Shown here: one piece after another, positions 1 through 64,000 of the stretch
How the letters are laid out: the number at the start of each line of letters is the position of its first letter
Position numbering within the stretch: the first letter of the stretch is position 1
Origin: Oopsacas minuta
Taxonomy: Eukaryota > Animalia > Porifera
DNA length: 64,000 bases
Reading direction: 5' to 3'
NCBI GenBank assembly: GCA_024704765.1
Contig: JAKMXF010000210.1
Coordinates: forward strand, 496,001-560,000
Translations under genes and position numbers: made by a program
Notes under the pieces: model-generated
What the model saw: only the letters and a program-made list of their open reading frames with translations
Told to the model about the DNA's origin: nothing
Database searches by the model: none

Positions 1-1
1 A

Positions 2-2014
2 TTAGCTGATGCCCTACAGAATGCATTACAAATGAGTGAAAGTAAGCCTATTGCACCATTGGATAGTCCTAGTAGTGTTTGTGATAACGATATGAAACGA
101 GAACTTAAAGTACACATAGAAGCAGCTCTCCTTAACATGAGAGAGGGAACACCAGAAGCTACTAAGAAACATTTACATGTTATACAAGGCATCATTGAAC
201 ATATCTCTCTTAATCAGAACCCTGAAAATACTGGCACTAGTGACGAGTTTAGTTTCAATAATATTATTGTTGAGATTGATAATGATAAAGAAATGATGCG
301 ACAGGAGTTAGCTGAGTTCCAAGAAGCTTTCTCAGCTCTAGAGGAGGAGCTGGAAGAGGCACGAGCTACTCTGCAGTCTTTTCAGGATCAAGAAAAGGAT
401 TTAACTCAGAAAAACAGGATGATACAAGATCTACGTTCTCAGGTTTCAGATTTAAAACTTATAATTTCAACAGAGACACAACGCAATCAGCACGAAAAGT
501 CTAGCCCCGGTTCTTTAGGAGATGAGCACTCTATCACTGCTAGTCTGCTTGATAGTCCTCAGTCCAGGTTCTTAGAGCCCCGTCTATTCGTTACTCTGTT
601 TGACTATGATCCTATGAGTCTTTGCACTACAGGACATCCTGAGAGACAACTCCCTCTTAAAGCTGGTGATATTATAGTAGTGCATGGAGACATGAATGCT
701 ACTGCTCACTATCAAGCTACACACGGAGGTACTGCTGGATTAGTGCCTGCTAACTTCATAGAAGAATTGATAATATCAGATACATTAGCTAGACAGAGAC
801 TACTGCACCAGTCTCTGTCACCTGAGAAGAAGGATAGGATTAGAAGTGTAGGAGAAGAAGCTTATTCCTCAAGTGAAGACGACAACAACGAGGTTAGACA
901 CTCAGGAGTTAGAATTCCAATGTGTGTATCTGACCTCTGTGTTGATAAGGTATTTCAAGACAGTATTGTTCTCAGCTGGGAGCCTCCAAAATTATCTTCC
1001 TCCGGTAAATCTAATGGAGCTTACGTGCTAGGATACAGAGCTCTTGTTAACAATGAACCTAAGAAGGATGTGATCGGTGCCCTGCAGGTAAAGTGTTTGC
1101 TAGAAGGAATGACCTCGGGTGTCCCTCTAACTATTCAACTCATTACTCTATCTGATAATGATTTATGTTCACACCCCTGTACAATTCAACATCCACCAAT
1201 ATATTCCTCTCATTCACGGCCTTCTACAGCCTCTTCTCACTTCTCTCTCCCTGCTTCTCTAGCCGACACGATCTCCCCTGCTACCAGCTCATCCACCATT
1301 CTAGAACCTTCTCATAATGTGGTTGCTATCTACGACTATAATGCAATTATTGACTCACCTAATGATAACCACGAGTTTGAACTAAGCTTCAAAGGAGGCG
1401 ACTTAATTACTGTATTCGGATGTGTGATGGAAGATGGTTTCTACTTCGGAGAACTTAATGGGAAGAAAGGGCTTGTGCCTTCTAACTTTGTACAAGAGTA
1501 TTGCGAATCTGATATACAAACTCTAGATACAACTCGAGCTACGAATCAGAGCACGAACAGGCCACAGAGCTCAGATTCTCAATCTCTAATTGCCTCTACT
1601 CCAGATCCTCAGTTACCTAAATCGAAACAAGTACAGGTATTGGCTTTATACTCATACGATCCTTATACAATGTCTCCTAATGAAAATCCTGAAATAGAGC
1701 TGGCATTCAAAGAGGGTGATATATTAAGAATACAGCCTGATATGGATAAGTATGGGTTCTTTCAGGGTGAAATGGATGGGATTCAGGGTCTTATACCTTC
1801 TAACTTTGTTACTGAGTTAGATACTGATTTCAGTGAAGTACAGCTCGAACAAGCTAGCGGCGTTTCACCTCTTCCAGAAATCTTTTCTGACAATGATGCC
1901 GAGGATATTGCCAACCTCATCCAGGAAAAACCGCGAAAAGGTGTCTTCAAAAAGGGAAAGAATTTTGTAAAGAAGTTAGGACGCATAGGTTCTCCCAGAA
2001 ACCCCAAAACATAA
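2..2014 (+). CDS. RIMBP2: RIMS-binding protein-like (coiled coil - SH3 - FN3 - SH3 - SH3); probably 5'-truncated by the window edge
   Basis: Three RIMBP-type SH3 domains (LFVTLFDYDP..GLVPANFI; VVAIYDYNA..SPNDNHEFELSFKGGD..GLVPSNFV; VLALYSYDPYTMSPNENPEIELAFKEGD..GLIPSNFV) and one FN3 (IVLSWEPP..VLGYRALVN). The frame is open from position 2 (LADALQNALQM), so Met32 may be internal. No introns in the visible part. Confidence 0.85.
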   Translation, partial: LADALQNALQMSESKPIAPLDSPSSVCDNDMKRELKVHIEAALLNMREGTPEATKKHLHVIQGIIEHISLNQNPENTGTSDEFSFNNIIVEIDNDKEMMRQELAEFQEAFSALEEELEEARATLQSFQDQEKDLTQKNRMIQDLRSQVSDLKLIISTETQRNQHEKSSPGSLGDEHSITASLLDSPQSRFLEPRLFVTLFDYDPMSLCTTGHPERQLPLKAGDIIVVHGDMNATAHYQATHGGTAGLVPANFIEELIISDTLARQRLLHQSLSPEKKDRIRSVGEEAYSSSEDDNNEVRHSGVRIPMCVSDLCVDKVFQDSIVLSWEPPKLSSSGKSNGAYVLGYRALVNNEPKKDVIGALQVKCLLEGMTSGVPLTIQLITLSDNDLCSHPCTIQHPPIYSSHSRPSTASSHFSLPASLADTISPATSSSTILEPSHNVVAIYDYNAIIDSPNDNHEFELSFKGGDLITVFGCVMEDGFYFGELNGKKGLVPSNFVQEYCESDIQTLDTTRATNQSTNRPQSSDSQSLIASTPDPQLPKSKQVQVLALYSYDPYTMSPNENPEIELAFKEGDILRIQPDMDKYGFFQGEMDGIQGLIPSNFVTELDTDFSEVQLEQASGVSPLPEIFSDNDAEDIANLIQEKPRKGVFKKGKNFVKKLGRIGSPRNPKT

Positions 2015-2210
2015 CTGTACAACCCCGTCACTTCGAAATTATAATTTTGAACTAATCTATTTTGAGTTACCCCCTTATTTATCCTCCTTATATTACTTCT
2101 GTTAAGTTTAGGTTGTTAGAACAAGTATATCGTGTTATATTTGTTTGTATTATTATACTTTTATTATTTATTTATTTAATGTGATAATTATAACTTGTGT
2201 TATTAATTGG

Positions 2211-2250
2211 CACCTTAAAACACCTCAAAACACCTCAAAACACCTCAAAA
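2211..2250. repeat. 10-bp tandem repeat (CACCTCAAAA) x4
   Basis: caccttaaaa cacctcaaaa cacctcaaaa cacctcaaaa, read directly, between RIMBP and SDHAF4. Confidence 0.9.
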
Positions 2251-2343
2251 CCACCCAATTAAGTTGAGTAGAAAGTAGAACATGATTAATTATTCAGATT
2301 TATTGTTTGTCTCTTTATTAGTCACTGAATTATCACCCAACCA

Positions 2344-2649
2344 ATGCTTCATCTGCTAAGATATAATGCTAGAGTATTGCCTAGAATTCCTTTGCTATAC
2401 AACTTACAATCAACTCCCACAGTTACAATATACCAATTTTCAACAGACATTCCTACAGGTGATAACACTAATACTGAAAAAGCAAAGAATAAATGTAGGA
2501 AAGAAACAGCTCGCCCCAATGACGCATCTGTTCTAGATGAAGGGGGCGTACACGTTAATCCTGTTACTGGGGAAAGGGGTGGTCCCAGGGGTCTAGAACC
2601 CACCAGGTATGGGGACTGGGAGAGGAAAGGGAGAGTTAGTGATTTTTAA
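2344..2649 (+). CDS. SDHAF4: Succinate dehydrogenase assembly factor 4 (DUF1674), mitochondrial
   Basis: C-terminal family signature NPVTGERGGPRGLEPTRYGDWERKGRVSDF; basic presequence-like N-terminus. Confidence 0.95.
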   Translation: MLHLLRYNARVLPRIPLLYNLQSTPTVTIYQFSTDIPTGDNTNTEKAKNKCRKETARPNDASVLDEGGVHVNPVTGERGGPRGLEPTRYGDWERKGRVSDF

Positions 2650-2758
2650 TTTTAGAAATCATTTGCAGTTTGTGACGAATACTTCGAACGTTTTCTACTT
2701 TTCCAATGTAATTTGAATACAGATATTATTTTTAGCCTGTGTGTAGTATACACTAGAT

Positions 2759-5154
2759 ATGTCAGATTTATCTATCAAACTTGATTCAAAATCCCTGACT
2801 TCTCATCATATCTCTGAGTTCGAGGACTTAGATGAGTACTACATAGTGAGGAGGGGGCAGGCATTCACACTGACTGTAGAGACAAGCGATACTTCTCTAC
2901 TCCTAGACCAATTCCATCCCAAAGAAATATACTTACAGTATCCACAGAATTCGTCTAATGTTACTGTCCTAATCCCAGCTAAGAATTTCCGCATGACAGT
3001 CAGAAAAGCAACTTCTCTATCCACAACCGTAACACTAGATCCTCGTAGCACTCCTATAGCATCTCCAGCAAAGATATCAATCATTATAGAGCAAGTGAAG
3101 GGACCTGTCCGTAGGAGGAGGAGCTCAACTGGTACCCTACTAACATACATTATTATAGTTATGTAGTTATATGTAGATTTGTTTGTAATAGGAGATGAAT
3201 CTGCTTCTAAACTAGCTGCTATCGAATCTGAAGAGAGAACACTCTCAGTTCTGAGCGATAAAGAAATGGTTGTTTTGTTTAATCCATGGTGCAAAGAAGA
3301 TCTTGTCTACATGGAAGGAGAGGATAGACTGAGAGAGTATGTGTTAAGAGAGAGAGGAAGGATTTGGTGGGGAGGTAAGGCTTCTAGGGCCTGGTATTTT
3401 GGACAATTCGAGCCTCAATCTCTTTTGGCTCTGATTGAAGTAAGTTACATTTTGACTACAGTACATATATATTGTTGTAGTATAAATTCTCATAATAAAT
3501 AGATCATGAAAGAAGTTCAAATGGAAGATAAAACCTCTCCTATTTCGATAGCACGTGCTCTCAGTTACAGAGTTAATGACAGAGTATTAGTTGGGAATTG
3601 GAGTGGAGATTATTCAGGAGGCAAGGCTCCTACTGCTTGGACAGGCTCTGCAATGATTCTGAATCAATTTGTAAAATCAGGTGACATCGTGAAGTACGGT
3701 CAGTGCTGGGTATTCTCTGGTGTATTAACTACACTATGCAGAACAGCTGGTATAGCAGCTCGCTCTGTTACTAACTACGCATCAGCCCATGACTATAAAG
3801 ATACTGATAGGAAAGACTTAGAGATGACCGGTGGATACAATAGAATAGTAGATGTGTTTATTGATGAGAAAGGAAATGTATTGGATGACATGACCAATGA
3901 TTCTACATGGTACTCTCTTATACTTACTATTTGAAGTTAGTTTTATTGTAATCTATATTTCATACAGGAATTTCCATGTTTGGAATGAAGTTTGGATGCA
4001 GAGGCCTGATTTAGCCTCTGGGAGCTATGGAGGTTGGCAAGCTTTGGACTCTACGCCTCAAGAACTGAGTGATGGGAAATACCAGTGTGGACCTTGTCCA
4101 GTATTTGCAATCAAGTCTGGTAAATCAGTAAGATACGATACCATGTTCATATTCGGAGAGGTTAATGCTGATTATGTGCTACAACAGAGGCAAGCTGATT
4201 CTACTTTCAAAGAGGTTAGCCGAGTGTGTTTATTTTTGAAACTGATACTTGTTTTAAACTTACCCCTATTAGATATCAAGAGATATAGCACGGATTGGTA
4301 AGTTCATCAGTACTAAGAAGGTTGGTTCTGGGGGTAGAGAGGATCTAACCCTGGATTACAAGTTTGCAGAAGGATCTATTGAGGAGAGAATTGCTTTTAC
4401 CTCAATTGGTCGTGGAATTGGAGCGGGTACAGCTCCAGGTTTGTATTCTTATTTATTATTTAGGATATTTAATGGGTAATTTAATTATTGTATATCTTTA
4501 GTGAAACCAGACTTGAGTGTGGTATTTGACCTCCAAGATATTCAGGTCGGACAAGATGGTCAAGGAGTATTAAAAGTGGTTTCTAATTCCTCAGAAAATA
4601 GGACATTTTCTGTATCAATTCATGGATATTTGGTTCGTTACAATGGTGTTCGTATCACAAAGATTTTCACAACACAAGCTGAAGGTATTGTGATTGATGC
4701 TGGAACTTCTACTGAATTTAATCTCTCAGTTTTACAAGAGTACTACGAAGGCTGTATATTTGATAAAGTTTTCGTTCAATCCTTTACTTATGTTAAAATT
4801 GCTGAAACTGGCGAAACTTCCGTTAGCATTGATACAGCTAACTTCAAAACTGATCCTCCAATGATAACATTACCTATTTCAGTGAAAGCTGGGGAGTTAT
4901 TTGACATTCAAGTTAAATATACAAACACGCTTAAAAAAGCAACTCTCTCCAATCTCACTTTCGAATTATCTCCCATTCGTGGTGCAACCAAAGGATTTGA
5001 GAAGGTAGTTGCTGAATCTATGGCCCCAGGACAATCTATTGAGGAAGTAATTTCCACAAGCATTGCAAAAGCTGGAGATTATGAACTAGATTTCGATCTT
5101 ACTTGCAATCAACTGGGCTCGAATCCAGTTACATTCGAACTTAAAGTAGTATAA
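2759..5154 (+). CDS. Protein-glutamine gamma-glutamyltransferase (transglutaminase), 6 exons, 702 aa
   Basis: Exons 2759-3131, 3177-3439, 3503-3909, 3968-4214, 4273-4438 and 4502-5154 join through GT-AG introns of 45-63 nt into 2109 nt in frame. Catalytic triad intact: Cys (YGQCWVF), His (NFHVWNE), Asp ([10 protein letters not shown]). N-terminal beta-sandwich (VRRGQAF) and C-terminal barrels are present. Confidence 0.93.
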
Positions 5155-5605
5155 TAGCTGATAATTTTGTTGTTAGTAAGTCAGGCTAGAAATTCAAGTA
5201 CTCATTACATTTATTTTGTTCTAATTAGGTATAGTTTTTACAGAACTCTAAGTTAATACCTATTTTTTGTTTTGCTACTATTCTAATTATTAAGAAGATC
5301 GATAGATATTGCTTAATTATTCATTAGCTTAGTTCGCTGATATTTATTAAAATTCCCTTCAAACTGAGAGCCCTTTGTCTAAATTAGTTTAATCAATGAA
5401 TCAATCAAATGTACATGTATAATACATATCACAAATAATAATTGTGTATCTTGTTCATGGATTGACTAATACAAGGTTAGGATTGAGAGGTTAACAAGTT
5501 CACACGCTAATAACAAAGGGGATAAGATAATACTTTCATAGCACCTAATGTACTATAAATAAGTCTGAACTAATTAACGAATGAGTAAATACTTGTCTTG
5601 ATGAA

Positions 5606-8600
5606 TCATGAGTAGGTAAGCTCGATGGTACCCACAGCGTTGCAGATTTTATGTTCAAGATTATCGATGTAACGACATCTACAATAGTCAATAGTTTCCA
5701 CCTGACCAAGTATGCAGTCGCAATATTCGGTATTGTTTGGGAAATTCTTTTCACATTTACATCTTGCTTGTTGATCTACCGAGACAATTGTACACTCTCT
5801 CCCTCCAGGAAAGCATTCACAATTTCGGCACTGAGTTAATTCTTCTCTTGCCCGCACAAGAACCTCACTTGTGAGGGCATCAGTAATTGCGTCCCAGTTA
5901 CCGGTTTCATTTCTTCGAATAACCTTGAGATCCCAAACGTACCCTGTCGCATTTAGGGCGGTCTGTAGGTAGTCATTATGGATTTCCTCTCTTACTGAAT
6001 TATCTACAGTGTTTATAACCTCTGTATTTTCGAGTCTAAAAATCTCCTGAGAGCCTCCTACCCTATAGAAACATGTCTCAGCACTTGACACACCCAAACA
6101 ATCAATGGATGAGCCCCCATCATCTGTAGCTGTGAGAGTAACATCGATGATTTGAATAGGAATTATATTATTCTGTGTGAAAAGGTCCACGTAAAGTGAC
6201 CTACCAAAGTCAACGAAATTATTGAATAGAGAACTTGCAGCCTCAATCTCTTCGAAGCTGTCATAAAAGAAGTCTCTACGTTCATCTGTTACAAGGATGG
6301 CAAATCTTAAAGAATTTGGTCTTATTTGTGCGTATTTTTTCGCGAAATTCGTCGCTGCAAATCCATCTTCACGCTCCCCAATTTTAGGCAACCGCTTTAT
6401 TGTCTTTGTTACATTACTGTCATCGTTCATGTCGATTGTGAAATATACATTATCAGTAGGGCCACCTCTGTCAAGGTTTGGACCAACGAAATATGGGTTC
6501 TCTTTGTCACCTATACTGCCGAATGCGACAGCTGTGTATTGATTTTGATTGATTGTACTGTTTCCAACACAGCTTTCACGAAGTGAGCTCTCAAAACGTG
6601 GCAAGAAAGATCTCAAGAATTCATGTTCTGTATCCATAGATGCAGAAACGTCAATGATTAGTAAAATATCAGCGAAGAAATCTTCACCACAATCAGACTC
6701 GGTTAACAGGGTTTGACTCGCACCACAACATTCTACTGTAATTTCTACTGTACGAATATCTCCTGCACCATCTCTCTCAACACCTCTCTCAACACAGTCA
6801 TTACATGGACATTCAAATTCATATCTGTTTAGTCCAGTTACGACAGCCTGATATTTGTAGATGCAGAGATCTCTGATTGGTACCACGAGTTGATTTGGTC
6901 CACTGACGATTTGATCTGTGCGAATCAATTCAAGATTATTGTTTATTTCTCTGTGCCATTGAATTTCTTGGTCGAGAGAAAATGAATGAGCGAAGAGAGT
7001 GAGTGTTGCCTGTTTTGTTGCTATGTTAGAATCGCAGTTGGAGCATATTGTGCTGGTACTATCTGGATTGTTGTCACAAGAAACGACTGTCTGGACTATT
7101 AGATTGAAGGTATGTATGTCTTCTCCATACCGATTCCTAACAATAGAAGTATACTCTCCTGCACCATTAGATTGGAAGTTATGGATGATTATAGTCGCAG
7201 TATTACCTACATACTCAAAAGAGTAATCTACTCCTTGTATAAGTTCTACTCCTCCATAGAACCATTGGAAACTCCAAGGCCGTGTGCCCTCTCTGACAAT
7301 TCCTGTTATCCTCAGCTCTGAACCTGTCCTAGCAACAAGTGTTTGTCCGAATTGTGCCTGTGTCCCTGTGACTGTCCCTGAGATTGTCTTGTCCCATTTT
7401 GGTAAGATACCAATGGTAGTGAACTGTGTATCATTTCCGAATGCATTTTCTGCGATTAGAACATAGGAGCCCGCTATGTTGTCACCAACTTGTGAGAAAA
7501 CTAGATTATATGGATTTGTTTCAGAGACTGATGCATAGTTAGCTACTATGGATTGTTCAATAGGAATGAAATTCCCATTTACATCAACGTAGTACCAAGA
7601 TGTAGTGACAGGCTGTGTTCCCGCCCTGAGACGTGATCCAATTGTGAACATTGTCACTAGATCACCATCCAGTCCATAATACACTCTCTCTTCCATATTT
7701 CCAAATCCGCCTACATTGACTACCACATTGTCAGTTGTAATTGTGGTATTTCCTGAAGTCCATTCAAGGATTGGTGGTTCACCTCTAATACACGCTGAGC
7801 TTTCTTGACATGGCTGTAGGGTTCCTGACACACATCTGCACTCAACACATGCTTCCCTTTGTCCACATGCCAGACTGCTTCTTACGACAACATTGTTAAC
7901 AAATGCTTTGGTGAATGCATCTGTTTGGGAGCCCATCTTTTCGATGTCCCATGCGCTCCCTCCCCGACTCAAAGCTAACATAACATAGAAAATATCAATA
8001 GCTGACCCTGCTGAATTTTCTTTTACTTTACCTCCAGCTCTTTCTTCATAACCAGGCGGGTCTGATATGACTACTAATGCTTTTATACTACCATCAGTGT
8101 CTTTGTATATACCAAGTGCAGCATTTCCCTCACCATCTTCAAACTGAGCATCAACGATCACGTTTAGGATCACTTCTTCTCTGGCGAGTTCAGCTTCAAT
8201 AAAATCTCTGTCTAGTTCAGGAACAATAATATTACCATCCCGGAAACTCCCACAGTTAGCTCTTGGCCCATTTGTTATGAGTGTTATGTGTCGACACGAT
8301 TGATCTTGAAATTCTGCTGGGTATCTTCGCAGTGCTGAATAAATTGCGGCGTAACCGTCAGATGAAAATCCGGACGCTTCAAATTCGAACCCCACAATTA
8401 ATGGTGTAATTTCTACTGATGTACCACACAGGTCCTGAGGTGATATAGGGAATGATGTCCCATAACAACCCTCAGGTACACGATCATTATCTTGACCGAA
8501 TGTCATCAGACAGTACTGATTTAAACAAAGACTGTTCTCTTGCCCAAAGTTTATCTCAGCCAAGTTTCTTACCAGACGACCTGCAACATCTTTAACATTA

Positions 8601-10882
8601 TTATGGATATCTCCCATTGCACTTGTTTCAGCAACTGCGAATACCATATCTACGCACGAAGCCCGTCTGAAACCACTTATAATCTGTGTCATATTGCACT
8701 CAGTTGGACGACATTGATTTGTAGTATCAAAATCGAGTACTTCTATTTGATCACAGTTGTTAGTGCCATCAGTACATGAGCAGTTTTGACAGCCTACTAC
8801 CTCACAATTTTCGGGGGGAGGCTCATCCCTTATGGGCACATTAGGAATGATTTCATATATTAGGAAAGCTTTGGTGAAAGTTGTCCTGAAAGCTCTCGAT
8901 ACAGGCAGACTCCAAAGAATACCACCAGTAGCTCTGACCATCTCATAATAAGTATCTCTTGTGTTTTGTGTCTGATCACTAGCATCAGGAATTGTAAGTT
9001 GGATACCATCAGGGATGGACATCGTATCGAGAGTGTCATCATCTATCAAGTATAAAATTACATCATTTGGTAAGATGGCAAGAATCCGATCTTTGTCAAT
9101 ACCATAGGATGGATTAACCGTTATATTCAGATGCACAATAGCACTGAGGACGATACTAAATGTGTTCAGTGTTTGTGCCATATTTTGATTCAGTAGAGTT
9201 GGAATTCTAGTACTTGTTGGGTCAGGGGTGGGAGTTAAGTTATCGCGATCTTCGTCAGTTATGAGAACCACCTTACGACATGCAGGGTATATGTACTTAT
9301 ACTGTTGTAGTGCTCTGTAAATAGCTGCATATCCATCTTCCAATCTCCCTGCAGCCAAGAACTGAGATGCATTAACTAGATTTGTCAATTCTTCACTCGT
9401 CCCCCAGTAGTTTAAAAATTGTCCTTTATATGTTATTCCTCCTAAATCCAATATTCTACCAATATGATCTACACCTAGACTCCTATCAGCACCGAATCTG
9501 AGAACTCCATAATAATTGGTGCAAGTATCAGCAGAAACAAAACCGGATGCAGTTAATGCTATGTCGATTTCTTCAGATACCTGAGATAGCCAGATATGTT
9601 CAGGTCCCATTGATGCAGATTCATCGATGACATAGATTAAGTTGGTACACATTGCCGGCACGGCCTCTGTTTCTAGAAAAGTTGGTTCTTCGTTTGGATC
9701 GCACTCATCGAAACAAGGTCTATCGCGGATACATTGAAATGTGTTTCCATCACAGTAAACAAATCGGTCTATTGATGTATCATAGACGATTTGACCCAAT
9801 TCATAATCGCTGCAGTCAGAATTAAATGTAGAATTTAATTCTTTAATTATAATTCTCATCCCAACCGGTCCCTTGCTTCCAGTTTCCCCTTTAACTCCCT
9901 GATTTCCAACTGATCCTACATCCCCTTTATCTCCAGGCACACCCTTACTGCCTTTAGTACCCTTCCTCCCTTGATCCCCATTATCACCTCGACTTCCAAT
10001 TTCCCCATCATCACCTACTTCTCCAGGTGGTCCTGTCCCTGTTGGCCCTTGATCTCCTGGGTCTCCTTTCATTCCTATTGGTCCACCGTCACCTCTTTCG
10101 CCTTCTTCTCCAGGCTCTCCTTTGACGCCAGGTGACCCATCTGCTCCCGGGTCTCCAGCATCTCCCTGCCCACCTTGATCCCCTCGAGCTCCCATGTCTC
10201 CATCATTTCCCTTCTGTCCCCGAGGCCCATCATCTCCAGGAGCACCAACATCTCCATTCACTCCGGGCGGTCCTCGTTCACCATTGGGACCAGGTGCTCC
10301 TTTTTCCCCCTTTACCCCTGTCTCTGGTTTTGGGCATTCCTCAGGGTAACAAATACCAGGTAGTCCTGGCCTTCCCATGGCTCCTTCTTGACCTCTCGAT
10401 CCAGGATAGCCCTTCCCTCCCCTCACACCTCGGCAGCCATCAGGACAGTTTGGAGCTATTTGTAATTCAGTACATGCTGTTGTTTCAATTACTCCCTTGG
10501 TCTCGGCGACTGAGAAGGTGAGAATGCAACAATATTTGGCAGCTTCATTTTCTGTTACGTTGTAGATGCTTAGAGACATCTCAGTGTAACGACGAATGTT
10601 AGGGTATCCGACAACATTAAAACCATCATACTCGAGTCTATTATCGTTCAAATTCCAGTCTATAATAGGATTCTCATCTGGTACAGTACTGACTGGACAC
10701 CTGAGCTCAACTGAAGCTCCAGCACTTACTATAGCATTATCTCCTATGGTCACACGCGGAGTCGATATCCCGATGAGTTTGTATGTTTCTCCATTTCCAG
10801 CTAAGATTTCCCCTGTGTTTGCATTCTGTAGAAAAGCCACCAATACACATATCACCAGAATCCATGAAATTTTCGTTCCCAT
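5606..10882 (-). CDS. Secreted Ig - collagen - VWA - VWA - Ig - Ig - VWA protein, paralogue A (1758 aa, intronless)
   Basis: Signal peptide (ISWILVICVLVAFL), Ig domain (VELRC..W..AKYCC), Gly-X-Y region at 9854-10447, and three VWA-like domains (IYVIDESASM; VFAVAETSAM; LLIIDVSASM), each followed by a CxxCxCxxG-type motif. Two further Ig-like domains; no TM segment. Confidence 0.85.
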   Translation of the reverse strand: MGTKISWILVICVLVAFLQNANTGEILAGNGETYKLIGISTPRVTIGDNAIVSAGASVELRCPVSTVPDENPIIDWNLNDNRLEYDGFNVVGYPNIRRYTEMSLSIYNVTENEAAKYCCILTFSVAETKGVIETTACTELQIAPNCPDGCRGVRGGKGYPGSRGQEGAMGRPGLPGICYPEECPKPETGVKGEKGAPGPNGERGPPGVNGDVGAPGDDGPRGQKGNDGDMGARGDQGGQGDAGDPGADGSPGVKGEPGEEGERGDGGPIGMKGDPGDQGPTGTGPPGEVGDDGEIGSRGDNGDQGRKGTKGSKGVPGDKGDVGSVGNQGVKGETGSKGPVGMRIIIKELNSTFNSDCSDYELGQIVYDTSIDRFVYCDGNTFQCIRDRPCFDECDPNEEPTFLETEAVPAMCTNLIYVIDESASMGPEHIWLSQVSEEIDIALTASGFVSADTCTNYYGVLRFGADRSLGVDHIGRILDLGGITYKGQFLNYWGTSEELTNLVNASQFLAAGRLEDGYAAIYRALQQYKYIYPACRKVVLITDEDRDNLTPTPDPTSTRIPTLLNQNMAQTLNTFSIVLSAIVHLNITVNPSYGIDKDRILAILPNDVILYLIDDDTLDTMSIPDGIQLTIPDASDQTQNTRDTYYEMVRATGGILWSLPVSRAFRTTFTKAFLIYEIIPNVPIRDEPPPENCEVVGCQNCSCTDGTNNCDQIEVLDFDTTNQCRPTECNMTQIISGFRRASCVDMVFAVAETSAMGDIHNNVKDVAGRLVRNLAEINFGQENSLCLNQYCLMTFGQDNDRVPEGCYGTSFPISPQDLCGTSVEITPLIVGFEFEASGFSSDGYAAIYSALRRYPAEFQDQSCRHITLITNGPRANCGSFRDGNIIVPELDRDFIEAELAREEVILNVIVDAQFEDGEGNAALGIYKDTDGSIKALVVISDPPGYEERAGGKVKENSAGSAIDIFYVMLALSRGGSAWDIEKMGSQTDAFTKAFVNNVVVRSSLACGQREACVECRCVSGTLQPCQESSACIRGEPPILEWTSGNTTITTDNVVVNVGGFGNMEERVYYGLDGDLVTMFTIGSRLRAGTQPVTTSWYYVDVNGNFIPIEQSIVANYASVSETNPYNLVFSQVGDNIAGSYVLIAENAFGNDTQFTTIGILPKWDKTISGTVTGTQAQFGQTLVARTGSELRITGIVREGTRPWSFQWFYGGVELIQGVDYSFEYVGNTATIIIHNFQSNGAGEYTSIVRNRYGEDIHTFNLIVQTVVSCDNNPDSTSTICSNCDSNIATKQATLTLFAHSFSLDQEIQWHREINNNLELIRTDQIVSGPNQLVVPIRDLCIYKYQAVVTGLNRYEFECPCNDCVERGVERDGAGDIRTVEITVECCGASQTLLTESDCGEDFFADILLIIDVSASMDTEHEFLRSFLPRFESSLRESCVGNSTINQNQYTAVAFGSIGDKENPYFVGPNLDRGGPTDNVYFTIDMNDDSNVTKTIKRLPKIGEREDGFAATNFAKKYAQIRPNSLRFAILVTDERRDFFYDSFEEIEAASSLFNNFVDFGRSLYVDLFTQNNIIPIQIIDVTLTATDDGGSSIDCLGVSSAETCFYRVGGSQEIFRLENTEVINTVDNSVREEIHNDYLQTALNATGYVWDLKVIRRNETGNWDAITDALTSEVLVRAREELTQCRNCECFPGGRECTIVSVDQQARCKCEKNFPNNTEYCDCILGQVETIDYCRCRYIDNLEHKICNAVGTIELTYS
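7175..7622. repeat. 448-bp near-identical duplicate, copy in paralogue A (partner 24231-24678)
   Basis: Hand alignment at offset 17,056 shows 2 mismatches in 448 bp (7454 G/A; 7573 T/C). Confidence 0.95.
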
Positions 10883-10968
10883 ATTTTAGTTGCAGAGTTC
10901 TAAAAGCATAAACTTTACATAACGAAATCGCCTCAAATAATTATGAATAAACATTCGCTCCTTAATTA

Positions 10969-11120
10969 CAGTGGAACCCCGGAAATACGGTCACCCTCGG
11001 GACCGAGAAAAATGGCCGTAATTGTGAAACTTTTTGAAAGAAACCATATTCTATAGTATATTAACCGGGACTTTAAAAGTGGCCGCTATTCTGGGGTGGC
11101 CGTTAAGCGGGGTTCCAATC
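10969..11120. mobile_element. Degenerate Tc1/mariner-superfamily (pogo/Tigger-like) MITE, 152 bp
   Basis: Left end TA|CAGTGGAACCCCGGAAATACGGTCACC. Right end reverse-complemented GATTGGAACCCCGCTTAACGGCCACC, followed by TA. These form imperfect ~26-bp TIRs with TA flanks. The element is a GC-rich island in AT-rich DNA and has no transposase ORF. Confidence 0.7.
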
Positions 11121-11186
11121 TATATAATTTATATGAATAATTTTTATCCATTTTTGTTACTTTATGTTATTCTTAGATCGATAATA

Positions 11187-11516
11187 ATGGCATACTTTTG
11201 CCCTTATTGTGGAAACTTGCTTAATGTTGAAGTACGAGGTACTGATTCAAATAGGTTGGCCTGTATGACGTGTCCACATGTTTATGAAATTTTTCAACAG
11301 ATCGTTATTAAGCGTTACCCGAGATTGAAAGAGGTAGACGACGTGCTCGGCGGTTCTTCAGCCTGGGAAAATGTCGATTCAACGGAAGAAACTTGTCCAA
11401 AATGCAAACACAAGCGAGCTTACTACCTGCAAATACAAACCAGGTCTGCTGATGAGCCTATGACTGTATTTTACAAATGTTGTAACGTTCCATGTGGCCA
11501 TAGATGGAAGGATTAA
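11187..11516 (+). CDS. POLR3K: RNA polymerase III subunit RPC10/C11 (109 aa)
   Basis: [13 protein letters not shown]-terminal zinc ribbon and TFIIS-like C-terminal ribbon ([24 protein letters not shown]). The true start is ATG 11187; the TTG start in the ORF track lies inside the MITE. Confidence 0.96.
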
Positions 11517-11878
11517 GGATAGCACATAGTTGTGCTGAAAAGGATTTTGTTTGCCGTTAGTTTGTAAACATTGATTAAACTATTTGACAATCTTGTTTCC
11601 AAATGTAAAATTACCCTTCCCATTCATTACCATAATTTAATTGGTATCAGGCTTTTGTTTCCACATTTTATGTGTACCAAATTATTTCGTTACTAAATAT
11701 CTCATTAGCGAAGGGTTATTTTCAGGGCTGAGAGTCTGTGTAATATTACTGTACATTCATGTACCAGATGCCCCATACCCTGCCCTGGGTATGTACTATG
11801 TATTTTCATTTCTAATATTTCTACAAACATTTAGATCTGCTCAGAACTTTCCTTAATAGATTATTTTTATATACAAAT

Positions 11879-14341
11879 ATGAATTGGAAGTTATCACATA
11901 CTAATGTGAAGATTGGATGCTTTATCATATCATGTCTCTGTTATATAAATTCTCTGTGGGGAGATTTTTGTTTTGATGATATTTCAGCCATTGTAGAAAA
12001 CAAAGATCTACGTCCAGGAACTCCCTTACTAAACCTATTGCAAAATGATTTCTGGGGTACACCCATGCATATAGAGGGCAGTCACAAGTCTTATAGGCCT
12101 TTAACTATATTTACGTTCAGAATTAATTACTATTTTGACGGGTTGCAACCCATAAGCTATCATATTGTTAATGTCCTATTGCATGGGATAGTGACTTATT
12201 TGTTCACTTCATTCGTTTCAGAAATTTCAGATAATTGTTGTATTGCTCTAATTTCAGGATTGCTTTTTGCAATTCATCCTATTCACACTGAAGCCATTGC
12301 TGGTCTAGTTGGAAGAGCTGAATCTCTCTCGGGAATATTCTTTCTATTAGTTTTATTTATTTACTCAAGAGCAAGTAATCACACTGGTTTGATTTATTGT
12401 ATAGAGATGGTATTATTGTATCTAGCTACGCTCTGTTCAATTTTAAGTAAAGAAGTAGGTATCACTGTGATTGCAATTTGCTGTGTCTACGATGCTCTAT
12501 ACACTGAAAAAATAGTCGTATTAAATTTCTTGTTGCCAACTTCTCCTATAGTCTGGTTTAAGAAATATAGTAGTATTTTGAAACGAATCACTCACCTACT
12601 CATTTTCACGCTTACTATATTATTCCTACGCATTAAGATAAACGGTCCAGGTCTACCGAGTTTTACACCATTAGATAATCCAGCTAATTATTCTCCATTT
12701 CCCACGCGTCAATTATCTTTTCTATATCTTTGTTTTATTAATACAGGGCTACTCTTCTGCCCTTCCTTTTTATGTGCGGACTGGACCATGCAAACAGTAC
12801 CTTTGATAGAATCCCCGTTAGATCCCAGAAATATCCTTACTTTACTCACATTTTCAGGTTACTTTATGCTTGGAATATGGGCCATTTCAGATAATACCTA
12901 CGACAAGAGGTTAGTATTAATGGCTCTGTCTATTATTATATTCCCTTATATACCGGCCTCAAATCTATTCTTCCCGGTAGGATTTGTAATAGCAGAAAGG
13001 ATACTATATCTACCCAGCATGGGGATGTGTTTATTGGTCGCATTGGGAGTAAATAAGTTAATGAAAATTAGAAAAGTTAAATATCTATGTTATCTATTCC
13101 TTTGTATAACCTGCTTATTCTACTGTACGAAAACAATGGTTAGAAACTTGGATTGGTCGAATGATTATTCACTTTTCAAATCGGGAATTAAAATAAATAA
13201 ACATAATGCTAAACTCTACAACAACTTAGGACATGTGTTTGAAAACCGTGAGCAATATCAAGAGGCAGAAGAGCTGTTCCTTAAAGCATCAGGTATCCAA
13301 CCGGACGATACTGGTTCTTGGATTAATCTAGGACGAGTTTTGAAAGCACAAAAACGTTATAACGAATCTGAGCTAGCATTAAAAACTGCCCTGCAGCAAA
13401 TGCCTAATATTACTGAGAAAGGTCAGTCGTTTAGAATTGCTCCTAATTTCTTGAATGTGTATTTTAACTACGCTAATCTGTTATCACAAAATCCTACACG
13501 TTATAAAGAGGCCGAGAATTATTATAAGACAACTCTACGAGTACGTCCTGATATGCCAGAAGCACACATGAACTATGGAAACTTGCTAATTAAAATTGGA
13601 GATTTTGATTCGGCATTGTCGCATTTTCAGATGGCTATTGACAAGAAACCAGATTACGCAGATGCCTATTATAACATGGCTACTACTTACCTTAAGAAGA
13701 AGGATAGTGCTACCGGCGAAAAGAATTTAAGGATAACATTATCTCTAGATCCTAACCACATACATGGGCTAGTTAATCTCGCCAACCTCTTACTCGAATA
13801 TGATACCTTAAAATCTCGTGATGAAGCAATGCTCTTATTCAAAAGAGTATTAGAGATTGATCCCAGCAATGAGCTAGCGTTGTTTAGCCTTGGTCTACTC
13901 TTCTCAGATGATGGCTTACACCAACAGGCAGAGGAAATGTTCTTACAGACAGTCAATGTAAATCCATTACATAAAAGCGCTCTATTCAACCTCGGATTTT
14001 ATGCTCTGACTTTCAAGAATTTTGTAAAGTGTATTGAGTACTTAGGTATACTTGTTGCAAACTATCCAGCCCATTTCCGTGGTATTTTCAATCTAGCGGA
14101 TTGTTATATGCATATTTCTGATAGAGAAAACGCGAAATTATACTATAAATTAACGCTTGAATTAGATCCCAACTTTACACCTGCTCTACACAATTTAGGT
14201 GTAGCATTGGCTCAAGAAAATGATTTTTTGGAAGCTATCGCTCTATTTGAACAAGTTTTGATACTTGAACCAAGTCACCAGAATGCTAAAATATATTTAG
14301 ACCTCTCGAAAAACGAGTTATATGGTAAATCTAAGCATTAG
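11879..14341 (+). CDS. TMTC3: Protein O-mannosyltransferase TMTC3-like (GT-C membrane domain + TPR repeats)
   Basis: FCFDDISAIVENKDL..NDFWGTPM..SHKSYRPL, CADWTMQTVPL and NAKLYNNLGH..QPDD..RIAPNFLNVY match the TMTC3 subfamily. Multiple TPRs; intronless. Confidence 0.9.
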   Translation: MNWKLSHTNVKIGCFIISCLCYINSLWGDFCFDDISAIVENKDLRPGTPLLNLLQNDFWGTPMHIEGSHKSYRPLTIFTFRINYYFDGLQPISYHIVNVLLHGIVTYLFTSFVSEISDNCCIALISGLLFAIHPIHTEAIAGLVGRAESLSGIFFLLVLFIYSRASNHTGLIYCIEMVLLYLATLCSILSKEVGITVIAICCVYDALYTEKIVVLNFLLPTSPIVWFKKYSSILKRITHLLIFTLTILFLRIKINGPGLPSFTPLDNPANYSPFPTRQLSFLYLCFINTGLLFCPSFLCADWTMQTVPLIESPLDPRNILTLLTFSGYFMLGIWAISDNTYDKRLVLMALSIIIFPYIPASNLFFPVGFVIAERILYLPSMGMCLLVALGVNKLMKIRKVKYLCYLFLCITCLFYCTKTMVRNLDWSNDYSLFKSGIKINKHNAKLYNNLGHVFENREQYQEAEELFLKASGIQPDDTGSWINLGRVLKAQKRYNESELALKTALQQMPNITEKGQSFRIAPNFLNVYFNYANLLSQNPTRYKEAENYYKTTLRVRPDMPEAHMNYGNLLIKIGDFDSALSHFQMAIDKKPDYADAYYNMATTYLKKKDSATGEKNLRITLSLDPNHIHGLVNLANLLLEYDTLKSRDEAMLLFKRVLEIDPSNELALFSLGLLFSDDGLHQQAEEMFLQTVNVNPLHKSALFNLGFYALTFKNFVKCIEYLGILVANYPAHFRGIFNLADCYMHISDRENAKLYYKLTLELDPNFTPALHNLGVALAQENDFLEAIALFEQVLILEPSHQNAKIYLDLSKNELYGKSKH

Positions 14342-14937
14342 TTTTTAAACTTTTAATATAATATTTTGATATTAAATCACTTATTTGTTGAATTTTAACA
14401 ATTTTATTCTTAAAATACATAAAATTGGTATAAATTAGATAATTATTGAGATTACTAACCTGATATGGATGCTCTGATGATAAAATATCCTTTCTTCAAT
14501 CAAATTCAGTGAAAATTGAACTGTAAAATAAGAATAAATTATGCAAACAGACAATTTATAACTAGGCCGATGCTCATATTACTTTGTTTGCAATTTAACT
14601 CCACTAACAATTCTATATTCACTGTTAAACTCCTACTCTACAATAGAGTTGATTTCTAATTAACTTTCATTATCTATTCAGGAATTATCCAGAGTAGGCT
14701 ATACATTGACTATTTTTAATAAATCAATCCATGTAAACATGGCCTTGTAGTGAATATTGTGAGAGATCTACTAATTTTACTCGAATAAAAATGTGTTTGA
14801 TCACTGTGTTTATGTGAGTGGTTTTCGAATGAATAATTAATTTGTGTATTGGCTATCTTCCAGCATATTTGTATTAAATTCATGAATTTCTTTGATAATT
14901 TACATTATTTCACTGAAGATCTGTTATCAACTCTAAA

Positions 14938-15726
14938 ATGAATTTGAGTTTATTTATCAAGAATGTTTGCAATAAAATCACACTATCATTGGTAACCCCT
15001 ACAGTAAAACTTCCCATTGGATATATGTGTTTATCCCATGATGATACCATAAGAGGGATGCAAGACAATCCTTTCTTTGAGAAATATAAAAAGCAACTTC
15101 ATAAAGTTAAAAACAATTCGAATAACCAAATTCCTCGAAAGATACCTAATCAGCCACGAATTAATCTGAATAAAAATGATACCAAATCTCAGTCGAAACA
15201 ACCTTTGGATTCTATACTAGATATTAGCAAACTCTTGGATAATACCAGTGAAGAGATAGCTGATATTTGGAATAGTTACCATTCAAATTTAGATTGTATA
15301 CATGGTACACTTCCAGCAGACAGTTACACCCTTACATCTACTCAAGGTACTCTTTGTCCTTACTTTATCTACCCCTTACCCTCTGATACAGGGTATAAGT
15401 TCATGTTCCAACAGTTTTCTAATAACCAATTTCATTTCACTGCCCTAGAAGATTACAATTCATTAAAAGAACATGCTCCTGTCTATCTAAGTATGTCCTA
15501 CTACTCAGAGCTTGCTAAGGAGAAAGATATTGTTCTTATGGCTGGAAAGTTTGACCTAGAGAAGATGAAAACGGAAGAAGCACAGTTATTAGCTCATTTT
15601 GTGCAGTTATACTATGGACAAAACAACAAAGAGAGAATTGAACTTATAAGGAGTTTCAATTTTACTCCTAACTTGTTTGATTATAAACAACTTATACAGC
15701 AATTCAAACAACTCACTTTTATGTAA
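14938..15726 (+). CDS. ATPAF1: ATP synthase mitochondrial F1 assembly factor 1 (ATP11 family)
   Basis: NPFFEKY, LDSILDI..IADIWNSYH, PYFIYPLP, FTALEDY, ELAKEKDIVLM and EAQLL..VQLYY motifs. Confidence 0.9.
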   Translation: MNLSLFIKNVCNKITLSLVTPTVKLPIGYMCLSHDDTIRGMQDNPFFEKYKKQLHKVKNNSNNQIPRKIPNQPRINLNKNDTKSQSKQPLDSILDISKLLDNTSEEIADIWNSYHSNLDCIHGTLPADSYTLTSTQGTLCPYFIYPLPSDTGYKFMFQQFSNNQFHFTALEDYNSLKEHAPVYLSMSYYSELAKEKDIVLMAGKFDLEKMKTEEAQLLAHFVQLYYGQNNKERIELIRSFNFTPNLFDYKQLIQQFKQLTFM

Positions 15727-15953
15727 ACAAATAAATTCTTGCAATCTTTAAGTTTAACTGGGGGGAGAGGGGGGGTAATTCCAGCATAGATCACTAATAA
15801 CACGTAATATTATTTTAGCATCCTCATCTCTTACTTATTCTACTCACTTTGCTTAAGTTTTATATATTTTTGTCAAAGGTGTAGTTTATATTTATACTTA
15901 TATTCACACAGAGTATTATTTTCGGACTACAAATTATAATAAGAAAGTTAGAA

Positions 15954-18314
15954 ATGGTTGAAAGAGTTGGTCTAATCGGGCGTGGAAAAGATTTCCTTCA
16001 GATCCCACTCGATTCTATTTCTGTTAAAGTTAATATTTATGGAATACTCGCACACTTTGAGGCTTCCCTGACCTATACTAACTCAACTAAAGATCCTATC
16101 GAGGTTGAGTTTAAGCATCCACTTCATAACGAGTCTGTTTTGATTGGAATTGAAGCTGTAATTGACGGCCGAAAGATCAAAGGAATCGTGAAAGAGAAAG
16201 GAGAAGCTAAGACAGAATATGAGGACGCTATTTCCAGTGGTAAGACTGCAGCTCTAGTAGAAGAGAATTCACAAGATATCTTAGGTATCCTCCTTGGTAA
16301 CCTACCTCCTGGTAAGAATGCTACCATCAGTTTACAGCTGTTACAACAGCTGGATGTTGAACAAGATGGTATACATTTACTACTGCCTACAACACTGAAA
16401 CCTAGATATGAACTAGGTGGATCACAAGCACAAGCACCACCGAGTTATACTGCCATGATTGAGACAGTAGTCCCAGCAATTTACAAATTCAGTTTTGAGT
16501 TATTTCTAGTCGGAGAAATCGGAAAATTGAAACAGATTACTTCACCTTCTCACAAAATAGCGGAATTCTATGGTAGTGATGGTCGTAAAGGAATTCAGGT
16601 AACATCTCCTGATCCCTTAAACAATGATCTTGTCGTTTACATTGACTTTGATGATATTAACCCTCTTTCAGCTCTAATAGAACCACCTCTCCCTGAGAGA
16701 GGAGAGAAGCCAGCTCAGCATCCGTATATTGACAACCCTGCTGTGCTATTGACATTTATGCCTAATTCTCATCAAACAGATTTGTGTGGGAATGGAGAGT
16801 TTGTTTTTGTGATAGATCAGAGCGGCAGTATGAGTGGGACTCCTATTATCGAGGCTCGTGAGACCTTAGACATGCTTCTACGTAGTCTCTCTCCTGGCTG
16901 TTACTTCAACATTATTGGATTCGGAACAAGTTATGTGTCACTGTTTCCAGGAGGTAGCGTGGAGTATACCCAGGTTAATCTGGATAAAGCTGTGAAGCAT
17001 GTCTCTACTTTGACAGCTAATTTAGGAGGTACAGAAATCTTACAACCTCTCCAGTATGTGTTCTCCAAAAAATCAATACCAGGCCTGACTAGACAGCTGT
17101 TCCTCCTGACAGATGGGGGAGTATCCAATATAGACGATATTGTTAAGACTGTAGCGGATAATTCGTCTCATACACGTGCATTTACATTCGGGATAGGCTC
17201 AGGTGTGTCTACTGAGCTAGTTAACAAGGTAGCTAAAGCAGGCAAGGGTAAGGCTGTGTTTATATCTAGTAAGGATCGGATGCAGGCTAGGGTAATGGAA
17301 GTGATGGTTACCGCGATGTCTCCCAGCTACACAGATATATCCGTTACTGGTAGCAAAAGCATGGTTGTATACCCCCAATCTATTCCTGTTTTGTTTGAGA
17401 ATGAGCCTTTCGTTGTAGTAGGGTTTTTTAATGAGAAGATTTTTAAGGGAGAGAAGATTACAGCAACACTTAAATACTCTTCTCAAGCTGAAACAAAGAA
17501 AACGACAATTCAATTCACGTTAGCAGACAATGTATCTACTCACTTTCCTAATCTACCTCTGCAATTAGTGCATCAGTTCGGTGTAAGTAAGGCCCTGAGA
17601 GATCTCGAAGGAACTATCTCTTCTAAGGATGAGTGTATAATACTAAGTTGTTATTCTAATATAATGTCTAAGCATACGTCATTTGTAGCTATAGGAGAGG
17701 ACCAGCACCAAATGATTGAAGGCTCTATGAAGATGTATAATGTCAGGATAAATACACTAGCATATGACTCTCCCATGTTAGGTGGTATTCCAATGATGTG
17801 TTCTGCTGCTCCACCTCCTCCTCAGGCATATCATGGACGTTTTTCTAGCGCAGACAGTGGTTCTTTTGGATTTTTGTCTACACCGCCAGTCATGGGTGAG
17901 GATATGGGGTTTGATGATTCTGATGATTCTTATAACGAATCCAATCCTTACGCTTTACTTACTGGCATCCCTGACAGCTCTTGCTCTGTAAAATCATCAT
18001 ATTCGAAACCAACTGGTCATCAGGGTATCATGACGCTACAAAAAGCAGAGGGATATTGGGAATATTCTGGACAACTGGAAAGTCAGTTGGGATGCAAACA
18101 AGCTAAGGACTATTGTCCTAAAGATATTGATGATATCTCAATTTGGATAACTGTCCTCTGTCTGAGTTACTTACAAAAACAGTTCCAAGAGTACAAGAGT
18201 GAATGGTTACTTGTCTACAAGAAGGGAGAGAGATGGGTCAAATCTAAAATGAAGAATTGCAAACTATCTTACGAACAGTTATTCGATTTGGCGACTGACT
18301 TTCTAAAGAGATAG
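15954..18314 (+). CDS. VWA5A: VIT + VWA domain protein (VWA5A-like)
   Basis: N-terminal VIT domain (YTNSTKDPIEVEFKHPL..EAKTEYEDAISSG), VWA with MIDAS (FVIDQSGSMSG, LLTDG, FTFGIG) and a VWA5A-type C-terminal helical region. Confidence 0.85.
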   Translation: MVERVGLIGRGKDFLQIPLDSISVKVNIYGILAHFEASLTYTNSTKDPIEVEFKHPLHNESVLIGIEAVIDGRKIKGIVKEKGEAKTEYEDAISSGKTAALVEENSQDILGILLGNLPPGKNATISLQLLQQLDVEQDGIHLLLPTTLKPRYELGGSQAQAPPSYTAMIETVVPAIYKFSFELFLVGEIGKLKQITSPSHKIAEFYGSDGRKGIQVTSPDPLNNDLVVYIDFDDINPLSALIEPPLPERGEKPAQHPYIDNPAVLLTFMPNSHQTDLCGNGEFVFVIDQSGSMSGTPIIEARETLDMLLRSLSPGCYFNIIGFGTSYVSLFPGGSVEYTQVNLDKAVKHVSTLTANLGGTEILQPLQYVFSKKSIPGLTRQLFLLTDGGVSNIDDIVKTVADNSSHTRAFTFGIGSGVSTELVNKVAKAGKGKAVFISSKDRMQARVMEVMVTAMSPSYTDISVTGSKSMVVYPQSIPVLFENEPFVVVGFFNEKIFKGEKITATLKYSSQAETKKTTIQFTLADNVSTHFPNLPLQLVHQFGVSKALRDLEGTISSKDECIILSCYSNIMSKHTSFVAIGEDQHQMIEGSMKMYNVRINTLAYDSPMLGGIPMMCSAAPPPPQAYHGRFSSADSGSFGFLSTPPVMGEDMGFDDSDDSYNESNPYALLTGIPDSSCSVKSSYSKPTGHQGIMTLQKAEGYWEYSGQLESQLGCKQAKDYCPKDIDDISIWITVLCLSYLQKQFQEYKSEWLLVYKKGERWVKSKMKNCKLSYEQLFDLATDFLKR

Positions 18315-18536
18315 AATATGAATTATATATTTACATGTTCTATATAAATCTATATAGGCAGTGTATTTAGCTTGTCACAATAGACAAGAGTTCTCTACCT
18401 TGCTTGCGTATATATTGTTTGTGAACTCTTTAGAATTTATTAGATGAGACAAACTTTATTATGCATACGTAGTATAATGAAACCGGCTATAAACCGCACC
18501 TGTTTATATATAACTGATAACAGTTTCATAGCTAGA

Positions 18537-19680
18537 ATGAGTTTATGGGTAGATAAGTACAGACCTACTCAGCTGCATAAACTAGACTATCATCATGCGC
18601 TCTCCTCACAACTTAAGAGATTAGTGGACTCTGGAGATTTCCCTCATCTCTTGTTCTTTGGTCCCTCTGGCGCTGGTAAAAAGACTCGTATCATGTGTAC
18701 CTTAAGGGAAATGTATGGTGTAGGAGTAGAGAGATTAAGGATTGAAAATATAAACATTCAAACTCCCTCTAACAAGAAGATAGAATTAACAACGATAAAT
18801 AGCAATCATCATATAGAATTTAACCCGAGTGATGCGGGGATATATGACCGAGTAGTTGTGCAGGAAGTGCTAAAGAATATAGCTCAAATGCACACTTTAG
18901 ACACTGGATCACAGAGAGGATTTAAAGTTGTCGTATTGAACGAGGTGGATAAGTTGACTAGAGAGGCCCAACACTCACTTAGACGGACCATGGAGAAGTA
19001 TTCTAGCAACTGCAGACTTATCTTATGCTGCAATTCAACTGGTAGATATGATAACTATTTTACTTCTTATTATGCTAATTAAATATAATTATATTCTAGG
19101 TAAGGTAATAAGTCCTATTCGTAGCAGATGTCTAGGAATACGTGTACCAGCACCTTCTCACGAGGAGATATCACGTATATTGCATTATGTATGCAAGAAA
19201 GAAGGTGTGGTACTTCCTACCGAACTCTCTGGGAGGATCGCAGAAATGTCTAGAAGGAACCTCAGGCGTGCTCTTTTGATGGTAGAAGCTTGTCGGGTCC
19301 AGCAACACCCTATGTCCCCTGAACAATCCATCCCTCTTCCAGACTGGGAGCAATATATCAAGCAAACAGCTGATCTCATCCTGATGGAACAGAGCCCGAA
19401 ACAGTTGTTGGAAGTTAGAAGTCGGGTGTATGAACTGATGGCTCATGTCATTCCTGCTGACGTCATCATGAAGTATCTCTTGGAGGAACTGGTCAAGAGT
19501 TGTGACGGATCTATGAAGGCTGAGGTCATTACTGCTGCTGCAGAATTTGAACATAGAATTCATTTGGGTTCTAAACCAATATTCCATATCGAAGCCTTCG
19601 TTGCTAAATTCATGAGTATGTATAAGCGTTTCCTTGAAGAAGGTTTAGGAAACTTACAAGATATTGAAATGGATTTTTAG
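18537..19680 (+). CDS. RFC3: Replication factor C subunit 3 (2 exons)
   Basis: Starts MSLWVDKYRP; Walker A GPSGAGKKT; EVDKLTREAQHSLRRTMEKY. The 58-nt intron at 19042-19099 joins CNSTG/KVISPIRSRCL. Confidence 0.96.
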
Positions 19681-19803
19681 TTTTGCGATTGTACTCACTT
19701 CACACTTCTATCTAATGAAGAAATTCTCAAAAACGTAGGTTAGTATAATAGGTATTGCTTACTATTATTTGTTCTTATTTACAAAATATTAGATTTACAT
19801 GTA

Positions 19804-21360
19804 ATGCGTACTCCATTGAGATTTCTGAGCACCTTATTGAATTATCCTCGATGTATCATTCTTAACAGAAATCGCAGAATAAATAAGTTTCCGCTGAATT
19901 TTCTAATTGCTTATTCACATTCCTATGCCTCCTATCAAGAACTAAAAGATAATCACTCAGCTCTAATCGATAGTTCTAGAATAAGAGATCCTAGAGATAT
20001 AAAACGTCATATCGAGGTAAATAAGAAAAAGTTAATTTGGGAGAGAATTAATGTTTTGTTGGATAAAGACAAACCCTGTTTAGAGTTATCTCCTCTCGCT
20101 GGTGTAGATCTCCCGTATGGAACCGTCCCTAATGCTGGTACCATATCATTGTTAGGTAGTATCTCTGGGGTTATGTGTTTGATCCTTGGTAACGATGCTA
20201 CTTGCAAGGGAGGAACTACGTTTCCTATTAATTTACACAAGACACAGCGTGCATTAAGGATATCAATGCAGAACTTAATCCCTGTTATTCATATCGTTGA
20301 TTCTGGTGGAGCTTTCCTGCCTCTACAAGCTGAAATATTTCCAGATGCTAACCATGGAGGTAGGATATTCTGCAACCAGGCTATAATATCTGCTATGAAA
20401 ATACCTCAAATAGCTTATGTATGTGGATCATGCACAGCTGGAGCTGCTTACATTCCTTCTATGAGTGACGAGGCTGTTATTGTGGAAGATATCGGTACTA
20501 TCTTTCTAGCCGGACCAGCGCTTGTTAAAGCAGCTACTGGCGAGGATACGTCTGCCAATGAATTAGGAGGAGCTATGCTACACTCCACCATAAGTGGAGG
20601 GACTGACTACTATTGTAGAAGCGAGGATGAAGCGTTTTTGTTGATACAGAAATTAGTTTGTAACTTTAATTTGAGTAGAGCCGATGAGGTAGAATATAGC
20701 AATGCAATAGATCCTACAGTTTGTGTTAAGTCAGTTATGGAGCATTATATTAAATCTGAATACTCTCAGATTCCAATGAAAGATCTGATAGTTAGTTTAG
20801 TTGATAAGAGTGATATGATAGAGTTTAAGAGTGAGTATGGGAAGCAAATAATCACTAGCTTCGCATCTATACAAAATAACACTGTTGGTATAATAGCTAA
20901 TAACGGCTCGATAGGCAGTACTGAAGCTCTGAAAGCTACACACTTTGTGCAACTTTGCAATCAACGTAATATCCCGCTCCTATTTATAGTTAACCTCCCT
21001 CCTCGTGTATCTACTCGTTCCCATAACATCAAGGAACAGTCTGGTTTAATTCAGTCTATTTCTCAGGCTAGCGTACCTATGATAACCCTCATAGTTGGCG
21101 AGTCTTCATACCCCGAAGCTTATACCATGTGCAGTCGTGCTTTCGAACCTAACTTCCTATTTGTTTGGCCAACAGCTAAGCACTCTTTTCAAGACGGTAC
21201 TCATAAGGATGCTTACTACGGTTCTGCTAGGCTGTGGGATGATGGAGTTATACTACCTGAAGACACCAGGAGGGTATTGGCACAATCTTTGAGATTCTCA
21301 CAAGTTTATAACAACAAAGATAAAAGCAAAAATTTACAAAATAAATATATTCGAATGTGA
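19804..21360 (+). CDS. Methylcrotonoyl-CoA carboxylase beta-like carboxyltransferase with a divergent C-terminal half
   Basis: N-terminal half carries DATCKGG, DSGGAFLPLQAEIFPD, GSCTAGAAY and IFLAGPALVKAATGE. The end motif AYYGSARLWDDGVILPEDTR is kept, but the intervening C-half motifs are degenerate. Confidence 0.8.
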   Translation: MRTPLRFLSTLLNYPRCIILNRNRRINKFPLNFLIAYSHSYASYQELKDNHSALIDSSRIRDPRDIKRHIEVNKKKLIWERINVLLDKDKPCLELSPLAGVDLPYGTVPNAGTISLLGSISGVMCLILGNDATCKGGTTFPINLHKTQRALRISMQNLIPVIHIVDSGGAFLPLQAEIFPDANHGGRIFCNQAIISAMKIPQIAYVCGSCTAGAAYIPSMSDEAVIVEDIGTIFLAGPALVKAATGEDTSANELGGAMLHSTISGGTDYYCRSEDEAFLLIQKLVCNFNLSRADEVEYSNAIDPTVCVKSVMEHYIKSEYSQIPMKDLIVSLVDKSDMIEFKSEYGKQIITSFASIQNNTVGIIANNGSIGSTEALKATHFVQLCNQRNIPLLFIVNLPPRVSTRSHNIKEQSGLIQSISQASVPMITLIVGESSYPEAYTMCSRAFEPNFLFVWPTAKHSFQDGTHKDAYYGSARLWDDGVILPEDTRRVLAQSLRFSQVYNNKDKSKNLQNKYIRM

Positions 21361-21506
21361 GCAGTTGTTTATACCATCTAGTTTTATGGAGATTTTACTT
21401 CCGAGATTAAAGTTATTTTCATCTAAATAATTGACAATAAATATGCGTGATTATTTGTGCGGGTTTTACACTTATTAAACACTTAGTTATACCTACTAAT
21501 TAAGAT

Positions 21507-22355
21507 ATGGCATCTTCATCAAAAGAGTTAGCGATAGACTCAATCATCCTACTTAACGACGGTGTTAAGATACCCACTTTTGGATTAGGAGTGTATCAAT
21601 CTCACCCAGGTGATGAAACTTATGAGGCAGTCCTGCATGCAATTAAAACTGGTTACTTATGTATTGACACAGCTGCTTTATATAAAAATGAAAAGGATGT
21701 TGGGAGAGCTATAAGGGATTCTAAGGTAACAAGAGAGAATATCTTCATAACCACTAAACTGTGGACAAACAAACACGGAACTAAAACTATTGAAGGTTTC
21801 CATGAGAGTCTGAAACAGCTAGACTTGAAGTATATTGATTTATATCTGATGCATTCTCCGAGGGGAGGTAATCTTGTTGAGACATGGCAATCTATGTTGA
21901 ATCTGAAATCTCAAGGGTTAGTGCGATCTATCGGAGTCTCAAACTTTGGCATTCACCATTTAGAGGAATTAAAACGACATTTTCCAAATTTTCCACCATC
22001 TGTGAACCAGATAGAAATTTCTCCCTACAGCACGAGAAAGGAATTAGTGGAATATTGTAAAAATAATGATATTCTAGTGCAGGCTTACTCTCCTCTCACT
22101 AAGGGAATTAAGTTGAATGATTCTGCATTGGTTGCCATAGCTAAAAAATATTCAAAAACTACAGCTCAAATTCTAATTCGATGGTCATTACAGCGAGGTT
22201 ATCAGGTGATACCAAAATCTGTGAAGAAGATAAGGATCGAAGAGAATGCGCAAATATTTGATTTCTCTATCACAGAAGATGATATGATTGAGTTAGATAG
22301 CTACAATATTAACCTTGTGACAGGTTGGGATCCAACCAATGATCCTTTGATGTAG
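21507..22355 (+). CDS. Aldo-keto reductase (AKR1/AKR5-like)
   Basis: Catalytic tetrad D (IDTA), Y (ALY), K (TTKLW), H (LMHSP); IGVSNF, QAYSPL and IPKS motifs. Confidence 0.93.
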   Translation: MASSSKELAIDSIILLNDGVKIPTFGLGVYQSHPGDETYEAVLHAIKTGYLCIDTAALYKNEKDVGRAIRDSKVTRENIFITTKLWTNKHGTKTIEGFHESLKQLDLKYIDLYLMHSPRGGNLVETWQSMLNLKSQGLVRSIGVSNFGIHHLEELKRHFPNFPPSVNQIEISPYSTRKELVEYCKNNDILVQAYSPLTKGIKLNDSALVAIAKKYSKTTAQILIRWSLQRGYQVIPKSVKKIRIEENAQIFDFSITEDDMIELDSYNINLVTGWDPTNDPLM

Positions 22356-22760
22356 GACATCTATTTGCTGATCGATTTCCAGCTAGTTTGTTCTTATTTA
22401 TCAACTTAGTTTCGTGTTTTAAAGTGCACACTATATCATGTATAATAGCCAGCTTTACGAGATTACATTTTATTATCCGTAGTCGTTTCTAATTTTTACT
22501 CTCAGTTCCATAATACAGTAGGAAAATAGCCATTTTGTAAAAAAGCATAGCGGCTATCGATTACCATACTTACACTACTTTAAAAATTATACTAAAATAT
22601 TGCATATGTATATTTAGTTATGTTGAAAGCACAACGATTTTTGTTCTAACGTATCTCTAAAATTAGACTGAATTATTCCCAAATCGAACAAATGTTTACA
22701 ACATTCAATACTTATCACATAATAAGATATTCATCTATTGCACACTATTACATACTGAAA

Positions 22761-25700
22761 TTAACTTGTAATTAATTGGCAAGGTTCTCCTGTATTTCTG
22801 GATAGATCTACGTTGAGACATTCACAATTTCCTGCTCCGTGTAACTGTTCACATTTACATAGTTCTTCTTCTGTAGAGGTAAGTTTCAAGGGTAAGCATT
22901 TAACATTACCTCCATAGAAACACCTACAGGTTTCACAGGTACCAGCTCTTATCCTTGTTACCACACTGCTGATAATGGTGTCACTAATTGCTTGCCTTTC
23001 CTCAGGGCCTCCGTTTATAATCGCATTTATATCCCATACGAATCCTCCAGCGTTTAACGAGGGTACAACAAAATCTTTGTGGATTTCCTCCATGTCTTCA
23101 TTACCTACCACGTTATTGACAATACTACCTCTTATCCTGTCTACACTAGTATCATTCCTTTGAGAATAGCACTGTAATAGATTAGAGGCTCCTATACAGT
23201 TATACGTGTCGTTCTGCTTTGTGTTTGCTGTGAGATTAGTGTTAACCAATAGAAGAGGGTGTAGTTCACGGATTGGATTATTATCTTTCAATGCCTCAGT
23301 GAACAAGGTTCTACCCTTATCTCCAAAGTTCTGAATTTGAAAATACGATTTCCCCGCCAAATCTACCTGAGAGTAGATACTCATGTCACTTTTCTTGTTT
23401 GTGCTCAAGATAAGAATTCGATTGTTTTTTGGCCTAACACGTTCGTTATTCAATGTCAATTTTACAGCTCCGTATGCTCCTCTACCCCCTATGTCTGTAG
23501 CTAAGCCAGTTACTTCTTCATGAAGTTTATCCAAGTTAGTGGTATTGTTTGGTGAAAATGTGAAATGATCTTCTCGAATAATTTCAGGTTCCATTTCGTT
23601 GATACTCATTCTTGTAGCTGTGTACTCGTTTCTCTCTTCTCCAATTCCAATACATACTTTGTTTAGTTGTTCTTCTAGATCCGGCAGGAGAATCTTAAAT
23701 ATGAAATCATTCACAGGTTTCATTTCAGTTGTTACATCTAGTACCAACATCACATTTACACCAGGTTCATTACCAGCGTTACAAGATTGGACCCAGACAT
23801 TTTCTTCTGTGCAACCAGCGATTTCTTTGCCATTCTTGAAACAGCTATTGACTGGACAATTGAACTTGATTGTATTATAGTAAGGTACGTCTACCTCGTA
23901 GTTATATTTACAAAATTCTGCGTAATTTAATGTTACATAGTTAGGTCCTAATTCGAGCGCTTTATTAGCGTATTCTTGTCTTGGTTCTGAATCATCTTGC
24001 TTGTACCAGGTCAGGTTCATGTCTGTCCTACCATTATGCATGTAAAATACTAATATTACTTCATCTGTAACGTTATTGTATGAACAAGAAGAACACATGG
24101 TTACGGTATCGGCAAGAATGTTGTCACATGAAATAGTTGTTTGGACTATCAGATTGAAAAAATGATTATCTTTCCTAAAACTATTGCCGCTACTTATAGT
24201 AACTGTGTATGATCCTGATAGCTGAGGGCCGAAGTTATGGATGATTATAGTCGCAGTATTACCTACATACTCAAAAGAGTAATCTACTCCTTGTATAAGT
24301 TCTACTCCTCCATAGAACCATTGGAAACTCCAAGGCCGTGTGCCCTCTCTGACAATTCCTGTTATCCTCAGCTCTGAACCTGTCCTAGCAACAAGTGTTT
24401 GTCCGAATTGTGCCTGTGTCCCTGTGACTGTCCCTGAGATTGTCTTGTCCCATTTTGGTAAGATACCAATGGTAGTGAACTGTGTATCATTTCCGAATGC
24501 ATTTTCTGCAATTAGAACATAGGAGCCCGCTATGTTGTCACCAACTTGTGAGAAAACTAGATTATATGGATTTGTTTCAGAGACTGATGCATAGTTAGCT
24601 ACTATGGATTGTTCAATAGGAATGAAATCCCCATTTACATCAACGTAGTACCAAGATGTAGTGACAGGCTGTGTTCCCTCTGTCAGGCGTGAACTTATAG
24701 TGAAAGTTGACACCAGATCACCATCCAGTCCATAATATACTGTTACTTCATTAGGGCCGTATCCCCCTACAAGCGCTAGTATATCGTCATCTGTAATTGT
24801 GATTATACCAGAGCTAGAGGTAAATGCTAGAGTTGGTGGCAAACCAGGAACAGCACAAACCTCACTCTCTTCACATCGCTGTAGTTCTCCTCCAATGCAC
24901 TTACACTCTACACAAGCTCTAGTTTGTCCACAAGACTCACTGCTCTTAATTACAACTGCCTTGACGAATGCTCGCGTGAAAAGATCTGTTTGTTCATCAC
25001 CCATAGCCCTTATGTTCCATGCACTTCCATTCAGCCCAATTGCTAGATTAATATAGTTCTGTTGGATATTCTCTCCAGCTTCCTTGACTTTACCTCCAGA
25101 CATGAGTTCGTACCCCAGGACTGCACTACTGTTGGGTACAACTGCTGTAATACTCCCGTCTATTTCTTGAAATATACCGATTGCTTCATTACCATTCTCA
25201 TCCTGAAATGTAGCATTGACGATAACATTGAGAACAATGTTAGCTCTTTGGAGGTCAGCCATGATTTCGTGTGTGTCTAGTTGTGGAATGATAGATTCTC
25301 CATCAGTGTGAGATCCACAATCGTATCTCTGTGTATCTGTGATGAGTGTTATGTGACGACAAGATTGTGATTGGAAATTGATGCTGTATGTCTGTAGTGC
25401 TGTGTGTATTGCTGCGTAACCATCAGCTTGTTGTCCTGTGGCTGTTAAGTTTAATCCAACAATAAGTGGAGCTAATTGAGATGAAGGTGCACATAACTTG
25501 TTCCCACGTGGGATAGGAAATGGATATGAGTAACAACGATCACTGATCCTATCATTATCCGCTCCGTATCCCATAATACAGTACTTGTTTGGACAGATAC
25601 TATTCTCCTGTCCAAAGTTGATCTTTGCTAGATTAGTAGGTAGTCTTATGGCTACATCTTTGATAGCAATATGTGCTGCTTGCATTGTATCCGTTTCTGC

Positions 25701-27938
25701 TACTGCGAATATCATATCTACACATGCAGGCTGTCTGAATCCAGAGATGACTTGTGTTGTATTACATTCCGTGGGTCTACATTGTGTGGTCGTGTTAAAA
25801 TCGATTGATCGGATTAGTTTGCAGTCATAATTTCCATCTTCACATATACATCTGTTACAGGAATCCAGTTTACAAGTATTATTTAATGTTACATGTGGAA
25901 TAACTTCATACTCTAGAAATGCATTAGTGAATGCTTCTCTGTATGTCCTAGAGGCGGGAAGACTCCATGCAATGCCACCAGTTTCTCTGACCATCTGGAA
26001 GTACGTTTGTTCCGTGTTACCTGCTGCCGAATCCTTCCTCACATACCCATCTGGGGCTGTATTGAATTGACCTGGCATATTCGCATCATAGTAGATAACA
26101 GAGTTATTTGGTAAGAGACCCATAATGGTGTTTGCATTGATGAGTGGCTGTCGGTTGTCCTGTGCTTGGAATTGAATGCTGATAACTGCACTGAGAGTAA
26201 TGCTGAATTGTGTGAGTATCTGCTGCATGTTTTGATTGAAGAGTGTAGGAACACGATCATAAGGAGGGTCTGGTGTAGGTGTTTCATTGTCTCTGTCCTC
26301 ATCTGTAATGAGTAGAATATTTCTACATGCTTGTCCTGTGAATGTGTATCTCTGTAATGCTCTGTAGATAGCTGCATAGCCGTCTTCTTTCCTTCCCTCA
26401 CCTTGGAAGGGATCTTCATTGATTACTCTTATCACAGCTTCATTATTTCCCCAGTAGGGTATAGTATTCCCTTCCTGGTCAATGATCCCTCCTAAATCTA
26501 TAGGTCTCCCTATCTGTTCAGCTCTTGACTTCTCTTCACCTGTACCGAATCCTAGAACAGCAAAATTGTTATTACACATTCCTGGGTCGTAGTTGCGTAC
26601 TGCTAGTACCTCCGGGATGGCATTAGAGACATTCTTCAACCAGATCTGTTCCTCCTTCATGGAAGCTGATTCATCAATAATGTAGATAAGGTTCATACAG
26701 TTTGTATTTACATCAGATGCAATGGTGTTGAATGGTAGTTCATCTTCTTGGCAGGTTGGATAACATGGTTTGTCCTGAATGCATTGGAAATGTGTGCCAT
26801 CACAGTAGACAAAACTTCCTATCACAGTGTCGTATATAATTTGTCCAGATTCATATTGTGTACAATCTGTATTATAGGTTGAGTTTATTGCACTGATGAT
26901 GATTCTCTGTCCAATTTTTCCTTTTTCCCCCCTTTCTCCTTTCCTACCTCTTTCTCCTTTTATTCCTGTGGGCCCCTCATCCCCAGGTAATCCTTTGTCA
27001 CTCTTTTGTCCTTTTGTTCCATTATTACCCATTTCTCCCATCTTTCCTATTTCTCCTTTTTCCCCTATATCTCCCTTTGGTCCTACTATCATCTCACCCT
27101 CTTCGCCCTTTTCTCCTTTCATTCCTCGTTCACCCTTTCCCCCGCTTACCCCTTCTTCCCCACGCTCTCCCTCAATACCCTGCTCTCCATTTTCACCATT
27201 TCTCCCATTTTCCCCCTTTTCCCCAATCTCTCCCTCTCTTCCTTTCTCTCCCTTATCCCCTACAGTTCCGTTTGTTCCATCTTTTCCACTTTCCCCTATA
27301 TTACCTTTTGCTCCATCTTCTCCTCTCGCCCCTTTTGCTCCATATATTCCCTTACTTCCATTAATGCCCTTCTTATAACAAACATTTGGATCACATAATC
27401 CTTGTACTCCCTGGATTCCCATCTCCCCTGTATCTCCTCTCTGTCCTTGCACCCCTTTCTTTCCCTTTCGTCCCATACAATTATCTGAACACTCTCCCAA
27501 CACTTCTAATTTAGTCATGCCTCTGTCCAATTCTTCACCTGTATTCACATCACGGAGAACACACTCATATGTGCCAGTATACAGAGTCGTTGTGTTAATT
27601 ATAATCATTTCGTTTCCTGAATATTGCCTTATATTAGGGAATATGATAGAGTTGAAGCTATCAAATATGACCTGTCTATCATTGAATACCCACTCTATTA
27701 TTACTTCATCTCCTAGGTCTGTTGTTGTCTCACAAATAATTGTAACTTCAGAATTAGAAGTAACAATCGCATTCTGTCCAATCAATACACGATAATCCCT
27801 ATACCCGAACAGATTCAGCATCTTGAATCTATGATTATTTTCAATATTGATCCCATTTACTTCTGACAGTATCGCTACTGTTAAGAACGTGAATAATAGT
27901 AACATTAATCTTTCCATTTTATTTCTTGCTACTTCCAT
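22761..27938 (-). CDS. Secreted Ig - collagen - VWA - VWA - Ig - Ig - VWA protein, paralogue B (1725 aa, intronless)
   Basis: Collinear with 5606-10882: signal peptide, Ig, Gly-X-Y region at 26904-27491, VWA1 (IYIIDESASM), VWA2 (IFAVAETDTM), two Ig-like domains, VWA3 (LVLDVTTEM) and a Cys-rich tail. Confidence 0.85.
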   Translation of the reverse strand: MEVARNKMERLMLLLFTFLTVAILSEVNGINIENNHRFKMLNLFGYRDYRVLIGQNAIVTSNSEVTIICETTTDLGDEVIIEWVFNDRQVIFDSFNSIIFPNIRQYSGNEMIIINTTTLYTGTYECVLRDVNTGEELDRGMTKLEVLGECSDNCMGRKGKKGVQGQRGDTGEMGIQGVQGLCDPNVCYKKGINGSKGIYGAKGARGEDGAKGNIGESGKDGTNGTVGDKGEKGREGEIGEKGENGRNGENGEQGIEGERGEEGVSGGKGERGMKGEKGEEGEMIVGPKGDIGEKGEIGKMGEMGNNGTKGQKSDKGLPGDEGPTGIKGERGRKGERGEKGKIGQRIIISAINSTYNTDCTQYESGQIIYDTVIGSFVYCDGTHFQCIQDKPCYPTCQEDELPFNTIASDVNTNCMNLIYIIDESASMKEEQIWLKNVSNAIPEVLAVRNYDPGMCNNNFAVLGFGTGEEKSRAEQIGRPIDLGGIIDQEGNTIPYWGNNEAVIRVINEDPFQGEGRKEDGYAAIYRALQRYTFTGQACRNILLITDEDRDNETPTPDPPYDRVPTLFNQNMQQILTQFSITLSAVISIQFQAQDNRQPLINANTIMGLLPNNSVIYYDANMPGQFNTAPDGYVRKDSAAGNTEQTYFQMVRETGGIAWSLPASRTYREAFTNAFLEYEVIPHVTLNNTCKLDSCNRCICEDGNYDCKLIRSIDFNTTTQCRPTECNTTQVISGFRQPACVDMIFAVAETDTMQAAHIAIKDVAIRLPTNLAKINFGQENSICPNKYCIMGYGADNDRISDRCYSYPFPIPRGNKLCAPSSQLAPLIVGLNLTATGQQADGYAAIHTALQTYSINFQSQSCRHITLITDTQRYDCGSHTDGESIIPQLDTHEIMADLQRANIVLNVIVNATFQDENGNEAIGIFQEIDGSITAVVPNSSAVLGYELMSGGKVKEAGENIQQNYINLAIGLNGSAWNIRAMGDEQTDLFTRAFVKAVVIKSSESCGQTRACVECKCIGGELQRCEESEVCAVPGLPPTLAFTSSSGIITITDDDILALVGGYGPNEVTVYYGLDGDLVSTFTISSRLTEGTQPVTTSWYYVDVNGDFIPIEQSIVANYASVSETNPYNLVFSQVGDNIAGSYVLIAENAFGNDTQFTTIGILPKWDKTISGTVTGTQAQFGQTLVARTGSELRITGIVREGTRPWSFQWFYGGVELIQGVDYSFEYVGNTATIIIHNFGPQLSGSYTVTISSGNSFRKDNHFFNLIVQTTISCDNILADTVTMCSSCSYNNVTDEVILVFYMHNGRTDMNLTWYKQDDSEPRQEYANKALELGPNYVTLNYAEFCKYNYEVDVPYYNTIKFNCPVNSCFKNGKEIAGCTEENVWVQSCNAGNEPGVNVMLVLDVTTEMKPVNDFIFKILLPDLEEQLNKVCIGIGEERNEYTATRMSINEMEPEIIREDHFTFSPNNTTNLDKLHEEVTGLATDIGGRGAYGAVKLTLNNERVRPKNNRILILSTNKKSDMSIYSQVDLAGKSYFQIQNFGDKGRTLFTEALKDNNPIRELHPLLLVNTNLTANTKQNDTYNCIGASNLLQCYSQRNDTSVDRIRGSIVNNVVGNEDMEEIHKDFVVPSLNAGGFVWDINAIINGGPEERQAISDTIISSVVTRIRAGTCETCRCFYGGNVKCLPLKLTSTEEELCKCEQLHGAGNCECLNVDLSRNTGEPCQLITS
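24231..24678. repeat. 448-bp near-identical duplicate, copy in paralogue B (partner 7175-7622)
   Basis: Same alignment. The ORF track also gives identical antisense peptides at 7284-7466 and 24340-24522. Confidence 0.95.
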
Positions 27939-28361
27939 TCAGGATCAGATAATTCAGGTTATTTATCTGTTAATATATTTGGGTGTAATAAATTATCCGT
28001 TTTTCTTTCTTTAGGCACATGTATTATCAATTGGAATAATTAATAAGTTATATCATGTTACTGTTTGTCCAATGCTGAACACTAATAATATTAACTCTTT
28101 ACAAATTTGTTGAATAGTAATCTCCCAATTTGAGTGGGTTGCAGAATTAGCATGCAAAAGTTCAACTATTTACATTTCAGAATAATTGCCAACAGCACTA
28201 TGGTAGCCTTTCATTCTTTATATTTATTTTTATAATCTTACAAAGCTATATCAGTTTTGGTATTTGGGTATAGCACTGGTAATATTGGTGAACTTTCAAT
28301 TACGTGCTTTAACATGTAAGTATCATAAGATATTTGCAAATAGATAGGATATTTAATCTTG

Positions 28362-29546
28362 ATGGCATCCGTTCAGTTCACCCACCTGGAGGACTTAGCT
28401 CCTTCCGGAGACATGCCTACATCACCTGATAATTTAATGTCAGTTTCTAAACTGGAGGAGTTATGCAAAAGAGAGAGAGAGATTACTGATCCGACTGCGA
28501 TATCATTCTTACTGAAATCTGATCCTAGCATAGTAGACCTGAGGGATAAGGATGGAATGACTCTACTTATGCACACTTCCTATCATGGTAACTTGAATAT
28601 GACTCGTCTCCTCATAGAGCATGGTGCTTCGGTTAACTTAATGTCACGACCGGCTTATTACACTCCACTAATGTTTGCAGGTATTGGTAACCATACTGAA
28701 TTGTGCCATCTATTGCTCAGCTCAGGTGCTAAAACCGGAATAACTAATAGTATTGATAAAAACGCGGCAGAAATGTCGTCTTTTGTTGGAAGCAAGGAAT
28801 GTGCTCGAATCATTTCATCCTTCTTTTCAAAAGAAAATTTTCTCTCAATCGCTTCAAGGTTCAGACTACCTGATATCGTATCATCCAATCTCTATACGAT
28901 CCTGCTTGAACTGAATAATATCCATCCAGTACATGCTCTAATCGCTATTCGTAATTTCCCTGCAACATTAGAACACATATCTGATGTAATCAACACACTT
29001 GAAGCAATTTGCGATAAGACATTCAAGGACACTTATGAGGAGATTGCATTCAGAGCACACTTTATTAGGTGTCTATACAAAACAATACATGAATTAGAAA
29101 TAGGAGAAAAGATTATCACACCATGTGAACTGCTGATCAAGAAGTTCCTTAGAGTATCTGTAAATGTGGAAGGGTCATCTCAAATGCCTATACAAATTGG
29201 GATGGAGAACTATCTCAGACAGGCGATTCGTTCGTTTCCATTCCGTGACATGCCACTGTACCAACAAACCCTGGCTTGTCTGCAAACCATTGAGAGTGAC
29301 GAGAAGCTCAAATATCAGCTGACTTCTCCCACACTACATGTGATTAACAGTGTTATTAGAGGCCCACTTGCTGGGAGAACCACAATGGATCCTATTTGTG
29401 CTACATGTGGGAGACAAGGCTCGTGTCTGAGAGAATGTACCAGCTGTAAATCATTGTGGTATTGCGGGAAGGATTGTCAGAAGTTGCATTGGTTCACACA
29501 CAAGAAGATCTGTTCTTCGAAATGTTCCCCAGAACACGAGCAATAA
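28362..29546 (+). CDS. ANKMY2: Ankyrin repeat and MYND domain-containing protein 2
   Basis: Ankyrin repeats (GMTLLMHTSYHGN; YTPLMFAGIGN; AAEMSSFVG) and a C-terminal MYND finger (CATCG..C..CKSLWYCGKDCQKLHWFTHKKIC). Confidence 0.93.
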   Translation: MASVQFTHLEDLAPSGDMPTSPDNLMSVSKLEELCKREREITDPTAISFLLKSDPSIVDLRDKDGMTLLMHTSYHGNLNMTRLLIEHGASVNLMSRPAYYTPLMFAGIGNHTELCHLLLSSGAKTGITNSIDKNAAEMSSFVGSKECARIISSFFSKENFLSIASRFRLPDIVSSNLYTILLELNNIHPVHALIAIRNFPATLEHISDVINTLEAICDKTFKDTYEEIAFRAHFIRCLYKTIHELEIGEKIITPCELLIKKFLRVSVNVEGSSQMPIQIGMENYLRQAIRSFPFRDMPLYQQTLACLQTIESDEKLKYQLTSPTLHVINSVIRGPLAGRTTMDPICATCGRQGSCLRECTSCKSLWYCGKDCQKLHWFTHKKICSSKCSPEHEQ

Positions 29547-29912
29547 GACGTTATACGAACAATTACACGATCATATCTCAGATCAAAATAACATTCTATT
29601 ACGCATTATACTGTCGTACAGTACTGGCGAGAAGATTGAATCATCACTTAGCATACTATATATGTTATTTTTGATTGGCAGCTCATTTTGATTGTAGTTA
29701 ATCTCTTTTGTTATCTTTATAAGCTAGACCTTTCTTATTTCATAGACCAAACAATACCCCAAGCTAATAGCATGGCAATAGGCTTTATGCATCATTTCCG
29801 ATATTATTATTGTCCATATGATAATTTAATACACATACAGTGATGTGATGCTGTAGTTCAAGTTAGGTCCTGTATTGTACGGTAAATACACACATGTACT
29901 ATTAGACTGAAT

Positions 29913-30875
29913 ATGTTCGATTTTGACAGTCCTACTCCCTCTGAATCTTCTGATCAGGAAGCGTCAGATAAAGCAGGTTTAGCGATCAAGACTAATACAG
30001 GAGCTAATCGTTTTCTCTTTCCAGGTGGTTTAGAACATAAACCTGGTCGCCAGCAGCCCCTTCCTCCTCGTATTTCTCATACTAACCGACTCCACACTCT
30101 AGACACACCTACCAACCCTCTAGCTCCTTCTAAACGAAAGGAACCTGGACAAACCTTCCCAGAGCTAAGAGCTGAGCTAAATCAAGCATTTAGCATACGA
30201 GACATTCAAGTTCCAATGACAAAGCAATCTCTGTCCTCTTCACTACAAGGTAACCCAATCTCTACAGCAGTTGGTAATACTACCTCGTCTATGAGTTTTT
30301 CGACTAACCCCGCTCTTTACTCGAGACACAAAGGAACTGACAAAGGAATTGACAAAGGACTTGAGGGTATGCTTTTATCAAATTTCGATTTTTGATCTAA
30401 CTAGTTTTTATTTTTATTGATATTAGATCGACCTGTCTTACCGCCTCTTAAACACACTGATAAAGCTCCTGTACTCTCCCAAGTTGAGTCTAGCAAATTC
30501 AATAAAATACCTCCCAATCCTCTAGCATCTAATCCACAACGTAACTGGAATGTAGCTACTGGATTTTCTTATACTGACACTGCTAAGCGTAGGTTGATAT
30601 CTCCAACTGGAGACAATGGAACTTTGGCTAAAAGACCGAATCAACACGATCCTAGTCCTATAAATGAAAGACATAAGTTCAGGAAACAAAAGTCTAAAGA
30701 AAAGCTTCCATCTTATTCGAAACCTCCACTTAACATCATTCAACACAAAGAAGCTATACCAACTAGTTGTATGCCTTCTCTTGTCGAAAAGAAACACAAA
30801 CGAAGGAATTTTAAACTTTCTAAAGAGAATTCTGTTTCTCAAGATTACACTGATACTTTCTGGTTCGATTCATAA
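29913..30875 (+). CDS. Orphan low-complexity Ser/Pro/Lys-rich protein, 2 exons, ~300 aa
   Basis: Two ORF-track ORFs join in frame through a 60-nt GTATGC..TTAG intron at 30367-30426 (G|AT = Asp). No recognisable domain. Confidence 0.55.
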
Positions 30876-32801
30876 TTTTATGATAATTATCTCTCTCTAC
30901 TACACACTTGTCCCTTAATGCGTACCTCCTGAAGAGTGTATCTTTACGTGTATTACTTGTATGCTCTTTTTGGGAAATCATTGCCTCATATTTCTACTTT
31001 TCATTAGTTGATTAATATTTAGATATTTCTAACTGGAAGAATACCTAATCTACAATATAAAGCGTATTAAATAATTAGGAATTCTATTGCCCCAACGAGA
31101 TGAACTAATCACCTGGCTAATGCAGCTCAGAAATTGATATAATTATCAATTTACAAATTATTTCTTCCCTGAATGATCCTGAAAGAGAGCCCTCGCTGGT
31201 AAATATCTTATATACACATGTCTTAACACATTTTATTAAATATAATTAGATTTATTTCTAGATGCAGACTTGATGGCATAATGTTTACAATGCTGTAAGT
31301 TCATTTATTTATTTTTCACTTTCCATAATTTTATTTCGATTGCTCAATAGACCATTACTGGCAGCTATACTTGCATTATTGAAATATGAAAGTTAATAAA
31401 ATTGTGTCTGTGTGTATGTGTGTATAATTATCTATTATCTATCATGTAAGCACAGAGAAGATTATATTGTGATAATTTTATTTCATTATTTCACTCTTAA
31501 ATAATCTTAAATTATTAATGAAAGCGTCTTCTGCCATGTTCTGTTGTAGTTTCATTTTTATCAATTGAAGTCATTATTAATTAATTCGAAATATTAATTA
31601 CTTTGAAGCTAACGTGATCTCATTTAAATTATTATATTAGGTGAGAAATTTATTATCTTATATGACAAATATCTAATTGTTGAAGTGTACGAAAATTTGG
31701 CTATGATTCCATATCCATATCGTAATTCTAAAATACGGACATAGTTTAGGTTTGCAAACATTAATATGCCATTCTAGGCTTATGGTTTTGAGAAGTTGGA
31801 TGGAACCCCTTGTAATGAACCATTGTCACATCTTAATCTACTTTTACAAGATTAATTAAGCCTGCAAATTTTGATAATTCTAATGTGTTGTAAAATAGTT
31901 GTGCAACTTAGTTTGAAATTCAAGAATAATGGTGCAACTTATAGGAATCGAAAAATTTTCTTGTAACATGAATCAGTTCTTTTTATAGATTTCCCATTTC
32001 TTAAATCTTTTCGGGACAAATCTTGTTGTAGAACTCAGAATATCCCATTGACATTAGTTAAGGTGTAATACATGTCAAATGTTATTATCTAATATTCATA
32101 GGGTTTTTTTAGAATTTCATTGTGTGCTTACCAACCTCAATCGCACATGATTCTTAAATTAGCGAATGTTGTGTTTCACTACTGTCATGTGATAAATTCC
32201 CTTCGCTGTTTACATTGTGAAGAATTCCATTCACATCCCTTTCAATGAAGCCAATTTTTATTGAACTTTCATTGCATAACATTATTTAAATGGTGTTACG
32301 GTATTATGATTTAATATATATATTGCATAGACTCAATTAATACGTAGTATCCCGAAATTATATTAAACTGTGTAATCGAAAGAGAATATGAAATCATTTA
32401 GTGTATTTGTTATATTACTACTACAGTATGCTATGAGCAATAGATCTACTATACTGTAAGTATATTGAAAGTAGTTATTCGACTTATGTTAAACTGGATA
32501 TCTCATATAAATATTGCGATATTAATCTTCATACAGCGTGACTGACTATACTCTGGGATGTTATTGAAATTGAAATTCATGGAGGATTAATTCTCACTCT
32601 TATGTGATGATTATATTACCGTCTGTACGGTAAATTGACTTGTGTTTAGTTTTTTTATTATCTAATGGGAACTGAAAATCAAGTTGTAATAATATTGTGT
32701 ACTCTATGTTTTTGTAAGCAAATAATTCATATAAATAAAAGAAGCCAAACCTTTACATATAGCGGAAAATAATTAAAGCATTAACTATATTTGATAATAT
32801 A

Positions 32802-33272
32802 ATGGCACAGATAATTTCTACAATCGGCACGAATAGTGATACGTGTAATATTATGTTATTACAAGAATCTAGGTTAGATATACAATCTGTTTGTACTCAG
32901 GAAAAATGTCGACTTGCTTCATCCATTTTGAAACCTGACTATGCATCCAAAAAGCATCTCCCGTTTCTTGATTTAGTGGACATTGGTCTACTCTCAATTC
33001 TCACTAGTGGTCAATTAAAATCAAAAATCGAGAATATTCATTTCTCCGATAAGGAGCAGACCTTCTTGTTAGAATCTAGAAGAAGGTGGAAAAACAGAAT
33101 GTCTGCCATCAAGTCCCGTAAGCGACATGATATCGATATTATGCAGCTTACCAAAGAACAGGCTGATCTTAGAAAAAAACGCAATGATCTATTGCGTGAG
33201 AAACAAATTTTAACTAAAGAAATTGAATCTTATTCAGCCCTTATGTGTAAACTAGCAACGCCCTCTTTTTAA
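32802..33272 (+). CDS. Small Maf/CNC-type bZIP transcription factor
   Basis: Extended-homology-like helix (LLSILTSGQLKSKIE..EQTFLLES), basic region RRRWKNRMSAIKSRKR and a heptad Leu/Ile zipper. Confidence 0.75.
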   Translation: MAQIISTIGTNSDTCNIMLLQESRLDIQSVCTQEKCRLASSILKPDYASKKHLPFLDLVDIGLLSILTSGQLKSKIENIHFSDKEQTFLLESRRRWKNRMSAIKSRKRHDIDIMQLTKEQADLRKKRNDLLREKQILTKEIESYSALMCKLATPSF

Positions 33273-34255
33273 TGTTATCAACTTTGCATTACTCTGTAAT
33301 CTTATTAATGATAGTATTATGTGCTCATAGATTATTGGAAATATGATGAATTATATAAATTGTATCAAATTCGTATCTATTATTCATGAGTTTGAATATT
33401 GTATAATTACTGAATTTAATAAATTATTGTTCTATTATGTTAAAGTGATTCTCGCAACATATTTGTGTGTGCCAATTGACCAAGGATTAACTATATCCGC
33501 TTACACAGTTACTTTCATTGCACTTAGGGATAAATCCGATATTTCCATTACAACGATTCTATTAATATTCTATGTACTTTCATAATGGATATGCAAAATG
33601 TGCTTTAACTCCAGAGCAAGAAATTTTGAATAGTTGTTTGGGCTCACATTATATTCCTTTTAGAAAGTATTACGTCCTTGCTCCCTATGATGTGCACTCA
33701 AGTAATGTTTCTGATATTTATCGAAACGTATACTTTAAACTATTAATACTAATATAACCTTTTATGGTCAAAGCTATAGAATTTACTTCAATCGGCGGCT
33801 GTATGCTTGTTTGTTTCAAAGGATTTAGTAATTTTATTAATGCTTAGTTCTTGATTTCACGCTTATTACTAAAGAAATGAATATAACTAAAGTATTTCAT
33901 TAATCATACTTACGTATTTGAAGCACCATATGTCGTTTACAAAATTATAAAAGTTGCCGCCTACCACAGATCTAATTTAAACAAATTCAAGAATATTGGA
34001 CGAAATGATAAAGTGTGTGATTTTTCTGATATTTTGTAATACGTATGTGGTATAACTCTGTTAGAAATTGAATATTCTGTCAATGGCACAATGGCGTCTA
34101 TAATATTGCGTTGACACTGATTCTTCACATTGGATTGTCGTCATACATGCTTTCAATATTCTAAATATTTTTTACTTACATAATCTGCTCCATTATTAGA
34201 ACATTTCTCCACTCTATTGTAGTCTGAATTATTTTAACGTAACGCTAGTTAATGT

Positions 34256-34274
34256 CATCACGTGATGTGACTCA
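34256..34274. promoter_or_regulatory. Candidate composite element: palindromic E-box CATCACGTGATG abutting an AP-1/MARE core TGACTCA
   Basis: Both motifs are read directly, about 330 nt upstream of the TLC-like ATG. Function is not demonstrated. Confidence 0.3.
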
Positions 34275-34603
34275 CCAAAAAGATTTGGTATTTTGAGTTA
34301 AAATTAATTTATATATAGTATTAGGGATGTTGTGTAATTCACAAGCCCACACGTGTTTGCAGATTGGGCTTATAACTAAAATTTGAATAGGTTTCATCTA
34401 TACGTGTAGTCCACCAATAAAGACGTAATACTTCTACAATGCTAATGAAGTACAGTTTTCTTTCAACAGGATTCATCAATGCTGTTGTACGTATAGTCTA
34501 AGCTGATTTGTATAAATAGACAAATCTCCTATCAAAGGCCAAAATCTAATATTATATACATCAATCCACGATTTTTATCGATTTATTTTCGTAACTCAGC
34601 GAT

Positions 34604-35596
34604 ATGGATACAGAAAAAATCACCAAGGGTCTTCTCGACCTCTCTCTAGCCCAGCTAAATATTTTCAGTTGGTTTATGTGTGTAGATGGTTCTTTGCCTA
34701 GCGGGTTGGATATGGTTCATCTCCTGCTTTTCCCTTCCAAAAGTGTCAGCGATAAACCTGAGTGGGATAAACTCTGTCGTGCATCCAAAATGATTGAACT
34801 ACCCCTTCCCGTGAAGGAAATAGTTGGAGCTGAGAAACATAACAATTTATTTAATATTAATGAATTGTTTGATTCCCTTACGTGTCTCGCTTTAGCCACT
34901 GTTCTCTTTATTATTTTCAGTTATTTCTTGCATTTCGTGTTGAATAGAACTGTCAAAGTATTCCGTAACATTTATCCCGTGCATAAGAAATGGTATGTCA
35001 TTGCTAATATCCTCAAGGCTTGTCTTCTTGCATTTATCTGCCTCAATACCCAATTTTACTTCGGTATATACGCCCTTGCTACTGGGGGATTTGTACCTAT
35101 GATTGAATTGAAAAGAACCACTGTCTTATACATTGTCTCTGACTTTGCAGGTCTCATTATGGTTCCAAGACTCCCATTCACTACTAAAATGCATCATTAT
35201 GTCACCTTTTTCATTGGTATCTTGATATGGTCTAGCAACTTGAATTCCCCCGGATTCACTGGTGTGATTGGCGTAGCGAAGATGGCTTTTATTTATGGGT
35301 TATTCAGCTGTATCCCTTTCTTGGTTAATTTGTTTCTCGGATTACGTATTTGTGTCCCAAAGAATAAAGCTATGGTTGTTTTAAGTTTCATTGCGTTTCT
35401 TACCTATATCCTGTGCTGTGCTCTCAACTGGTCATCTCACTTAGTTTGGCTCATAAATTGCATTATCTCATTTGACATTACTATCTGGGCCATTTTATAC
35501 CTGTTAATGTTGGTATATATTGTCAGAGACGATCTGATCCTTATGAACTTTCTCAGGAAGTATAGCCTCTCCAACTTTATGAAGAAGAAGCAATAA
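34604..35596 (+). CDS. Multi-pass membrane protein, TLC (TRAM/LAG1/CLN8)-like
   Basis: About 7-8 hydrophobic segments; YIVSD and TTKMHH motifs in TLC-like positions. Family assignment is by motif recall only. Confidence 0.55.
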   Translation: MDTEKITKGLLDLSLAQLNIFSWFMCVDGSLPSGLDMVHLLLFPSKSVSDKPEWDKLCRASKMIELPLPVKEIVGAEKHNNLFNINELFDSLTCLALATVLFIIFSYFLHFVLNRTVKVFRNIYPVHKKWYVIANILKACLLAFICLNTQFYFGIYALATGGFVPMIELKRTTVLYIVSDFAGLIMVPRLPFTTKMHHYVTFFIGILIWSSNLNSPGFTGVIGVAKMAFIYGLFSCIPFLVNLFLGLRICVPKNKAMVVLSFIAFLTYILCCALNWSSHLVWLINCIISFDITIWAILYLLMLVYIVRDDLILMNFLRKYSLSNFMKKKQ

Positions 35597-36073
35597 CAAA
35601 TTATCCACATACTCTATCATCATACATAAATATTCTTAATCATAAACTGTACAGATAGCCTGCTTACTGATCATGTTTGAGCTATCAAAACACTCTACAT
35701 ATTTCTACTTACATTTCAAACATTTATTCCCTGATTCTTTTTCCCTCTAACATTATAACATACACTAGTTCTGTACATTAAACTTCATTTCTAATATACA
35801 AACTTTTTTTTACAGGTCTAATGTATGGTTAATTCTAAATAAGAAATTTTTAGTCAAGGATTTTTTGTTTCAGCCGCCACTGATATTTGCTATGGTTGGT
35901 ATCTTAAATTCTTATTATATTATGAGTACAATAGACAGGACATTTAATTTATTAGCTAATAATGTGGGTGTATAATAAATCTTCACAACTATTTAACAGA
36001 CAGCAACCTCCACTCTGACCCTAAATATTCAATACATTTATTAGAGCAGCAATGAATACAAAATATATTGTAG

Positions 36074-38056
36074 TCAATATTCTTCATCTGATGACCCGTC
36101 GTCAGTATCATTTGTTAGACTAGTGTAATCCTTTTCAATTACTGCTAATGTATCTCTCGCCTCGACAAATTCTCCTTCTTCCATACCCTCACCAACATAC
36201 CTACAAGATATAGCAAATTATGTAGTAATTTCAAACACTTATGTGGTTAATTGTATTAAGACTGAGTTTAATTAAATTGAGGGCTTACTGTATTATTTTA
36301 AAATAGCGTTACTTTAAATTCCCTATACTAATAATATGGGTCATGAAAGGTTTGTTAATCATGAGCAATTCACGTAGAAGCATGCTTTTCTTTATCAGAA
36401 TTGGGGCTGTCGATATCAAGTTTGTCTCTGGGATATTTCCATTAAACTAATTGTTTCCAAAGGAATTAGTATGGTTGTACAATTATGATGTGGATTCTTA
36501 CCAGTGTACAAATGCTCTCTTATCAAACATTAGATCGAATTTACAGGACAACCTCCTCCAAGCCTCCGCAATAGCAGTCGTATTAGAAAGCATACATACT
36601 GCCCTACTAAGCTCTCCCATATCACTCCCTTTCACTACAGATGGTGCCTTCGTGTTTATTCCTATCTTGAATCCAGTAGGACACCAGTCCACAAAACTTA
36701 TAGATTTTCTCGTTTTAGCTGTTGCTACAGCTTGATTCACATCTTTAGGTACTACATCTCCTGTTGAGTGAATTATAAGTAATTAATAAATGATTCTAGG
36801 GTTTTAATTAGAAATAATTAATTACCCCTATAGAGAAGACAGCATGCCATATACTTCCCGTCGCCTGGCTTGCATTTTATCATTTGATTATTAGAATCAA
36901 AACATGCTAACGTTATCTCTGAAACACTCATCTGTTCATGTCGAATATTCTGTTTGGATACAATTGGAGCGAAAGCAGCTAGGGGATAATGTATGGATGG
37001 AAATGGTACTAGATTTGTTTGAAACTCTGCTAAATCTACGTTCAATGCTCCTTGAAATCTAAGCAAATATATTTCTCTTGTACATATCAATTCTCTGTTC
37101 ATACAACAAAATATTTATGATTCTAAATTACCTTAAAGATGCAGTAATAGAAGACACAACTTGTCCAAGCATTCTGTTCAGATTTTGGTAACTCGGCCTT
37201 TCCAACTCTAGGTTTTTATGACAAATATCATATATCGCTTCATTATCGAACATGAAGCTGCACTGTGCATGTTCTACAGTATTCTGTATAGTATGGACTG
37301 CGTTATAAGGCTCCACCACTGCAGTTGATACCTAAAACAACAGAATTATTCACTTTCTTAAATTAATATAATAAATTTGTTATGATATACCTTTGGTGCG
37401 GGATATATTGCAAATTCTAATTTACTCTTTTTACAGAAATCGGCTGCGAGTTTCTGGAAGATGAGAGAGGTGAATCCAGATCCAGTGCCTCCCCCGAAAG
37501 AATGGAAGATCAGAAATCCTTCTAATCCATCACTTGCCTCTACCATCTTTCTTATCCTATTCATAACATTTTCGATGTAGAAGCGACCTACAGTGTAGCA
37601 TCCTCTCGCGAAATTATTCGCAGCATCTTCTTTGCCAGTAATCAGCTGTTCCGGATGGTAGAGAGCTCTATAATGTCCATTCCTTATCGTATCTATAGCA
37701 ACACTCAACAGGTCACAACTTATTAATTGCTATTTGTAGTGTATCTTGAATATGACATACCAATAACTGATGGTTCTAAATCTACGTAGAGAGCTCTTGG
37801 GATACATCGTCCATCTCTCGTTTGTTGGTAGAAAGAACTGAATGAATCAGGTAAAGCTGTACTATTAAGTGTGCTATCATCTATTATTCCATCAGGACCT
37901 ATTCCATGTTCTAGGCAGTACAGCTCCCAACAAGACTTCCCTATCTGTACACCTGCCTGTCCAATGTGTAGCGAAATTACTTCTCTCTAAATCAATATTG
38001 TTCATTGTCACGCACTTTAATGTCGATTGAATGTATAGCAATGCTTATTACCTCAT
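36074..38056 (-). CDS. Divergent alpha-tubulin, 7 exons, 449 aa
   Basis: Exons 37986-37761, 37692-37391, 37331-37132, 37058-36826, 36760-36502 and 36200-36074 join in frame ([44 protein letters not shown], ..SSDEEY*). The first exon is ambiguous: ATG at 38056 (short intron, weaker acceptor) or ATG at 38465 with a GTGAGT donor. Confidence 0.92.
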
Positions 38057-38997
38057 GTGATATACTTAATTAAAACATTATAGGTCTACACTGTTTGAGC
38101 ATAAAAGAAAATCTCGTCAGTCGTTGTAAAGCAAATTTTCAATATTTCACGTTGCGTTTGTCACTCGAGTAGTATATCCAACCATATTCTCAGAGAAACC
38201 TGTTTAATTAATTTAATTTTGGCATTTTCTTTCCAAAATGGTTACGATTCTCCTAAACGACAACCAGATACTGGTTTCTCTAGCCAGATACTAAATTATA
38301 ATAGGCTGTAATTCACTTTTACATTTGACATATAAAGAAACTCATGCAAGTATTTTTAAAATATTAATTCATTGTTTTTCCTTCATTCTCCTATCTCACG
38401 CATTTTGCTATAACGTATATTTGTAAACCCGATCACGAAAAAGTTATATTATCTCAACTCACCATACTTTTGTCACGTCGATAGTACCTTGGTTATTGAT
38501 AGGAGGTTTGATTTGTACCAGTAAAATTATGCTCCACGATCCTGCTGGCTTATATTTGCTATATTTTTCGTTCAATAAGTTTAATACGATGGCCTATCCA
38601 TCACTTGAATCAGTATAACAGAAAAAATCCCTTCTTTTGGATAATGAGGTATTCTTCTATATAATTGTATTATACCTTCTGGCTTCGTGTTAGTTAACCA
38701 CTAAACTGAAATATTTTAGTTCTGTACTCATCTTTTCTACGTAAAATAGTATCGAATTCTTAGCAGATTTATTTCATCAGCCCTTTACTGATCTCGAAGG
38801 TTTCTATTAATAACGTGAACACATGTAGTATTATATAGCAAGTTTATCCCTGATTCGTTAAGGGTGATATAGTTTATAGGATATTTACTAAACTAACCGC
38901 TACAATAACTAAAGTAAGATTCCTTTCTTGACCATTTTCATGGCTGTGCTTTGTCCCTTAATCATTTTTTGCATGCGTAACATCTTATCCATTAGCG

Positions 38998-40524
38998 ATG
39001 TCTCTTTACGCTAATACATACACGCAGCCTTGTTTCCATGTTGATGAGTTTGATACGTCTTTATCTACCTTCATACACACTCTCATCAAAATATGCTTTG
39101 AATATAATATTCAACAGAACTCTAATAGGTTGTCTGAGCTTCAAGTTGAAGAAGATGAAAGAATTGAGCAACTTCTGAAAAGAAACATACCTTTTAGTAT
39201 TCAAATATTTAATTTTGCATTTAACCCTTGGGAAGAATCTTCCATTCAAACCGAAGCGCTGCAAATTGAATGGAATTTTCAAAAGGTTCGTCATAAGAAT
39301 TGTTGTGGGTTATACCCTAACGAGGTTCTTGAGACTTTAAGACCTAGCGGGATACTTCGTGATATAATATTCCCAGATCATGTTGACAATATTTCTGCTA
39401 GATTCACAGCTCCTGGGGAATCTGATTATCTCAACTTTTCTTCTTCTCCTCTCCTCACTAAGCATCACATCCTATTTCCATACAATTTCTGTGTAGAACT
39501 AACAATATCCAATGAGAATAGTTTCCAAATAGAAAGAGCTCTGTCAGTTCCTAAATCAATTGTTCCTGATGTTAATCCTTCTGAAAACTTTATCTGTAGA
39601 AGTCCTAAGTTTTCACTGCCAATAGATTTGAACTTATCTGGCTGTCGTAATGAAGAATTCGAAAGTCCTCTCTCTTCTGACTACTCAGTGCGTTCTGTTG
39701 AAATTCCTTACAACATCCAATGTCTTACATTTTCTGAACCAATTTCGCTGAAACGAAAAGAAAGTTTTGCAACTGATAGTTTCTCAAAACGTCTCAGGTT
39801 TCAAGCTGAGCAGGAGCACGCTGCTACTCCCACTCCCAATAGAACTAGGTCTTTCTCTCTTCCCTTTCCTGGTTCTCCTATACCTACAGCAAGGACGAAG
39901 TTTAATTTCCAAAGAAGTTTATCGCTCACCGATCCTAACAAAACTCACTGTCTTCTTGGCTCATTTCAAGAATCTATGATTAACGGCCGTCTACAACCAT
40001 TGGGTATGTTAAATGGGTTTAAGATAGAGTTAGCTGCTTCGGGAACTTTTTGTCCAAAGCATTGGTCATTAGACCTAAGCACAGCTTTCTTTACCAGCAG
40101 CACTAAGGAGAGAGGACCTTCTCAGTATTTCGGACAATCTGATCTATCTAGTCTTGGTAAGCATGGTTATCACATACCAAAGAAAGGCACCGTTCAAATG
40201 ACACTATTCAATCCCAATCAAACTGTCATTAAGGTATTTTTCATTCGGTTTGACATGACTGACATGCCTGTCAGAACTCAAACTTTCATACGACAGCGCA
40301 CCTTAGCCATTGACAAGTTCGGCAATTCATGCCTGCAATATCTCATTCATTTGAGTTTTATTTGTACAAAATCGAATAAACTTTATTTACACAACAACAT
40401 TCGAGTCATTTTTACTCCGTCAGGAATTGATCTTGATACCAAAATCACTACTGAAATCGAGCAACCAAACAACCCAAAATACTCACTCATATCGCAACAG
40501 GACAGAACTACATCTAAACTATAA
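38998..40524 (+). CDS. FAM214A: Atos homolog / FAM214-like
   Basis: LLGSFQESMINGR, GYHIPKKGTVQMTLFNPNQTVIKVF..DMTDMP..TFIRQR and LQYLIHL..LYLHNNIRVIF match the FAM214 C-terminal domains. Confidence 0.88.
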   Translation: MSLYANTYTQPCFHVDEFDTSLSTFIHTLIKICFEYNIQQNSNRLSELQVEEDERIEQLLKRNIPFSIQIFNFAFNPWEESSIQTEALQIEWNFQKVRHKNCCGLYPNEVLETLRPSGILRDIIFPDHVDNISARFTAPGESDYLNFSSSPLLTKHHILFPYNFCVELTISNENSFQIERALSVPKSIVPDVNPSENFICRSPKFSLPIDLNLSGCRNEEFESPLSSDYSVRSVEIPYNIQCLTFSEPISLKRKESFATDSFSKRLRFQAEQEHAATPTPNRTRSFSLPFPGSPIPTARTKFNFQRSLSLTDPNKTHCLLGSFQESMINGRLQPLGMLNGFKIELAASGTFCPKHWSLDLSTAFFTSSTKERGPSQYFGQSDLSSLGKHGYHIPKKGTVQMTLFNPNQTVIKVFFIRFDMTDMPVRTQTFIRQRTLAIDKFGNSCLQYLIHLSFICTKSNKLYLHNNIRVIFTPSGIDLDTKITTEIEQPNNPKYSLISQQDRTTSKL

Positions 40525-41978
40525 CGTAATTAACTTAATATAATATTTATTTTATGGCATTGCCTTTACACTTGGTTTCACTGGCCTATCTTCCATGTAT
40601 ATAGTGAACTCGGTAGGGTACTCTTTCATGTTTTCATTTGCTTTCTCTTTTTGCTAACTTAATCAACTACTCATCATATCGTAATACTGCTTGTCCTCAA
40701 CTTCATAGGGGTCTACACTCTTTTTGCTGATTTTATTGACTTAATATATTGTTATGTAAATACATTGTGTTCTTCTTTTGTTTATACTGCGTATTATTTC
40801 TCTTCGATAAATGATCTTAAAATATTTATACAAATCTTAGTTTGTTTGGTTATTTGATTATTTGGGGGGTAATAATGCATTAACTTTGGATAACTTTATT
40901 TAATTCTGTGATACAATTTTTCTTGGTCTAAAGAACTTTTAGTAATCTCAGACCACGGATTCATCAAATCGATAGCTCTGTTCAAATCCTGAACAAGGTA
41001 CGGTACATTATTATTATGAATATTACGCATATATATACACACACACACAGTAAAACTTGGTTTATACCTACTCTGTATTAGTACATATTTTCTTCCAAAA
41101 TGGTTTATCAATTCTTATACAAATGTATGGGAAGAATATTCGGTTAAGACATACTAATTTTCATTTCCCAAGGGTGTACGTCTTATCCGAGTTCCCTTGT
41201 ATTTATTTGCAAGGTTTACGACTTGGTTTCTCGCATATTACGACATCCTTCAAAGTTAATTATTGCTAAATTATCCTCTCAATTTATATTCCTAGATCAA
41301 CCAGTAGCTTTAGGGGACAGTTGTATTTTTGAAATTTTGTTGCATAATACATAATTGGTTTAAATTATAACTGTAAATAATGTCGTAAGTTTCATACTCA
41401 ATATCTTACATCATATTTTTATTTTTTCGCATGTAACATCTTGATTATTGCACAGTTATACGATGTTTGATTGTAGAAATAATCTTCTGGAAATCATTAC
41501 CTGGAAGAGGAAAATTTATACGTTTCAATCTTACTATTCTTGCTAGAATAATGCTATGTTGTGAATTGTAACAGGGGAAGTATTGTTATTTAATAAATTT
41601 TGTAAAATCAGGTTGATTGATTTTACACTTTATTTTGAGAAATTTTTTATGTATTTTTCCAAATTATTTGCTAACTATTATTATGCAATTTAATTGTTTA
41701 CCAATTTATGAGCATAAAATTTCTCTGGGATTTTCATGTAATTATTATTTTCAATATCAAATTTTAAATTGTAATGTTTGTGGATAGAAATTTTCAAGGT
41801 TGAGAAGTTCTCTATGTATATATACCTAAATATTAATATATAAATACTAGAGTGAGTTTGGCTTCGATTATTGAGAAGTATATACATTTATATGCTTTAT
41901 TCAAATATATAAATATTATTTTGATATTAAATTTCTATATTTTTGCTTGGCTCATTCATAGAATATTTGTACCTAAAA

Positions 41979-43992
41979 ATGGTAAGGATTTTCTTCTTGA
42001 AATTCTTTGAAAAGTATATATAGGTTTTGTGTGTTAAACCTGTGTTTGTATAATTTTTTTCAAACAGGCTACGATTGAAACAACAACTACTTGGAATCAA
42101 ACACACACACATCCATTCCAATTCCAGCCCAAAAAGCGACTAGATAGATGGAAAGTTTGTGTAGACTTCCAAAATGGTAATTGTGATAAAAAGGAGAATG
42201 ATTGTGAGTTCGCACACCCTTCTTCTCAGAAGGAAATACGGGCAGGCATCGTGACTGTGTGCATGGATCATGTTAATGACCAATGTGTGAGACCAAATTG
42301 TAAGTATCTTCACCCACCTACACATATTTGTGCCCAGATTCACGACCATAAGAAGCGACCATATCCTGCTAGGAGTAGGTCAACTACTTCTACAGATGGA
42401 GAACATCATGTAAGTATATTACATTAGCTTTATCAACTCTCAATTTTTTAGTCTCCAAATTTTAGAAAATTCGTTAGTATTTTTATTATTCTAATTATAT
42501 GTATTACTATTAATTATTTTTATTAGGTATTTACTTCTCATCCTGAGGATTTTCTTTCGCAATACCAATACCCTTATCAATTTTTCTATCCGAATACTCA
42601 ACCAGGCCCAGTCTACTTTCCTCATTTCTCTAATAACCAACTGAATATTCCAGGTACTTTGTTTGCTGTTCTTCTGTACTATTATTTATTTATTTAGCAC
42701 ATCTAATGACTGGATTGTTCAATTATTGTTTGTACAATTTTATTTATCAATTTTAATGATGTGTTTTGTAATTTGTTTAAGTTTGTAAATTATTTACAAT
42801 TCATTAAAATTTTGTGACGAAACATAAGCTTGTATTTACACATATTATTACTATTGACCGTTTATATTCCCGTATTGAACAATATTTTCATTATTTTACC
42901 ATTTGTATCGAGTACGCGTTGTTACTTACCTACCTTTATTTATCAAATTATGTTGTTCTATATAGGCCAAGGATTCGGAAGTTCTCACCAATATCAGGTA
43001 AAACCGCTTCTACTCTAATTTATTTATATTTTTCGAATTTCAATGTTTGTAAATAATCGGTTTATGACTGTCTCCATTAACCAAGTTTCGCTATTTTATT
43101 TATGTAAAAATATTTATCTTACATTTCCTTGTAGAGTCAATTGTCTACTGGAATACAAGGTATGTGATTATTCCATTTGTTTGTGCTTAAGATTATGCTA
43201 CCTTAACTAATGTTTAATTACAATATTTTCTTTGAAATTTGTTCACTCAACCAAATAATGACAATTAATCTCAACATTTCTCTTTATACATCTATTAACT
43301 GGCTTGTAATCTAAATTCTTTTTTTCGAATCAGTGAATTGAAATATTTTTCTTTGTTTCATAAGTTATCTTCTACTCACATGTTCACTACAATGTATTGT
43401 GTGGCTAGAATGCTTGGCTTCCGACCTTGTAAATCGTATATGGGTGTCCTATACATTCTATCACATCTTTATGGATTTGGTTGATATTAATGGTTGAATG
43501 TTCACGATTATTTAATTATTTGGCTGACTTTATCCATTGCCTCTTTGTGTTTTATTTTAAAGCATTGAAGTGTGGTAATTAGTTGAATAGAATTGCATTC
43601 GTATTGGAGAAAATATAACCATCCTTTTGTAAAAGATTAGCTTTCTTAGCTCAGCTAATTTCCTCATGATTTCTCGTAGAGTCAGGGGAGGAACAGAGCT
43701 CTCTCCAAAGTTGCCCAGACGATCCGCTTCAGTATCCGATGTGCCAATTATTCCTCCCTCAATTCTATCCTCCTATCATAACCAATTAGCCACATCTCCT
43801 CTCTTCAACCCGCATCCACACACTAAACTCCCTCATTCCTTCTCTAGCGAGTTCTCTTCATTAAATCCGCCTTTTCAGCAAACCCTGCCAGCAAGCATCG
43901 AATCTAATCTCAAAGATAATGTTGCTACAGATCTTGAGACTGCTTTTGATGATCAAGCAATCAATAACTTAGCCTTTAATAAACATAATTAG
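41979..43992 (+). CDS. MBNL: Muscleblind-like CCCH zinc-finger RNA-binding protein (multi-exon; missed by the ORF track)
   Basis: ATG|gtaagg at 41979. Exon 42068-42409 encodes VCVDFQNGNCDKKENDCEFAHP (CX7CX6CX3H) and VTVCMDHVNDQCVRPNCKYLHPP (CX7CX4CX3H). Further exons are 42527-42653, 42966-42997 and 43135-43159. The link to the terminal ORF 43666-43992 is unresolved. Confidence 0.8.
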
Positions 43993-45069
43993 TCTAATCT
44001 AGATGTAATAAACTATCTCATATTATTAGATTTATCGAATAATTGCAATTGTTTAGGTTCTCAGGCAAATGTGTATATTTGTTTGTTAATAATTTCTAAT
44101 AATCCAACAGTTATTTGTAAATGGAGGTTTGATAATTATATATCATATCCACTGCCTTATTTATACGTATATGTATATTTAATACCAGTTGATTGCCCCA
44201 ATCCTATATTGGACTGCTATATTCTCCTGTGTGCTTAACCACCACTTAAAATTATATATTACGCACTACATCCTTCTAATCCATGATTTGGTTCGTATAA
44301 ATAGTAGAAGTAAAGCTGTATTTAAGTTATAATTGATTGACTTGGGCGGATTTCGAAGTTGATTTACTTGTTGGCGATGTGGACATCTGGTTAAGGTATA
44401 TTTCACAACGGATGTGTGGTCATATTTTGTATAATATATTGTTGTCATACAGATCATACTGTCAAATTGTTAGTGACAATATGATAAATTAGATTATTTT
44501 ATTGTTTGTCTTTCCTCAACCATTAAACAATTAATTACATTTCCCTAGAATGAGCTACAACTTTCCTCATATTCAATCTAAGGTAGATTGAATTAGACTA
44601 CACGTATTACTCTATCAGACATTTCTTCTACAAATCTATCTAATCCATATTATATACGTATAGCTAGCACTACATTATCATTTGTTCTAATTCTGCAACT
44701 GCCAGCATAGTAGAGTTCTCCTAATAATGTACTAATTAAACTCTTTACATTTTAGATTGCTAGTTTAGTCAAGAAATACACAAAATTAGTACATTCACTT
44801 CTCATTATCTTCCTGCCTTTGTGCAATACCATATATGCAAAATCTATTAATTTATTGAAACATGATGATTTCCTTTCTGATAAACAGTACAGTATACCAA
44901 TGATAGCTTGCAATTATAAGTAATCTGATAATTTACATATTAAATATTTGGTCTCAAAGCGAATTTGAATTCTACTTTGTCTCTTCAACTCAAATTACGG
45001 AAAAATTACTTACTTTATGATTCATATCCTTTAAAATTAATCATCGTATGGCCAAATTAGAACATTGTT

Positions 45070-45837
45070 ATGGCAGGGATTAGCAAGGAAACTTCCCTTA
45101 CTACTTGCAAGGACAAGTTCCCAATAAGTGACGTGGTAGAATCTGATATTTTCCCAGATCTAGCTACCAATACCTTCAAAAGTCAGAAGGATGTTTCAGT
45201 TGGTAAATATGATAGCAGTTTAGGTTTAATTGAAATAACGAAATCGAAAGGTTCTGCCTGGAGGAATATTGGAGGCAATGTGGGTTCTAAGTTGTACTTG
45301 TTCCCTGAGGAAGCTCTCTTCCTTTTTGAATGCAACAAACTTCAAATATATGGGGAGTCAGAACTACTCTCAAGCGAAGATATTTGGAGTGCTTTGTGCC
45401 CGAGTAAGCAAGCATTCAACAAGTATATTGCATATGCTCAGTTGAAAAGGATGGGATATATTGTTATTAGACATGGGGCATATAAATCTACACATCAAAA
45501 TATATACACGGAGTATATTATTAATAATAAAGGCAATGTGCAAGTTGGGTTGGACGCTCCAGCCAAAAGAAGTAAACTTGATTATGACGAACAGGCTGAG
45601 TCTAAGAACTCTGATTTCCCTACACCTTCATTTGACCTATATCAAGCTGGGGAATATTACATGAAAACTGCTCTCCTTAAGCCTGATAATTCTATCGCTG
45701 TGGTGGCTAGCTCGGAACCATTTCCATCGAAAGACATGATGGACAAACTCAGTCTTCATCCGAATCTGTTATTAGCCCTGGTTACCGAATGTAATGCAAA
45801 TATATTTTCTTTTCAAGGTGGATTGGAGTCTATTTAG
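45070..45837 (+). CDS. TSEN54: tRNA-splicing endonuclease subunit Sen54
   Basis: KGSAWRNIG..LYLFPEEALFLFE..YIAYAQLKRMGYIV N-terminal unit and C-terminal FDLY..PD..IAVV unit; compact at 255 aa. Confidence 0.85.
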   Translation: MAGISKETSLTTCKDKFPISDVVESDIFPDLATNTFKSQKDVSVGKYDSSLGLIEITKSKGSAWRNIGGNVGSKLYLFPEEALFLFECNKLQIYGESELLSSEDIWSALCPSKQAFNKYIAYAQLKRMGYIVIRHGAYKSTHQNIYTEYIINNKGNVQVGLDAPAKRSKLDYDEQAESKNSDFPTPSFDLYQAGEYYMKTALLKPDNSIAVVASSEPFPSKDMMDKLSLHPNLLLALVTECNANIFSFQGGLESI

Positions 45838-46185
45838 CTTACTAATCCAATATCCATTGTATTAATTGTCAATTCATTGAATACTTATTTTGAACTAACA
45901 TGCTTCACTTACTAGGTCGCTGTACGACAGCTTGGAGCGTCCGATTTAGCTTAAGTAGGAAACACAGTCAAGTATTATGAAATGCTCAAAAATTTCGAAT
46001 TTTGTTTGTATTTATCGTACCATCATGATGACGTAATAATCCCATGATGGGTTAGTCTTTGGACAAGATCATGACGTTAGAACATGTGGCATATTGAGGA
46101 GTATCTATGATTCAAATTTCAACCATCTAACATATATATTGGGTATTTATCAGCACAAATATTTACTGTCTCATTGCCGCTTAGA

Positions 46186-47133
46186 ATGTTAGTTAATGTC
46201 AAAATTATTAAAGGTGAAGAGATCTCAGTCAATGTTTCGGAAAATGCAACTGTTGCAGAATTGAAAGAAGAGATTTCAAATTTCCTCTCACATCCAGTTT
46301 CACAAATTAAAGTACTCAAACCAAGCGGGGGGGTTCTCCCTGCAAGCTCGCTTGTCACTGATATTTACTCACATCCAACTCCGCTAAAAGTCATTTTAGG
46401 CGTCGATACAGACCACATTTCCATAAAAACTAAATTGCTGAATAGTTCCTCAGAACACTCACTTTCTTTTCCATCGAATACTCTCCTTACTACTTTCAAA
46501 GAAAAGGTTTCTTACATGCATGGCATAGACAAATCTGTTCTTAGCTTCCTTCACAATGGACTAGCTCTCACTAAAGATAATTTAACTCTGAAAGTTTTGA
46601 ATATACGGAATGGTGCTACAATTATGCTAAAACAGAAGAAACCCGCTAAGGACTTATCTTTAAATATTTGTGCAGCCAACGGTTTGCATTTCCAACTCTC
46701 TCTCTCTGCAGCAACTACTTTATCAGAACTTAGAAAGATAATTTCCTCTAAACTTCAGACAAATGTTGATAACATTCATATACGGAAATCTGAAATATCT
46801 CTCACTGATGATAACAAAAATTTGAGAGATTACGAAATTGAAGATGGACACAATATCCATGTTTTCCTCGATAATGATTATCCTAATGGAACTGTATCTG
46901 CTACTACTTCTAGTGAAGTTCTAACTGATATCAATATTAGGGCGAAATCACCTAATGATTTGGAACATCCTTTCTTCACAGAAATGGACAATATACTCAC
47001 TAAACATATACCAGATGAGAGAGAACGTGTACGAGTAATGGAACATTTCTGCCAACACACAACTGCATACGTTAACTCTCTCAACCTGGAAGATATTGAG
47101 GAAATGACTCCTGATAGAAACTTAACTAATTAG
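46186..47133 (+). CDS. UBL4A: UBL4A/Get5-like protein with three tandem ubiquitin-like domains and a C-terminal TUGS-like domain
   Basis: Three beta-grasp-like repeats without di-Gly. The C-terminal NILTKHI..ERVRVMEHF..VNSLNLEDIEEM aligns with the UBL4A BAG6-binding segment (KVLARHF..ASRVLEQL..LSRLTLDDIERL, from memory). Confidence 0.65.
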   Translation: MLVNVKIIKGEEISVNVSENATVAELKEEISNFLSHPVSQIKVLKPSGGVLPASSLVTDIYSHPTPLKVILGVDTDHISIKTKLLNSSSEHSLSFPSNTLLTTFKEKVSYMHGIDKSVLSFLHNGLALTKDNLTLKVLNIRNGATIMLKQKKPAKDLSLNICAANGLHFQLSLSAATTLSELRKIISSKLQTNVDNIHIRKSEISLTDDNKNLRDYEIEDGHNIHVFLDNDYPNGTVSATTSSEVLTDINIRAKSPNDLEHPFFTEMDNILTKHIPDERERVRVMEHFCQHTTAYVNSLNLEDIEEMTPDRNLTN

Positions 47134-47551
47134 CATCAAGATGAAACTTACAGCACTCTCACAAAGAGTTAAATGTCTTCAAATTTGTAAATTTGACACT
47201 GAATTAAATTTATAGATTCGCAGAAGTAAGCTTTAAAATAGATAATAAATAATTCTCTTTCTGTTCTAGTTATTGCAATACCCACTCGATACATTTTGTA
47301 GACCTAATCTCAATATATTCGTAGAATCCATATGTTATTTAATAAACCAAAGTTATTTGCGCTAAGATGTCTTGTTTGCATATATTTATTGTATTAACCA
47401 CTGTAAATTGTAGATTGTACAAATGAAACGACTGTCTATTTTGAAAATCATATGGAATACTGCATTAATAGCTGAACTGAGAGTTCATTACGAATCTTAT
47501 TAATTGTGTTTTGAATTAATTATATTAATTGCGATAAGATAGTTAATATTT

Positions 47552-48820
47552 ATGGCTGAAGCATCTGGGCAATCAGCAAAAATAAATGGTAACAGCGTTC
47601 AGGATCATACTACAACTGAATTGGTAGTTGTAGATAAACTAAAGAAAAGAAAAGCACCTAGAGTATTGGGTAATAAGATCCCTCAGGAGATTTTAAATGA
47701 CAAGGAACTTAATGAAGCGATCAAGGCACTGCCTTATAATTATAATTTTGAAATTCATAAGACTATTTGGCATGTCCGTAAGAATAACTCTATCTGTGTA
47801 GCTCTACAGTTTCCAGAGGGGTTGTTAATGTATGGTTGCGTCATTTCGAGTATCATACACAAATTTACTTCTGCTGAAACTTTGATATTAGGTGACGTCA
47901 CTTACGGAGCATGTTGTGTTGATGATTTCACTGCCAGAGCTCTTGGAGCTGATATGCTGGTGCATTATGGTCATAGTTGTCTCATTCCTATCGATACTAC
48001 TCTGATTAAGATGCTGTATGTTTTTGTTGATATCCAAATTGATATCAAACATTTTATCGAGACTGTGAAGGTCAATTTCGAACTAGGTCAAAGGCTAGCT
48101 TTGTGTGGTACAATTCAGTTTATTTCCAGCCTCCAAGCTTCCACTCAGGAGCTACAGACTGATTTTCAGATCTCCATACCTCAGGTCAAACCCTTATCTC
48201 CTGGAGAGCTACTAGGTTGTACATCTCCTAGATTGAATCATGAGTTAGTTGATGCAATAGTATATTTAGCTGATGGAAGGTTCCATTTAGAATCCATGAT
48301 GATATCAAATCCTAGTATCCCTGCTTTCATGTACAATCCTTATGATAAGAAGTTCACCAAGGAGTCTTATGACCACAGCCAAATGCAGGCATTGAGAAAG
48401 GAAGCGATTAGTTGTGCTGTGAATGCGAAAACCTTTGGAGTAATATTCGGTACTTTAGGTCGCCAGGGAAGCCATGCAATACTCAACCAGCTTATTATGC
48501 GATTGGAAAAGAACGACAAGAAATATATAGTGATTGCTCTATCTGAAATTACTCAGGAAAAATTAGATCCGTTTGAAGAGATTGATGTGTTTGTCCAAAC
48601 ATCTTGCCCTAGATTATCCATTGACTGGGGCTCACAATTCAATAAACCTCTGCTAACTCCTTACGAGCTCTCTGTGGCCTTTGACACTATAAAGTGGCAG
48701 ACCGTATATCCAATGGATTTCTACGCGAATGACAGTCTTGGTCCTTGGACTGTTAAAAATCAGGAAAACCGAAATATTCGACAGACTCACAAACCTAAAT
48801 CATCAATTCAACCTACCTAG
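47552..48820 (+). CDS. DPH1: 2-(3-amino-3-carboxypropyl)histidine synthase subunit 1
   Basis: [61 protein letters not shown] and YPMDFY motifs. Confidence 0.97.
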
Positions 48821-49063
48821 GTTCTAGTGGTCAAATTGCTTTATAGTTTTGTAATTTATATTTCAAAGTTTATCAAATTATTTGGACAAAGATACACTGA
48901 CAATTTTACACATGTTTAATAAATATATATAAATTAATATAAGAAGAATACACCAGCTGGTTACTAATAGCTAATAAATCCCAGCAAAAGCTATGCAAAT
49001 TAATGGAGGTTATGAACTTAGGGTAATGTAAATGAGATGAATAGAGAGGTAGTAGTAGGCCGG

Positions 49064-51988
49064 TTAGTCTTTGTTCATTCTGTCTCCAAACAAGTTCACT
49101 GCCTTCTCCAGCTTGGTAATTCTTTTATTGATATCATTTTCAACTGATACTATCTGTTCAGTTGCTCGCAGGTTTTGCCTTTCATCTCCCTCAACACGCT
49201 TAACGCAGTTGTTGATTTCCTTCAGCTGTCTATCTGTCTCATTATGGTTGGCTTGTGATTGAGCACTCAGCGTATCGATCTTCCTCGCAGCAGCAATAGT
49301 TTCTTTATCTTTATCTTCTCCATGTCCTAATTTCCTTAGTTCTTCATTTATCTCGAGTTTGTGCTTTCTCTGTTCCGACTGCACTTCATTCAACTTTAGA
49401 GCCAAATCTGCTTCTAGCGTATCCACTTTCCTCATTAGCTCTTGTACATTTACCTCAATTTTCACGTGTGCATTCGTTACCTTGTTCACTTCAAATACCA
49501 CACGATCCATCTCATCTTTTAGATCTAGTCCTCCAACCTGTGATACCTTCTGGTTTACGATTATAACTTCTTTGTGCACGTCATCAATTCGTCTGTTTGT
49601 ATCATTCTGTCCCTCTGTAAGAATTTCAAGCATATCCCTCAAGGCATCAAACCTCTTGTCTAGTGCGTATATCCCAGCATTGAGGGCATCTTCTATTTGA
49701 GCAGAAATTGAATCGTGCTTATCTCTCCCCTCCAAACACTGATCATCCTCCGCCATATACTTATCCCAATAGTAGAATGGTATGGATATTACCTCCAGGT
49801 CCTTCATCATCCTCCTTCTCATAAAAGAGAGAATCGAGACTATAGAGCGTCTCTCGATGTGAACAATTACGTCCAGCTTGTATTGGTGTGGAAGTCCGAA
49901 TGCTTCGCTGTAAGCGTGCACGAATTGAGCATTCAGAACTCCAGCCAACAAGAGCCAGGCGAAAAACGCCAAACTTGCTAAGATTAACAATACAACGAAC
50001 TTAGCACTCGTGGGACCGACAATTGGGACTGCTAACAACGTCTGATCAAGGACAGTGAAGATACTGCCTTGAGCATTGCCTTCCAAAAAGTCGTACATTG
50101 TTTCGGAAGATTGCTGATACTGAAGACTTGGGAAGATGGCTACATAGAATCCAAGGATTATTATGAACAGGATAAAGATTAGCTTCAGATACTGTCCTGT
50201 GAAGAGTTTTAGAATTCCCCCAGTGTATCTGCCGTGGCAAGAGAAATACATGGTAGCTTTGAAAAAACGTAGATAATTGATGAGTAGGACTATTGAGGCC
50301 AGTAAATACTGAGCCTGAGTGTTGAGGGCCCAGAAGGGAATCAGCAAAATTAGACTTACGCTGCCCAGCACATCAATAACGTTACGGATGTCACAGTAGT
50401 ACACAGATATACTTTTACTAATATTTTTCAGTTTTCGGAAAAACGCACGAATTGCTTTCCCAAACTTAAAGCAGACACCTGGACAGCAAAAACGAAGGCC
50501 TTTGTTCATCCTAAGCCAGGTTTCCTTCCTCTCTAGCTCAGAGTAAGCAGTGTATGTCGAGATGAGTTGTTCCATAACAGATACCAAGATATAACCAATA
50601 ACCATTATGATCAGAAATATTTGGCACACCAATCGGAAGAGATTTGCTGATGACTCAAATGCTGTTGCATTCGGTGCATACGCCCTATGGATGATGGTGA
50701 ACGTCAAGAAGAAAAGGAAGATGAGATAATAGATTAGGCAGAACCAAGGGTAAAAAGAGTAGACTGGGAATTTTCCATCTGCATATGCCTTGATTAGAGG
50801 ATGGTTAACCAACTCAGAGGCTTTGTCAGTTGAGATACGATTCAGTAAAGTAGGTGACGTCATTGTCCAATGGTACCCGGGGATTTCTTGAGACTCTAGG
50901 ATTCCAGGGCGTAGTTGTACCTTCTTACTTCCCTGTTTCTGATCAACTTGTTTGTCAAACACGATCTTGAGTGTGTGGTAGCATTTCAGATTGTAGAGAC
51001 AGTGTGCAAGGGTTGTACCTTTGAAATATCGAGTACTGAGTTGTTCTTGTAGCAGCTCGTTCGGTATTGTGTAGAGTAAATGGGCTAACATGTTGTCTTT
51101 CCCTGCTAACATCAAAACTTCTATTGCGTTCAAGTTATATGATGACATAGGTTCGAATATCTGGGACTCAATATCTGACTGGTCTAGCTGTTTCAAGAGG
51201 ACAAGCATCGCTTCGTAGTTTCCATTCCACGCGGAAAGGAATAGAGCAGAGTATCCGCTACCACCAGAAGATACCTGTTCTTCTTCATCCGATTTCTCTA
51301 CAACATCTCCTGTCAATTCGCTTAGCAACTTGTCATAGGATTCTAGTTTGTATCTGATAGTTGGATCACTTCCTGATTTCAGAAGGAGATTGCAAAGCAG
51401 TTCGTTTCCACTAATGCAAGCATAGGAGAATGCGTTGTGTCCATCTTGATCTACAGCATCTATTTCGGAAATTCTTGAAAGTAGGAATTTTGTAGAATTT
51501 ATTTTTTCGTTCTTAACAGCTGCAATGAGTGGCGTTTGTTCGAGGTCATTTTTCTGATTCACATCTAATTGATCCTCACACTCTTCTACAAGATAGTCTA
51601 TTAGCTTTAGATTATCAGAAATAGCTGCAAAGTGTAGGAGATTATTCCCTGCAGTGTCTTTTACATCTGGGCTTAGTTTTTTGGAGTTTATGATAAGGAC
51701 TACTACTTGCATATGCCCAGCTTTGGTAGCCTCTATAAGACATTCAGGTTCTAGGTCGTCTTCTCCATTTACTGCATCGCTAATTGCTGCAATCTTCCCT
51801 AGTCTAGCAGCACGAACCAACTCGCTTTCTTGCGGCTTTTCCTCTTTTTCTTCAATGCCAATTGGGGAGGGGGTTTTCCTGTCACCGTCGAAAACCGTCT
51901 CTTGTATTTGATCTTTATCGGGTTCTCCCTTCTTATCATCATCTTCCTTAGCGGCTAGCTGTACGTATTCTTTGGATGTACTTGTCAT
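49064..51988 (-). CDS. Ankyrin-repeat TRP-like 6TM channel with a long C-terminal coiled coil
   Basis: About 6 ankyrin repeats, a pre-S1 helix (VNHPLIKAY), S1-S6-like segments (S3 RNVIDV; S4 YLRFF; S4-S5 linker GRY), a post-S6 KLDVIVHIER segment and a ~230-aa heptad-rich tail; intronless. Confidence 0.7.
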   Translation of the reverse strand: MTSTSKEYVQLAAKEDDDKKGEPDKDQIQETVFDGDRKTPSPIGIEEKEEKPQESELVRAARLGKIAAISDAVNGEDDLEPECLIEATKAGHMQVVVLIINSKKLSPDVKDTAGNNLLHFAAISDNLKLIDYLVEECEDQLDVNQKNDLEQTPLIAAVKNEKINSTKFLLSRISEIDAVDQDGHNAFSYACISGNELLCNLLLKSGSDPTIRYKLESYDKLLSELTGDVVEKSDEEEQVSSGGSGYSALFLSAWNGNYEAMLVLLKQLDQSDIESQIFEPMSSYNLNAIEVLMLAGKDNMLAHLLYTIPNELLQEQLSTRYFKGTTLAHCLYNLKCYHTLKIVFDKQVDQKQGSKKVQLRPGILESQEIPGYHWTMTSPTLLNRISTDKASELVNHPLIKAYADGKFPVYSFYPWFCLIYYLIFLFFLTFTIIHRAYAPNATAFESSANLFRLVCQIFLIIMVIGYILVSVMEQLISTYTAYSELERKETWLRMNKGLRFCCPGVCFKFGKAIRAFFRKLKNISKSISVYYCDIRNVIDVLGSVSLILLIPFWALNTQAQYLLASIVLLINYLRFFKATMYFSCHGRYTGGILKLFTGQYLKLIFILFIIILGFYVAIFPSLQYQQSSETMYDFLEGNAQGSIFTVLDQTLLAVPIVGPTSAKFVVLLILASLAFFAWLLLAGVLNAQFVHAYSEAFGLPHQYKLDVIVHIERRSIVSILSFMRRRMMKDLEVISIPFYYWDKYMAEDDQCLEGRDKHDSISAQIEDALNAGIYALDKRFDALRDMLEILTEGQNDTNRRIDDVHKEVIIVNQKVSQVGGLDLKDEMDRVVFEVNKVTNAHVKIEVNVQELMRKVDTLEADLALKLNEVQSEQRKHKLEINEELRKLGHGEDKDKETIAAARKIDTLSAQSQANHNETDRQLKEINNCVKRVEGDERQNLRATEQIVSVENDINKRITKLEKAVNLFGDRMNKD

Positions 51989-52849
51989 TATTTCAAAGTA
52001 TGGATTTGAAGATGTAATACTATTTGTGGAAAATCGTGCCTTTTATGCATTCTTGCCTGTTTAATCAATGCATATACTTTAGTGTAAAATTTGCAATTAT
52101 CTCCCTTTATGTCAATCTAGCATGTCTATCGCACATAACTTCGACCACTGTAGTCTGAATGCTGAATTTGTTAGCCACATTGATCAATTTACAATCACTA
52201 TAAGAGTAGTATTAGGTCACCTTGTGAAGATATCTCTTTTGATTGTATTGCCGATTGTCGATTGCTCAGATAATTGAACAATTTTATTACCATCAAATCT
52301 ATAAGCAATTATTATTCAAATTTACTTTGAGGTGTTCAGCTTGAGTGTTAATTCAACTTTTCAGGTGTTCAAATAGGAATAAAATGCAAATTTGTTTGGC
52401 TCTGCAATCATTGCTTTAATTTTTTCGTTTGCATTCTATAAAGCTCTCTGCCATCAGCTAATATTTGTGGCATGTGCTTCCATCTGTTTGTAATTTTGTC
52501 ACTATGAACTTGCAGATATTGAACAGTTCTTTTGCAATTCAGTTAGTTTTTGAATTAGGCTTTATGTAGTTTGTATTAAATTTGAATGCGATTTCTTTTA
52601 CACTGAACAAATAAGCCATTGAATCAATTATAATACCCTCTATCGATGTATAACTCATTGTTCTTATAGGGCTTTAATTAATTAATTATTTTTATCCCAG
52701 TTTATTTAGTAATTAATATATCCACAGTAGTTAAGTAACATTTATTATGTCTCTTTGGTGTATGCGTTGCATTGATTATTCACTAATTACAATTCCATAT
52801 TATAATCTAGCTATTCTAATTTTATTTTCTTCTCATAATATTCTTACTC

Positions 52850-54041
52850 ATGTCTTCGAGGAATGGTATTGGTCCAAATAGGATATGCCAGTTCAAGCTG
52901 GTATTACTCGGTATGTGTATATTGGATTTGATTGAATGTGACGATTGTATGCTACGCTTCCTTTGTTTTGGTTAGGAGAATCAGCTGTGGGAAAATCTTC
53001 ATTAGTCCTGAGGTTCGTCAAAGGGCAATTTCATGAATATCAGGAAAGTACAATTGGCGGTGAGTTCTTTTTCCTGTCACTTTTATGAATTATTTTACAT
53101 AGTTATTTTGTTTTTATCTTCTTTAGCTGCCTTCTTGACGCAGACAGTTAATTCAGATGATGTGACTGTTAAATTCGAAATCTGGGATACAGCGGGCCAA
53201 GAAAATATCCTCCCAACGCGTTATTTATACTTATAGTTTACAAATATTATGATTACGTATTTAGTTTTGATGAGTTGTAGGTAAAAATGGCACCTGTACC
53301 ATCCTACATAATTCAAAACTATCACCATTTTCGTTTTCCGCTGAGATCGAAATAATATCGAAATTTGGCTAAATATATTTATTATAGTAATTGTTTGATT
53401 CTATTTTCCTAAACTCGGTGTAAGGTTCCATTCCCTCGCCCCAATGTATTACAGAGGAGCCCAAGCTGCTATCGTAGTGTACGATATCACAAATGTCGTA
53501 AGTATAAGTTTTATCTACAGCTCTGATCCTTTTTGTAATTTATCTTCCTGTGTGTTTCTATAGGATACATTCACAAGAGCGAAAAATTGGGTAAAAGAAT
53601 TACAGCGTCAGGCAAACCCTGATATTGTAATCGCTTTAGCAGGGAACAAGGTAGATTTGGCAGGCAAGAGATCTGTAGAATTCACAGTAAGTAACTACCT
53701 TGATTCTATCAAACAAGTATTTATCTCATATATTAATCCATTCTGTTTGATCACAGGACGCGCAGAGTTACGCTGACGATAACTCGCTCCTTTTCATGGA
53801 GACGTCGGCCAAGACAGCTCTTAATGTAAATGAAATGTTTGTCTCAATCGGTGAGTTCATTCGCTAGATATAATTTGAGTTATCAATAATTAAATTTAAT
53901 AATTTCTTAGCAAAGAGATTACCCAAAAATGAACCAGCACCACGACCTCCCGGTCTGAGTCAAGTGGGTGGAGCAGGCACATCATTCCCACTTCACAAAA
54001 GTGGCAAGAAATCAAAAGAAGGGTGTTGCAATAAGCAATAA
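52850..54041 (+). CDS. RAB5: Ras-related protein Rab-5, 7 exons
   Basis: Exons 52850-52910, 52976-53059, 53127-53204, 53424-53497, 53564-53686, 53757-53850 and 53911-54041 give [53 protein letters not shown] and a CCNKQ C-terminus. Confidence 0.95.
53205..53423 (+). other. U12-type (minor spliceosome) intron with AT-AA termini in RAB5
   Basis: The 5' end is ATATCCTCC, and a U12-like branch site TTTCCTAAAC lies ~10 nt before the 3' end. Only the AT..AA join restores GAA A|GG TTC (E-R-F). No phase-compatible GT donor occurs before the in-frame stop. Confidence 0.8.
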
Positions 54042-54459
54042 TTATCTCAGATAGACAATACTGTAACTATGTGTATAATACCAATTTACATTAACTTTGT
54101 CCCTATGATTGATTTCGCATGCCGTGAGCACGAAATTGAATAGATGTTCGTGCTTTCTCCTAATATATTGCTAATTATATTTGTTTGTTTGTTTGGTCCT
54201 GTTCATTGAGGTATATTATAATCAAGTATTGTACTCCTGTCTCAGTTATTGAGTTTTATAGTATTTTTATACAAACAAATAGCACTAATTAAACTCAATG
54301 TTGTCAATTATTCGTTTCTGTAGGGATTGTCATAGAAAATACGTCGCAGGTCTTGATATACATATATTCATGGCCTGTTAATTGTGTATGTTAGAATTCA
54401 TTTAATTATTTCAATACGAGTAATTTGATATTTTTATTTCCATCACACAAGTATAGAGA

Positions 54460-56160
54460 ATGAGATCATCTCTAAGACATTTCGTTCATTGGAGACCTCA
54501 GATTTACAAATATACACTCCGCTTCATAACTCAAAGCTCGCTAACTAAGGTTGATCTGGGACAATATGACAATTGCACGCTTATGGACATGCTTATTGAT
54601 CCGACTACTGATCCCGGAATTAAACCTTACGTTTATAAGGAGAGTTACTACAGAATTCCTACAATGTCTCCTTCCTATTTGTTACAGCTATTTAGAATAT
54701 TTGTAGACTCGAAAGTACCAAGAAATATCTGTGGGAAGGTTGCACAGGCTATTGTTCAGAAAATAAGTTCATTTTCCCCTGAGGAAAGAATTGAAGTGCT
54801 GAATATTATATTTGATAGTAGTTCACAAATTGTGGGCTATGGTAATGTAGTTAAGTTTATTCTTAGGGAGATAAACCCCCAGCGAATCAGTCCTGTTTTC
54901 TTGCTCAATATGTGGGCCAAATCTACAGATCGACAAGCCAGTATTCATCCATTCAAGTTAATGTATGAATTACTAAATTTTACCGTTTCAAAGCTTCACG
55001 AGTTGACAGACGCTCAATTACTAAAAATACTATTTTATCTTCGTAGTGTTAAAATAATCGAGCCTAAAAACATCTCAGCAATGCACTCTAATATTATGAC
55101 TCATCGTGGAGATAGGCATGACGTCATGGCAGGGCTTTTATTATTCCTAATGTGCTCGTTGAGATACGATAAAGATATAATCAATTCGTATTTAAAGATA
55201 CTCTATAGATCTATACAGGAAGAAAACATATCACCTGCATCTATTACTTTAGCTTCTGTTATGTCGAAACAATGTTTTATTTACCCCAAGCTTTATGAAG
55301 ATCTTGAGCCCTTTGTCACTAATTTCTATCAAGATAACACGCTACACAGAACTTGTGCTTATAGCTATTTATATGCTTCAATTATTGCTGATTATTTTCC
55401 TAAGAAATTTATTCAGTTGTATTTTACTCCTGAAAAGCTTGCTGCAATCAAAAGGGATGTTGAATGTTCTCCTTTTCTAACATCTGGCGTAGAAGTGTGT
55501 ACAGTTGTTGATTATGCCAGAGTTAAAGGAGTTGACCTAGGTTTATCAAATGAGGTATTAGGATTTATTGAAAAACTAGCTTATACTTTCTGTTTAAAAG
55601 CCTGGGAGTTTCACTGCAACGAGCTGAATCCGTGGGAGAACAGAGCTATAGCTCTAGTCGCTGAAAAATTTCCTTTGTATGTATCTTGGCCAACTAGAGC
55701 AGGTTACTTCATGGATTGTTGTATATTCTTAGATGATGATTGTAATCCTATTACCCTTGATTCATCTGCCTCTGTCCTAAAACAAAGAGATGGGACAAAG
55801 TCTAGCACTTTTGATAAATCTGGACTTGAGAACAAACCTGATCCATCTCGAGTAAATTTCGATCTTATCTGGGATCTCATGAACAATGAAGATATCCTGA
55901 AACGTATACCCAATAAGATCGTAATAGAATTCAATGGACCCCACCACTTCCTAAGGCCAACTTATTTCGAAGGGCCAATACTTAATCATTATCGTGTGGA
56001 AGGAGCAACTATGCTACGTAGAAAGTACTTGCAGGCTAGTGGATGGGAGTACATTGGCATACCATTCTTTCAATTCGAGCAGAGGTATTCCTCCTCCTCT
56101 CTCTGTGATTTCATTCTAAGACTGGCAAAACATGCGATAAAGTACAAAAATAATTCTTAG
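54460..56160 (+). CDS. RAP-domain protein (FASTK family-like), probably mitochondrial
   Basis: C-terminal RAP signature IVIEFNGPHHF..TMLRRKYLQASGWEYIGIPFFQF; helical-repeat body; basic N-terminal presequence. Confidence 0.8.
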   Translation: MRSSLRHFVHWRPQIYKYTLRFITQSSLTKVDLGQYDNCTLMDMLIDPTTDPGIKPYVYKESYYRIPTMSPSYLLQLFRIFVDSKVPRNICGKVAQAIVQKISSFSPEERIEVLNIIFDSSSQIVGYGNVVKFILREINPQRISPVFLLNMWAKSTDRQASIHPFKLMYELLNFTVSKLHELTDAQLLKILFYLRSVKIIEPKNISAMHSNIMTHRGDRHDVMAGLLLFLMCSLRYDKDIINSYLKILYRSIQEENISPASITLASVMSKQCFIYPKLYEDLEPFVTNFYQDNTLHRTCAYSYLYASIIADYFPKKFIQLYFTPEKLAAIKRDVECSPFLTSGVEVCTVVDYARVKGVDLGLSNEVLGFIEKLAYTFCLKAWEFHCNELNPWENRAIALVAEKFPLYVSWPTRAGYFMDCCIFLDDDCNPITLDSSASVLKQRDGTKSSTFDKSGLENKPDPSRVNFDLIWDLMNNEDILKRIPNKIVIEFNGPHHFLRPTYFEGPILNHYRVEGATMLRRKYLQASGWEYIGIPFFQFEQRYSSSSLCDFILRLAKHAIKYKNNS

Positions 56161-56516
56161 TTAGAAATATTTTATCTATCAATACGAGCACGATTACTTA
56201 GATGTAGCAATTAATCAATTACCTTTGCAATGTTTTTATTAGGAATTTTAGATTTAACAATTGAGTCTCGTAAGTTGGCATTACCACTTATCTTTAATTT
56301 TGTATGTACCAGATTGCAATACGTTTCTAATTTTAGTTCATTGATGCAATTATTCAGAATCAGTTTAGTGACGAAATGCCATGTGCAGTTGTGCACCTAT
56401 TCTAAATAATTTATTTGATTCTTCGTATATATATAATCATAAATATGCAGTCAGAAATGATGCAAGTCAAAACTTGGTAATTATAATTTAAGAAAAGTCG
56501 ATATCTAAATTTACAC

Positions 56517-59031
56517 ATGTCCTCTAAGTTTATGCACAGCCTCAAGTTATTGAGCTGTGCTTGGATTCTTCTCATTTGCTACCTGTTGACTTCTGTCTCT
56601 CACACAGCTGACACCAGCGAGGGGGCGCAGGAGCTGCCCTATGATGTAAACTATAGCTTAGATAGTCTAGAACCTGCTCTTCCAGTTATCGAAGATGAAC
56701 AGGAGGATTTACAAAACTCTGTTGGGGATGAAAGTGATATCTCGAGTGATTCTAGTAATGAAATCTCTATTGAATGGAAAGTAGGATTAGATAATGGATA
56801 TTTAGAACAACAGATAGTAGATAACATAGACATAATTGAGCAAAATACAGTCAGTAATGATCCTGTTATTGACCCAAATCTCAGTGAAGAAAACACTGAT
56901 TCTGATCAAAATGATTTACTGCAGCTACCAACCATGGATGAGTTTATAACTCAGAATACTAATGGTGCAATAAACACAGATCCTCTTCCTTCTGATGGCA
57001 TTCAAACTCCCACAACTTCTGCAACAAACTCATTTGAACAAAATACGAAAACACACGAGACTCCTCCTAAACAGAAGAATTATGCATCAGCTGATTGTGG
57101 GGCTAAGATAGTAGCTAGGAATCCTGAGAGCAGGAATACAGCTGGTATTCTCAATGAGAACAGAGATGATTATATGTTAAATAAGTGCTCCTTAGAATCT
57201 ATTTGGGTAACTGTAGAGTTATGTGACTATATACAAGTTCTCAGTATAGAGTTATCCGTTCATGAACTGTTCTCTTCTCTTCCAGAGAACTTCACAATGA
57301 GTCTCAGTCTTCAGGGAGGTGTCAAGCCAGATGATTGGTTACCTCCTACTCTATTCACAGCTAAGAACATTAGAGGAGATCAAATATTCCGCGTACCTAC
57401 ACTTGATCAGCACCACGCACGCTTCGTAAAGCTAAATCTGGTATCTCATTACGGTAATGAGCATTACTGCCCTATCACAACACTCAGAGTGTTTGGAGCA
57501 AACTACGTAGAAGTTCTAGAAGCAATTGAGAGAGGATCTGGTACACAAGCACCTGCTGTAGAGACTTCCCTACATCTGGATAATACTGATAGCGAACTTG
57601 ATGAGTTTGAAAAAGAGCAAATATTAGAAGGAGATAAACCCAAGGAAGGCTTCTTTACCAATGCACTAGATGGTTTGTATAAATACGTTTGGCCAGAGGA
57701 TGAACAGAATCCATCTGTCAATATCAATGTAACTCAAACTAGCTCTGATAATAATACAGTTAATCCTGAAATTATCACTGATGAAGTGATCGAGGAAGAA
57801 AAAGATCCTCCACTACCAGCTGATGATTTAACTACAGAGACATTAGAAAATGAATTTATTGATAGAGAGGAATCTGTCAGTGGATTAGTTAACCTGTCAA
57901 ACGTAACTGAGGACTTTAAAATACTATTAAATGATTATTCTCCGCATTCAATGGAAACTATTGAACCAGCAAATGAAATACATCTAAATGTAGAAGCAAC
58001 TATACAAGAAGACACATATGATGATGAAGACGAACATGAAAAATACAATAACAACGAAGAGAATATCAGTAATACTCCATCTGACGATAACTCGATAGAA
58101 GATACTGTCAGCTTAGAGACAGATGAATTACAGAGCGATGCTACTCCTAAAATAGAATTATCTCAAGGGCAAACAGTAGAAGAAGCAAATTCTATGACAT
58201 CAGATAACGAGGTTGAATTATCGGATGACTCAACACAGAATATTACAGGTAAGTTTAGTTAAGATTGGTAAACTTATTCTATTACTTTTCTAAATATGTT
58301 TAGATTCAATCCCTACTATCAGTAATGCTACACATGTAGAAAACAACTCTCTACCTGATGCTGCTTCAAATTCAACTCCTAAGGATCCCCCTATACCCAG
58401 CACACCTCCTACATCTCAGAACTACTTGGTACGCATGCAGGAGCGAATAGCTCGACTGGGAGAGAACGTTACTATCATTCACAAATATCTTGATCAGTTC
58501 AGACACTCTATTCAGAGAAATGTAAACCGTACAGAAGAAGTACAGCGTAGCTTGGAGAGGAAGCTCTCTCAGCTAGAAGATCTGGTTAATTTAACTTTAC
58601 TCAACAGTTATATACAATCTGAAGAAGTTGAAATTACAAAAATATACTGGACAGATATAATAACCAGTCTCACATATGAAATACAATACTTTAAGGCACA
58701 ATTATTGCTTTGTTTCTTAACTACTCTTATAATAATCATTATTATAGCTGCCATATCTGTTAAACGATCTAATGCCAAACTCAGACAAGAAATGAACTCT
58801 CTTTGTAAACAACTTAATGGTGAAATTCAAAAATTATTATATATTATACAGGAAGATAGGAAGAAACTAAAGAATGGATATATTCGTAATTATGAGAATG
58901 ATTATTTTGAAGGTCAACTGACAGACCAAGGAGTTCTCTCTGATTCCAATCTAAACTCATATGTTAATCACACTGCTAAGAAGAAGAAGAAAACTCGGAA
59001 GAACTCTAACCTTGTCCTACCCTATCCTTAA
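56517..59031 (+). CDS. SUCO: SUN domain-containing ossification factor (Slp1 family), 2 exons
   Basis: Signal peptide, SUN-like domain (NYASADCGAKIV..DDYMLNKC..VELCD..HELFSS..HYGNEHYCPITTLRVFG), intron 58249-58303, coiled coil (LVRMQERIARL) and a TM segment. Confidence 0.9.
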
Positions 59032-59803
59032 TTATTTCTAGTTCAATTGCCAATCCCTCGAGCAAGCTGATTCTACCCTTATATACACGCAGTTGCAATT
59101 ATTTTAGTAATGTATCACAATTTTGGACAAATTTGAATTATACTAAGTACAAGAAATATTTTAAGATTTTAATTTAGGGATAATTCCTACTTTGGGTTAG
59201 AGGACAGTTATCTAGATTATGAGTTCTGTACACATAGAGGAACTTGTCCACAACGAAACCGTCATAAATAATTGCCCCGGTAAACTCAGTTGCAAAGAGT
59301 TTAGATATCTGACTGAACTCAATATCTGACAGAGGCTAGACATTTCGTTAATTGCCTGTCCATCGATTTCGTTACCCTCTAAAGTCTAAATCTATAATAG
59401 AACTAAGGACATTCCTGAATCGCTCACCATAGCAACATAAGAGCTGGTCTATTTAATCTTATTATTTTATGTATTTTACTATTAAAACTGTCAAATTTTG
59501 AGCTACGAATAATATAATTCTGACACAGTAGGGAACAGGGAAAGGGCAGTTTATTTTCACACCCCATGGCCCTGCAGTTCATTGATTAACAAGGGTATAT
59601 TACGGATAATAGCTATGTTCAATTCCAGTTTCTACCTGCGTTATTAACTACTACAAATAGTTAGATAGCTAATTAGTGCCTAATTAGATAGTGGATAAAT
59701 CATCCCTGACTTTACCTAATACGATATGATCATTCTAGCTAATATTTCCCTATTAAATTATCCGATTTATACAAATTATTATATAATACATTTCTAGCTA
59801 GCA

Positions 59804-62800
59804 ATGAGATATGTCCTTGTGAGTATCCTATGTTGCGTATCTCTCTTCGCCCCGTTACTACTCGCTACTGACACTAACTGTACGTTAGGAGGATTAGATT
59901 TGAGTTCTCTATCCGGAGACTGGCAAACAGTTGGCTATGAGACATGTATCGGATGTAGCAGTAATGTGTATCTAAACCTGTCTATATGTAGTGCACTACA
60001 AGATCAAACATGTGGAGAGGGGGTGTCTGTCTGCTATTTGAATATTATATTGGAGAGTGTTACCCCAAAGGGAGTACCTGCTGGTAGCTATAGCTCTGAG
60101 TCTGTAGAGTATTTTAATGATAATAAAACAATGGAGATTACATTTGACTACCATCTACAGAATCATCAAGTAACATTATTTGTATTTTACTCTCTATTGT
60201 TTCGTTACTAACACACACATTCTTTATAGGGAACTACTACAATAGTACTTTTCTGTGGTAAACATTTAGGGATACCCATAGTCACAGACTCTACCATAGA
60301 ATCATTTCACATGTTGATAGAATGGGAGACTAATGCTCTGTGTAAATCTGTAGATGTGATAGAGAATAAATGCTACTTAGTGCTGTATGATTACGCTTAT
60401 TTCCAGCCTTATCTGTATGATTTTACTCCTCTCATTAAGACTAAAGGCGCTTATATTATCACACAGAACGGAGATTCTACTAAATACGCTCTTAATCTCT
60501 GTCAAGAAATAGTACCAGATTCAGGGGCTGTTTCTCTAACTGGGTGTGAAGGCGCTGTATTATGTAGACTGAGTGATACAGGTAATCATCAGCTGATTCT
60601 AGCAGGTAGTACAGATGGATTACAGAGTGTAGGAGGAGTTATTTCTATTATATACTCGTCTACTCTTACTGACCAATCTCAAGTAAGTTAGATTTATACG
60701 GACGCGAGCCCTCATAACATGATGTTATGATCTGTATGTGTAGTGTAACGGTGATGCTATTCTGAGTATATTTTTCCACTGTCCATACGAGTTTGACGTA
60801 TCTCCAGGCCCCAGATTAGTAGTAAGAGACTCTGTATGCTATTTCCACATAGACTGGTACACTGAACACGCTTGTGCTCAGAAATACACTAAGAGTGAAG
60901 GCTGTGTGATAGAAGGAACTACTAATAATCCTTTCAAGTTTGATCTAACCCCTTTAGGAAACCTATACTCTATTACTGGAGCAGACTACACTTATGATAT
61001 AATTATATGTACTGATACAGGTGTGGATTGTGGTACAGGGACTGCAAAGGTTTGGCTTTAATTAGAAAACTGTCATATATTGTGTTCTATATTCACGTTT
61101 TCATATTTGTTGTATTACAAATTTAGAATAATTATAACTTAATTATTTTGAAATATTTGAGTTTTTAGGTTTGTCAGAAGAAAGCTGATAACTTCGCGAA
61201 GAGTTTAGGATCAGATAACGGAGAGTTGTACTACGCAGATGGAGAATTAACTCTCTCTTATCATCGCGGAGATGTTTGTAGCTCGAATTATCAGAGGTCT
61301 TCAATATTTCGATTTGTTTGCTCTCAGAATAGCTCGCTAGGTCCTAGTTTCGTAGAGGAGGATCATTGTAGTTATTTCTTTGAATGGCCTACTCCATTAG
61401 CCTGTATATCGAGCACTACACAGACAGGGACATGTCAGGATATCACGTATGGACAATCAAGATACGATCTGTCATACTTAAAGCGAGGAGAAGAGAGTAA
61501 CTGGGTAGCTGGTATAGGAGCTAATCTCATTACAGAAGCTAAGAGCAGATTTATCCTCAACTTGTGTGGAACACTTAATTCGGGAGGAAGTGACCAGAGC
61601 TCTGCACCGCATGAGTGTGTAAGCTACGGAGTATGTGAAATAACAGGTATACTATTATTTTCAATAGCATTTTATTTCTGTGATATAACGATACTATTAT
61701 TTAGAGACTGGAGATGCGTATGGTATTGGAAAGTTTAACAATGTATTTGCTCGTACTGGTAATGTACTAGTAGTGGAGTATACGGATGGTGTGTGTCCCA
61801 CTCACAGCGATAAGGTAGCTAGAGTGAACCTAGTTATCATCTGCAGAATAGGCGTAACGGATAGCTCTCCTGTCTATGTGGGTATGCTTGAGGAATGTTT
61901 CTATGAATTCCAATGGGAACATACAGCAGCATGTCCTACTGCTAATCATGTTACTTATGGAGATGAGTGTAAGGTAAATACGGATATGTGTGTATTTATT
62001 CTATGGTATATTATTATTATTATTATTATATGTAGGTACGAGATCCTTCTACCCTCTATACCTACAATCTGTCACCACTCAGTGATGCTGTATACAGTCT
62101 TGTGTCAAACTCTTATACATACAGACTGTCTATATGTTCAGCTCTCGGAGACTCTGTTAGCAGTGAGTGTACTGCAGCAGGAGCTTGTCAGACCAAGGGC
62201 ACTACTTCTCACTCATTAGGAGGACCTAACTCAACTCTAACCTTTGCTAATGGGAGTCTTCAAATGAGTTATGAGGGGGGAGACACATGCAGTGGAGGTG
62301 TAAAGAGGATGACACTTGTATCATTTACATGTGACCTCAATACCACTGGGATTAAAGAGGCAGGTTGTGTATAGCTAACGTATCCATGGTGTTTATACGG
62401 TCTTTACAGGTAGAAGACCCAGAGGTTTCACATTGTTCTTATTTCTTCATTTTCTATACTGACAAAGCCTGCCCTTTCGAATACTTATTTGTTGACTGTT
62501 CTTACACAGATACAAGCGGACACACATTTGACTTATCACCTCTCATCAGACAGTTTGATAACTGGAATGGCACAGTCACTAGTGGTATAACATCTGCTTT
62601 TTCGAGTGCTAAGTTCTATTTGAATGTATGTCGACCTGTAACTAATATCCCAGGCTGTCATCCCTTGAGTTCTGCTTGTATGAGCATACAAGTTGGAGAA
62701 GATATGAAATGGGTGAGTACTGGATATGATAAGAAATCAACTTCTTATATATTGTATTATATGATTTTCTTAGGCCAGCATTGGTAAGCCTAAGACAGGC

Positions 62801-64000
62801 TTGAAGCCACTAGCGGGTAATGTTCATAACGGACTGAGAATTCTATACACAGAAGATGAGCCTCTAGATCTTGCTGGGGTGTGTGACGTTACCAAACCAC
62901 AGACTGGAATTACGTTTTTGTGTCCGAAGAGCAGTGAAACTTCTAAACTTGATTATCCACGGTTGATTGGGGTGGATATCAGTGGATGTATATTCGAATT
63001 TGAGTGGTACACAAAGCTAGCCTGTACTGAAACAGGAACACCTGTGTCTACTCCATGTGCTTTCCAGGACCCTGTTAGTGGATTTGTATTCTCTTTATTG
63101 TCTCTAGAAGGTACAACACCAGTGAAATATGATGGTGAGTTATTTTATACAATAAAACATCATAGAAATGCCGTGAGCACTTGAATACTTGAAGCAAAGT
63201 TTCGCGAAGTTTCGTACCTGAAAGGATATGCGCAAGGGTGCTTATTCAGTCAGAAAATTAGCCACGTATGCTCGTGAATTACTTAATTAACTTTTGCTGT
63301 AAAATTGCGCAAAAAAAATGCCCACGACAGGGATCGAACCTATGACATTCGGCTTATTAGACCGACGCTCTAACCAACTGAGCTACGTAGACAAATATTA
63401 TATTTTAATTCTAATTCAAAACTTTGTTAGTTGTCTTTCCAGTTCATCTAGACAAAAAGACTGCCCCCGACAGGGCTCGAACCTGTGACCTTGGGCTTAT
63501 TAGACCCACGCTCTAACCGACTGAGCTACGAGGGCAGATAATATTCCTTTCCAATTCACCAATTTTTATATCATGTTACAATTACACCCTTTCTATAGAG
63601 AATACAAACGCTGACTCTCCTTTCTTCTACCTATCTATATGCTCTACTATTGACTCAGATCTCCTTCAATCTTCTATAAACCCAAAGTCTGGGGCTGTTC
63701 TTCTTTACCCAAATACTGTATCTGATGCTAAGAACTCGAGTTTAGGAGAAGCTAACTCAAACCTGTTGTACAGTGATAGTGAGCTAATACAGCTCAGATA
63801 CATTGAAGGAAGTGCATGTTCAAGTGGCAAGGTTATGTATTAATGTTCACTTCCTTCATGAATACAATTGTTATTATTCTTATCGTTTTTCAGAAATCAA
63901 CTCTAATCACCTTTGTGTGTTCACATCTTATAGCCTCGAGTGTGTCTTACATTAGCTCTCTGCCATCAGATGACACCTGTCTATTTGAGTTTGAATACAA
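59804..64000 (+). CDS. IGF2R: Cation-independent mannose-6-phosphate receptor (MPR300), multi-exon, 3'-truncated by the window edge
   Basis: Signal peptide followed by ~7 MRH repeats (YDLSPL..F.LN.C; C..CSY.F.W.T..AC) across exons separated by short introns. Confidence 0.88.
63319..63392 (-). tRNA. tRNA-Ile(AAT), copy 1
   Basis: 74-nt cloverleaf GTCTACG TA GCTC AGTTGGTTA GAGC G TCGGT CTAATAA GCCGA ATGTC ATAGG TTCGATC CCTGT CGTGGGC A, immediately followed by a T8 Pol III terminator. Confidence 0.9.
63462..63535 (-). tRNA. tRNA-Ile(AAT), copy 2
   Basis: 74-nt cloverleaf GCCCTCG TA GCTC AGTCGGTTA GAGC G TGGGT CTAATAA GCCCA AGGTC ACAGG TTCGAGC CCTGT CGGGGGC A, with a T5 terminator 3 nt downstream. 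Confidence 0.92.

Follow-up and report, generated by a model that had tools for sequence, protein, structure and literature searches.

The genes described here, located in a window of 64,000 nucleotides of Oopsacas minuta contig JAKMXF010000210.1 (positions 496,001 to 560,000), encode two large proteins that, as judged from their sequences, represent the giant version, seen in glass sponges, of a hitherto undescribed family of collagens distributed over three sponge classes. Gene A (5606..10882 of the window, minus strand; 1758 aa), identified from the open reading frame list and its translation, and gene B (22761..27938, minus strand; 1725 aa) both have uninterrupted coding sequences, share the same domain order and yield collinear proteins with 46% identity over 1710 columns. 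The initial annotation, generated from the DNA sequence alone, had correctly recognized this collinear pair on one strand and had also described the genes as intronless, which holds for the coding sequences and fails for gene A, because its 5'UTR contains an intron.

This GT...AG intron spans 3,560 nt (10900..14459, minus strand) and was delimited by a spliced RNA contig end together with its donor and acceptor. The acceptor, ttttAG, ends 17 nt ahead of the ATG at 10882. The non-coding first exon, whose 3' end lies at 14460..14477 (minus strand) and reads ...CATATCAG before the donor GTTAGT, is matched exactly and uniquely by a 16-nt loose end of the RNA contig at 10901, and a TATAAA sequence is found nearby, at about 14556-14561. 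Two genes identified via Pfam are nested within the intron on the plus strand: an RPB9-like gene (11034-11516) and a TMTC gene (11879-14341). A first exon like that of gene A was sought for gene B, and none was found. Transcripts of gene A reach a very high depth: in RNA-type run X4, a single run that was picked because gene A is present in it, assembled contigs show a word depth of about 28,000-100,000 across region 5497-11012, versus 237-2,340 in the flanks, a ratio put at 100-fold or more, and the contig covering gene A has no internal joints. A contaminant or viral origin of the two genes was rejected on account of their animal-type flanking genes, the recurrence of the gene order and the splicing of gene A. 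Two other glass-sponge assemblies preserve the gene order around B, and one of these also preserves the order around A. The two genes also share a gene-conversion tract of 448 bp with 2 mismatches (7175..7622, minus strand, equivalent to 24231-24678 in gene B) that presents about twofold depth in DNA runs X1-X3; outside the tract, third-codon-position identity between A and B is 0.27-0.58. The Ig cassette is closer between A and B than the remaining protein in every comparison, and the comparisons made in other species gave no demonstration of recurrent A-B conversion.

Protein A opens with a signal peptide (residues 1-23; 10814..10882, minus strand) that coincides with its top hydropathy window. 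Beyond the N-terminal signal, no 19-residue window in A or B exceeds a Kyte-Doolittle value of 1.5, and both proteins hence look secreted, in agreement with the signal peptide and absence of transmembrane segments noted initially. A and B contain 61 and 54 cysteines and 14 and 23 N-glycosylation sequons, respectively. The signal peptide of A is followed by an Ig domain (residues 36-143; 10454..10777, minus strand), matched by Pfam ig and Ig_3 at residues 42-124, and by a disulfide-flanked mini-helix (residues 146-183; 10334..10447, minus strand) made up of C-x3-C, 10 Gly-X-Y triplets (residues 149-178) and G-I-C-x4-C, the cysteine positions of which are kept in all orthologs and in the demosponge short forms described below. 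The main triple-helix region (residues 189-343; 9854..10318, minus strand) consists of runs of 31 and 20 triplets separated by a conserved two-residue GT break at 282-283. With stretches of 10, 31 and 20 Gly-X-Y triplets, A has the long repeats that characterize the collagen superfamily, and the Pfam Collagen model matches A with an E-value of 1e-24 and B with 9e-25. In B, the mini-helix and main helix (residues 156-345; 26904..27473, minus strand) are nearly without proline, have Glu in the X and Lys in the Y position, and present the break at the same position as in A plus one Gly-to-Ser break. Proline accounts for 12% and then 3.5% of the residues in the two runs of the A main helix and for 0-7% in B. 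Given that the helices are poor in proline, their thermal stability would have to rest on charge pairs.

The helix leads into a neck (residues 344-395; 9698..9853, minus strand) that holds a conserved NST sequon alongside the motif C..GxIxYD..(F/Y)xxC(D/N)Gxx(F/W)xC..C..C. The neck is strongly conserved and is predicted by AF2 to form a three-stranded beta unit; outside glass sponges, it was found only behind the helices of short-form sponge collagens. The neck, the cysteine knots and the position of the break are kept across orthologs (59-69% identity) and between A and B. Protein-atlas scores (< 0.8) hint weakly at a phage Mtd_N or collagen-tail-fiber-type module; tblastn lent this candidate no support, the best match of the neck among 50,697 phage records having an E-value of 5. 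The N-terminal Ig, short Gly-X-Y stretch, Cys motif, 51-triplet collagen (31 + 20) and Cys neck of the initial annotation are thus all present.

The C-terminal heads contain three modules that had been annotated as VWA domains. The VWA fold of these modules was borne out, and their assignment to the canonical VWA domain of collagens VI, VII, XII and XIV was not. The A/B modules score 17.3-19.4 bits against Pfam VWA and 17-19.5 against VWA_2, below the respective cut-offs of 23.8 and 27, and the first (V1) and second (V2) modules alone give no Pfam match; membership in PF00092 was rejected on these grounds. The modules are nonetheless called VWA because of their structural matches, their profile links and the existence of intermediate relatives that do pass Pfam VWA. 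An AF2 model over V1 and V2 (pLDDT 70) has as its top Foldseek match PTMP1 (E 1.5e-11, ~610 columns) and also matches the collagen VI C-terminal region (9gtu_C; E 1.2e-7), with integrin beta-I and alpha-I domains likewise among the matches of the heads. The hhalign probability is 99.6% for V1-V2 and 97.5% for V1-V3, and the three modules are linked at 96-99.6%. They constitute a distinct domain of ~270 aa, for which the name VWA* is coined here, with a near-invariant signature (DESGSM..EH.W / EDGY / TDEDRD). The subfamily to which they belong is a separate one that also occurs in bacterial PEP-CTERM proteins; it is about 250-290 aa long and defined by the blocks D..VDESGSM..EH.W, EDGY, TDEDRD, Y..LA and GG.AWDL.

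The first VWA* of A (residues 405-692; 8807..9670, minus strand), delimited with AF2 and Foldseek, the profile and the signature table, keeps DESAS, EDGY and TDEDRD intact and carries nearly all blocks of the subfamily. Its metal-site block is invariant in 11 glass-sponge sequences, and also across 174 family domains. The second (residues 738-1010; 7853..8671, minus strand), which forms a sister clade to V1 in the tree, has a degenerate metal-site block (AETSA, with TNGPRA), and this block is degenerate in all orthologs. The third (V3; residues 1398-1686; 5825..6691, minus strand) retains DVSAS, EDGF and TDERRD, carries most blocks and presents in its AF2 model the same order of secondary-structure elements as V1. 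The third VWA* of B (residues 1388-1669; 22932..23777, minus strand) is, like V2, without metal-site residues (DVTTE, with TNKKSD). A VWA* profile search returned 555 matches, 295 of them at E <= 1e-10; a profile built from residues 345-1040 and run against PDB sequences gave no match.

As annotated initially, a CxxCxC motif stands behind each VWA-type module and the protein ends in a cysteine-rich tail. In A, the linker that opens with CxxCxCxxG spans residues 693-737 (8672..8806, minus strand), and the final CxxCxC and tail, predicted with low pLDDT, span residues 1687-1758 (5609..5824, minus strand), with invariant cysteine positions in both. Between the second and third VWA*, where two Ig domains had been reported, three tandem Ig-like domains were identified (residues 1036-1385; 6728..7777, minus strand) via Pfam I-set and an AF2 model (m919ffb1adfdf) searched with Foldseek, which matches three-Ig fragments of titin (I67-I69) over ~350 columns with E 2e-15. 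The third of these domains contains Cys. Searches of the neck, the Cys linkers, the tail and the third Ig-like domain against Pfam at E-values up to 5 returned nothing meaningful, and furin sites are absent, save for one RGRR in sequence P0008. The layout of A and B, as thus confirmed and corrected, is far beyond chance.

The full architecture, with its three VWA* domains, was found only in glass-sponge assemblies, and the gene order was confirmed in two. The suggestion that the class is lineage-specific therefore applies to the giant form and not to its core (mini-helix, GxCxxxxC knot, main helix, beta neck, VWA*, CxxCxC), which also occurs in a demosponge, Ephydatia muelleri, and in a homoscleromorph, Oscarella pearsei, as unnamed proteins of ~600-680 aa. 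The former are encoded on the same contig by EMCRGX_G025231 and G025228 (613 and 620 aa; both "hypothetical protein"), and the latter correspond to transcripts of 683 and 685 aa. When P0185-P0190, P0087 and P0117 were scanned for motifs and domains and compared with A and B, all showed the same order, namely a signal peptide, a mini-helix (9-10 triplets in the short forms) ending in GxCxxxxC, a main helix (39-60 triplets), the neck motif and VWA*, with D(D/E)SGSM in the short forms. The Ephydatia proteins also contain a motif of the CxxCxC type (CRRCxC), which the Oscarella proteins (P0117, P0170) lack. In contrast to A and B, the short forms are a third of the size, have one VWA* rather than three and present neither an N-terminal Ig nor an Ig cassette; their VWA* clusters with Sycon domains in the tree, and not with glass-sponge V1/V2. 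The collagen class was thus found in Hexactinellida, Demospongiae and Homoscleromorpha, three of the four sponge classes, and VWA* also in Calcarea. Cell-surface or matrix-type proteins of other sponges combine VWA* with EGF, Sushi, TSP1, LamG, Ig and MNNL-DSL domains. The Ig cassette of the giant form comprises 1, 3 or at least 15 domains across paralogs and species. No described family with the A/B architecture was found in the literature, nor were the gene identifiers of the Ephydatia relatives in the literature searched, and database relatives are either unnamed or "hypothetical". Together with the lack of a PDB profile match, this upholds the claim of an undescribed architecture.

Comparison with known systems places A and B, by prediction from their sequences, among secreted, non-fibrillar collagen chains. 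With the VWA-containing collagens (VI, VII, XII, XIV, XX-XXII and XXVIII) they share the VWA fold, and not the canonical VWA domain. A comparable layout is that of collagen VI (and XXVIII), in which a short Cys-stabilized triple helix also precedes tandem VWA-fold globular domains; the best structural matches of A include the C-terminal region of collagen VI. Collagen VI carries VWA domains on both sides of a ~335-residue helix, as well as Kunitz and FN3 domains. The N-terminal side of A and B, by contrast, is an Ig without VWA, the helix measures 155 residues plus a 30-residue mini-helix, the VWA subfamily is different, Ig domains are present and Kunitz and FN3 are not. By analogy with collagen VI, it is conceivable that A and B, as linked paralogous chains, form a heterotrimer. 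FACIT collagens (IX, XII, XIV and relatives) are similarly multidomain, non-fibrillar and equipped with VWA-fold modules and GxCxxxxC, a motif of two cysteines with four residues between them located right behind the helix at the FACIT COL1/NC1 junction. In A and B, however, Pfam detects neither TSPN nor FN3, GxCxxxxC ends the N-terminal mini-helix instead of marking a C-terminal junction, and the globular domains are arrayed on the C-terminal side, whereas FACITs have them on the N-terminal one. PTMP1 (mussel byssus proximal thread matrix protein 1) and the matrilins are extracellular connectors with tandem VWA-fold domains; PTMP1, which binds collagen, has ~10% sequence identity to A/B and no collagen helix.

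VWA* is shared only by sponge matrix-type proteins and bacterial PEP-CTERM surface proteins. The latter are exosortase-sorted proteins of ~300 aa that have a VWA-like ectodomain, match the profile with E-values of 1e-25 to 1e-15, carry D..VDESGSM..EH.W, EDGY, TDEDRD and GG.AWDL and have a PEP-CTERM tail confirmed with TIGR02595 and PF07589. Unlike A and B, they consist of a single Cys-free domain, are sorted to the membrane and contain neither collagen nor Ig nor CxxCxC. One branch splits bacteria from sponges in the IQ-TREE phylogeny (SH-aLRT 80), which is better modeled, whereas FastTree mixes some bacteria-like rows with V1/V2; no donor or direction of horizontal transfer emerged from the trees. 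A far-reaching and rather unlikely scenario is that the core was a sponge-wide invention whose head came from a single exchange with bacterial PEP-CTERM biofilm or floc proteins, that in glass sponges, where a basement-membrane toolkit is missing, A and B (in some species with a chain C) are obligate heterotrimers forming the principal mesohyl network, and that the labile Ig cassette sets its mesh size.

It appears somewhat probable that A and B build a disulfide-locked trimeric rod with metal-dependent adhesive heads that forms a network in the mesohyl. The conserved beta neck, which directly follows the helix on its C-terminal side, would join three chains, and the trimer would be locked by Cys knots at the ends of the mini-helix (C-x3-C and G-x-C-x4-C). 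The resulting rod, ~45-55 nm long and with one conserved flexible break, would bear three Ig domains on its N-terminal side and, on the C-terminal one, three arms arranged as VWA*-VWA*-Ig-Ig-Ig-VWA* with Cys-rich joints. VWA* domains with DxSxS / EDG / TDE (in A, V1 and V3; in B, V1 alone) may engage acidic groups on partner molecules with the help of a cation, and V2, having lost the block in every ortholog, may act as a structural or protein-docking module. Multivalent heads and Cys-rich joints could then cross-link molecules into a network within the thin collagenous mesohyl, analogous to collagen VI or to matrilin/PTMP1-type connectors. Glass sponges are without collagen IV, nidogen and perlecan (PMC10280926), and their most strongly expressed genes include collagens (PMC10282587). 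Against the network reading speak the low proline content of the main helices and the extra Gly-substitution breaks in B, and a kinked short rod with a neck and globular heads would suit a soluble recognition molecule equally well.

Defense collagens (collectins, C1q and ficolins) combine an N-terminal Cys region, a short broken stalk, a neck and C-terminal heads. The 51-triplet stalk with its single conserved break, the N-terminal Cys region, the neck and the globular heads of A and B resemble that group, and an oligomer of this kind would use its heads to recognize microbes or particles for opsonization or symbiont management. The bacterial surface proteins that are the only non-sponge relatives of the head, as well as the variable copy number and gene conversion of the Ig cassette, speak for such a role. 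It is nonetheless improbable, since VWA*/Ig heads take the place of CRD, gC1q or FReD (no C-type lectin, gC1q or fibrinogen-related head was found by Pfam or among the Foldseek matches listed for two models), the neck is predicted to be beta and not coiled coil, the heads are well conserved across species (59-74% identity) instead of diversified, and the very high transcript depth of gene A better suits a bulk structural protein. The A and B chains also differ from those of defense collagens in being 5-8x longer.

Such abundance, in a conserved linked pair, could also befit a collagen that coats, templates or cements siliceous spicules. One study describes four collagens, in two gene pairs conserved in Aphrocallistes vastus and O. 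minuta, that show high expression and are up-regulated where growth takes place (PMC10282587), and A and B might be among these osculum-up-regulated A. vastus collagens. That study, however, gives neither identifiers nor architecture for its four genes, and the O. minuta genome has other collagen pairs. The spicule collagen described for glass sponges is fibrillar, rich in Hyp and marked by a Gly-3Hyp-4Hyp motif (PMC5867623); the near-absence of GPP triplets (two in A, none in B) argues against identity with it, and a paper on silica-associated proteins makes no mention of collagen (PMC10772126). A skeletal role is consequently judged about as doubtful as a defensive one. Less likely still is an integrin ligand or aggregation-type factor tying the trabecular syncytium to the mesohyl without assembling into a network. 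Ig and VWA-type domains are typical adhesion modules, and the VWA* proteins of other sponges are of cell-surface or matrix type, but RGD and KGD motifs are not conserved among orthologs, no transmembrane segment or anchor is present and Pfam detects no aggregation-factor-like domains.

The family described here adds a nameless class to sponge collagens beyond the usual spongins, type-IV-like, fibrillar and glass-sponge spicule types (PMC12749355, PMC5867623), with glass-sponge members that have been enlarged to at least 1,700 aa, one of them (gene A) very deeply transcribed. VWA* emerges as a well-defined VWA subfamily whose members in A and B score below the Pfam thresholds, and its only non-sponge relatives being bacterial PEP-CTERM proteins raises the question of whether sponges and bacteria exchanged genes in the distant past. 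Chain B offers to biophysics a nearly proline-free animal collagen that is predicted to be charge-stabilized. In animals without collagen IV, nidogen and perlecan, this class could be a main building block of the mesohyl, and it would thereby provide a concrete target for understanding how early animals built their matrices.

The two neighbouring giant collagen-type genes, A (5606-10882, minus strand, 1758 aa) and B (22761-27938, minus strand, 1725 aa), were each recovered as an open reading frame, and BLASTP aligned their translations end to end at 46% identity. In each translation, Pfam identified a Collagen domain (E about 1e-24) together with Ig-type domains. Each chain opens with a hydrophobic signal, no further 19-residue window exceeding a Kyte-Doolittle value of 1.5, and both harbor numerous N-glycosylation sequons and many cysteines (61 in A, 54 in B). 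Counting of Gly-X-Y triplets in A delineated a mini-helix of 10 triplets (residues 149-178), flanked N-terminally by C-x3-C and ending in G-I-C-x4-C, and a main helix of 31 + 20 triplets (residues 189-343) with a two-residue break at 282-283, the position of which is identical in B and in every orthologue. Based on the reading frames, BLASTP collinearity, domain matches, Gly-X-Y pattern, signal peptide, hydropathy and cysteine content, the layout proposed for the pair in the initial annotation is therefore essentially right. The helix register is common to both chains, whereas composition differs: the A helix is acidic with some proline, and the B collagen region (26904-27473, minus strand) is nearly proline-free (0-7%), with Glu dominant at X and Lys dominant at Y, recalling charge-stabilised bacterial collagen-like proteins. 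Given the same register and break but different composition, an A/B heterotrimer may be possible.

The VWA-type modules of A and B score only 17-19 bits in Pfam, below threshold, and a sequence-profile search of the PDB with the region at residues 345-1040 returned no match. AF2 modeling with an 11-sequence alignment resolved this region of A into two alpha/beta domains (pLDDT 70), for which the best Foldseek match, spanning both domains, was the mussel byssal two-VWA protein PTMP1 (E 1.5e-11), followed by the collagen VI C-terminal region and integrin beta-I and alpha-I domains. Residues 1036-1758 were modeled as three tandem Ig-like sandwiches followed by a third alpha/beta domain (pLDDT 71), and the Ig cassette between the second and third VWA-type modules matched three-Ig titin fragments (E 2e-15, about 350 columns). 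The tandem Ig domains initially reported before the last VWA are thus present, but they number three rather than two. In profile-profile comparisons the three modules (V1 to V3, from N- to C-terminus) matched one another at probabilities of 99.6% (V1-V2), 97.5% (V1-V3) and 96.2% (V2-V3).

An exhaustive HMMER profile search for the distinct VWA-fold subfamily to which these modules belong (VWA*) yielded 555 matches among 1.84 billion representatives, 295 of them at E <= 1e-10. The best 150 of the 555 were inspected by name, most having none, and no named match from a non-sponge animal was present among them. The matches comprise glass-sponge orthologues, matrix-type proteins of other sponges (Sycon ciliatum, Oscarella pearsei, O. 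lobularis), in which VWA* occurs alongside EGF, Sushi, TSP1, LamG, Ig, MNNL-DSL or carbonic anhydrase domains, and bacterial proteins. Many of the latter are of about 300 aa with a terminal PEP-CTERM sorting signal (TIGR02595, PF07589), others are cysteine-free giants of 3,000-7,500 aa, and the bacterial members too are barely detected by Pfam. Across 174 domains the subfamily presents the signature D..VDESGSM..EH.W, N.Y.LVGFG, G..EDGY.AI, ILLTDEDRD, DY..LA, GG.AWDL. The metal-site block is kept in V1 of both chains (DESAS, EDGY and TDEDRD in A), lost in V2 of both (AETSA and TNGPRA in A, and likewise in every orthologue), and in V3 kept in A and lost in B. In a tree of 76 domains (IQ-TREE, LG+C20), one branch (SH-aLRT 80) parts the 44 bacterial rows from the 32 sponge rows; the tree does not reveal which way any putative exchange between the two groups went. 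V1 and V2 are sisters, and V1, V2 and V3 are each monophyletic across A and B, indicating that the three-head layout is older than the A/B duplication.

Ten database proteins with the full architecture were recovered, 49-66% identical and each from an ENA assembly; both A and B have orthologues among them. The inspected contigs, from ERZ20067936 and ERZ25071281, are of glass sponges with matching gene order, the order around B being repeated in both assemblies and that around A in ERZ20067936. The genes among and around A and B (RIMBP-like SH3 protein, multi-exon transglutaminase, RPB9-like, TMTC, ATP11, VIT-VWA, carboxyltransferase, aldo-keto reductase, Ank-MYND) are ordinary animal genes; these neighbors and the recurring gene order rule out a contaminant or viral origin. 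The transglutaminase (2759-5154, plus strand), of animal type (Transglut_N, core, C), lies tail-to-tail with gene A, and in a second glass sponge it again adjoins the orthologue of A; a role as cross-linking partner is conceivable, as is plain synteny. Between A and B sits a gene for a VIT and canonical VWA protein resembling inter-alpha-trypsin-inhibitor heavy chains (15954-18314, plus strand), a position kept in two other glass sponges.

Outside glass sponges, shorter proteins of about 600-680 aa share the core plan: a signal peptide, a mini-helix of 9-10 triplets ending in GxCxxxxC, a main helix of 39-60 triplets, the same neck motif as A and B, and one VWA*. These occur in the demosponge Ephydatia muelleri, where P0185 and P0186 are linked paralogues on one contig, each annotated as "hypothetical protein", in Oscarella pearsei and in several further contigs. 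CRRCxC follows VWA* in the forms from Ephydatia and the further contigs; the Oscarella form is without CxxCxC. At least three sponge classes thus possess the VWA*-collagen family, and the lineage specificity claimed for the whole class holds for the giant form alone, which is restricted to glass sponges.

The Ig cassette varies in copy number. B orthologues in two other species have uninterrupted reading frames with only one Ig of the cassette, and a third paralogue, found in other glass sponges and read over 1,958 aa in one species, carries the three-Ig cassette in tandem, in about five repeats, followed by a V3 and tail nearly identical to those of the A orthologue. Within the window, a 448-bp gene-conversion tract in the cassette of A (7175-7622), with a sharp boundary at 7175, is identical to B (24231-24678) save for 2 mismatches, with third codon positions near saturation outside the tract. 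The variable copy number and this near-identical tract together identify the cassette as an evolutionarily labile spacer. The third paralogue is called as a 3,203-aa gene between ATP11 and TMTC (ERZ20067936, L001:1-5877; also L003:22459-24470); at that position in the window, the TMTC-ATP11 gap is only about 600 bp.

The gene A locus is present in four runs of one sample, three DNA-like and one RNA-like (X4). The DNA-like runs show even depth, approximately doubled at 7175-7622, and contigs that extend into adjacent genes. In X4, word depth is about 28,000-100,000 over 5497-11012, with flanks at 2,340 and 237 and no internal joints. Very high expression of gene A is well indicated, although this depth, derived from assembled contigs of one run picked because it holds gene A, is not a quantified expression level. 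An X4 contig departs from the genome at 10901, at a ttttAG acceptor ending 17 nt before the ATG, and its 16 loose letters have an exact, unique match at 14462-14477 (minus strand), followed by AG|GTTAGT. Gene A therefore consists of a first exon without coding sequence (3' end at 14460, minus strand), a 3,560-nt GT-AG 5'UTR intron (within 10900-14477, minus strand) and an uninterrupted coding sequence, so that "intronless" is accurate for the latter only. The RPB9-like and TMTC genes both lie complete within this intron, on the opposite strand. With this structure, an acceptor just 5' of the start codon can be explained by ordinary cis-splicing, and spliced-leader trans-splicing is not required. 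In the DNA-like runs, a short element inside the intron (10961-11045) is covered at 10-20x the depth of its surroundings and is the endpoint of many contigs with differing flanks; it has no second copy in the window and is a high-copy repeat.

By established collagen biology, the chains would form a trimer nucleated by the conserved neck, a predicted beta unit at the C-terminal end of the main helix, and locked by the cysteine knots flanking the mini-helix. From the resulting rod (about 45 nm plus about 9 nm, interrupted by a single flexible break), three Ig domains would project at the N-terminal end and three long arms at the C-terminal end. In an A3 trimer the arms would present up to six metal-site-bearing VWA* domains, with cysteine-rich joints that may provide covalent cross-links, a design that would suit a network or connector role by analogy with collagen VI, matrilins or PTMP1. 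Such a role fits the high transcript depth of A, the abundance of collagen transcripts reported for glass sponges (PMC10282587) and the missing basement-membrane genes, Oopsacas being without collagen IV, nidogen and perlecan (PMC10280926).

Other roles appear less plausible. Association with spicules is unlikely. Chemical descriptions of glass-sponge spicule collagen give a high Hyp content and a Gly-3Hyp-4Hyp motif (PMC5867623), a mismatch with the two GPP triplets of A and the absence of any in B. A soluble defence collagen is similarly improbable. A function as adhesion ligand seems somewhat more doubtful still.

By membership tests, A and B belong neither to collagen VI nor to the FACIT or defence collagens. 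As initially proposed, no described family with this architecture was found: the literature searched contained no description of it or of the VWA* subfamily, and relatives are named only "hypothetical" or "uncharacterized" in databases. The parts of A and B are of familiar kinds, and their function, as inferred, resembles that of the VWA-bearing non-fibrillar collagens. The A/B family bears on matrix evolution.

Follow-up and report, generated by a model that had tools for sequence, protein, structure and literature searches.

A near-identical tract in two old collagen-Ig-VWA paralogues of the sponge Oopsacas minuta points to recent gene conversion

The window analysed here, a 64-kb stretch of the Oopsacas minuta genome, raises the question of how two long-separated paralogues can carry a segment of some 450 bp that is almost the same in both. 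The paralogues are collagen-Ig-VWA genes, each a single open reading frame (ORF) on the minus strand: gene A (positions 5606 to 10882; 1758 aa), recognized from the ORF list and from Pfam matches to Collagen, I-set, Ig_3, and, weakly, VWA, and gene B (positions 22761 to 27938; 1725 aa), which has the same architecture in the ORF list and Pfam. Alignment places the shared tract at positions 7175 to 7622 in gene A (codons 1087 to 1236) and 24231 to 24678 in gene B. An earlier note, made from the sequence alone, had read it as the result of a recent ectopic conversion between paralogues of long standing. Our analysis supports this reading through the silent sites, a runs test, and a conflict between trees: very probably, the Oopsacas lineage underwent a recent interlocus (ectopic) gene conversion of the non-crossover kind, covering approximately 450 bp, between paralogues that lie 17 kb apart in the same orientation.

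Both genes encode an N-terminal Ig domain, a collagen triple-helix region, VWA-like regions (weak matches), and a tandem of Ig domains, Ig1-Ig2. In the tandem region, Pfam I-set matches aa 1180 to 1263 (E = 4e-11) and, weakly, aa 1088 to 1153. An AlphaFold model of aa 1030 to 1270, built from a 15-sequence family alignment (mean pLDDT, 84.6), contains two strand-rich domains at about aa 1037 to 1166 (Ig1) and 1181 to 1263 (Ig2); the linker between them (about aa 1169 to 1179) is modelled with low confidence (pLDDT below 50). The best PDB matches of this model in Foldseek are the Ig tandems of titin, NCAM2, and contactin(s) (E of about 1e-13). On this Pfam/AlphaFold map, the tract (aa 1087 to 1236) covers the C-terminal part of Ig1 from mid-domain onward, the linker, and the first two thirds of Ig2, stopping before the last two Ig2 strands. 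Thus, it does span the Ig-Ig junction, as the earlier note had claimed, and both of its ends lie within domains. Because the ends fall inside Ig1 and Ig2 and not at their borders, a mechanical event fits better than selection for a module. Identical Ig-Ig segments might conceivably serve a symmetric A-B interface, as the same note had suggested, but here too the mechanical event is the better fit. As a separate observation, the 1725-aa ORF of gene B is intact, but the large protein collection searched here yielded a 100% identical protein for gene A (P0001) and none for gene B; gene B may be missing or split in public annotation.

The two tract copies align gap-free, with 2 mismatches over 448 bases, a count that pairwise alignment and a codon-level check both reproduced. 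One difference is silent (7454/24510; ATC versus ATT, Ile1143), and the other is a replacement in codon 1104 (7573/24629; AAT for Asn in gene A, GAT for Asp in gene B). DNA identity between A and B is 99.6% in the tract versus 53.4% in the rest; protein identity without the tract is 47%, and the whole codon alignment gives 47.5% for protein and 57.5% for DNA. The contrast extends to silent sites. By the Nei-Gojobori method, the tract has a dS of 0.009 and a dN of 0.006, and the flanking segments have dS values from 1.4 to saturated and dN values of 0.43 to 0.80; third-position identity is 1.00 in the tract and 0.2 to 0.55 elsewhere. The three longest runs of exact identity in the A/B codon alignment (5088 nt) measure 279, 118, and 49 nt, whereas the longest run under 10,000 column permutations, in a Sawyer-type runs test, is 28. 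The near-identity of the tract (one silent change and one Asn/Asp change), the clear divergence of its flanks, and the homogenization of silent sites, all of which the earlier note had read from the sequence alone, are therefore confirmed, and the comparison of dS by segment and the runs test both favor conversion.

In the 61.5-Mb assembly (61,460,524 bases in 365 contigs), there are only two copies of the tract, and genes A and B are the only family members. The tract copies are direct repeats 17,056 bp apart. A scan for inverted repeats at the tract ends returned only matches of 12 to 13 nt, likely due to chance, and no GC3 shift pointing to biased conversion was found in the tract (0.34 versus 0.32 to 0.33).

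Relatives of the two genes were collected by word-index protein searches from glass-sponge ENA assemblies (contigs of 0.46 to 1.4 Mb) and were compared at the protein level, on automatic gene models. They comprise 12 A-type, 4 B-type, and 5 hybrid proteins. Maximum-likelihood protein trees were constructed for three segments, namely, the N flank (aa 421 to 1030), the tract, and the C flank (aa 1262 to 1740). In both flank trees, Oopsacas A groups with the 12 A-type proteins and Oopsacas B groups with the B-types, with a split support of 100/100, which indicates that these sponges diverged only after the A/B duplication. In the tract tree, Oopsacas A and B are instead sisters (support, 98/96). 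Furthermore, the A-type proteins of the relatives are only about 59 to 82% identical to Oopsacas in the tract, which speaks for recent homogenization and not for conservation since the duplication. The conflict between the flank trees and the tract tree thus indicates that paralogues were converted within the Oopsacas lineage. The four B-type models of the relatives each lack one internal Ig domain: P0011 and P0012 miss aa ~1034 to 1160, and P0013 and P0023 miss aa ~1157 to 1380. Either the domain has really been lost or the annotation has a gap here, exactly around the exchange region.

The direction of the exchange was read from 24 diagnostic tract sites, at which A-type and B-type relatives have no residue in common, against B-type references that are few, that each lack half of the tract, and that may themselves have been converted. 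In the Ig2 half, both Oopsacas genes have the A-type residue at 13 of 15 diagnostic sites, and gene B thus carries A-type residues through Ig2. At three early Ig1 sites (1094, 1095, and 1110), both Oopsacas genes are B-type. At the sole amino acid difference in the tract, each gene has the residue of its own type (Asn for A, Asp for B). On the basis of these residues, gene A is likely the donor and gene B the overwritten copy, at least for the Ig2 part. The combination of A-type sites in Ig2 with B-type sites in Ig1 makes the shared tract a mosaic, which points to repeated exchange over time (for example, an earlier event in the opposite direction) or to patchy heteroduplex repair.

The present state of the locus is that of a non-crossover: gene A keeps A-type flanks and gene B keeps B-type flanks on both sides of the tract, and the intervening genes are retained. 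Conversion would have copied about 450 bp of one collagen-Ig-VWA gene onto the other, erasing a DNA divergence of approximately 45% over codons 1087 to 1236. Presumably, a break was repaired by strand invasion into the paralogue, with correction of the resulting heteroduplex. The homogenized patch would then supply perfect homology for a next event, and the diverged flanks would keep the tract from extending. The region looks like an island where exchange has long persisted.

Seven genes, all intact and on the plus strand, lie between A and B. POLR3K, encoding the Pol III subunit RPC10/RPC11 (11184 to 11516), is recognized by the Pfam domains Zn_ribbon_TFIIS and Zn_ribbon_RPB9 and has human RPC10 as its best PDB sequence match (E = 2e-49); it is single-copy, the next match in the genome being just 40% identical. 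The gene for an RFC3-type clamp-loader subunit (18444 to 19680) matches Pfam Rad17/AAA and RFC_C (“Replication factor C subunit 3, C-terminal domain”), and its C-terminal part has one match in the genome, i.e., it is single-copy in the assembly. This gene consists of two overlapping ORFs in different frames (18444 to 19082 and 19048 to 19680) and probably contains one very short intron, while the adjacent 5-kb collagen genes have none. The other five genes, identified by domain search, encode a TMTC-type O-mannosyltransferase with TPR repeats (11879 to 14341), the F1-ATPase assembly factor ATP11 (14938 to 15726), an inter-alpha-trypsin-inhibitor-like VIT-VWA protein (15954 to 18314), a carboxyltransferase-domain protein of the acyl-CoA carboxylase beta type (19804 to 21360), and an aldo-keto reductase (21507 to 22355). 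The earlier note had placed POLR3K and RFC3 between direct-repeat copies, and domain search, PDB match, and genome search agree with it. A crossover in the tract would delete or duplicate all seven intervening genes, and it is reasonable to expect selection against the products.

Other glass sponges contain traces of similar exchanges. In one related assembly, an A-type protein (P0002) and a B-type protein (P0013) are identical at 38 of 40 positions over aa 1116 to 1156 and at 22 of 40 positions just upstream. Over the same residues, P0013 matches its own A-type protein at 38 of 40 positions and the B-type P0023 of another contig at 32 of 40, whereas elsewhere these two B-types are 87 to 93% identical. 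Judged from the protein models, this patch is best read as an independently homogenized A/B patch, in the Ig1 region as in Oopsacas. The five hybrid proteins (P0006, P0008, P0010, P0018, and P0020) are B-like up to about residue 1060 to 1075 and then A-like to the C terminus. They occur in three groups of contigs, and their halves are near-identical to the B-type or A-type gene on their own contig. The switch point coincides with VYYGLDGDL or lies immediately before it; the same motif carries a second, shorter patch of identity in Oopsacas. The hybrids may be products of unequal crossover or of long conversion. The earlier note had expected only non-crossover outcomes to persist, but the hybrids suggest that larger exchanges at this spot have survived, at least where added copies exist. 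No hybrid gene is present in the Oopsacas assembly.

We also considered whether the hybrids, which are known as automatic protein models, might be chimeras of gene modelling. We consider this unlikely because their A-type halves differ at scattered sites from every A-type model retrieved from their own contig, which points to separate loci. Pairs of A-type proteins occur on one contig (P0004/P0017, P0007/P0019, and P0005/P0021), and the paired proteins are themselves mosaics, with stretches of 100% identity and single blocks of 60 to 120 aa at 65 to 72% (e.g., aa 781 to 900 in P0007 versus P0019). In those glass-sponge assemblies, the family is expanded and still exchanging segments; Oopsacas has A and B only.

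The shorter patch in Oopsacas, recovered by pairwise alignment, comprises 23 identical bp at 7659 to 7681 in gene A and 24715 to 24737 in gene B (minus strand), over the motif YYGLDGD, with 36 bp of diverged DNA between it and the main tract. The motif is invariant in most family members. For a motif whose residues are the same in both genes, the codons would also be the same with a probability of about 2e-3, and the gene contains 7 comparable conserved motifs. The second patch reported in the earlier note therefore exists at its full 23 bp, but it is weaker evidence than that note had taken it for; taken alone, it is suggestive and only modestly above expectation. A broader reading would make Ig1-Ig2 a long-lived exchange hotspot anchored at VYYGLDGDL and reused independently in several hexactinellid lineages (through short conversions in Oopsacas itself as well as in one relative, and through hybrid genes elsewhere), perhaps kept because A and B chains need matching Ig modules to assemble. 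We consider this extended reading improbable.

Returning to the conversion in Oopsacas, a first alternative is that assembly or polishing wrote the sequence of one copy into both places. The published genome (365 scaffolds, ~61 Mb, 36% G+C) is a SPAdes hybrid assembly (k up to 99) of Illumina and corrected PacBio reads that was subsequently processed with SSPACE, Pilon, and GapFiller, and the DNA of each library came from different individuals (PMC10280926). Bubble removal in SPAdes or Pilon polishing with multi-mapped reads could erase a few true differences in a tract that was already similar. Moreover, gene B is absent from the protein collection, as described above, and a 301-aa query comprising its tract plus flanks found only two fragments, 65% and 53% identical, which are hence not Oopsacas's own. 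However, graph collapse or mis-mapped polishing requires near-identity over the length of a read or k-mer and cannot turn ~53% into 99.6%. Each copy is flanked on both sides by sequence of the right type, arguing against a swap in silico; two copy-specific differences survive in the tract, one of them in its type-specific state; no gaps are present, nor any N runs in the 64-kb window; and the separate assembly of a related sponge has an A/B patch in the same domain. Even if such an artefact were real, the underlying similarity of A and B would still require conversion. We therefore regard this explanation as very unlikely. If polishing did remove true differences, the event may be somewhat older than the 0.4% divergence implies.

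Two reciprocal exchanges, either as a double crossover or as two successive crossovers of which the first was unequal, could also replace the single conversion. The B-front/A-rear hybrids of the relatives do imply that larger exchanges occur in this family, and the Oopsacas tract mixes A-type with B-type sites. The end state would be the same as that of a conversion, but two rare events within 450 bp are less parsimonious than one, the intermediates would delete or duplicate seven genes, two of which are single-copy core genes, and Oopsacas has only two family members; the likelihood of this course of events is accordingly very low. Least probable of all, and hardly credible, is extreme purifying selection at the DNA level since the duplication (for instance, on an embedded RNA gene, an antisense gene, or a regulatory element), which would account for the identical silent sites and the sharp tract ends but is contradicted by the 18 to 41% of tract residues that differ in relatives, by the grouping of tract copies by species in the tract tree, by the lack of an Rfam match at 6900 to 7900 (both strands, E up to 1), and by the lack of an opposite-strand ORF of at least 90 aa within the tract in the ORF list.

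Interlocus gene conversion is a textbook process, and non-allelic conversion between linked paralogues is known from the human gamma-globin, RHD/RHCE, CYP21A2/CYP21A1P, and opsin genes. The Oopsacas pair resembles these in having a short near-identical tract that includes silent sites, in diverged tandem paralogues, with conflicting trees for tract and flanks and with both loci kept. It differs from them in its host, a hexactinellid sponge, and in the far greater age of its flanks (saturated silent sites and less than half of the residues shared), which makes the contrast unusually sharp. The hybrids of the relatives recall hemoglobin Lepore and anti-Lepore, hybrid genes that arose by unequal crossing-over: the B-front/A-rear genes are joined at a conserved motif that adjoins the position of the Oopsacas tract. 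Unlike in the Lepore case, the hybrids here are known from automatic protein models alone, and Oopsacas itself has none.

A literature search returned no report of this locus, of this collagen family, or of gene conversion in sponges. The Oopsacas conversion is a clean but ordinary example of its class and adds no new mechanism or kind of system. For an early-branching animal, the tract should nevertheless help in gauging how long conversion tracts are and how much homology they require. Phylogenies of sponge collagens and studies of their domain evolution should treat Ig1-Ig2 with caution, since this region does not carry the gene's own history.

Two further features lie elsewhere in the window. 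A 660-aa ORF at positions 32 to 2014 resembles a RIM-binding protein, with a RIMBP2-like Ig domain and three SH3 domains, although the animal lacks neurons. Positions 2344 to 5154 (plus strand), just downstream of gene A, contain several short ORFs among which a transglutaminase core and Ig-like pieces of the C terminus are distributed, an arrangement that we read as either a multi-exon or a decayed transglutaminase gene.

Follow-up and report, generated by a model that had tools for sequence, protein, structure and literature searches.

The window analysed here, a stretch of 64,000 nucleotides (64 kb) of Oopsacas minuta DNA, contains two paralogous genes, A and B, whose collagen rods have equal length and are interrupted at the same place, and the question raised by this locus is whether such chains are partners in one mixed triple helix, as was proposed in a preliminary description of the sequence. 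Coordinates of both genes are positions within the window, and all features listed for them lie on the minus strand.

Architecture of the two genes

Gene A (5606..10882) is a single intronless open reading frame of 1758 aa in the ORF list, with a product composed, in order, of a signal peptide, Ig, a collagen region, a Cys-rich junction, three VWA-like domains separated by Cys-rich spacers, and Ig domains. Gene B (22761..27938), likewise a single intronless open reading frame (1725 aa), has the same architecture, and the two proteins are 46% identical. Pfam finds Collagen, I-set and Ig_3 in A, VWA being only weak. The Collagen profile (PF01391) scores 86.5 bits in A and 86.7 bits in B against a gathering cut-off of 27.2, and the repeats of the collagen superfamily are present as 10 + 31 + 20 triplets in A and as 9 + 31 + 20 triplets, with one Gly-to-Ser replacement, in B.

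The collagen region of A opens with a C-x3-C pair (C146, C150) and a mini-helix of 10 triplets running from GCR to GIC (aa 149-178; together 10349..10447), followed by a C-x4-C knot motif (C178 to C183) and the 5-residue linker PKPET (10319..10351). The main rod, delimited by regex and composition counts, covers 155 residues (aa 189-343; 9854..10318) and consists of 31 triplets, a Gly-Thr break (10034-10039) and 20 triplets ending in GMR, after which III follows. Behind it stands a junction module (9698..9853) comprising a hydrophobic stretch, an NST sequon that is conserved in the alignments and a Cys-rich three-strand beta unit, for which AF2 places strands at model residues 30-50 with a pLDDT of about 67-77. 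The first VWA-like domain, with a D-x-S-x-S motif, lies at 8813..9655 and scores below the cut-off of Pfam VWA_2.

The same parts are found in B, namely a C-x3-C pair (C150, C154) with a mini-helix made of NCM plus 9 triplets (aa 153-182; 27393..27491), a C-x4-C knot motif (C182 to C187) with the 3-residue linker YKK (27369..27395), and a main rod of 155 residues (aa 191-345; 26904..27368), delimited by the same counts, in which 31 triplets, an Ile-Val break (27084-27089) and 20 triplets are followed, after the final GQR, by III. The Gly-to-Ser replacement is located within the 20 triplets, at SDK (26994-27002), and the junction module (26748..26903) shares about 70% of its residues with its counterpart in A. 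Mini-helix length and its Cys pair are kept in every A- or B-type gene read over that stretch, and wherever a family member was read over the respective positions, it has the conserved Cys pairs and junction module.

In the C-terminal body, PF00092 and PF13519 reach 17-19 bits in A and B against cut-offs of 23.8 and 27, and D-x-S-x-S motifs occur in the first and third VWA-like domains. For the first VWA-like domain of A, the best Foldseek matches of the AF2 model (pLDDT 70.6) were integrin beta I-like and VWA chains, with E only about 2e-3 and TM about 0.2-0.3; VWA also led in the Atlas feature search, with scores below 0.8, and nothing past such weak VWA leads came from Pfam applied to separate pieces of the body, from a PDB profile search or from the Atlas. 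A profile search with the post-rod module and the first VWA-like domain recovered VWA proteins in other sponges, which do exceed the Pfam VWA cut-off, and the same post-rod module follows collagen in the relatives from Oscarella and Corticium.

Agreement between the two rods

Regex counts reproduced the hand-counted layout of 31 triplets, a 2-residue break and 20 triplets in both chains, together with the composition reported for A (16 Pro; +18/-27, that is K11+R7 and D18+E9) and for B (3 Pro, 20 Lys, 60 charged residues and the single Gly-to-Ser). The statement that the register is exact had to be narrowed, since it applies inside the helices but not between the runs, where A has 10 residues (YPEECPKPET) and B has 8 (DPNVCYKK), the linker after the second Cys being 2 residues longer in A (5 aa) than in B (3 aa). 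Similarly, the N-terminal runs described as equal do align over 30 residues in both chains, but with NCM plus 9 triplets in B against 10 triplets in A, and the 2-residue breaks, though present in both, are of unlike kinds: that of A is Gly-X-Gly, with one residue missing, and that of B consists of four non-Gly residues flanked by Gly.

The alignment of A and B contains 39 gap events in 1775 columns, so that about 4.1 would be expected per 185 collagen residues; none is present within the Gly-X-Y runs (Poisson P about 0.02), and the length match therefore exceeds chance. Third-codon-position identity in the rod is 0.30-0.34, which means that recent gene conversion did not produce the match.

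Conservation of the rod in glass sponges

Rods were compared in a set of 10 A-type and 10 B-type sequences, drawn from seven or more glass-sponge assemblies. Two-exon paralogues in the C slot of other sponges were read one exon at a time, and the protein searches returned incomplete sets of matches, in which a missing gene is no evidence of absence. The tree contains two deep clades, A-type and B-type, with 100/100 support each, and the split is older than all glass sponges sampled. Genomes carry 2 to 4 copies of the family, including A duplicates and B/A chimeras, and each assembly whose contigs were of sufficient length yielded one or more rods of both the A-type and the B-type. Rod-less members are present in ERZ25071281. 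This assembly had been considered as a species with a B rod but solely a rod-less A-type gene (P0007), a reading that was dropped because the A slot near TMTC3 holds an A gene with a 155-residue rod (L012 3971-9187).

Whether orthologues keep the 31 + 2 + 20 layout had been named as a check, and the answer differs between the subfamilies: the 155-residue rod of this layout is found in all 10 A-type chains and in 7 of the 10 B-type chains (17/20 in total), three B-type rods departing from it. In ERZ25766962 the B rod has 154 aa and the C rod 153 aa, and in ERZ20067936 the B rod has 153 aa and three Gly-to-Glu replacements; these shorter rods also carry additional breaks, and the A rod of each genome is 155 residues long. 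Orthologue rods varying independently in length had been put forward as evidence against co-assembly, and in these two assemblies such variation does occur.

Length and sequence behave differently. The X and Y positions diverge fast: A orthologues agree at 16-50% of them (58-65% over the entire protein) and A and B at about 20%, and few of these positions conserve their charge class in either the A-type or the B-type subfamily. In the seven full-length B-type rods Gly is nevertheless retained at 49-51 of the 51 triplet positions. Gly replacements (by Ser, Ala, Arg or Glu) or one-residue deletions are seen in 9 of the 10 B-type rods and in none of the A-type rods, so that within this set replacements are confined to the B-type. 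The break is Gly-X-Gly in A and a four-residue one in most B-type rods, while the knot-to-rod linker has 5 aa in all 10 A-type chains and 3-11 aa in the B-type. The contrast between a Pro-rich A and an almost Pro-free B, which had been presented as a trait of the pair, was observed only in O. minuta, the A orthologues having 1-9 Pro; B-type rods contain 3-5 Pro per about 155 residues.

Charge pairing between chains

Charge pairing was scored in a home-made integer axial/lateral scheme in which Lys of the leading chain pairs with an acidic residue of the lagging chain (PMC7824840); the reverse contact direction is contradicted by the same source and was set aside. This scheme is crude and is no calibrated stability predictor, and on it BBB scored 86, BBA 80, BAA 64.5 and AAA 45.5, the best mixed registers having Lys in the leading chain. 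The two mixed compositions together exceed AAA + BBB by 13 units, against 11 +/- 17 for shuffled triplets (p = 0.44), and A/B pairs from the same species scored no higher than cross-species pairs. A stability calculation over AAA, BBB, AAB and ABB had been suggested as a way to detect co-assembly; the crude charge score showed no preference for heterotrimers beyond what composition gives, and BBB ranked first.

B contains 8 KGE, 1 KGD and 3 RGE motifs, and the net charge is -9 in A and -2 in B. Like-charged peptides cannot, as a rule, self-associate (PMC7824840), and neither A nor B is of that kind.

Proposed assembly of the chains

A and B appear to be anciently separated chains of a sponge-specific, secreted Ig-collagen-VWA-like family. 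The reading we prefer, and hold with middling confidence, is that each forms its own homotrimer, A3 or B3, the register being inherited and the rod length selected, with the rod serving as a fixed-length spacer or ruler that has a hinge and no sequence-specific pairing code. In each chain an N-terminal Ig domain is followed by a mini-helix of 30 residues, which the C-x3-C and C-x4-C pairs clamp. Next come the 155-residue rod, about 44 nm long if the helix is complete, whose single conserved break follows triplet 31, the hinge being predicted after roughly 27 nm; an N-glycosylation sequon with the Cys-rich junction module; and, C-terminally, VWA-like and Ig domains that add up to about 1400 residues. 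The identical register would have come from the common ancestor, with selection preserving the length of the rod and the place of its break and leaving the X and Y residues free to drift. The trimers would most likely be disulfide-locked and would begin to fold at the junction module, proceeding toward the N terminus, and A3 and B3 may act side by side in a matrix-linking role within one matrix assembly, A being presumably maintained as a perfect helix and local defects being permitted in B-type rods.

With a copy number of 2 to 4, duplicates and chimeras, interchangeable homotrimers fit more easily than a fixed stoichiometry. In known heterotrimeric collagens, non-collagenous domains are considered crucial when chains recognise and select one another (PMC12562938). 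Some observations sit less well with separate A3 and B3 trimers. Both rod types are kept in each long-contig assembly, as obligate partners would be, bulky residues in all three chains at the same level of a homotrimer would be expected to be poorly tolerated whereas a single one in a mixed helix would be accommodated more easily, and the junction modules and Cys knots of A and B are so similar that they present no obvious bar to mixing.

These same observations lead to the alternative of A2B or AB2 molecules, which we consider possible but rather doubtful, in which perfect A chains would carry the helix and a minority B chain would tolerate Gly replacements. Chains in such a helix need register and would for this reason retain equal rod length and break position, as is the case in O. 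minuta and in 7 of the 10 B-type rods. The confinement of Gly replacements to the B-type is what a minority chain of a mixed helix might show, the nearly identical Cys knots and similar junction modules suggest that A and B are compatible, the summed scores of BBA and BAA do exceed those of AAA and BBB, and C1q provides a precedent of a heterotrimer with three chains that have unlike interruptions at one level. Against this, the 13-unit excess is what shuffled triplets yield and no single composition scores better than BBB; in ERZ25766962 and ERZ20067936 the B-type rods are short by 1-2 residues and have extra breaks, beside an unchanged A rod; linker length and the kind of break differ between the two types; the charge class of X and Y positions is rarely kept in either subfamily; and copy number and chimeras vary between species. 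The premise that matching length and break position mark A and B as partners did not survive the wider comparison, in which they are an ancestral family trait shared by 17 of 20 rods, and because the trait holds family-wide, equal rod length alone does not prove a mixed A/B molecule. In its specific form, this alternative would be one mixed, disulfide-knotted A/B trimer in which A templates the defect-tolerant B and the junction module or Cys knots choose the chains, and we regard it as tentative at best.

An improbable third reading, in which B-type rods have lost the stable triple helix and become flexible, partly unfolded tethers of conserved length, the chains being held together by the Cys knots and junction module alone, could draw on their low imino acid content (about 2%), on the loss of single residues and the replacement of Gly by Arg or Glu at sites differing between lineages and on the rod-less members in ERZ25071281, which imply that the rod is dispensable, yet it is opposed by the near-complete retention of Gly in the seven full-length B-type rods despite X/Y divergence, which indicates selection for a helix, by the many KGE-type stabilising pairs in O. 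minuta B, and by the equally Pro-poor, yet perfect, rods of most A orthologues.

Novelty and significance

To our knowledge, glass-sponge matrix proteins are almost unstudied. Glass sponges have neither a basement membrane nor type IV collagen (PMC10280926), and no description of an Ig-collagen-VWA-like family was found in the literature searched. This is a large collagen type that the sources leave unnamed, the relatives from Oscarella and Corticium being entered only as uncharacterised. Tandem pairs called merely collagens in a paper on Aphrocallistes are candidates for the same family.

A 155-residue rod frozen across an old duplication and many species, while its sequence drifts, offers a clean natural case in which selection would act on the length of a triple helix and the position of its hinge, not on its sequence. 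If A and B do not mix, equal helix length in paralogues is a poor predictor of heterotrimers; if they do, they provide a simple system of partner choice, their rods being short, their genes intronless and their flanking modules small. A mixed trimer, if true, would mean that glass sponges invented the assembly of heterotrimeric collagen independently, and the invariant-length rod would be a molecular ruler in their matrix.

Comparison with known collagens

Vertebrate collagens of types VI, VII, XII, XIV and XXVIII are, like A and B, secreted multidomain proteins that combine an imperfect triple helix with several VWA-fold domains. Among named matches type VII ranked first, by the Gly-X-Y repeat only and over 9-14% of the query, and no sequence relationship to the vertebrate VWA collagens beyond this repeat was detected. 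A and B differ from them in their short helix (185 residues in total), which follows an Ig domain close to the N terminus, and in VWA-like domains that are below Pfam cut-offs and have at best an integrin-beta-I-like fold; FN3, Kunitz and TSPN domains were not found in either protein.

FACIT collagens (IX, XII, XIV and others) have as their COL1/NC1 hallmark two Cys four residues apart right after the last triplet, which form an interchain disulfide knot. The sequences GIC-YPEE-C in A and GLC-DPNV-C in B resemble this hallmark as generally described, and the division of the helix into several collagenous segments by short non-collagenous stretches is a further likeness. Unlike in FACIT collagens, the C-x4-C of A and B is situated between two helices and not C-terminally, and their Pfam domains are limited to Ig, Collagen and VWA below threshold, with neither an N-terminal domain of the TSPN/LamG type nor the FACIT domain set.

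The defence collagens (C1q, mannose-binding lectin, surfactant protein A and the ficolins) are similar in having an N-terminal Cys-linked region, a short stalk with a single kink-type break and large C-terminal globular parts. The break in the stalk of mannose-binding lectin is Gly-X-Gly, as in A-type chains, and in C1q the products of neighbouring paralogous genes, with unlike interruptions at one level, form one heterotrimer. In place of their heads (no C-type lectin, gC1q or fibrinogen-like domain was found by Pfam in A or B), the two chains carry VWA-like and Ig domains that together make up about 1400 residues.

True relatives are found in Oscarella pearsei (EP00118_P016170) and Corticium candelabrum (XP_062521220.1), which the profile of the post-rod module and first VWA-like domain matches with E about 1e-14 and 1e-10, respectively, from the junction onward. 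Both lack Ig domains and have a single module within about 670 aa; in them an aromatic-rich break takes the place of the glass-sponge C-x4-C knot and the rods have other lengths and several imperfections, but the two proteins share with A and B the whole succession of a C-x3-C pair, a short Gly-X-Y run, a break, a long rod, the junction module, a VWA-like domain and a Cys-rich tail.

Gene and helix architecture

Genes A (5606-10882, 1758 aa) and B (22761-27938, 1725 aa), both on the minus strand, each consist of one uninterrupted ORF; their products begin with a hydrophobic, signal-peptide-like stretch and share 46% identity from end to end. Pfam recognises in both an N-terminal Ig domain, then a collagen region scoring 86.5 bits in A and 86.7 in B (cut-off 27.2), and an I-set Ig domain near residue 1200; VWA matches, below the Pfam threshold, are found in A only, and residues 336-1060 contain no domain recognised by Pfam. 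In AF2 (pLDDT 70.6), residues 336-720 are modelled as a small Cys-rich unit of three strands and, after it, an alpha/beta domain that among solved structures comes closest, though only weakly (E ~2e-3), to integrin beta I-like and VWA folds; a D-x-S-x-S metal-site motif is kept in two of the three VWA-like domains of each body.

The helices were counted by script and compared with the hand counts of the preliminary description, which for both rods, Pro and charges were all reproduced exactly. A C-x3-C pair in each protein precedes a mini-helix of 30 aligned residues (10 triplets in A, the last being GIC; NCM and 9 triplets in B), after which come a C-x4-C knot, a linker of 5 aa in A and 3 aa in B, and the main rod. 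This rod consists of 31 triplets, GT and 20 triplets in A (9854-10318) and of 31 triplets, IV and 20 triplets in B (26904-27368), where one SDK occupies a Gly position, and is followed in both by III. The A rod has 16 Pro and a charge content of K11 R7 D18 E9, and the B rod 3 Pro and 60 charged residues, including 20 Lys. The proposal that the register is exactly shared is therefore correct within the helices (31 + 2 + 20 in both) but does not extend to the inter-helix stretch, which differs in length by two residues, or to the kind of break, which is Gly-X-Gly in A and four non-Gly residues between two Gly in B, at equal length.

The A/B alignment contains 39 gap events in 1775 columns, a rate at which the 185 collagen residues should have about 4; the helices have none, an absence that goes beyond chance. 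Recent gene conversion does not explain the match of the rods, since their third-codon identity is 0.30-0.34. A conversion tract between the two genes was found in the Ig region (7175-7622 and 24231-24678, aa ~1085-1235); 300 nt of it are exactly identical (7175-7474 and 24231-24530), nucleotide identity in its core is 99-100% and tapers toward both ends, and outside it third codon positions are saturated.

A two-clade family in glass sponges

The family also occurs in other assemblies, at least seven by word-based searches and contig look-ups, with a conserved gene order: ANK-MYND, B, aldo-keto reductase, carboxyltransferase, RFC/Rad17, VIT-VWA, ATP11, an optional third gene position (the C slot), TMTC3-like, RPB9-like, A and transglutaminase. 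The block in and around the A-B interval (11034-22355 in the window) is syntenic in all assemblies; its VIT-VWA gene is inter-alpha-trypsin-inhibitor-like, the TMTC3-like O-mannosyltransferase adjoins A, and the transglutaminase lies just past A in other assemblies (contigs L002, L007, L009 and L012). The proximity of matrix-modifying enzyme genes to matrix genes may be a coincidence.

In a maximum-likelihood tree of residues 350-1000, A-type and B-type members form separate clades, each with a support of 100/100, and the A/B duplication is therefore older than all of the species sampled. Genes occupying the C slot between ATP11 and TMTC3 in other glass sponges (L001 3840-8594; L005 10001-14842; P0122) have an intron that splits off the Ig exon, and such two-exon genes were read exon by exon, as separate pieces. 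Since they are B-type in the N-terminal half, rod included, and cluster over the last third with the A gene of their own species, they are, judging by their sequences, recombinant or converted chimeras. Gene number per genome ranges from two in the window to four in ERZ25766962 (B, C, A1 and A2). ERZ25071281 has, besides a normal A and B, two rod-less members: a non-syntenic A-like gene (P0007, L008 10001-14470) from which the mini-helix, the rod and the junction module (the Cys-rich unit directly after the rod) have been lost cleanly and in frame, and a C-slot gene of 823 aa (L012 13342-15813) in which the first two VWA-like domains are also absent. The full-length A-type gene of this genome (L012 3971-9187), reached by contig walking, appears in neither word-search match list, so absence from these lists does not equal absence from a genome.

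Rod layout is conserved and rod sequence is not

The 31 + 2 + 20 layout is retained in all ten A-type rods (31 triplets, Gly-X, 20 triplets; 155 residues, without defect) and in seven of the ten B-type rods, which measure exactly 155 residues, but three B-type rods deviate. In ERZ25766962 the rod of B (P0010) is 154 residues long and has an additional Gly-X-Gly, and the rod of the C gene is 153 residues long; that of ERZ20067936 (P0011) has 153 residues and three Gly-to-Glu replacements. A single Gly replacement specific to its lineage is present in six of the seven full-length B-type rods (to Ser in two, to Arg in two, and to Ala and Glu in one each). The post-knot linker is 5 residues long in 10/10 A-type chains and 3-11 in B-type chains.

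Whole-protein identity is 58-65% among A orthologues and 46% between A and B, but at the 102 X/Y positions the figures fall to 16-50% and ~20%, respectively. The two subfamilies share few conserved positions, among them an acidic pair near triplet 24; Lys-Gly-X-Pro-Gly early in the 20-triplet segment, common to both subfamilies in all compared rods but one, holds their sole widely kept Pro, and an Asn-Ser-Thr sequon lies six residues past the last triplet in every rod-bearing member (9820-9828 in A; 26870-26878 in B). From this shared layout and the low X/Y identity it follows that rod length and break position, and not rod sequence, are an ancestral and strongly selected trait of the family.

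The Pro-rich character attributed to A is particular to the genome of the window (16 Pro) and, in weaker form, its nearest relatives (9); the other A rods have 1-5 Pro. Both window rods seem more stabilised than their orthologues, B having a KGE-type pair score of 86 vs 36-60. Speculatively, a Pro-rich A and a KGE-rich B are perhaps two routes to a stabler helix, linked to a warmer habitat.

Chain composition and proposed assembly

The matching registers had been taken to mean that A and B co-assemble as A2B or AB2 heterotrimers. For known heterotrimeric collagens, a statement in PMC12562938 holds non-collagenous domains to be crucial for chain recognition and selection; the candidates for this role here are the two Cys pairs and the junction module, which differ little between A and B and neither enforce mixing nor forbid it. 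We scored charge contacts between Lys/Arg at Y and Asp/Glu at X of the next chain, axial and lateral, in every composition and register, with a direction rule that agrees with the review PMC7824840. This uncalibrated score (chains named leading, middle, trailing) was 86 for BBB, 80 for BBA, 64.5 for BAA and 45.5 for AAA; the best mixed pair exceeded two homotrimers by 13 uncalibrated units, shuffled triplet orders giving 11 +/- 17 (p = 0.44), and same-species A/B pairs scored no better than cross-species pairs. Both chains are zwitterionic (net charge -9 in A, -2 in B), and neither is of the like-charged kind incapable of self-association.

We give separate A and B homotrimers about an even chance. 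A mixed heterotrimer is a less probable arrangement: both rod types are present in every assembly with long enough contigs, and Gly replacements, some of them bulky, are confined to B-type rods, as expected of a minority chain, but obligate pairing is at odds with the variable linker of B-type chains, with variable copy number and the existence of chimeras, and with rods that vary independently: in two genomes B-type rods have become shorter while the A rod has kept its length, the outcome that the preliminary description had named as refuting co-assembly. That the B rod is largely unfolded we regard as improbable.

The proposed trimer would start at the junction module, where three chains come together; from there the helix would zip up toward the N-terminal end, past the conserved hinge, and would be locked by the two Cys knots that flank the mini-helix. 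With a triple-helix rise of 0.286 nm per residue, the product would have three Ig heads, three large bodies and a rod of ~44 nm with a hinge after ~27 nm. A molecule of this form would be well suited to serve as a linker of fixed span in the matrix of glass sponges.

Relatives in other sponges

Full-length relatives are found in ENA assemblies and more distant ones in sponges of other classes, a distribution that agrees with a glass-sponge origin for the window; our literature searches for the family found no paper describing such a collagen. A wide search with a profile of the junction module and first VWA-like domain returned 111 proteins at E <= 1e-10 among 1.84 billion representatives. The best of these were looked up by name and domain, and the named relatives among them are all from sponges, without a functional name in their sources. 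They include VWA proteins that lack collagen, which carry a laminin-G domain in Oscarella pearsei and EGF repeats in Sycon ciliatum, and single-module homoscleromorph proteins of ~670 aa from O. pearsei (P0302) and Corticium candelabrum (P0373). The latter two share the order of parts seen in glass sponges, namely short helix, break, long rod, junction module, VWA-like domain and Cys-rich tail, but have an aromatic-rich, PPYFHWH-like break in place of the C-x4-C knot.

Follow-up and report, generated by a model that had tools for sequence, protein, structure and literature searches.

U12-type introns with AT-AA termini are an established, if rare, class. AT-AA was the commonest non-canonical U12 ending in animals and plants in a pan-eukaryotic survey (Larue and Roy 2023, PMC10639083), and human and mouse genes with this ending were listed as early as 2006 (Sheth et al. 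2006, PMC1557818). Introns of the A-type AT-AN group form an accepted class, and the splicing of A-type introns is less efficient in human cells (de Wolf et al. 2021, PMC8280824). The optimal distance from the branch point to the 3' splice site of U12 introns is given in a review as 11 to 13 nt. The premise of the first-pass annotation that the minor spliceosome tolerates AT-AA and AT-AG ends is borne out by these papers.

The closest described counterparts of intron 3 in the Rab5 gene of the sponge Oopsacas minuta, located in the analyzed window of 64,000 nt, are the AT-AA introns of human and mouse RASGRP4 and of human MSH3 (PMC1557818; PMC8280824; PMC10639083). In common with them, the sponge intron has an ATATCCT 5' splice site, a TCCTTRAY-like branch sequence that precedes the 3' end by about 10 nt and a terminal AA where AC would be canonical, and, as with most non-canonical U12 introns, its termini are one base off a canonical pair. 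It differs in the host gene, Rab5 of a hexactinellid, in the C at intron position +8 that matches a G of the sponge U6atac, and in an out-of-frame AG that abuts the AA. The literature searched on Rab5, sponge and AT-AA or AT-AG minor introns contained no description of the Rab5 intron. A U12 intron in the Rab5 switch II region appears to be undescribed in text, and intron databases may list it.

The Rab5 coding region was modelled by exon-by-exon translation at positions 52850 to 54041 of the forward strand, with seven exons and 214 codons. Exons 1 and 2 lie at 52850-52910 and 52976-53059, respectively; exon 3 (53127-53204) encodes 25 residues that end in WDTAGQE and contributes the A that opens an Arg codon, and exon 4 (53424-53497) supplies GG and then 24 residues. 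Exons 5 (53564-53686), 6 (53757-53850) and 7 (53911-54041) complete the frame, with the stop codon TAA at 54039-54041. The five introns other than intron 3 are all GT-AG and 60 to 67 nt each. Similarity searches and translations were run exon by exon, and the exons read singly translate into a typical animal Rab5. Among solved structures, the top matches were Rab5C/A/B for exon 5 (E 3e-17) and exon 6 (E 7e-12), with Rab22 and Rab21 well behind, and the fragment open reading frames (ORFs) matching exon 3 carry PF00071. A single Rab5 gene was found in this genome among its 40 loci with the WDTAGQE codon pattern. The genome had been called intron-poor; a mean of 1.59 introns per gene is given in the published genome paper, and the description does not hold for the Rab5 gene itself, with six introns in 214 codons.

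Intron 3 (53205-53423, forward strand) is 219 nt long, lies in phase 1 and splits an Arg codon as A|GG within WDTAGQE-R-FHSLAP, exon 3 ending in TGGGATACAGCGGGCCAAGAA plus A and exon 4 starting with GG at 53424. With its start set by the frame, the intron opens with ATATCCTC at 53205-53212, in agreement with RTATCCTY, and the 5' splice site ATATCCTCC (53205-53213) contains the exact RTATCCT core. Near the other end, TTTCCTAAAC occupies 53405-53414, 9 nt short of the intron end, and the last bases are GTGTAA. Within it, the putative branch-point sequence TTCCTAAAC (53406-53414) includes TCCTAAAC, which has one mismatch to TCCTTRAY; this mismatch counts somewhat against the U12 reading. A distance of 10 nt separates the likely branch adenosine, 53413, from the AA. 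Estimated simply from base composition, the joint chance of ATATCCT at the frame-forced start and TCCTWARY in the right 6-nt window is about 1e-7. The intron-terminal AA at 53422-53423 is the in-frame 3' splice site according to the reading frame, and an AG formed by the terminal A and the first G of AGG follows one base downstream at 53423-53424. On re-reading of the sequence, all the coordinates and motifs first noted for this intron were correct. Its sequence is single copy in the genome and its RNA structure is not unusual (z = -1.5), and readings of it as a repeat or an RNA gene were rejected.

By itself, the motif RTATCCTY shows no enrichment in the window (12 sites versus 12.4 expected), and a correctly spaced, matching branch motif accompanies one of these 12 sites, that of Rab5 intron 3, and none of the other 11. 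A second U12 intron considered at 12831 (ATATCCTT) was dismissed as a chance match because it falls inside an uninterrupted 820-aa ORF (11879-14341, forward strand). The N-terminal half of this ORF is hydrophobic and its C-terminal half is TPR-repeat-like by eye; the ORF is intronless, compared to the six introns of the nearby Rab5. A pair of tRNA genes separated by about 70 nt is located on the reverse strand at 63319-63392 and 63462-63535 (Rfam tRNA, 63 and 70 bits). Genome-wide, the pattern ATATCCTY...TTCCTTAAC gave 11 matches versus 22 in the reversed control, and the survey was dropped because it did not discriminate. Bacterial and archaeal genome contigs, in which contaminant sponge DNA was sought, contained no match to the intron pattern.

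The need for the AA end was analyzed by enumerating all junction pairs that keep WDTAGQE and HSLAP, match in phase and introduce no stops. Three of the pairs that have recognisable termini stand out. The junction 53204^53424 (AT-AA) restores Arg with the exact switch II spacing and is the only enumerated junction preserving WDTAGQE-R-FHSLAP. The junction 53204^53415 would set the end of a standard AT-AC intron at 53414, within TTCCTAAAC, and the protein would gain I-G-V ahead of Arg. This solution is compatible with the frame, free of stops and has the canonical A-type pair, but it would place three added residues in switch II, and a single residue follows E with no insertion at all 40 WDTAGQE loci of the genome and in every Rab5 fragment seen. 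Moreover, the AC at 53414 is only 1 nt from the sole good branch adenosine, and the next branch candidate, TGTTTGAT, has two mismatches and is 16 nt distant, leaving such an intron highly improbable. The junction 53217^53425 corresponds to a GC-AG intron of the major spliceosome (53218-53424) that uses the AG and puts N-I-L-P-T in place of Arg. Although also stop-free and in frame, it would require a very poor donor (AC|GCGTTA), lose the conserved Arg, alter the length of switch II and leave unused the perfect U12 5' site that precedes it by 13 nt, and it is scarcely credible. The products of both junctions are very unlikely because extra residues are absent from every WDTAGQE locus and Rab5 fragment. 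From the reading frame we infer that AT and AA are the termini actually used.

The position of the intron was compared with other Rab5 genes. A word search with a 67-aa ORF containing exon 3 returned 120 ORFs of other assemblies that represent Rab5 fragments, and at least 22 of these continue from WDTAGQE into NIL or NIP, consistent with A|ATATCC(T) starting at the same base. When metagenome contigs were searched with a DNA pattern, 15 matched, and the next exon was located in 14; all 14 have an AT-AC intron at exactly the same place, in phase 1 of an AGR codon. The 14 contigs represent three gene types. The introns of these Rab5-like genes (metagenome loci L005-L019; fragment ORFs P0001-P0005 and others) are like that of the sponge in position, phase and ATATCCT start. 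They differ in length (66 to 238 nt), in the G+C content of their genomes (45 to 61%) and in their end, which reads AC|GG or AC|GA, with AC where the sponge has AA. The comparison with other Rab5 genes proposed in the first-pass annotation returned the same position in the metagenome contigs and, as it appears, in the fragment ORFs. Within the sponge genome, Rab5 is the only one of the 40 WDTAGQE loci that has a phase 1 intron in the codon following WDTAGQE. The Rab5 U12 position is thus, as judged from these sequences, old and widely shared, with AT-AC U12 introns at this place in the Rab5 genes of distant eukaryotes, and given the common ATATCCT start and AT-AC ends elsewhere, a change of the final intron base from C to A in the sponge lineage is most likely.

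Several further features were observed around this site. The only other one of the 40 WDTAGQE loci with an intron within 3 bases of the Rab5 site is the Rab-like L059 (G000:C365:106490-106910), which has a U2-type GT intron two bases past WDTAGQE (AG|GTGAGG). In two of the three gene types of the GC-rich metagenome Rab5-like genes, a perfect TCCTTAAC lies 37 to 55 nt from the 3' end, compared to the usual 10 to 15 nt. L005, L009, L016 and L018 have a weaker GCGTTGAC at 9 nt besides the distant TCCTTAAC, and L008, L010, L014, L015, L017 and L019 have the distant TCCTTAAC alone, without a proximal branch motif. A second group of Rab5-like fragment ORFs (P0007, P0024, P0066, P0069, P0075, P0085 and P0105) reads WDTAGQG followed by intron-like text, as would suit a GT intron in phase 1 of the Glu codon that begins 3 nt before the U12 site. 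This group may represent a U12-to-U2 conversion via a nearby cryptic donor.

Since the assignment to the AT-AA subtype hangs on one base, an assembly or polishing error at 53423 was considered, in which case the true end would be AC, as in the same-position introns elsewhere, or AG after an indel, which would make it a canonical intron. Coverage of the assembly is 186x, polishing was done with Pilon (genome paper), the frame is intact as assembled, and AT-AA is a well-documented natural subtype. An error is therefore unlikely in view of coverage and polishing, and the chance of a canonical intron concealed in this way is slight.

Minor-spliceosome RNAs were searched in the genome contigs with Rfam models. 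Genes were found for U11 (103.1 bits), U12 (68.4 bits) and U6atac (66.2 bits; L002:1501-1600, G000:C309:397786-397885). A U4atac candidate (L004:1501-1617, G000:C321:145934-146050) scored 52.9 bits, 0.1 under the Rfam cut-off of 53, so a scan by cut-off only would wrongly report U4atac as absent. It was accepted because a 14-nt stretch of it, GTCCTTATCGAGGG, is perfectly complementary to the sponge U6atac in the stem region, compared to a maximum of 10 nt in 500 shuffles. Five matches to the zf-U11-48K domain were present in the genome. No profile match to CENATAC (PF14968) or PDCD7 (PF16021) was obtained in the genome, but the controls of this search were silent too, and the negative carries little weight. 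The earlier expectation that this genome keeps a minor spliceosome agrees with the three snRNA genes and the U4atac candidate.

The pairing potential of the intron with the sponge snRNAs was also analyzed. Bases +4 to +8 of the intron (UCCUC) can form Watson-Crick pairs with nucleotides 12 to 16 (GAGGA) of the sponge U6atac, and the intron segment UUUUCCU forms a 7-nt Watson-Crick match to AGGAAAA of the sponge U12, which keeps GUAAGGAAAA. The 5' splice-site-binding box of human U6atac is GAAAGGAGAGA. The sponge box reads GUGAGGAGAGA, with G facing intron position +8 where the human RNA has A, and the C at +8 of ATATCCTC therefore forms a Watson-Crick pair. From the change in U6atac, such introns of the species would be expected to have a pyrimidine (C or U) at +8 and a purine (A or G) at +9; the Rab5 intron has C at +8. 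This match between the changed U6atac and the intron base is a hint of snRNA and splice-site co-evolution in the sponge lineage. Against the U12 reading, the CC at +8 and +9 is unpaired with the AAAA of U11.

Taken together, the frame, the motifs, the snRNA genes, their pairing and the shared position support the proposal that Rab5 intron 3 is U12-type, and it very probably belongs to the A-type AT-AA subclass. We infer that it is removed by the minor spliceosome and that the AA site is used. In the proposed course, the ATATCCTC start would be recognised by U11 and then by U6atac, U12 would pair with UUUUCCU-AAAC, leaving the branch adenosine bulged about 10 nt from the end, and the second catalytic step would join exon 3 to the GG at 53424, yielding the Arg codon A|GG and restoring the invariant switch II spacing. 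The out-of-frame AG would be a by-product of the C to A change and probably a minor product at most. The placement of the AG speaks against the AA end, in that at 11 nt from the branch adenosine, versus 10 nt for AA, it is equally well or better placed.

The one-base frameshift predicted for use of the adjacent AG was reproduced in translation: the frame from 53424 reaches a premature TAG at 53475-53477 in exon 4, with three exon junctions downstream of it. It had been proposed that the choice between AA and AG tunes Rab5 output through NMD, that is, the minor spliceosome would use both AA (in frame) and AG (+1) at a regulated ratio and NMD would set the Rab5 level. Both sites are 10 to 11 nt from the likely branch adenosine, near the 11 to 13 nt optimum, the stop would lie ahead of three junctions, and A-type introns showed lower splicing efficiency in human cells in the cited work. 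The AG, however, lies one base downstream because the terminal A is followed by a G that the AGG codon for Arg requires; it is forced by that codon when the intron ends in A, and its presence therefore needs no selection. Furthermore, the review treats the use of alternative 3' sites by U12 introns as a possible error and the choice of 3' site as error-prone, with AT-AG combinations disfavoured, and the same-position introns elsewhere end in AC without such an AG. Regulated tuning is a speculative reading, unsupported by these data and rated as very improbable. As the AG is as well placed as the AA, its occasional use, giving an NMD-type transcript, is plausible. That glass sponges use the choice and conserve it as an NMD-coupled dosage control of early endosome traffic is more doubtful still. 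If it were true, minor-spliceosome activity would set the Rab5 level. NAGNAG-type acceptors and AS-NMD in major introns likewise involve two adjacent acceptors, one giving a premature stop; the sponge case differs in the minor spliceosome, in the 1-nt shift and in the putative use of the second site.

The intron also has consequences for annotation. The TopHat plus Braker/Augustus toolchain is not known to handle AT-AA junctions by default. Predictors and mappers limited to GT-AG, GC-AG and AT-AC would miss Rab5 intron 3, so that its host gene might be given a wrong model or seem to be "missing". The analyzed assembly comprises 61,460,524 bases in 365 contigs, and the genome paper reports 365 scaffolds, about 61 Mb and 36% G+C. 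A human origin of the contig was rejected, as its sequence does not resemble human DNA. The toolchain named above was the one applied to the genome (genome paper), and mis-modelling of Rab5 in the deposited annotation, as anticipated in the first-pass annotation, is for that reason plausible. Such mis-modelling would be relevant since gene loss is a headline claim for this genome.

Rab5 intron 3 is an unexceptional representative of a rare but known intron type, located at what appears to be an old shared position, and it leaves the current understanding of minor splicing unaltered. With it, a non-canonical minor intron is cleanly documented in a non-bilaterian animal, and Rab5 is presented as a gene with a probably old U12 intron inside switch II.
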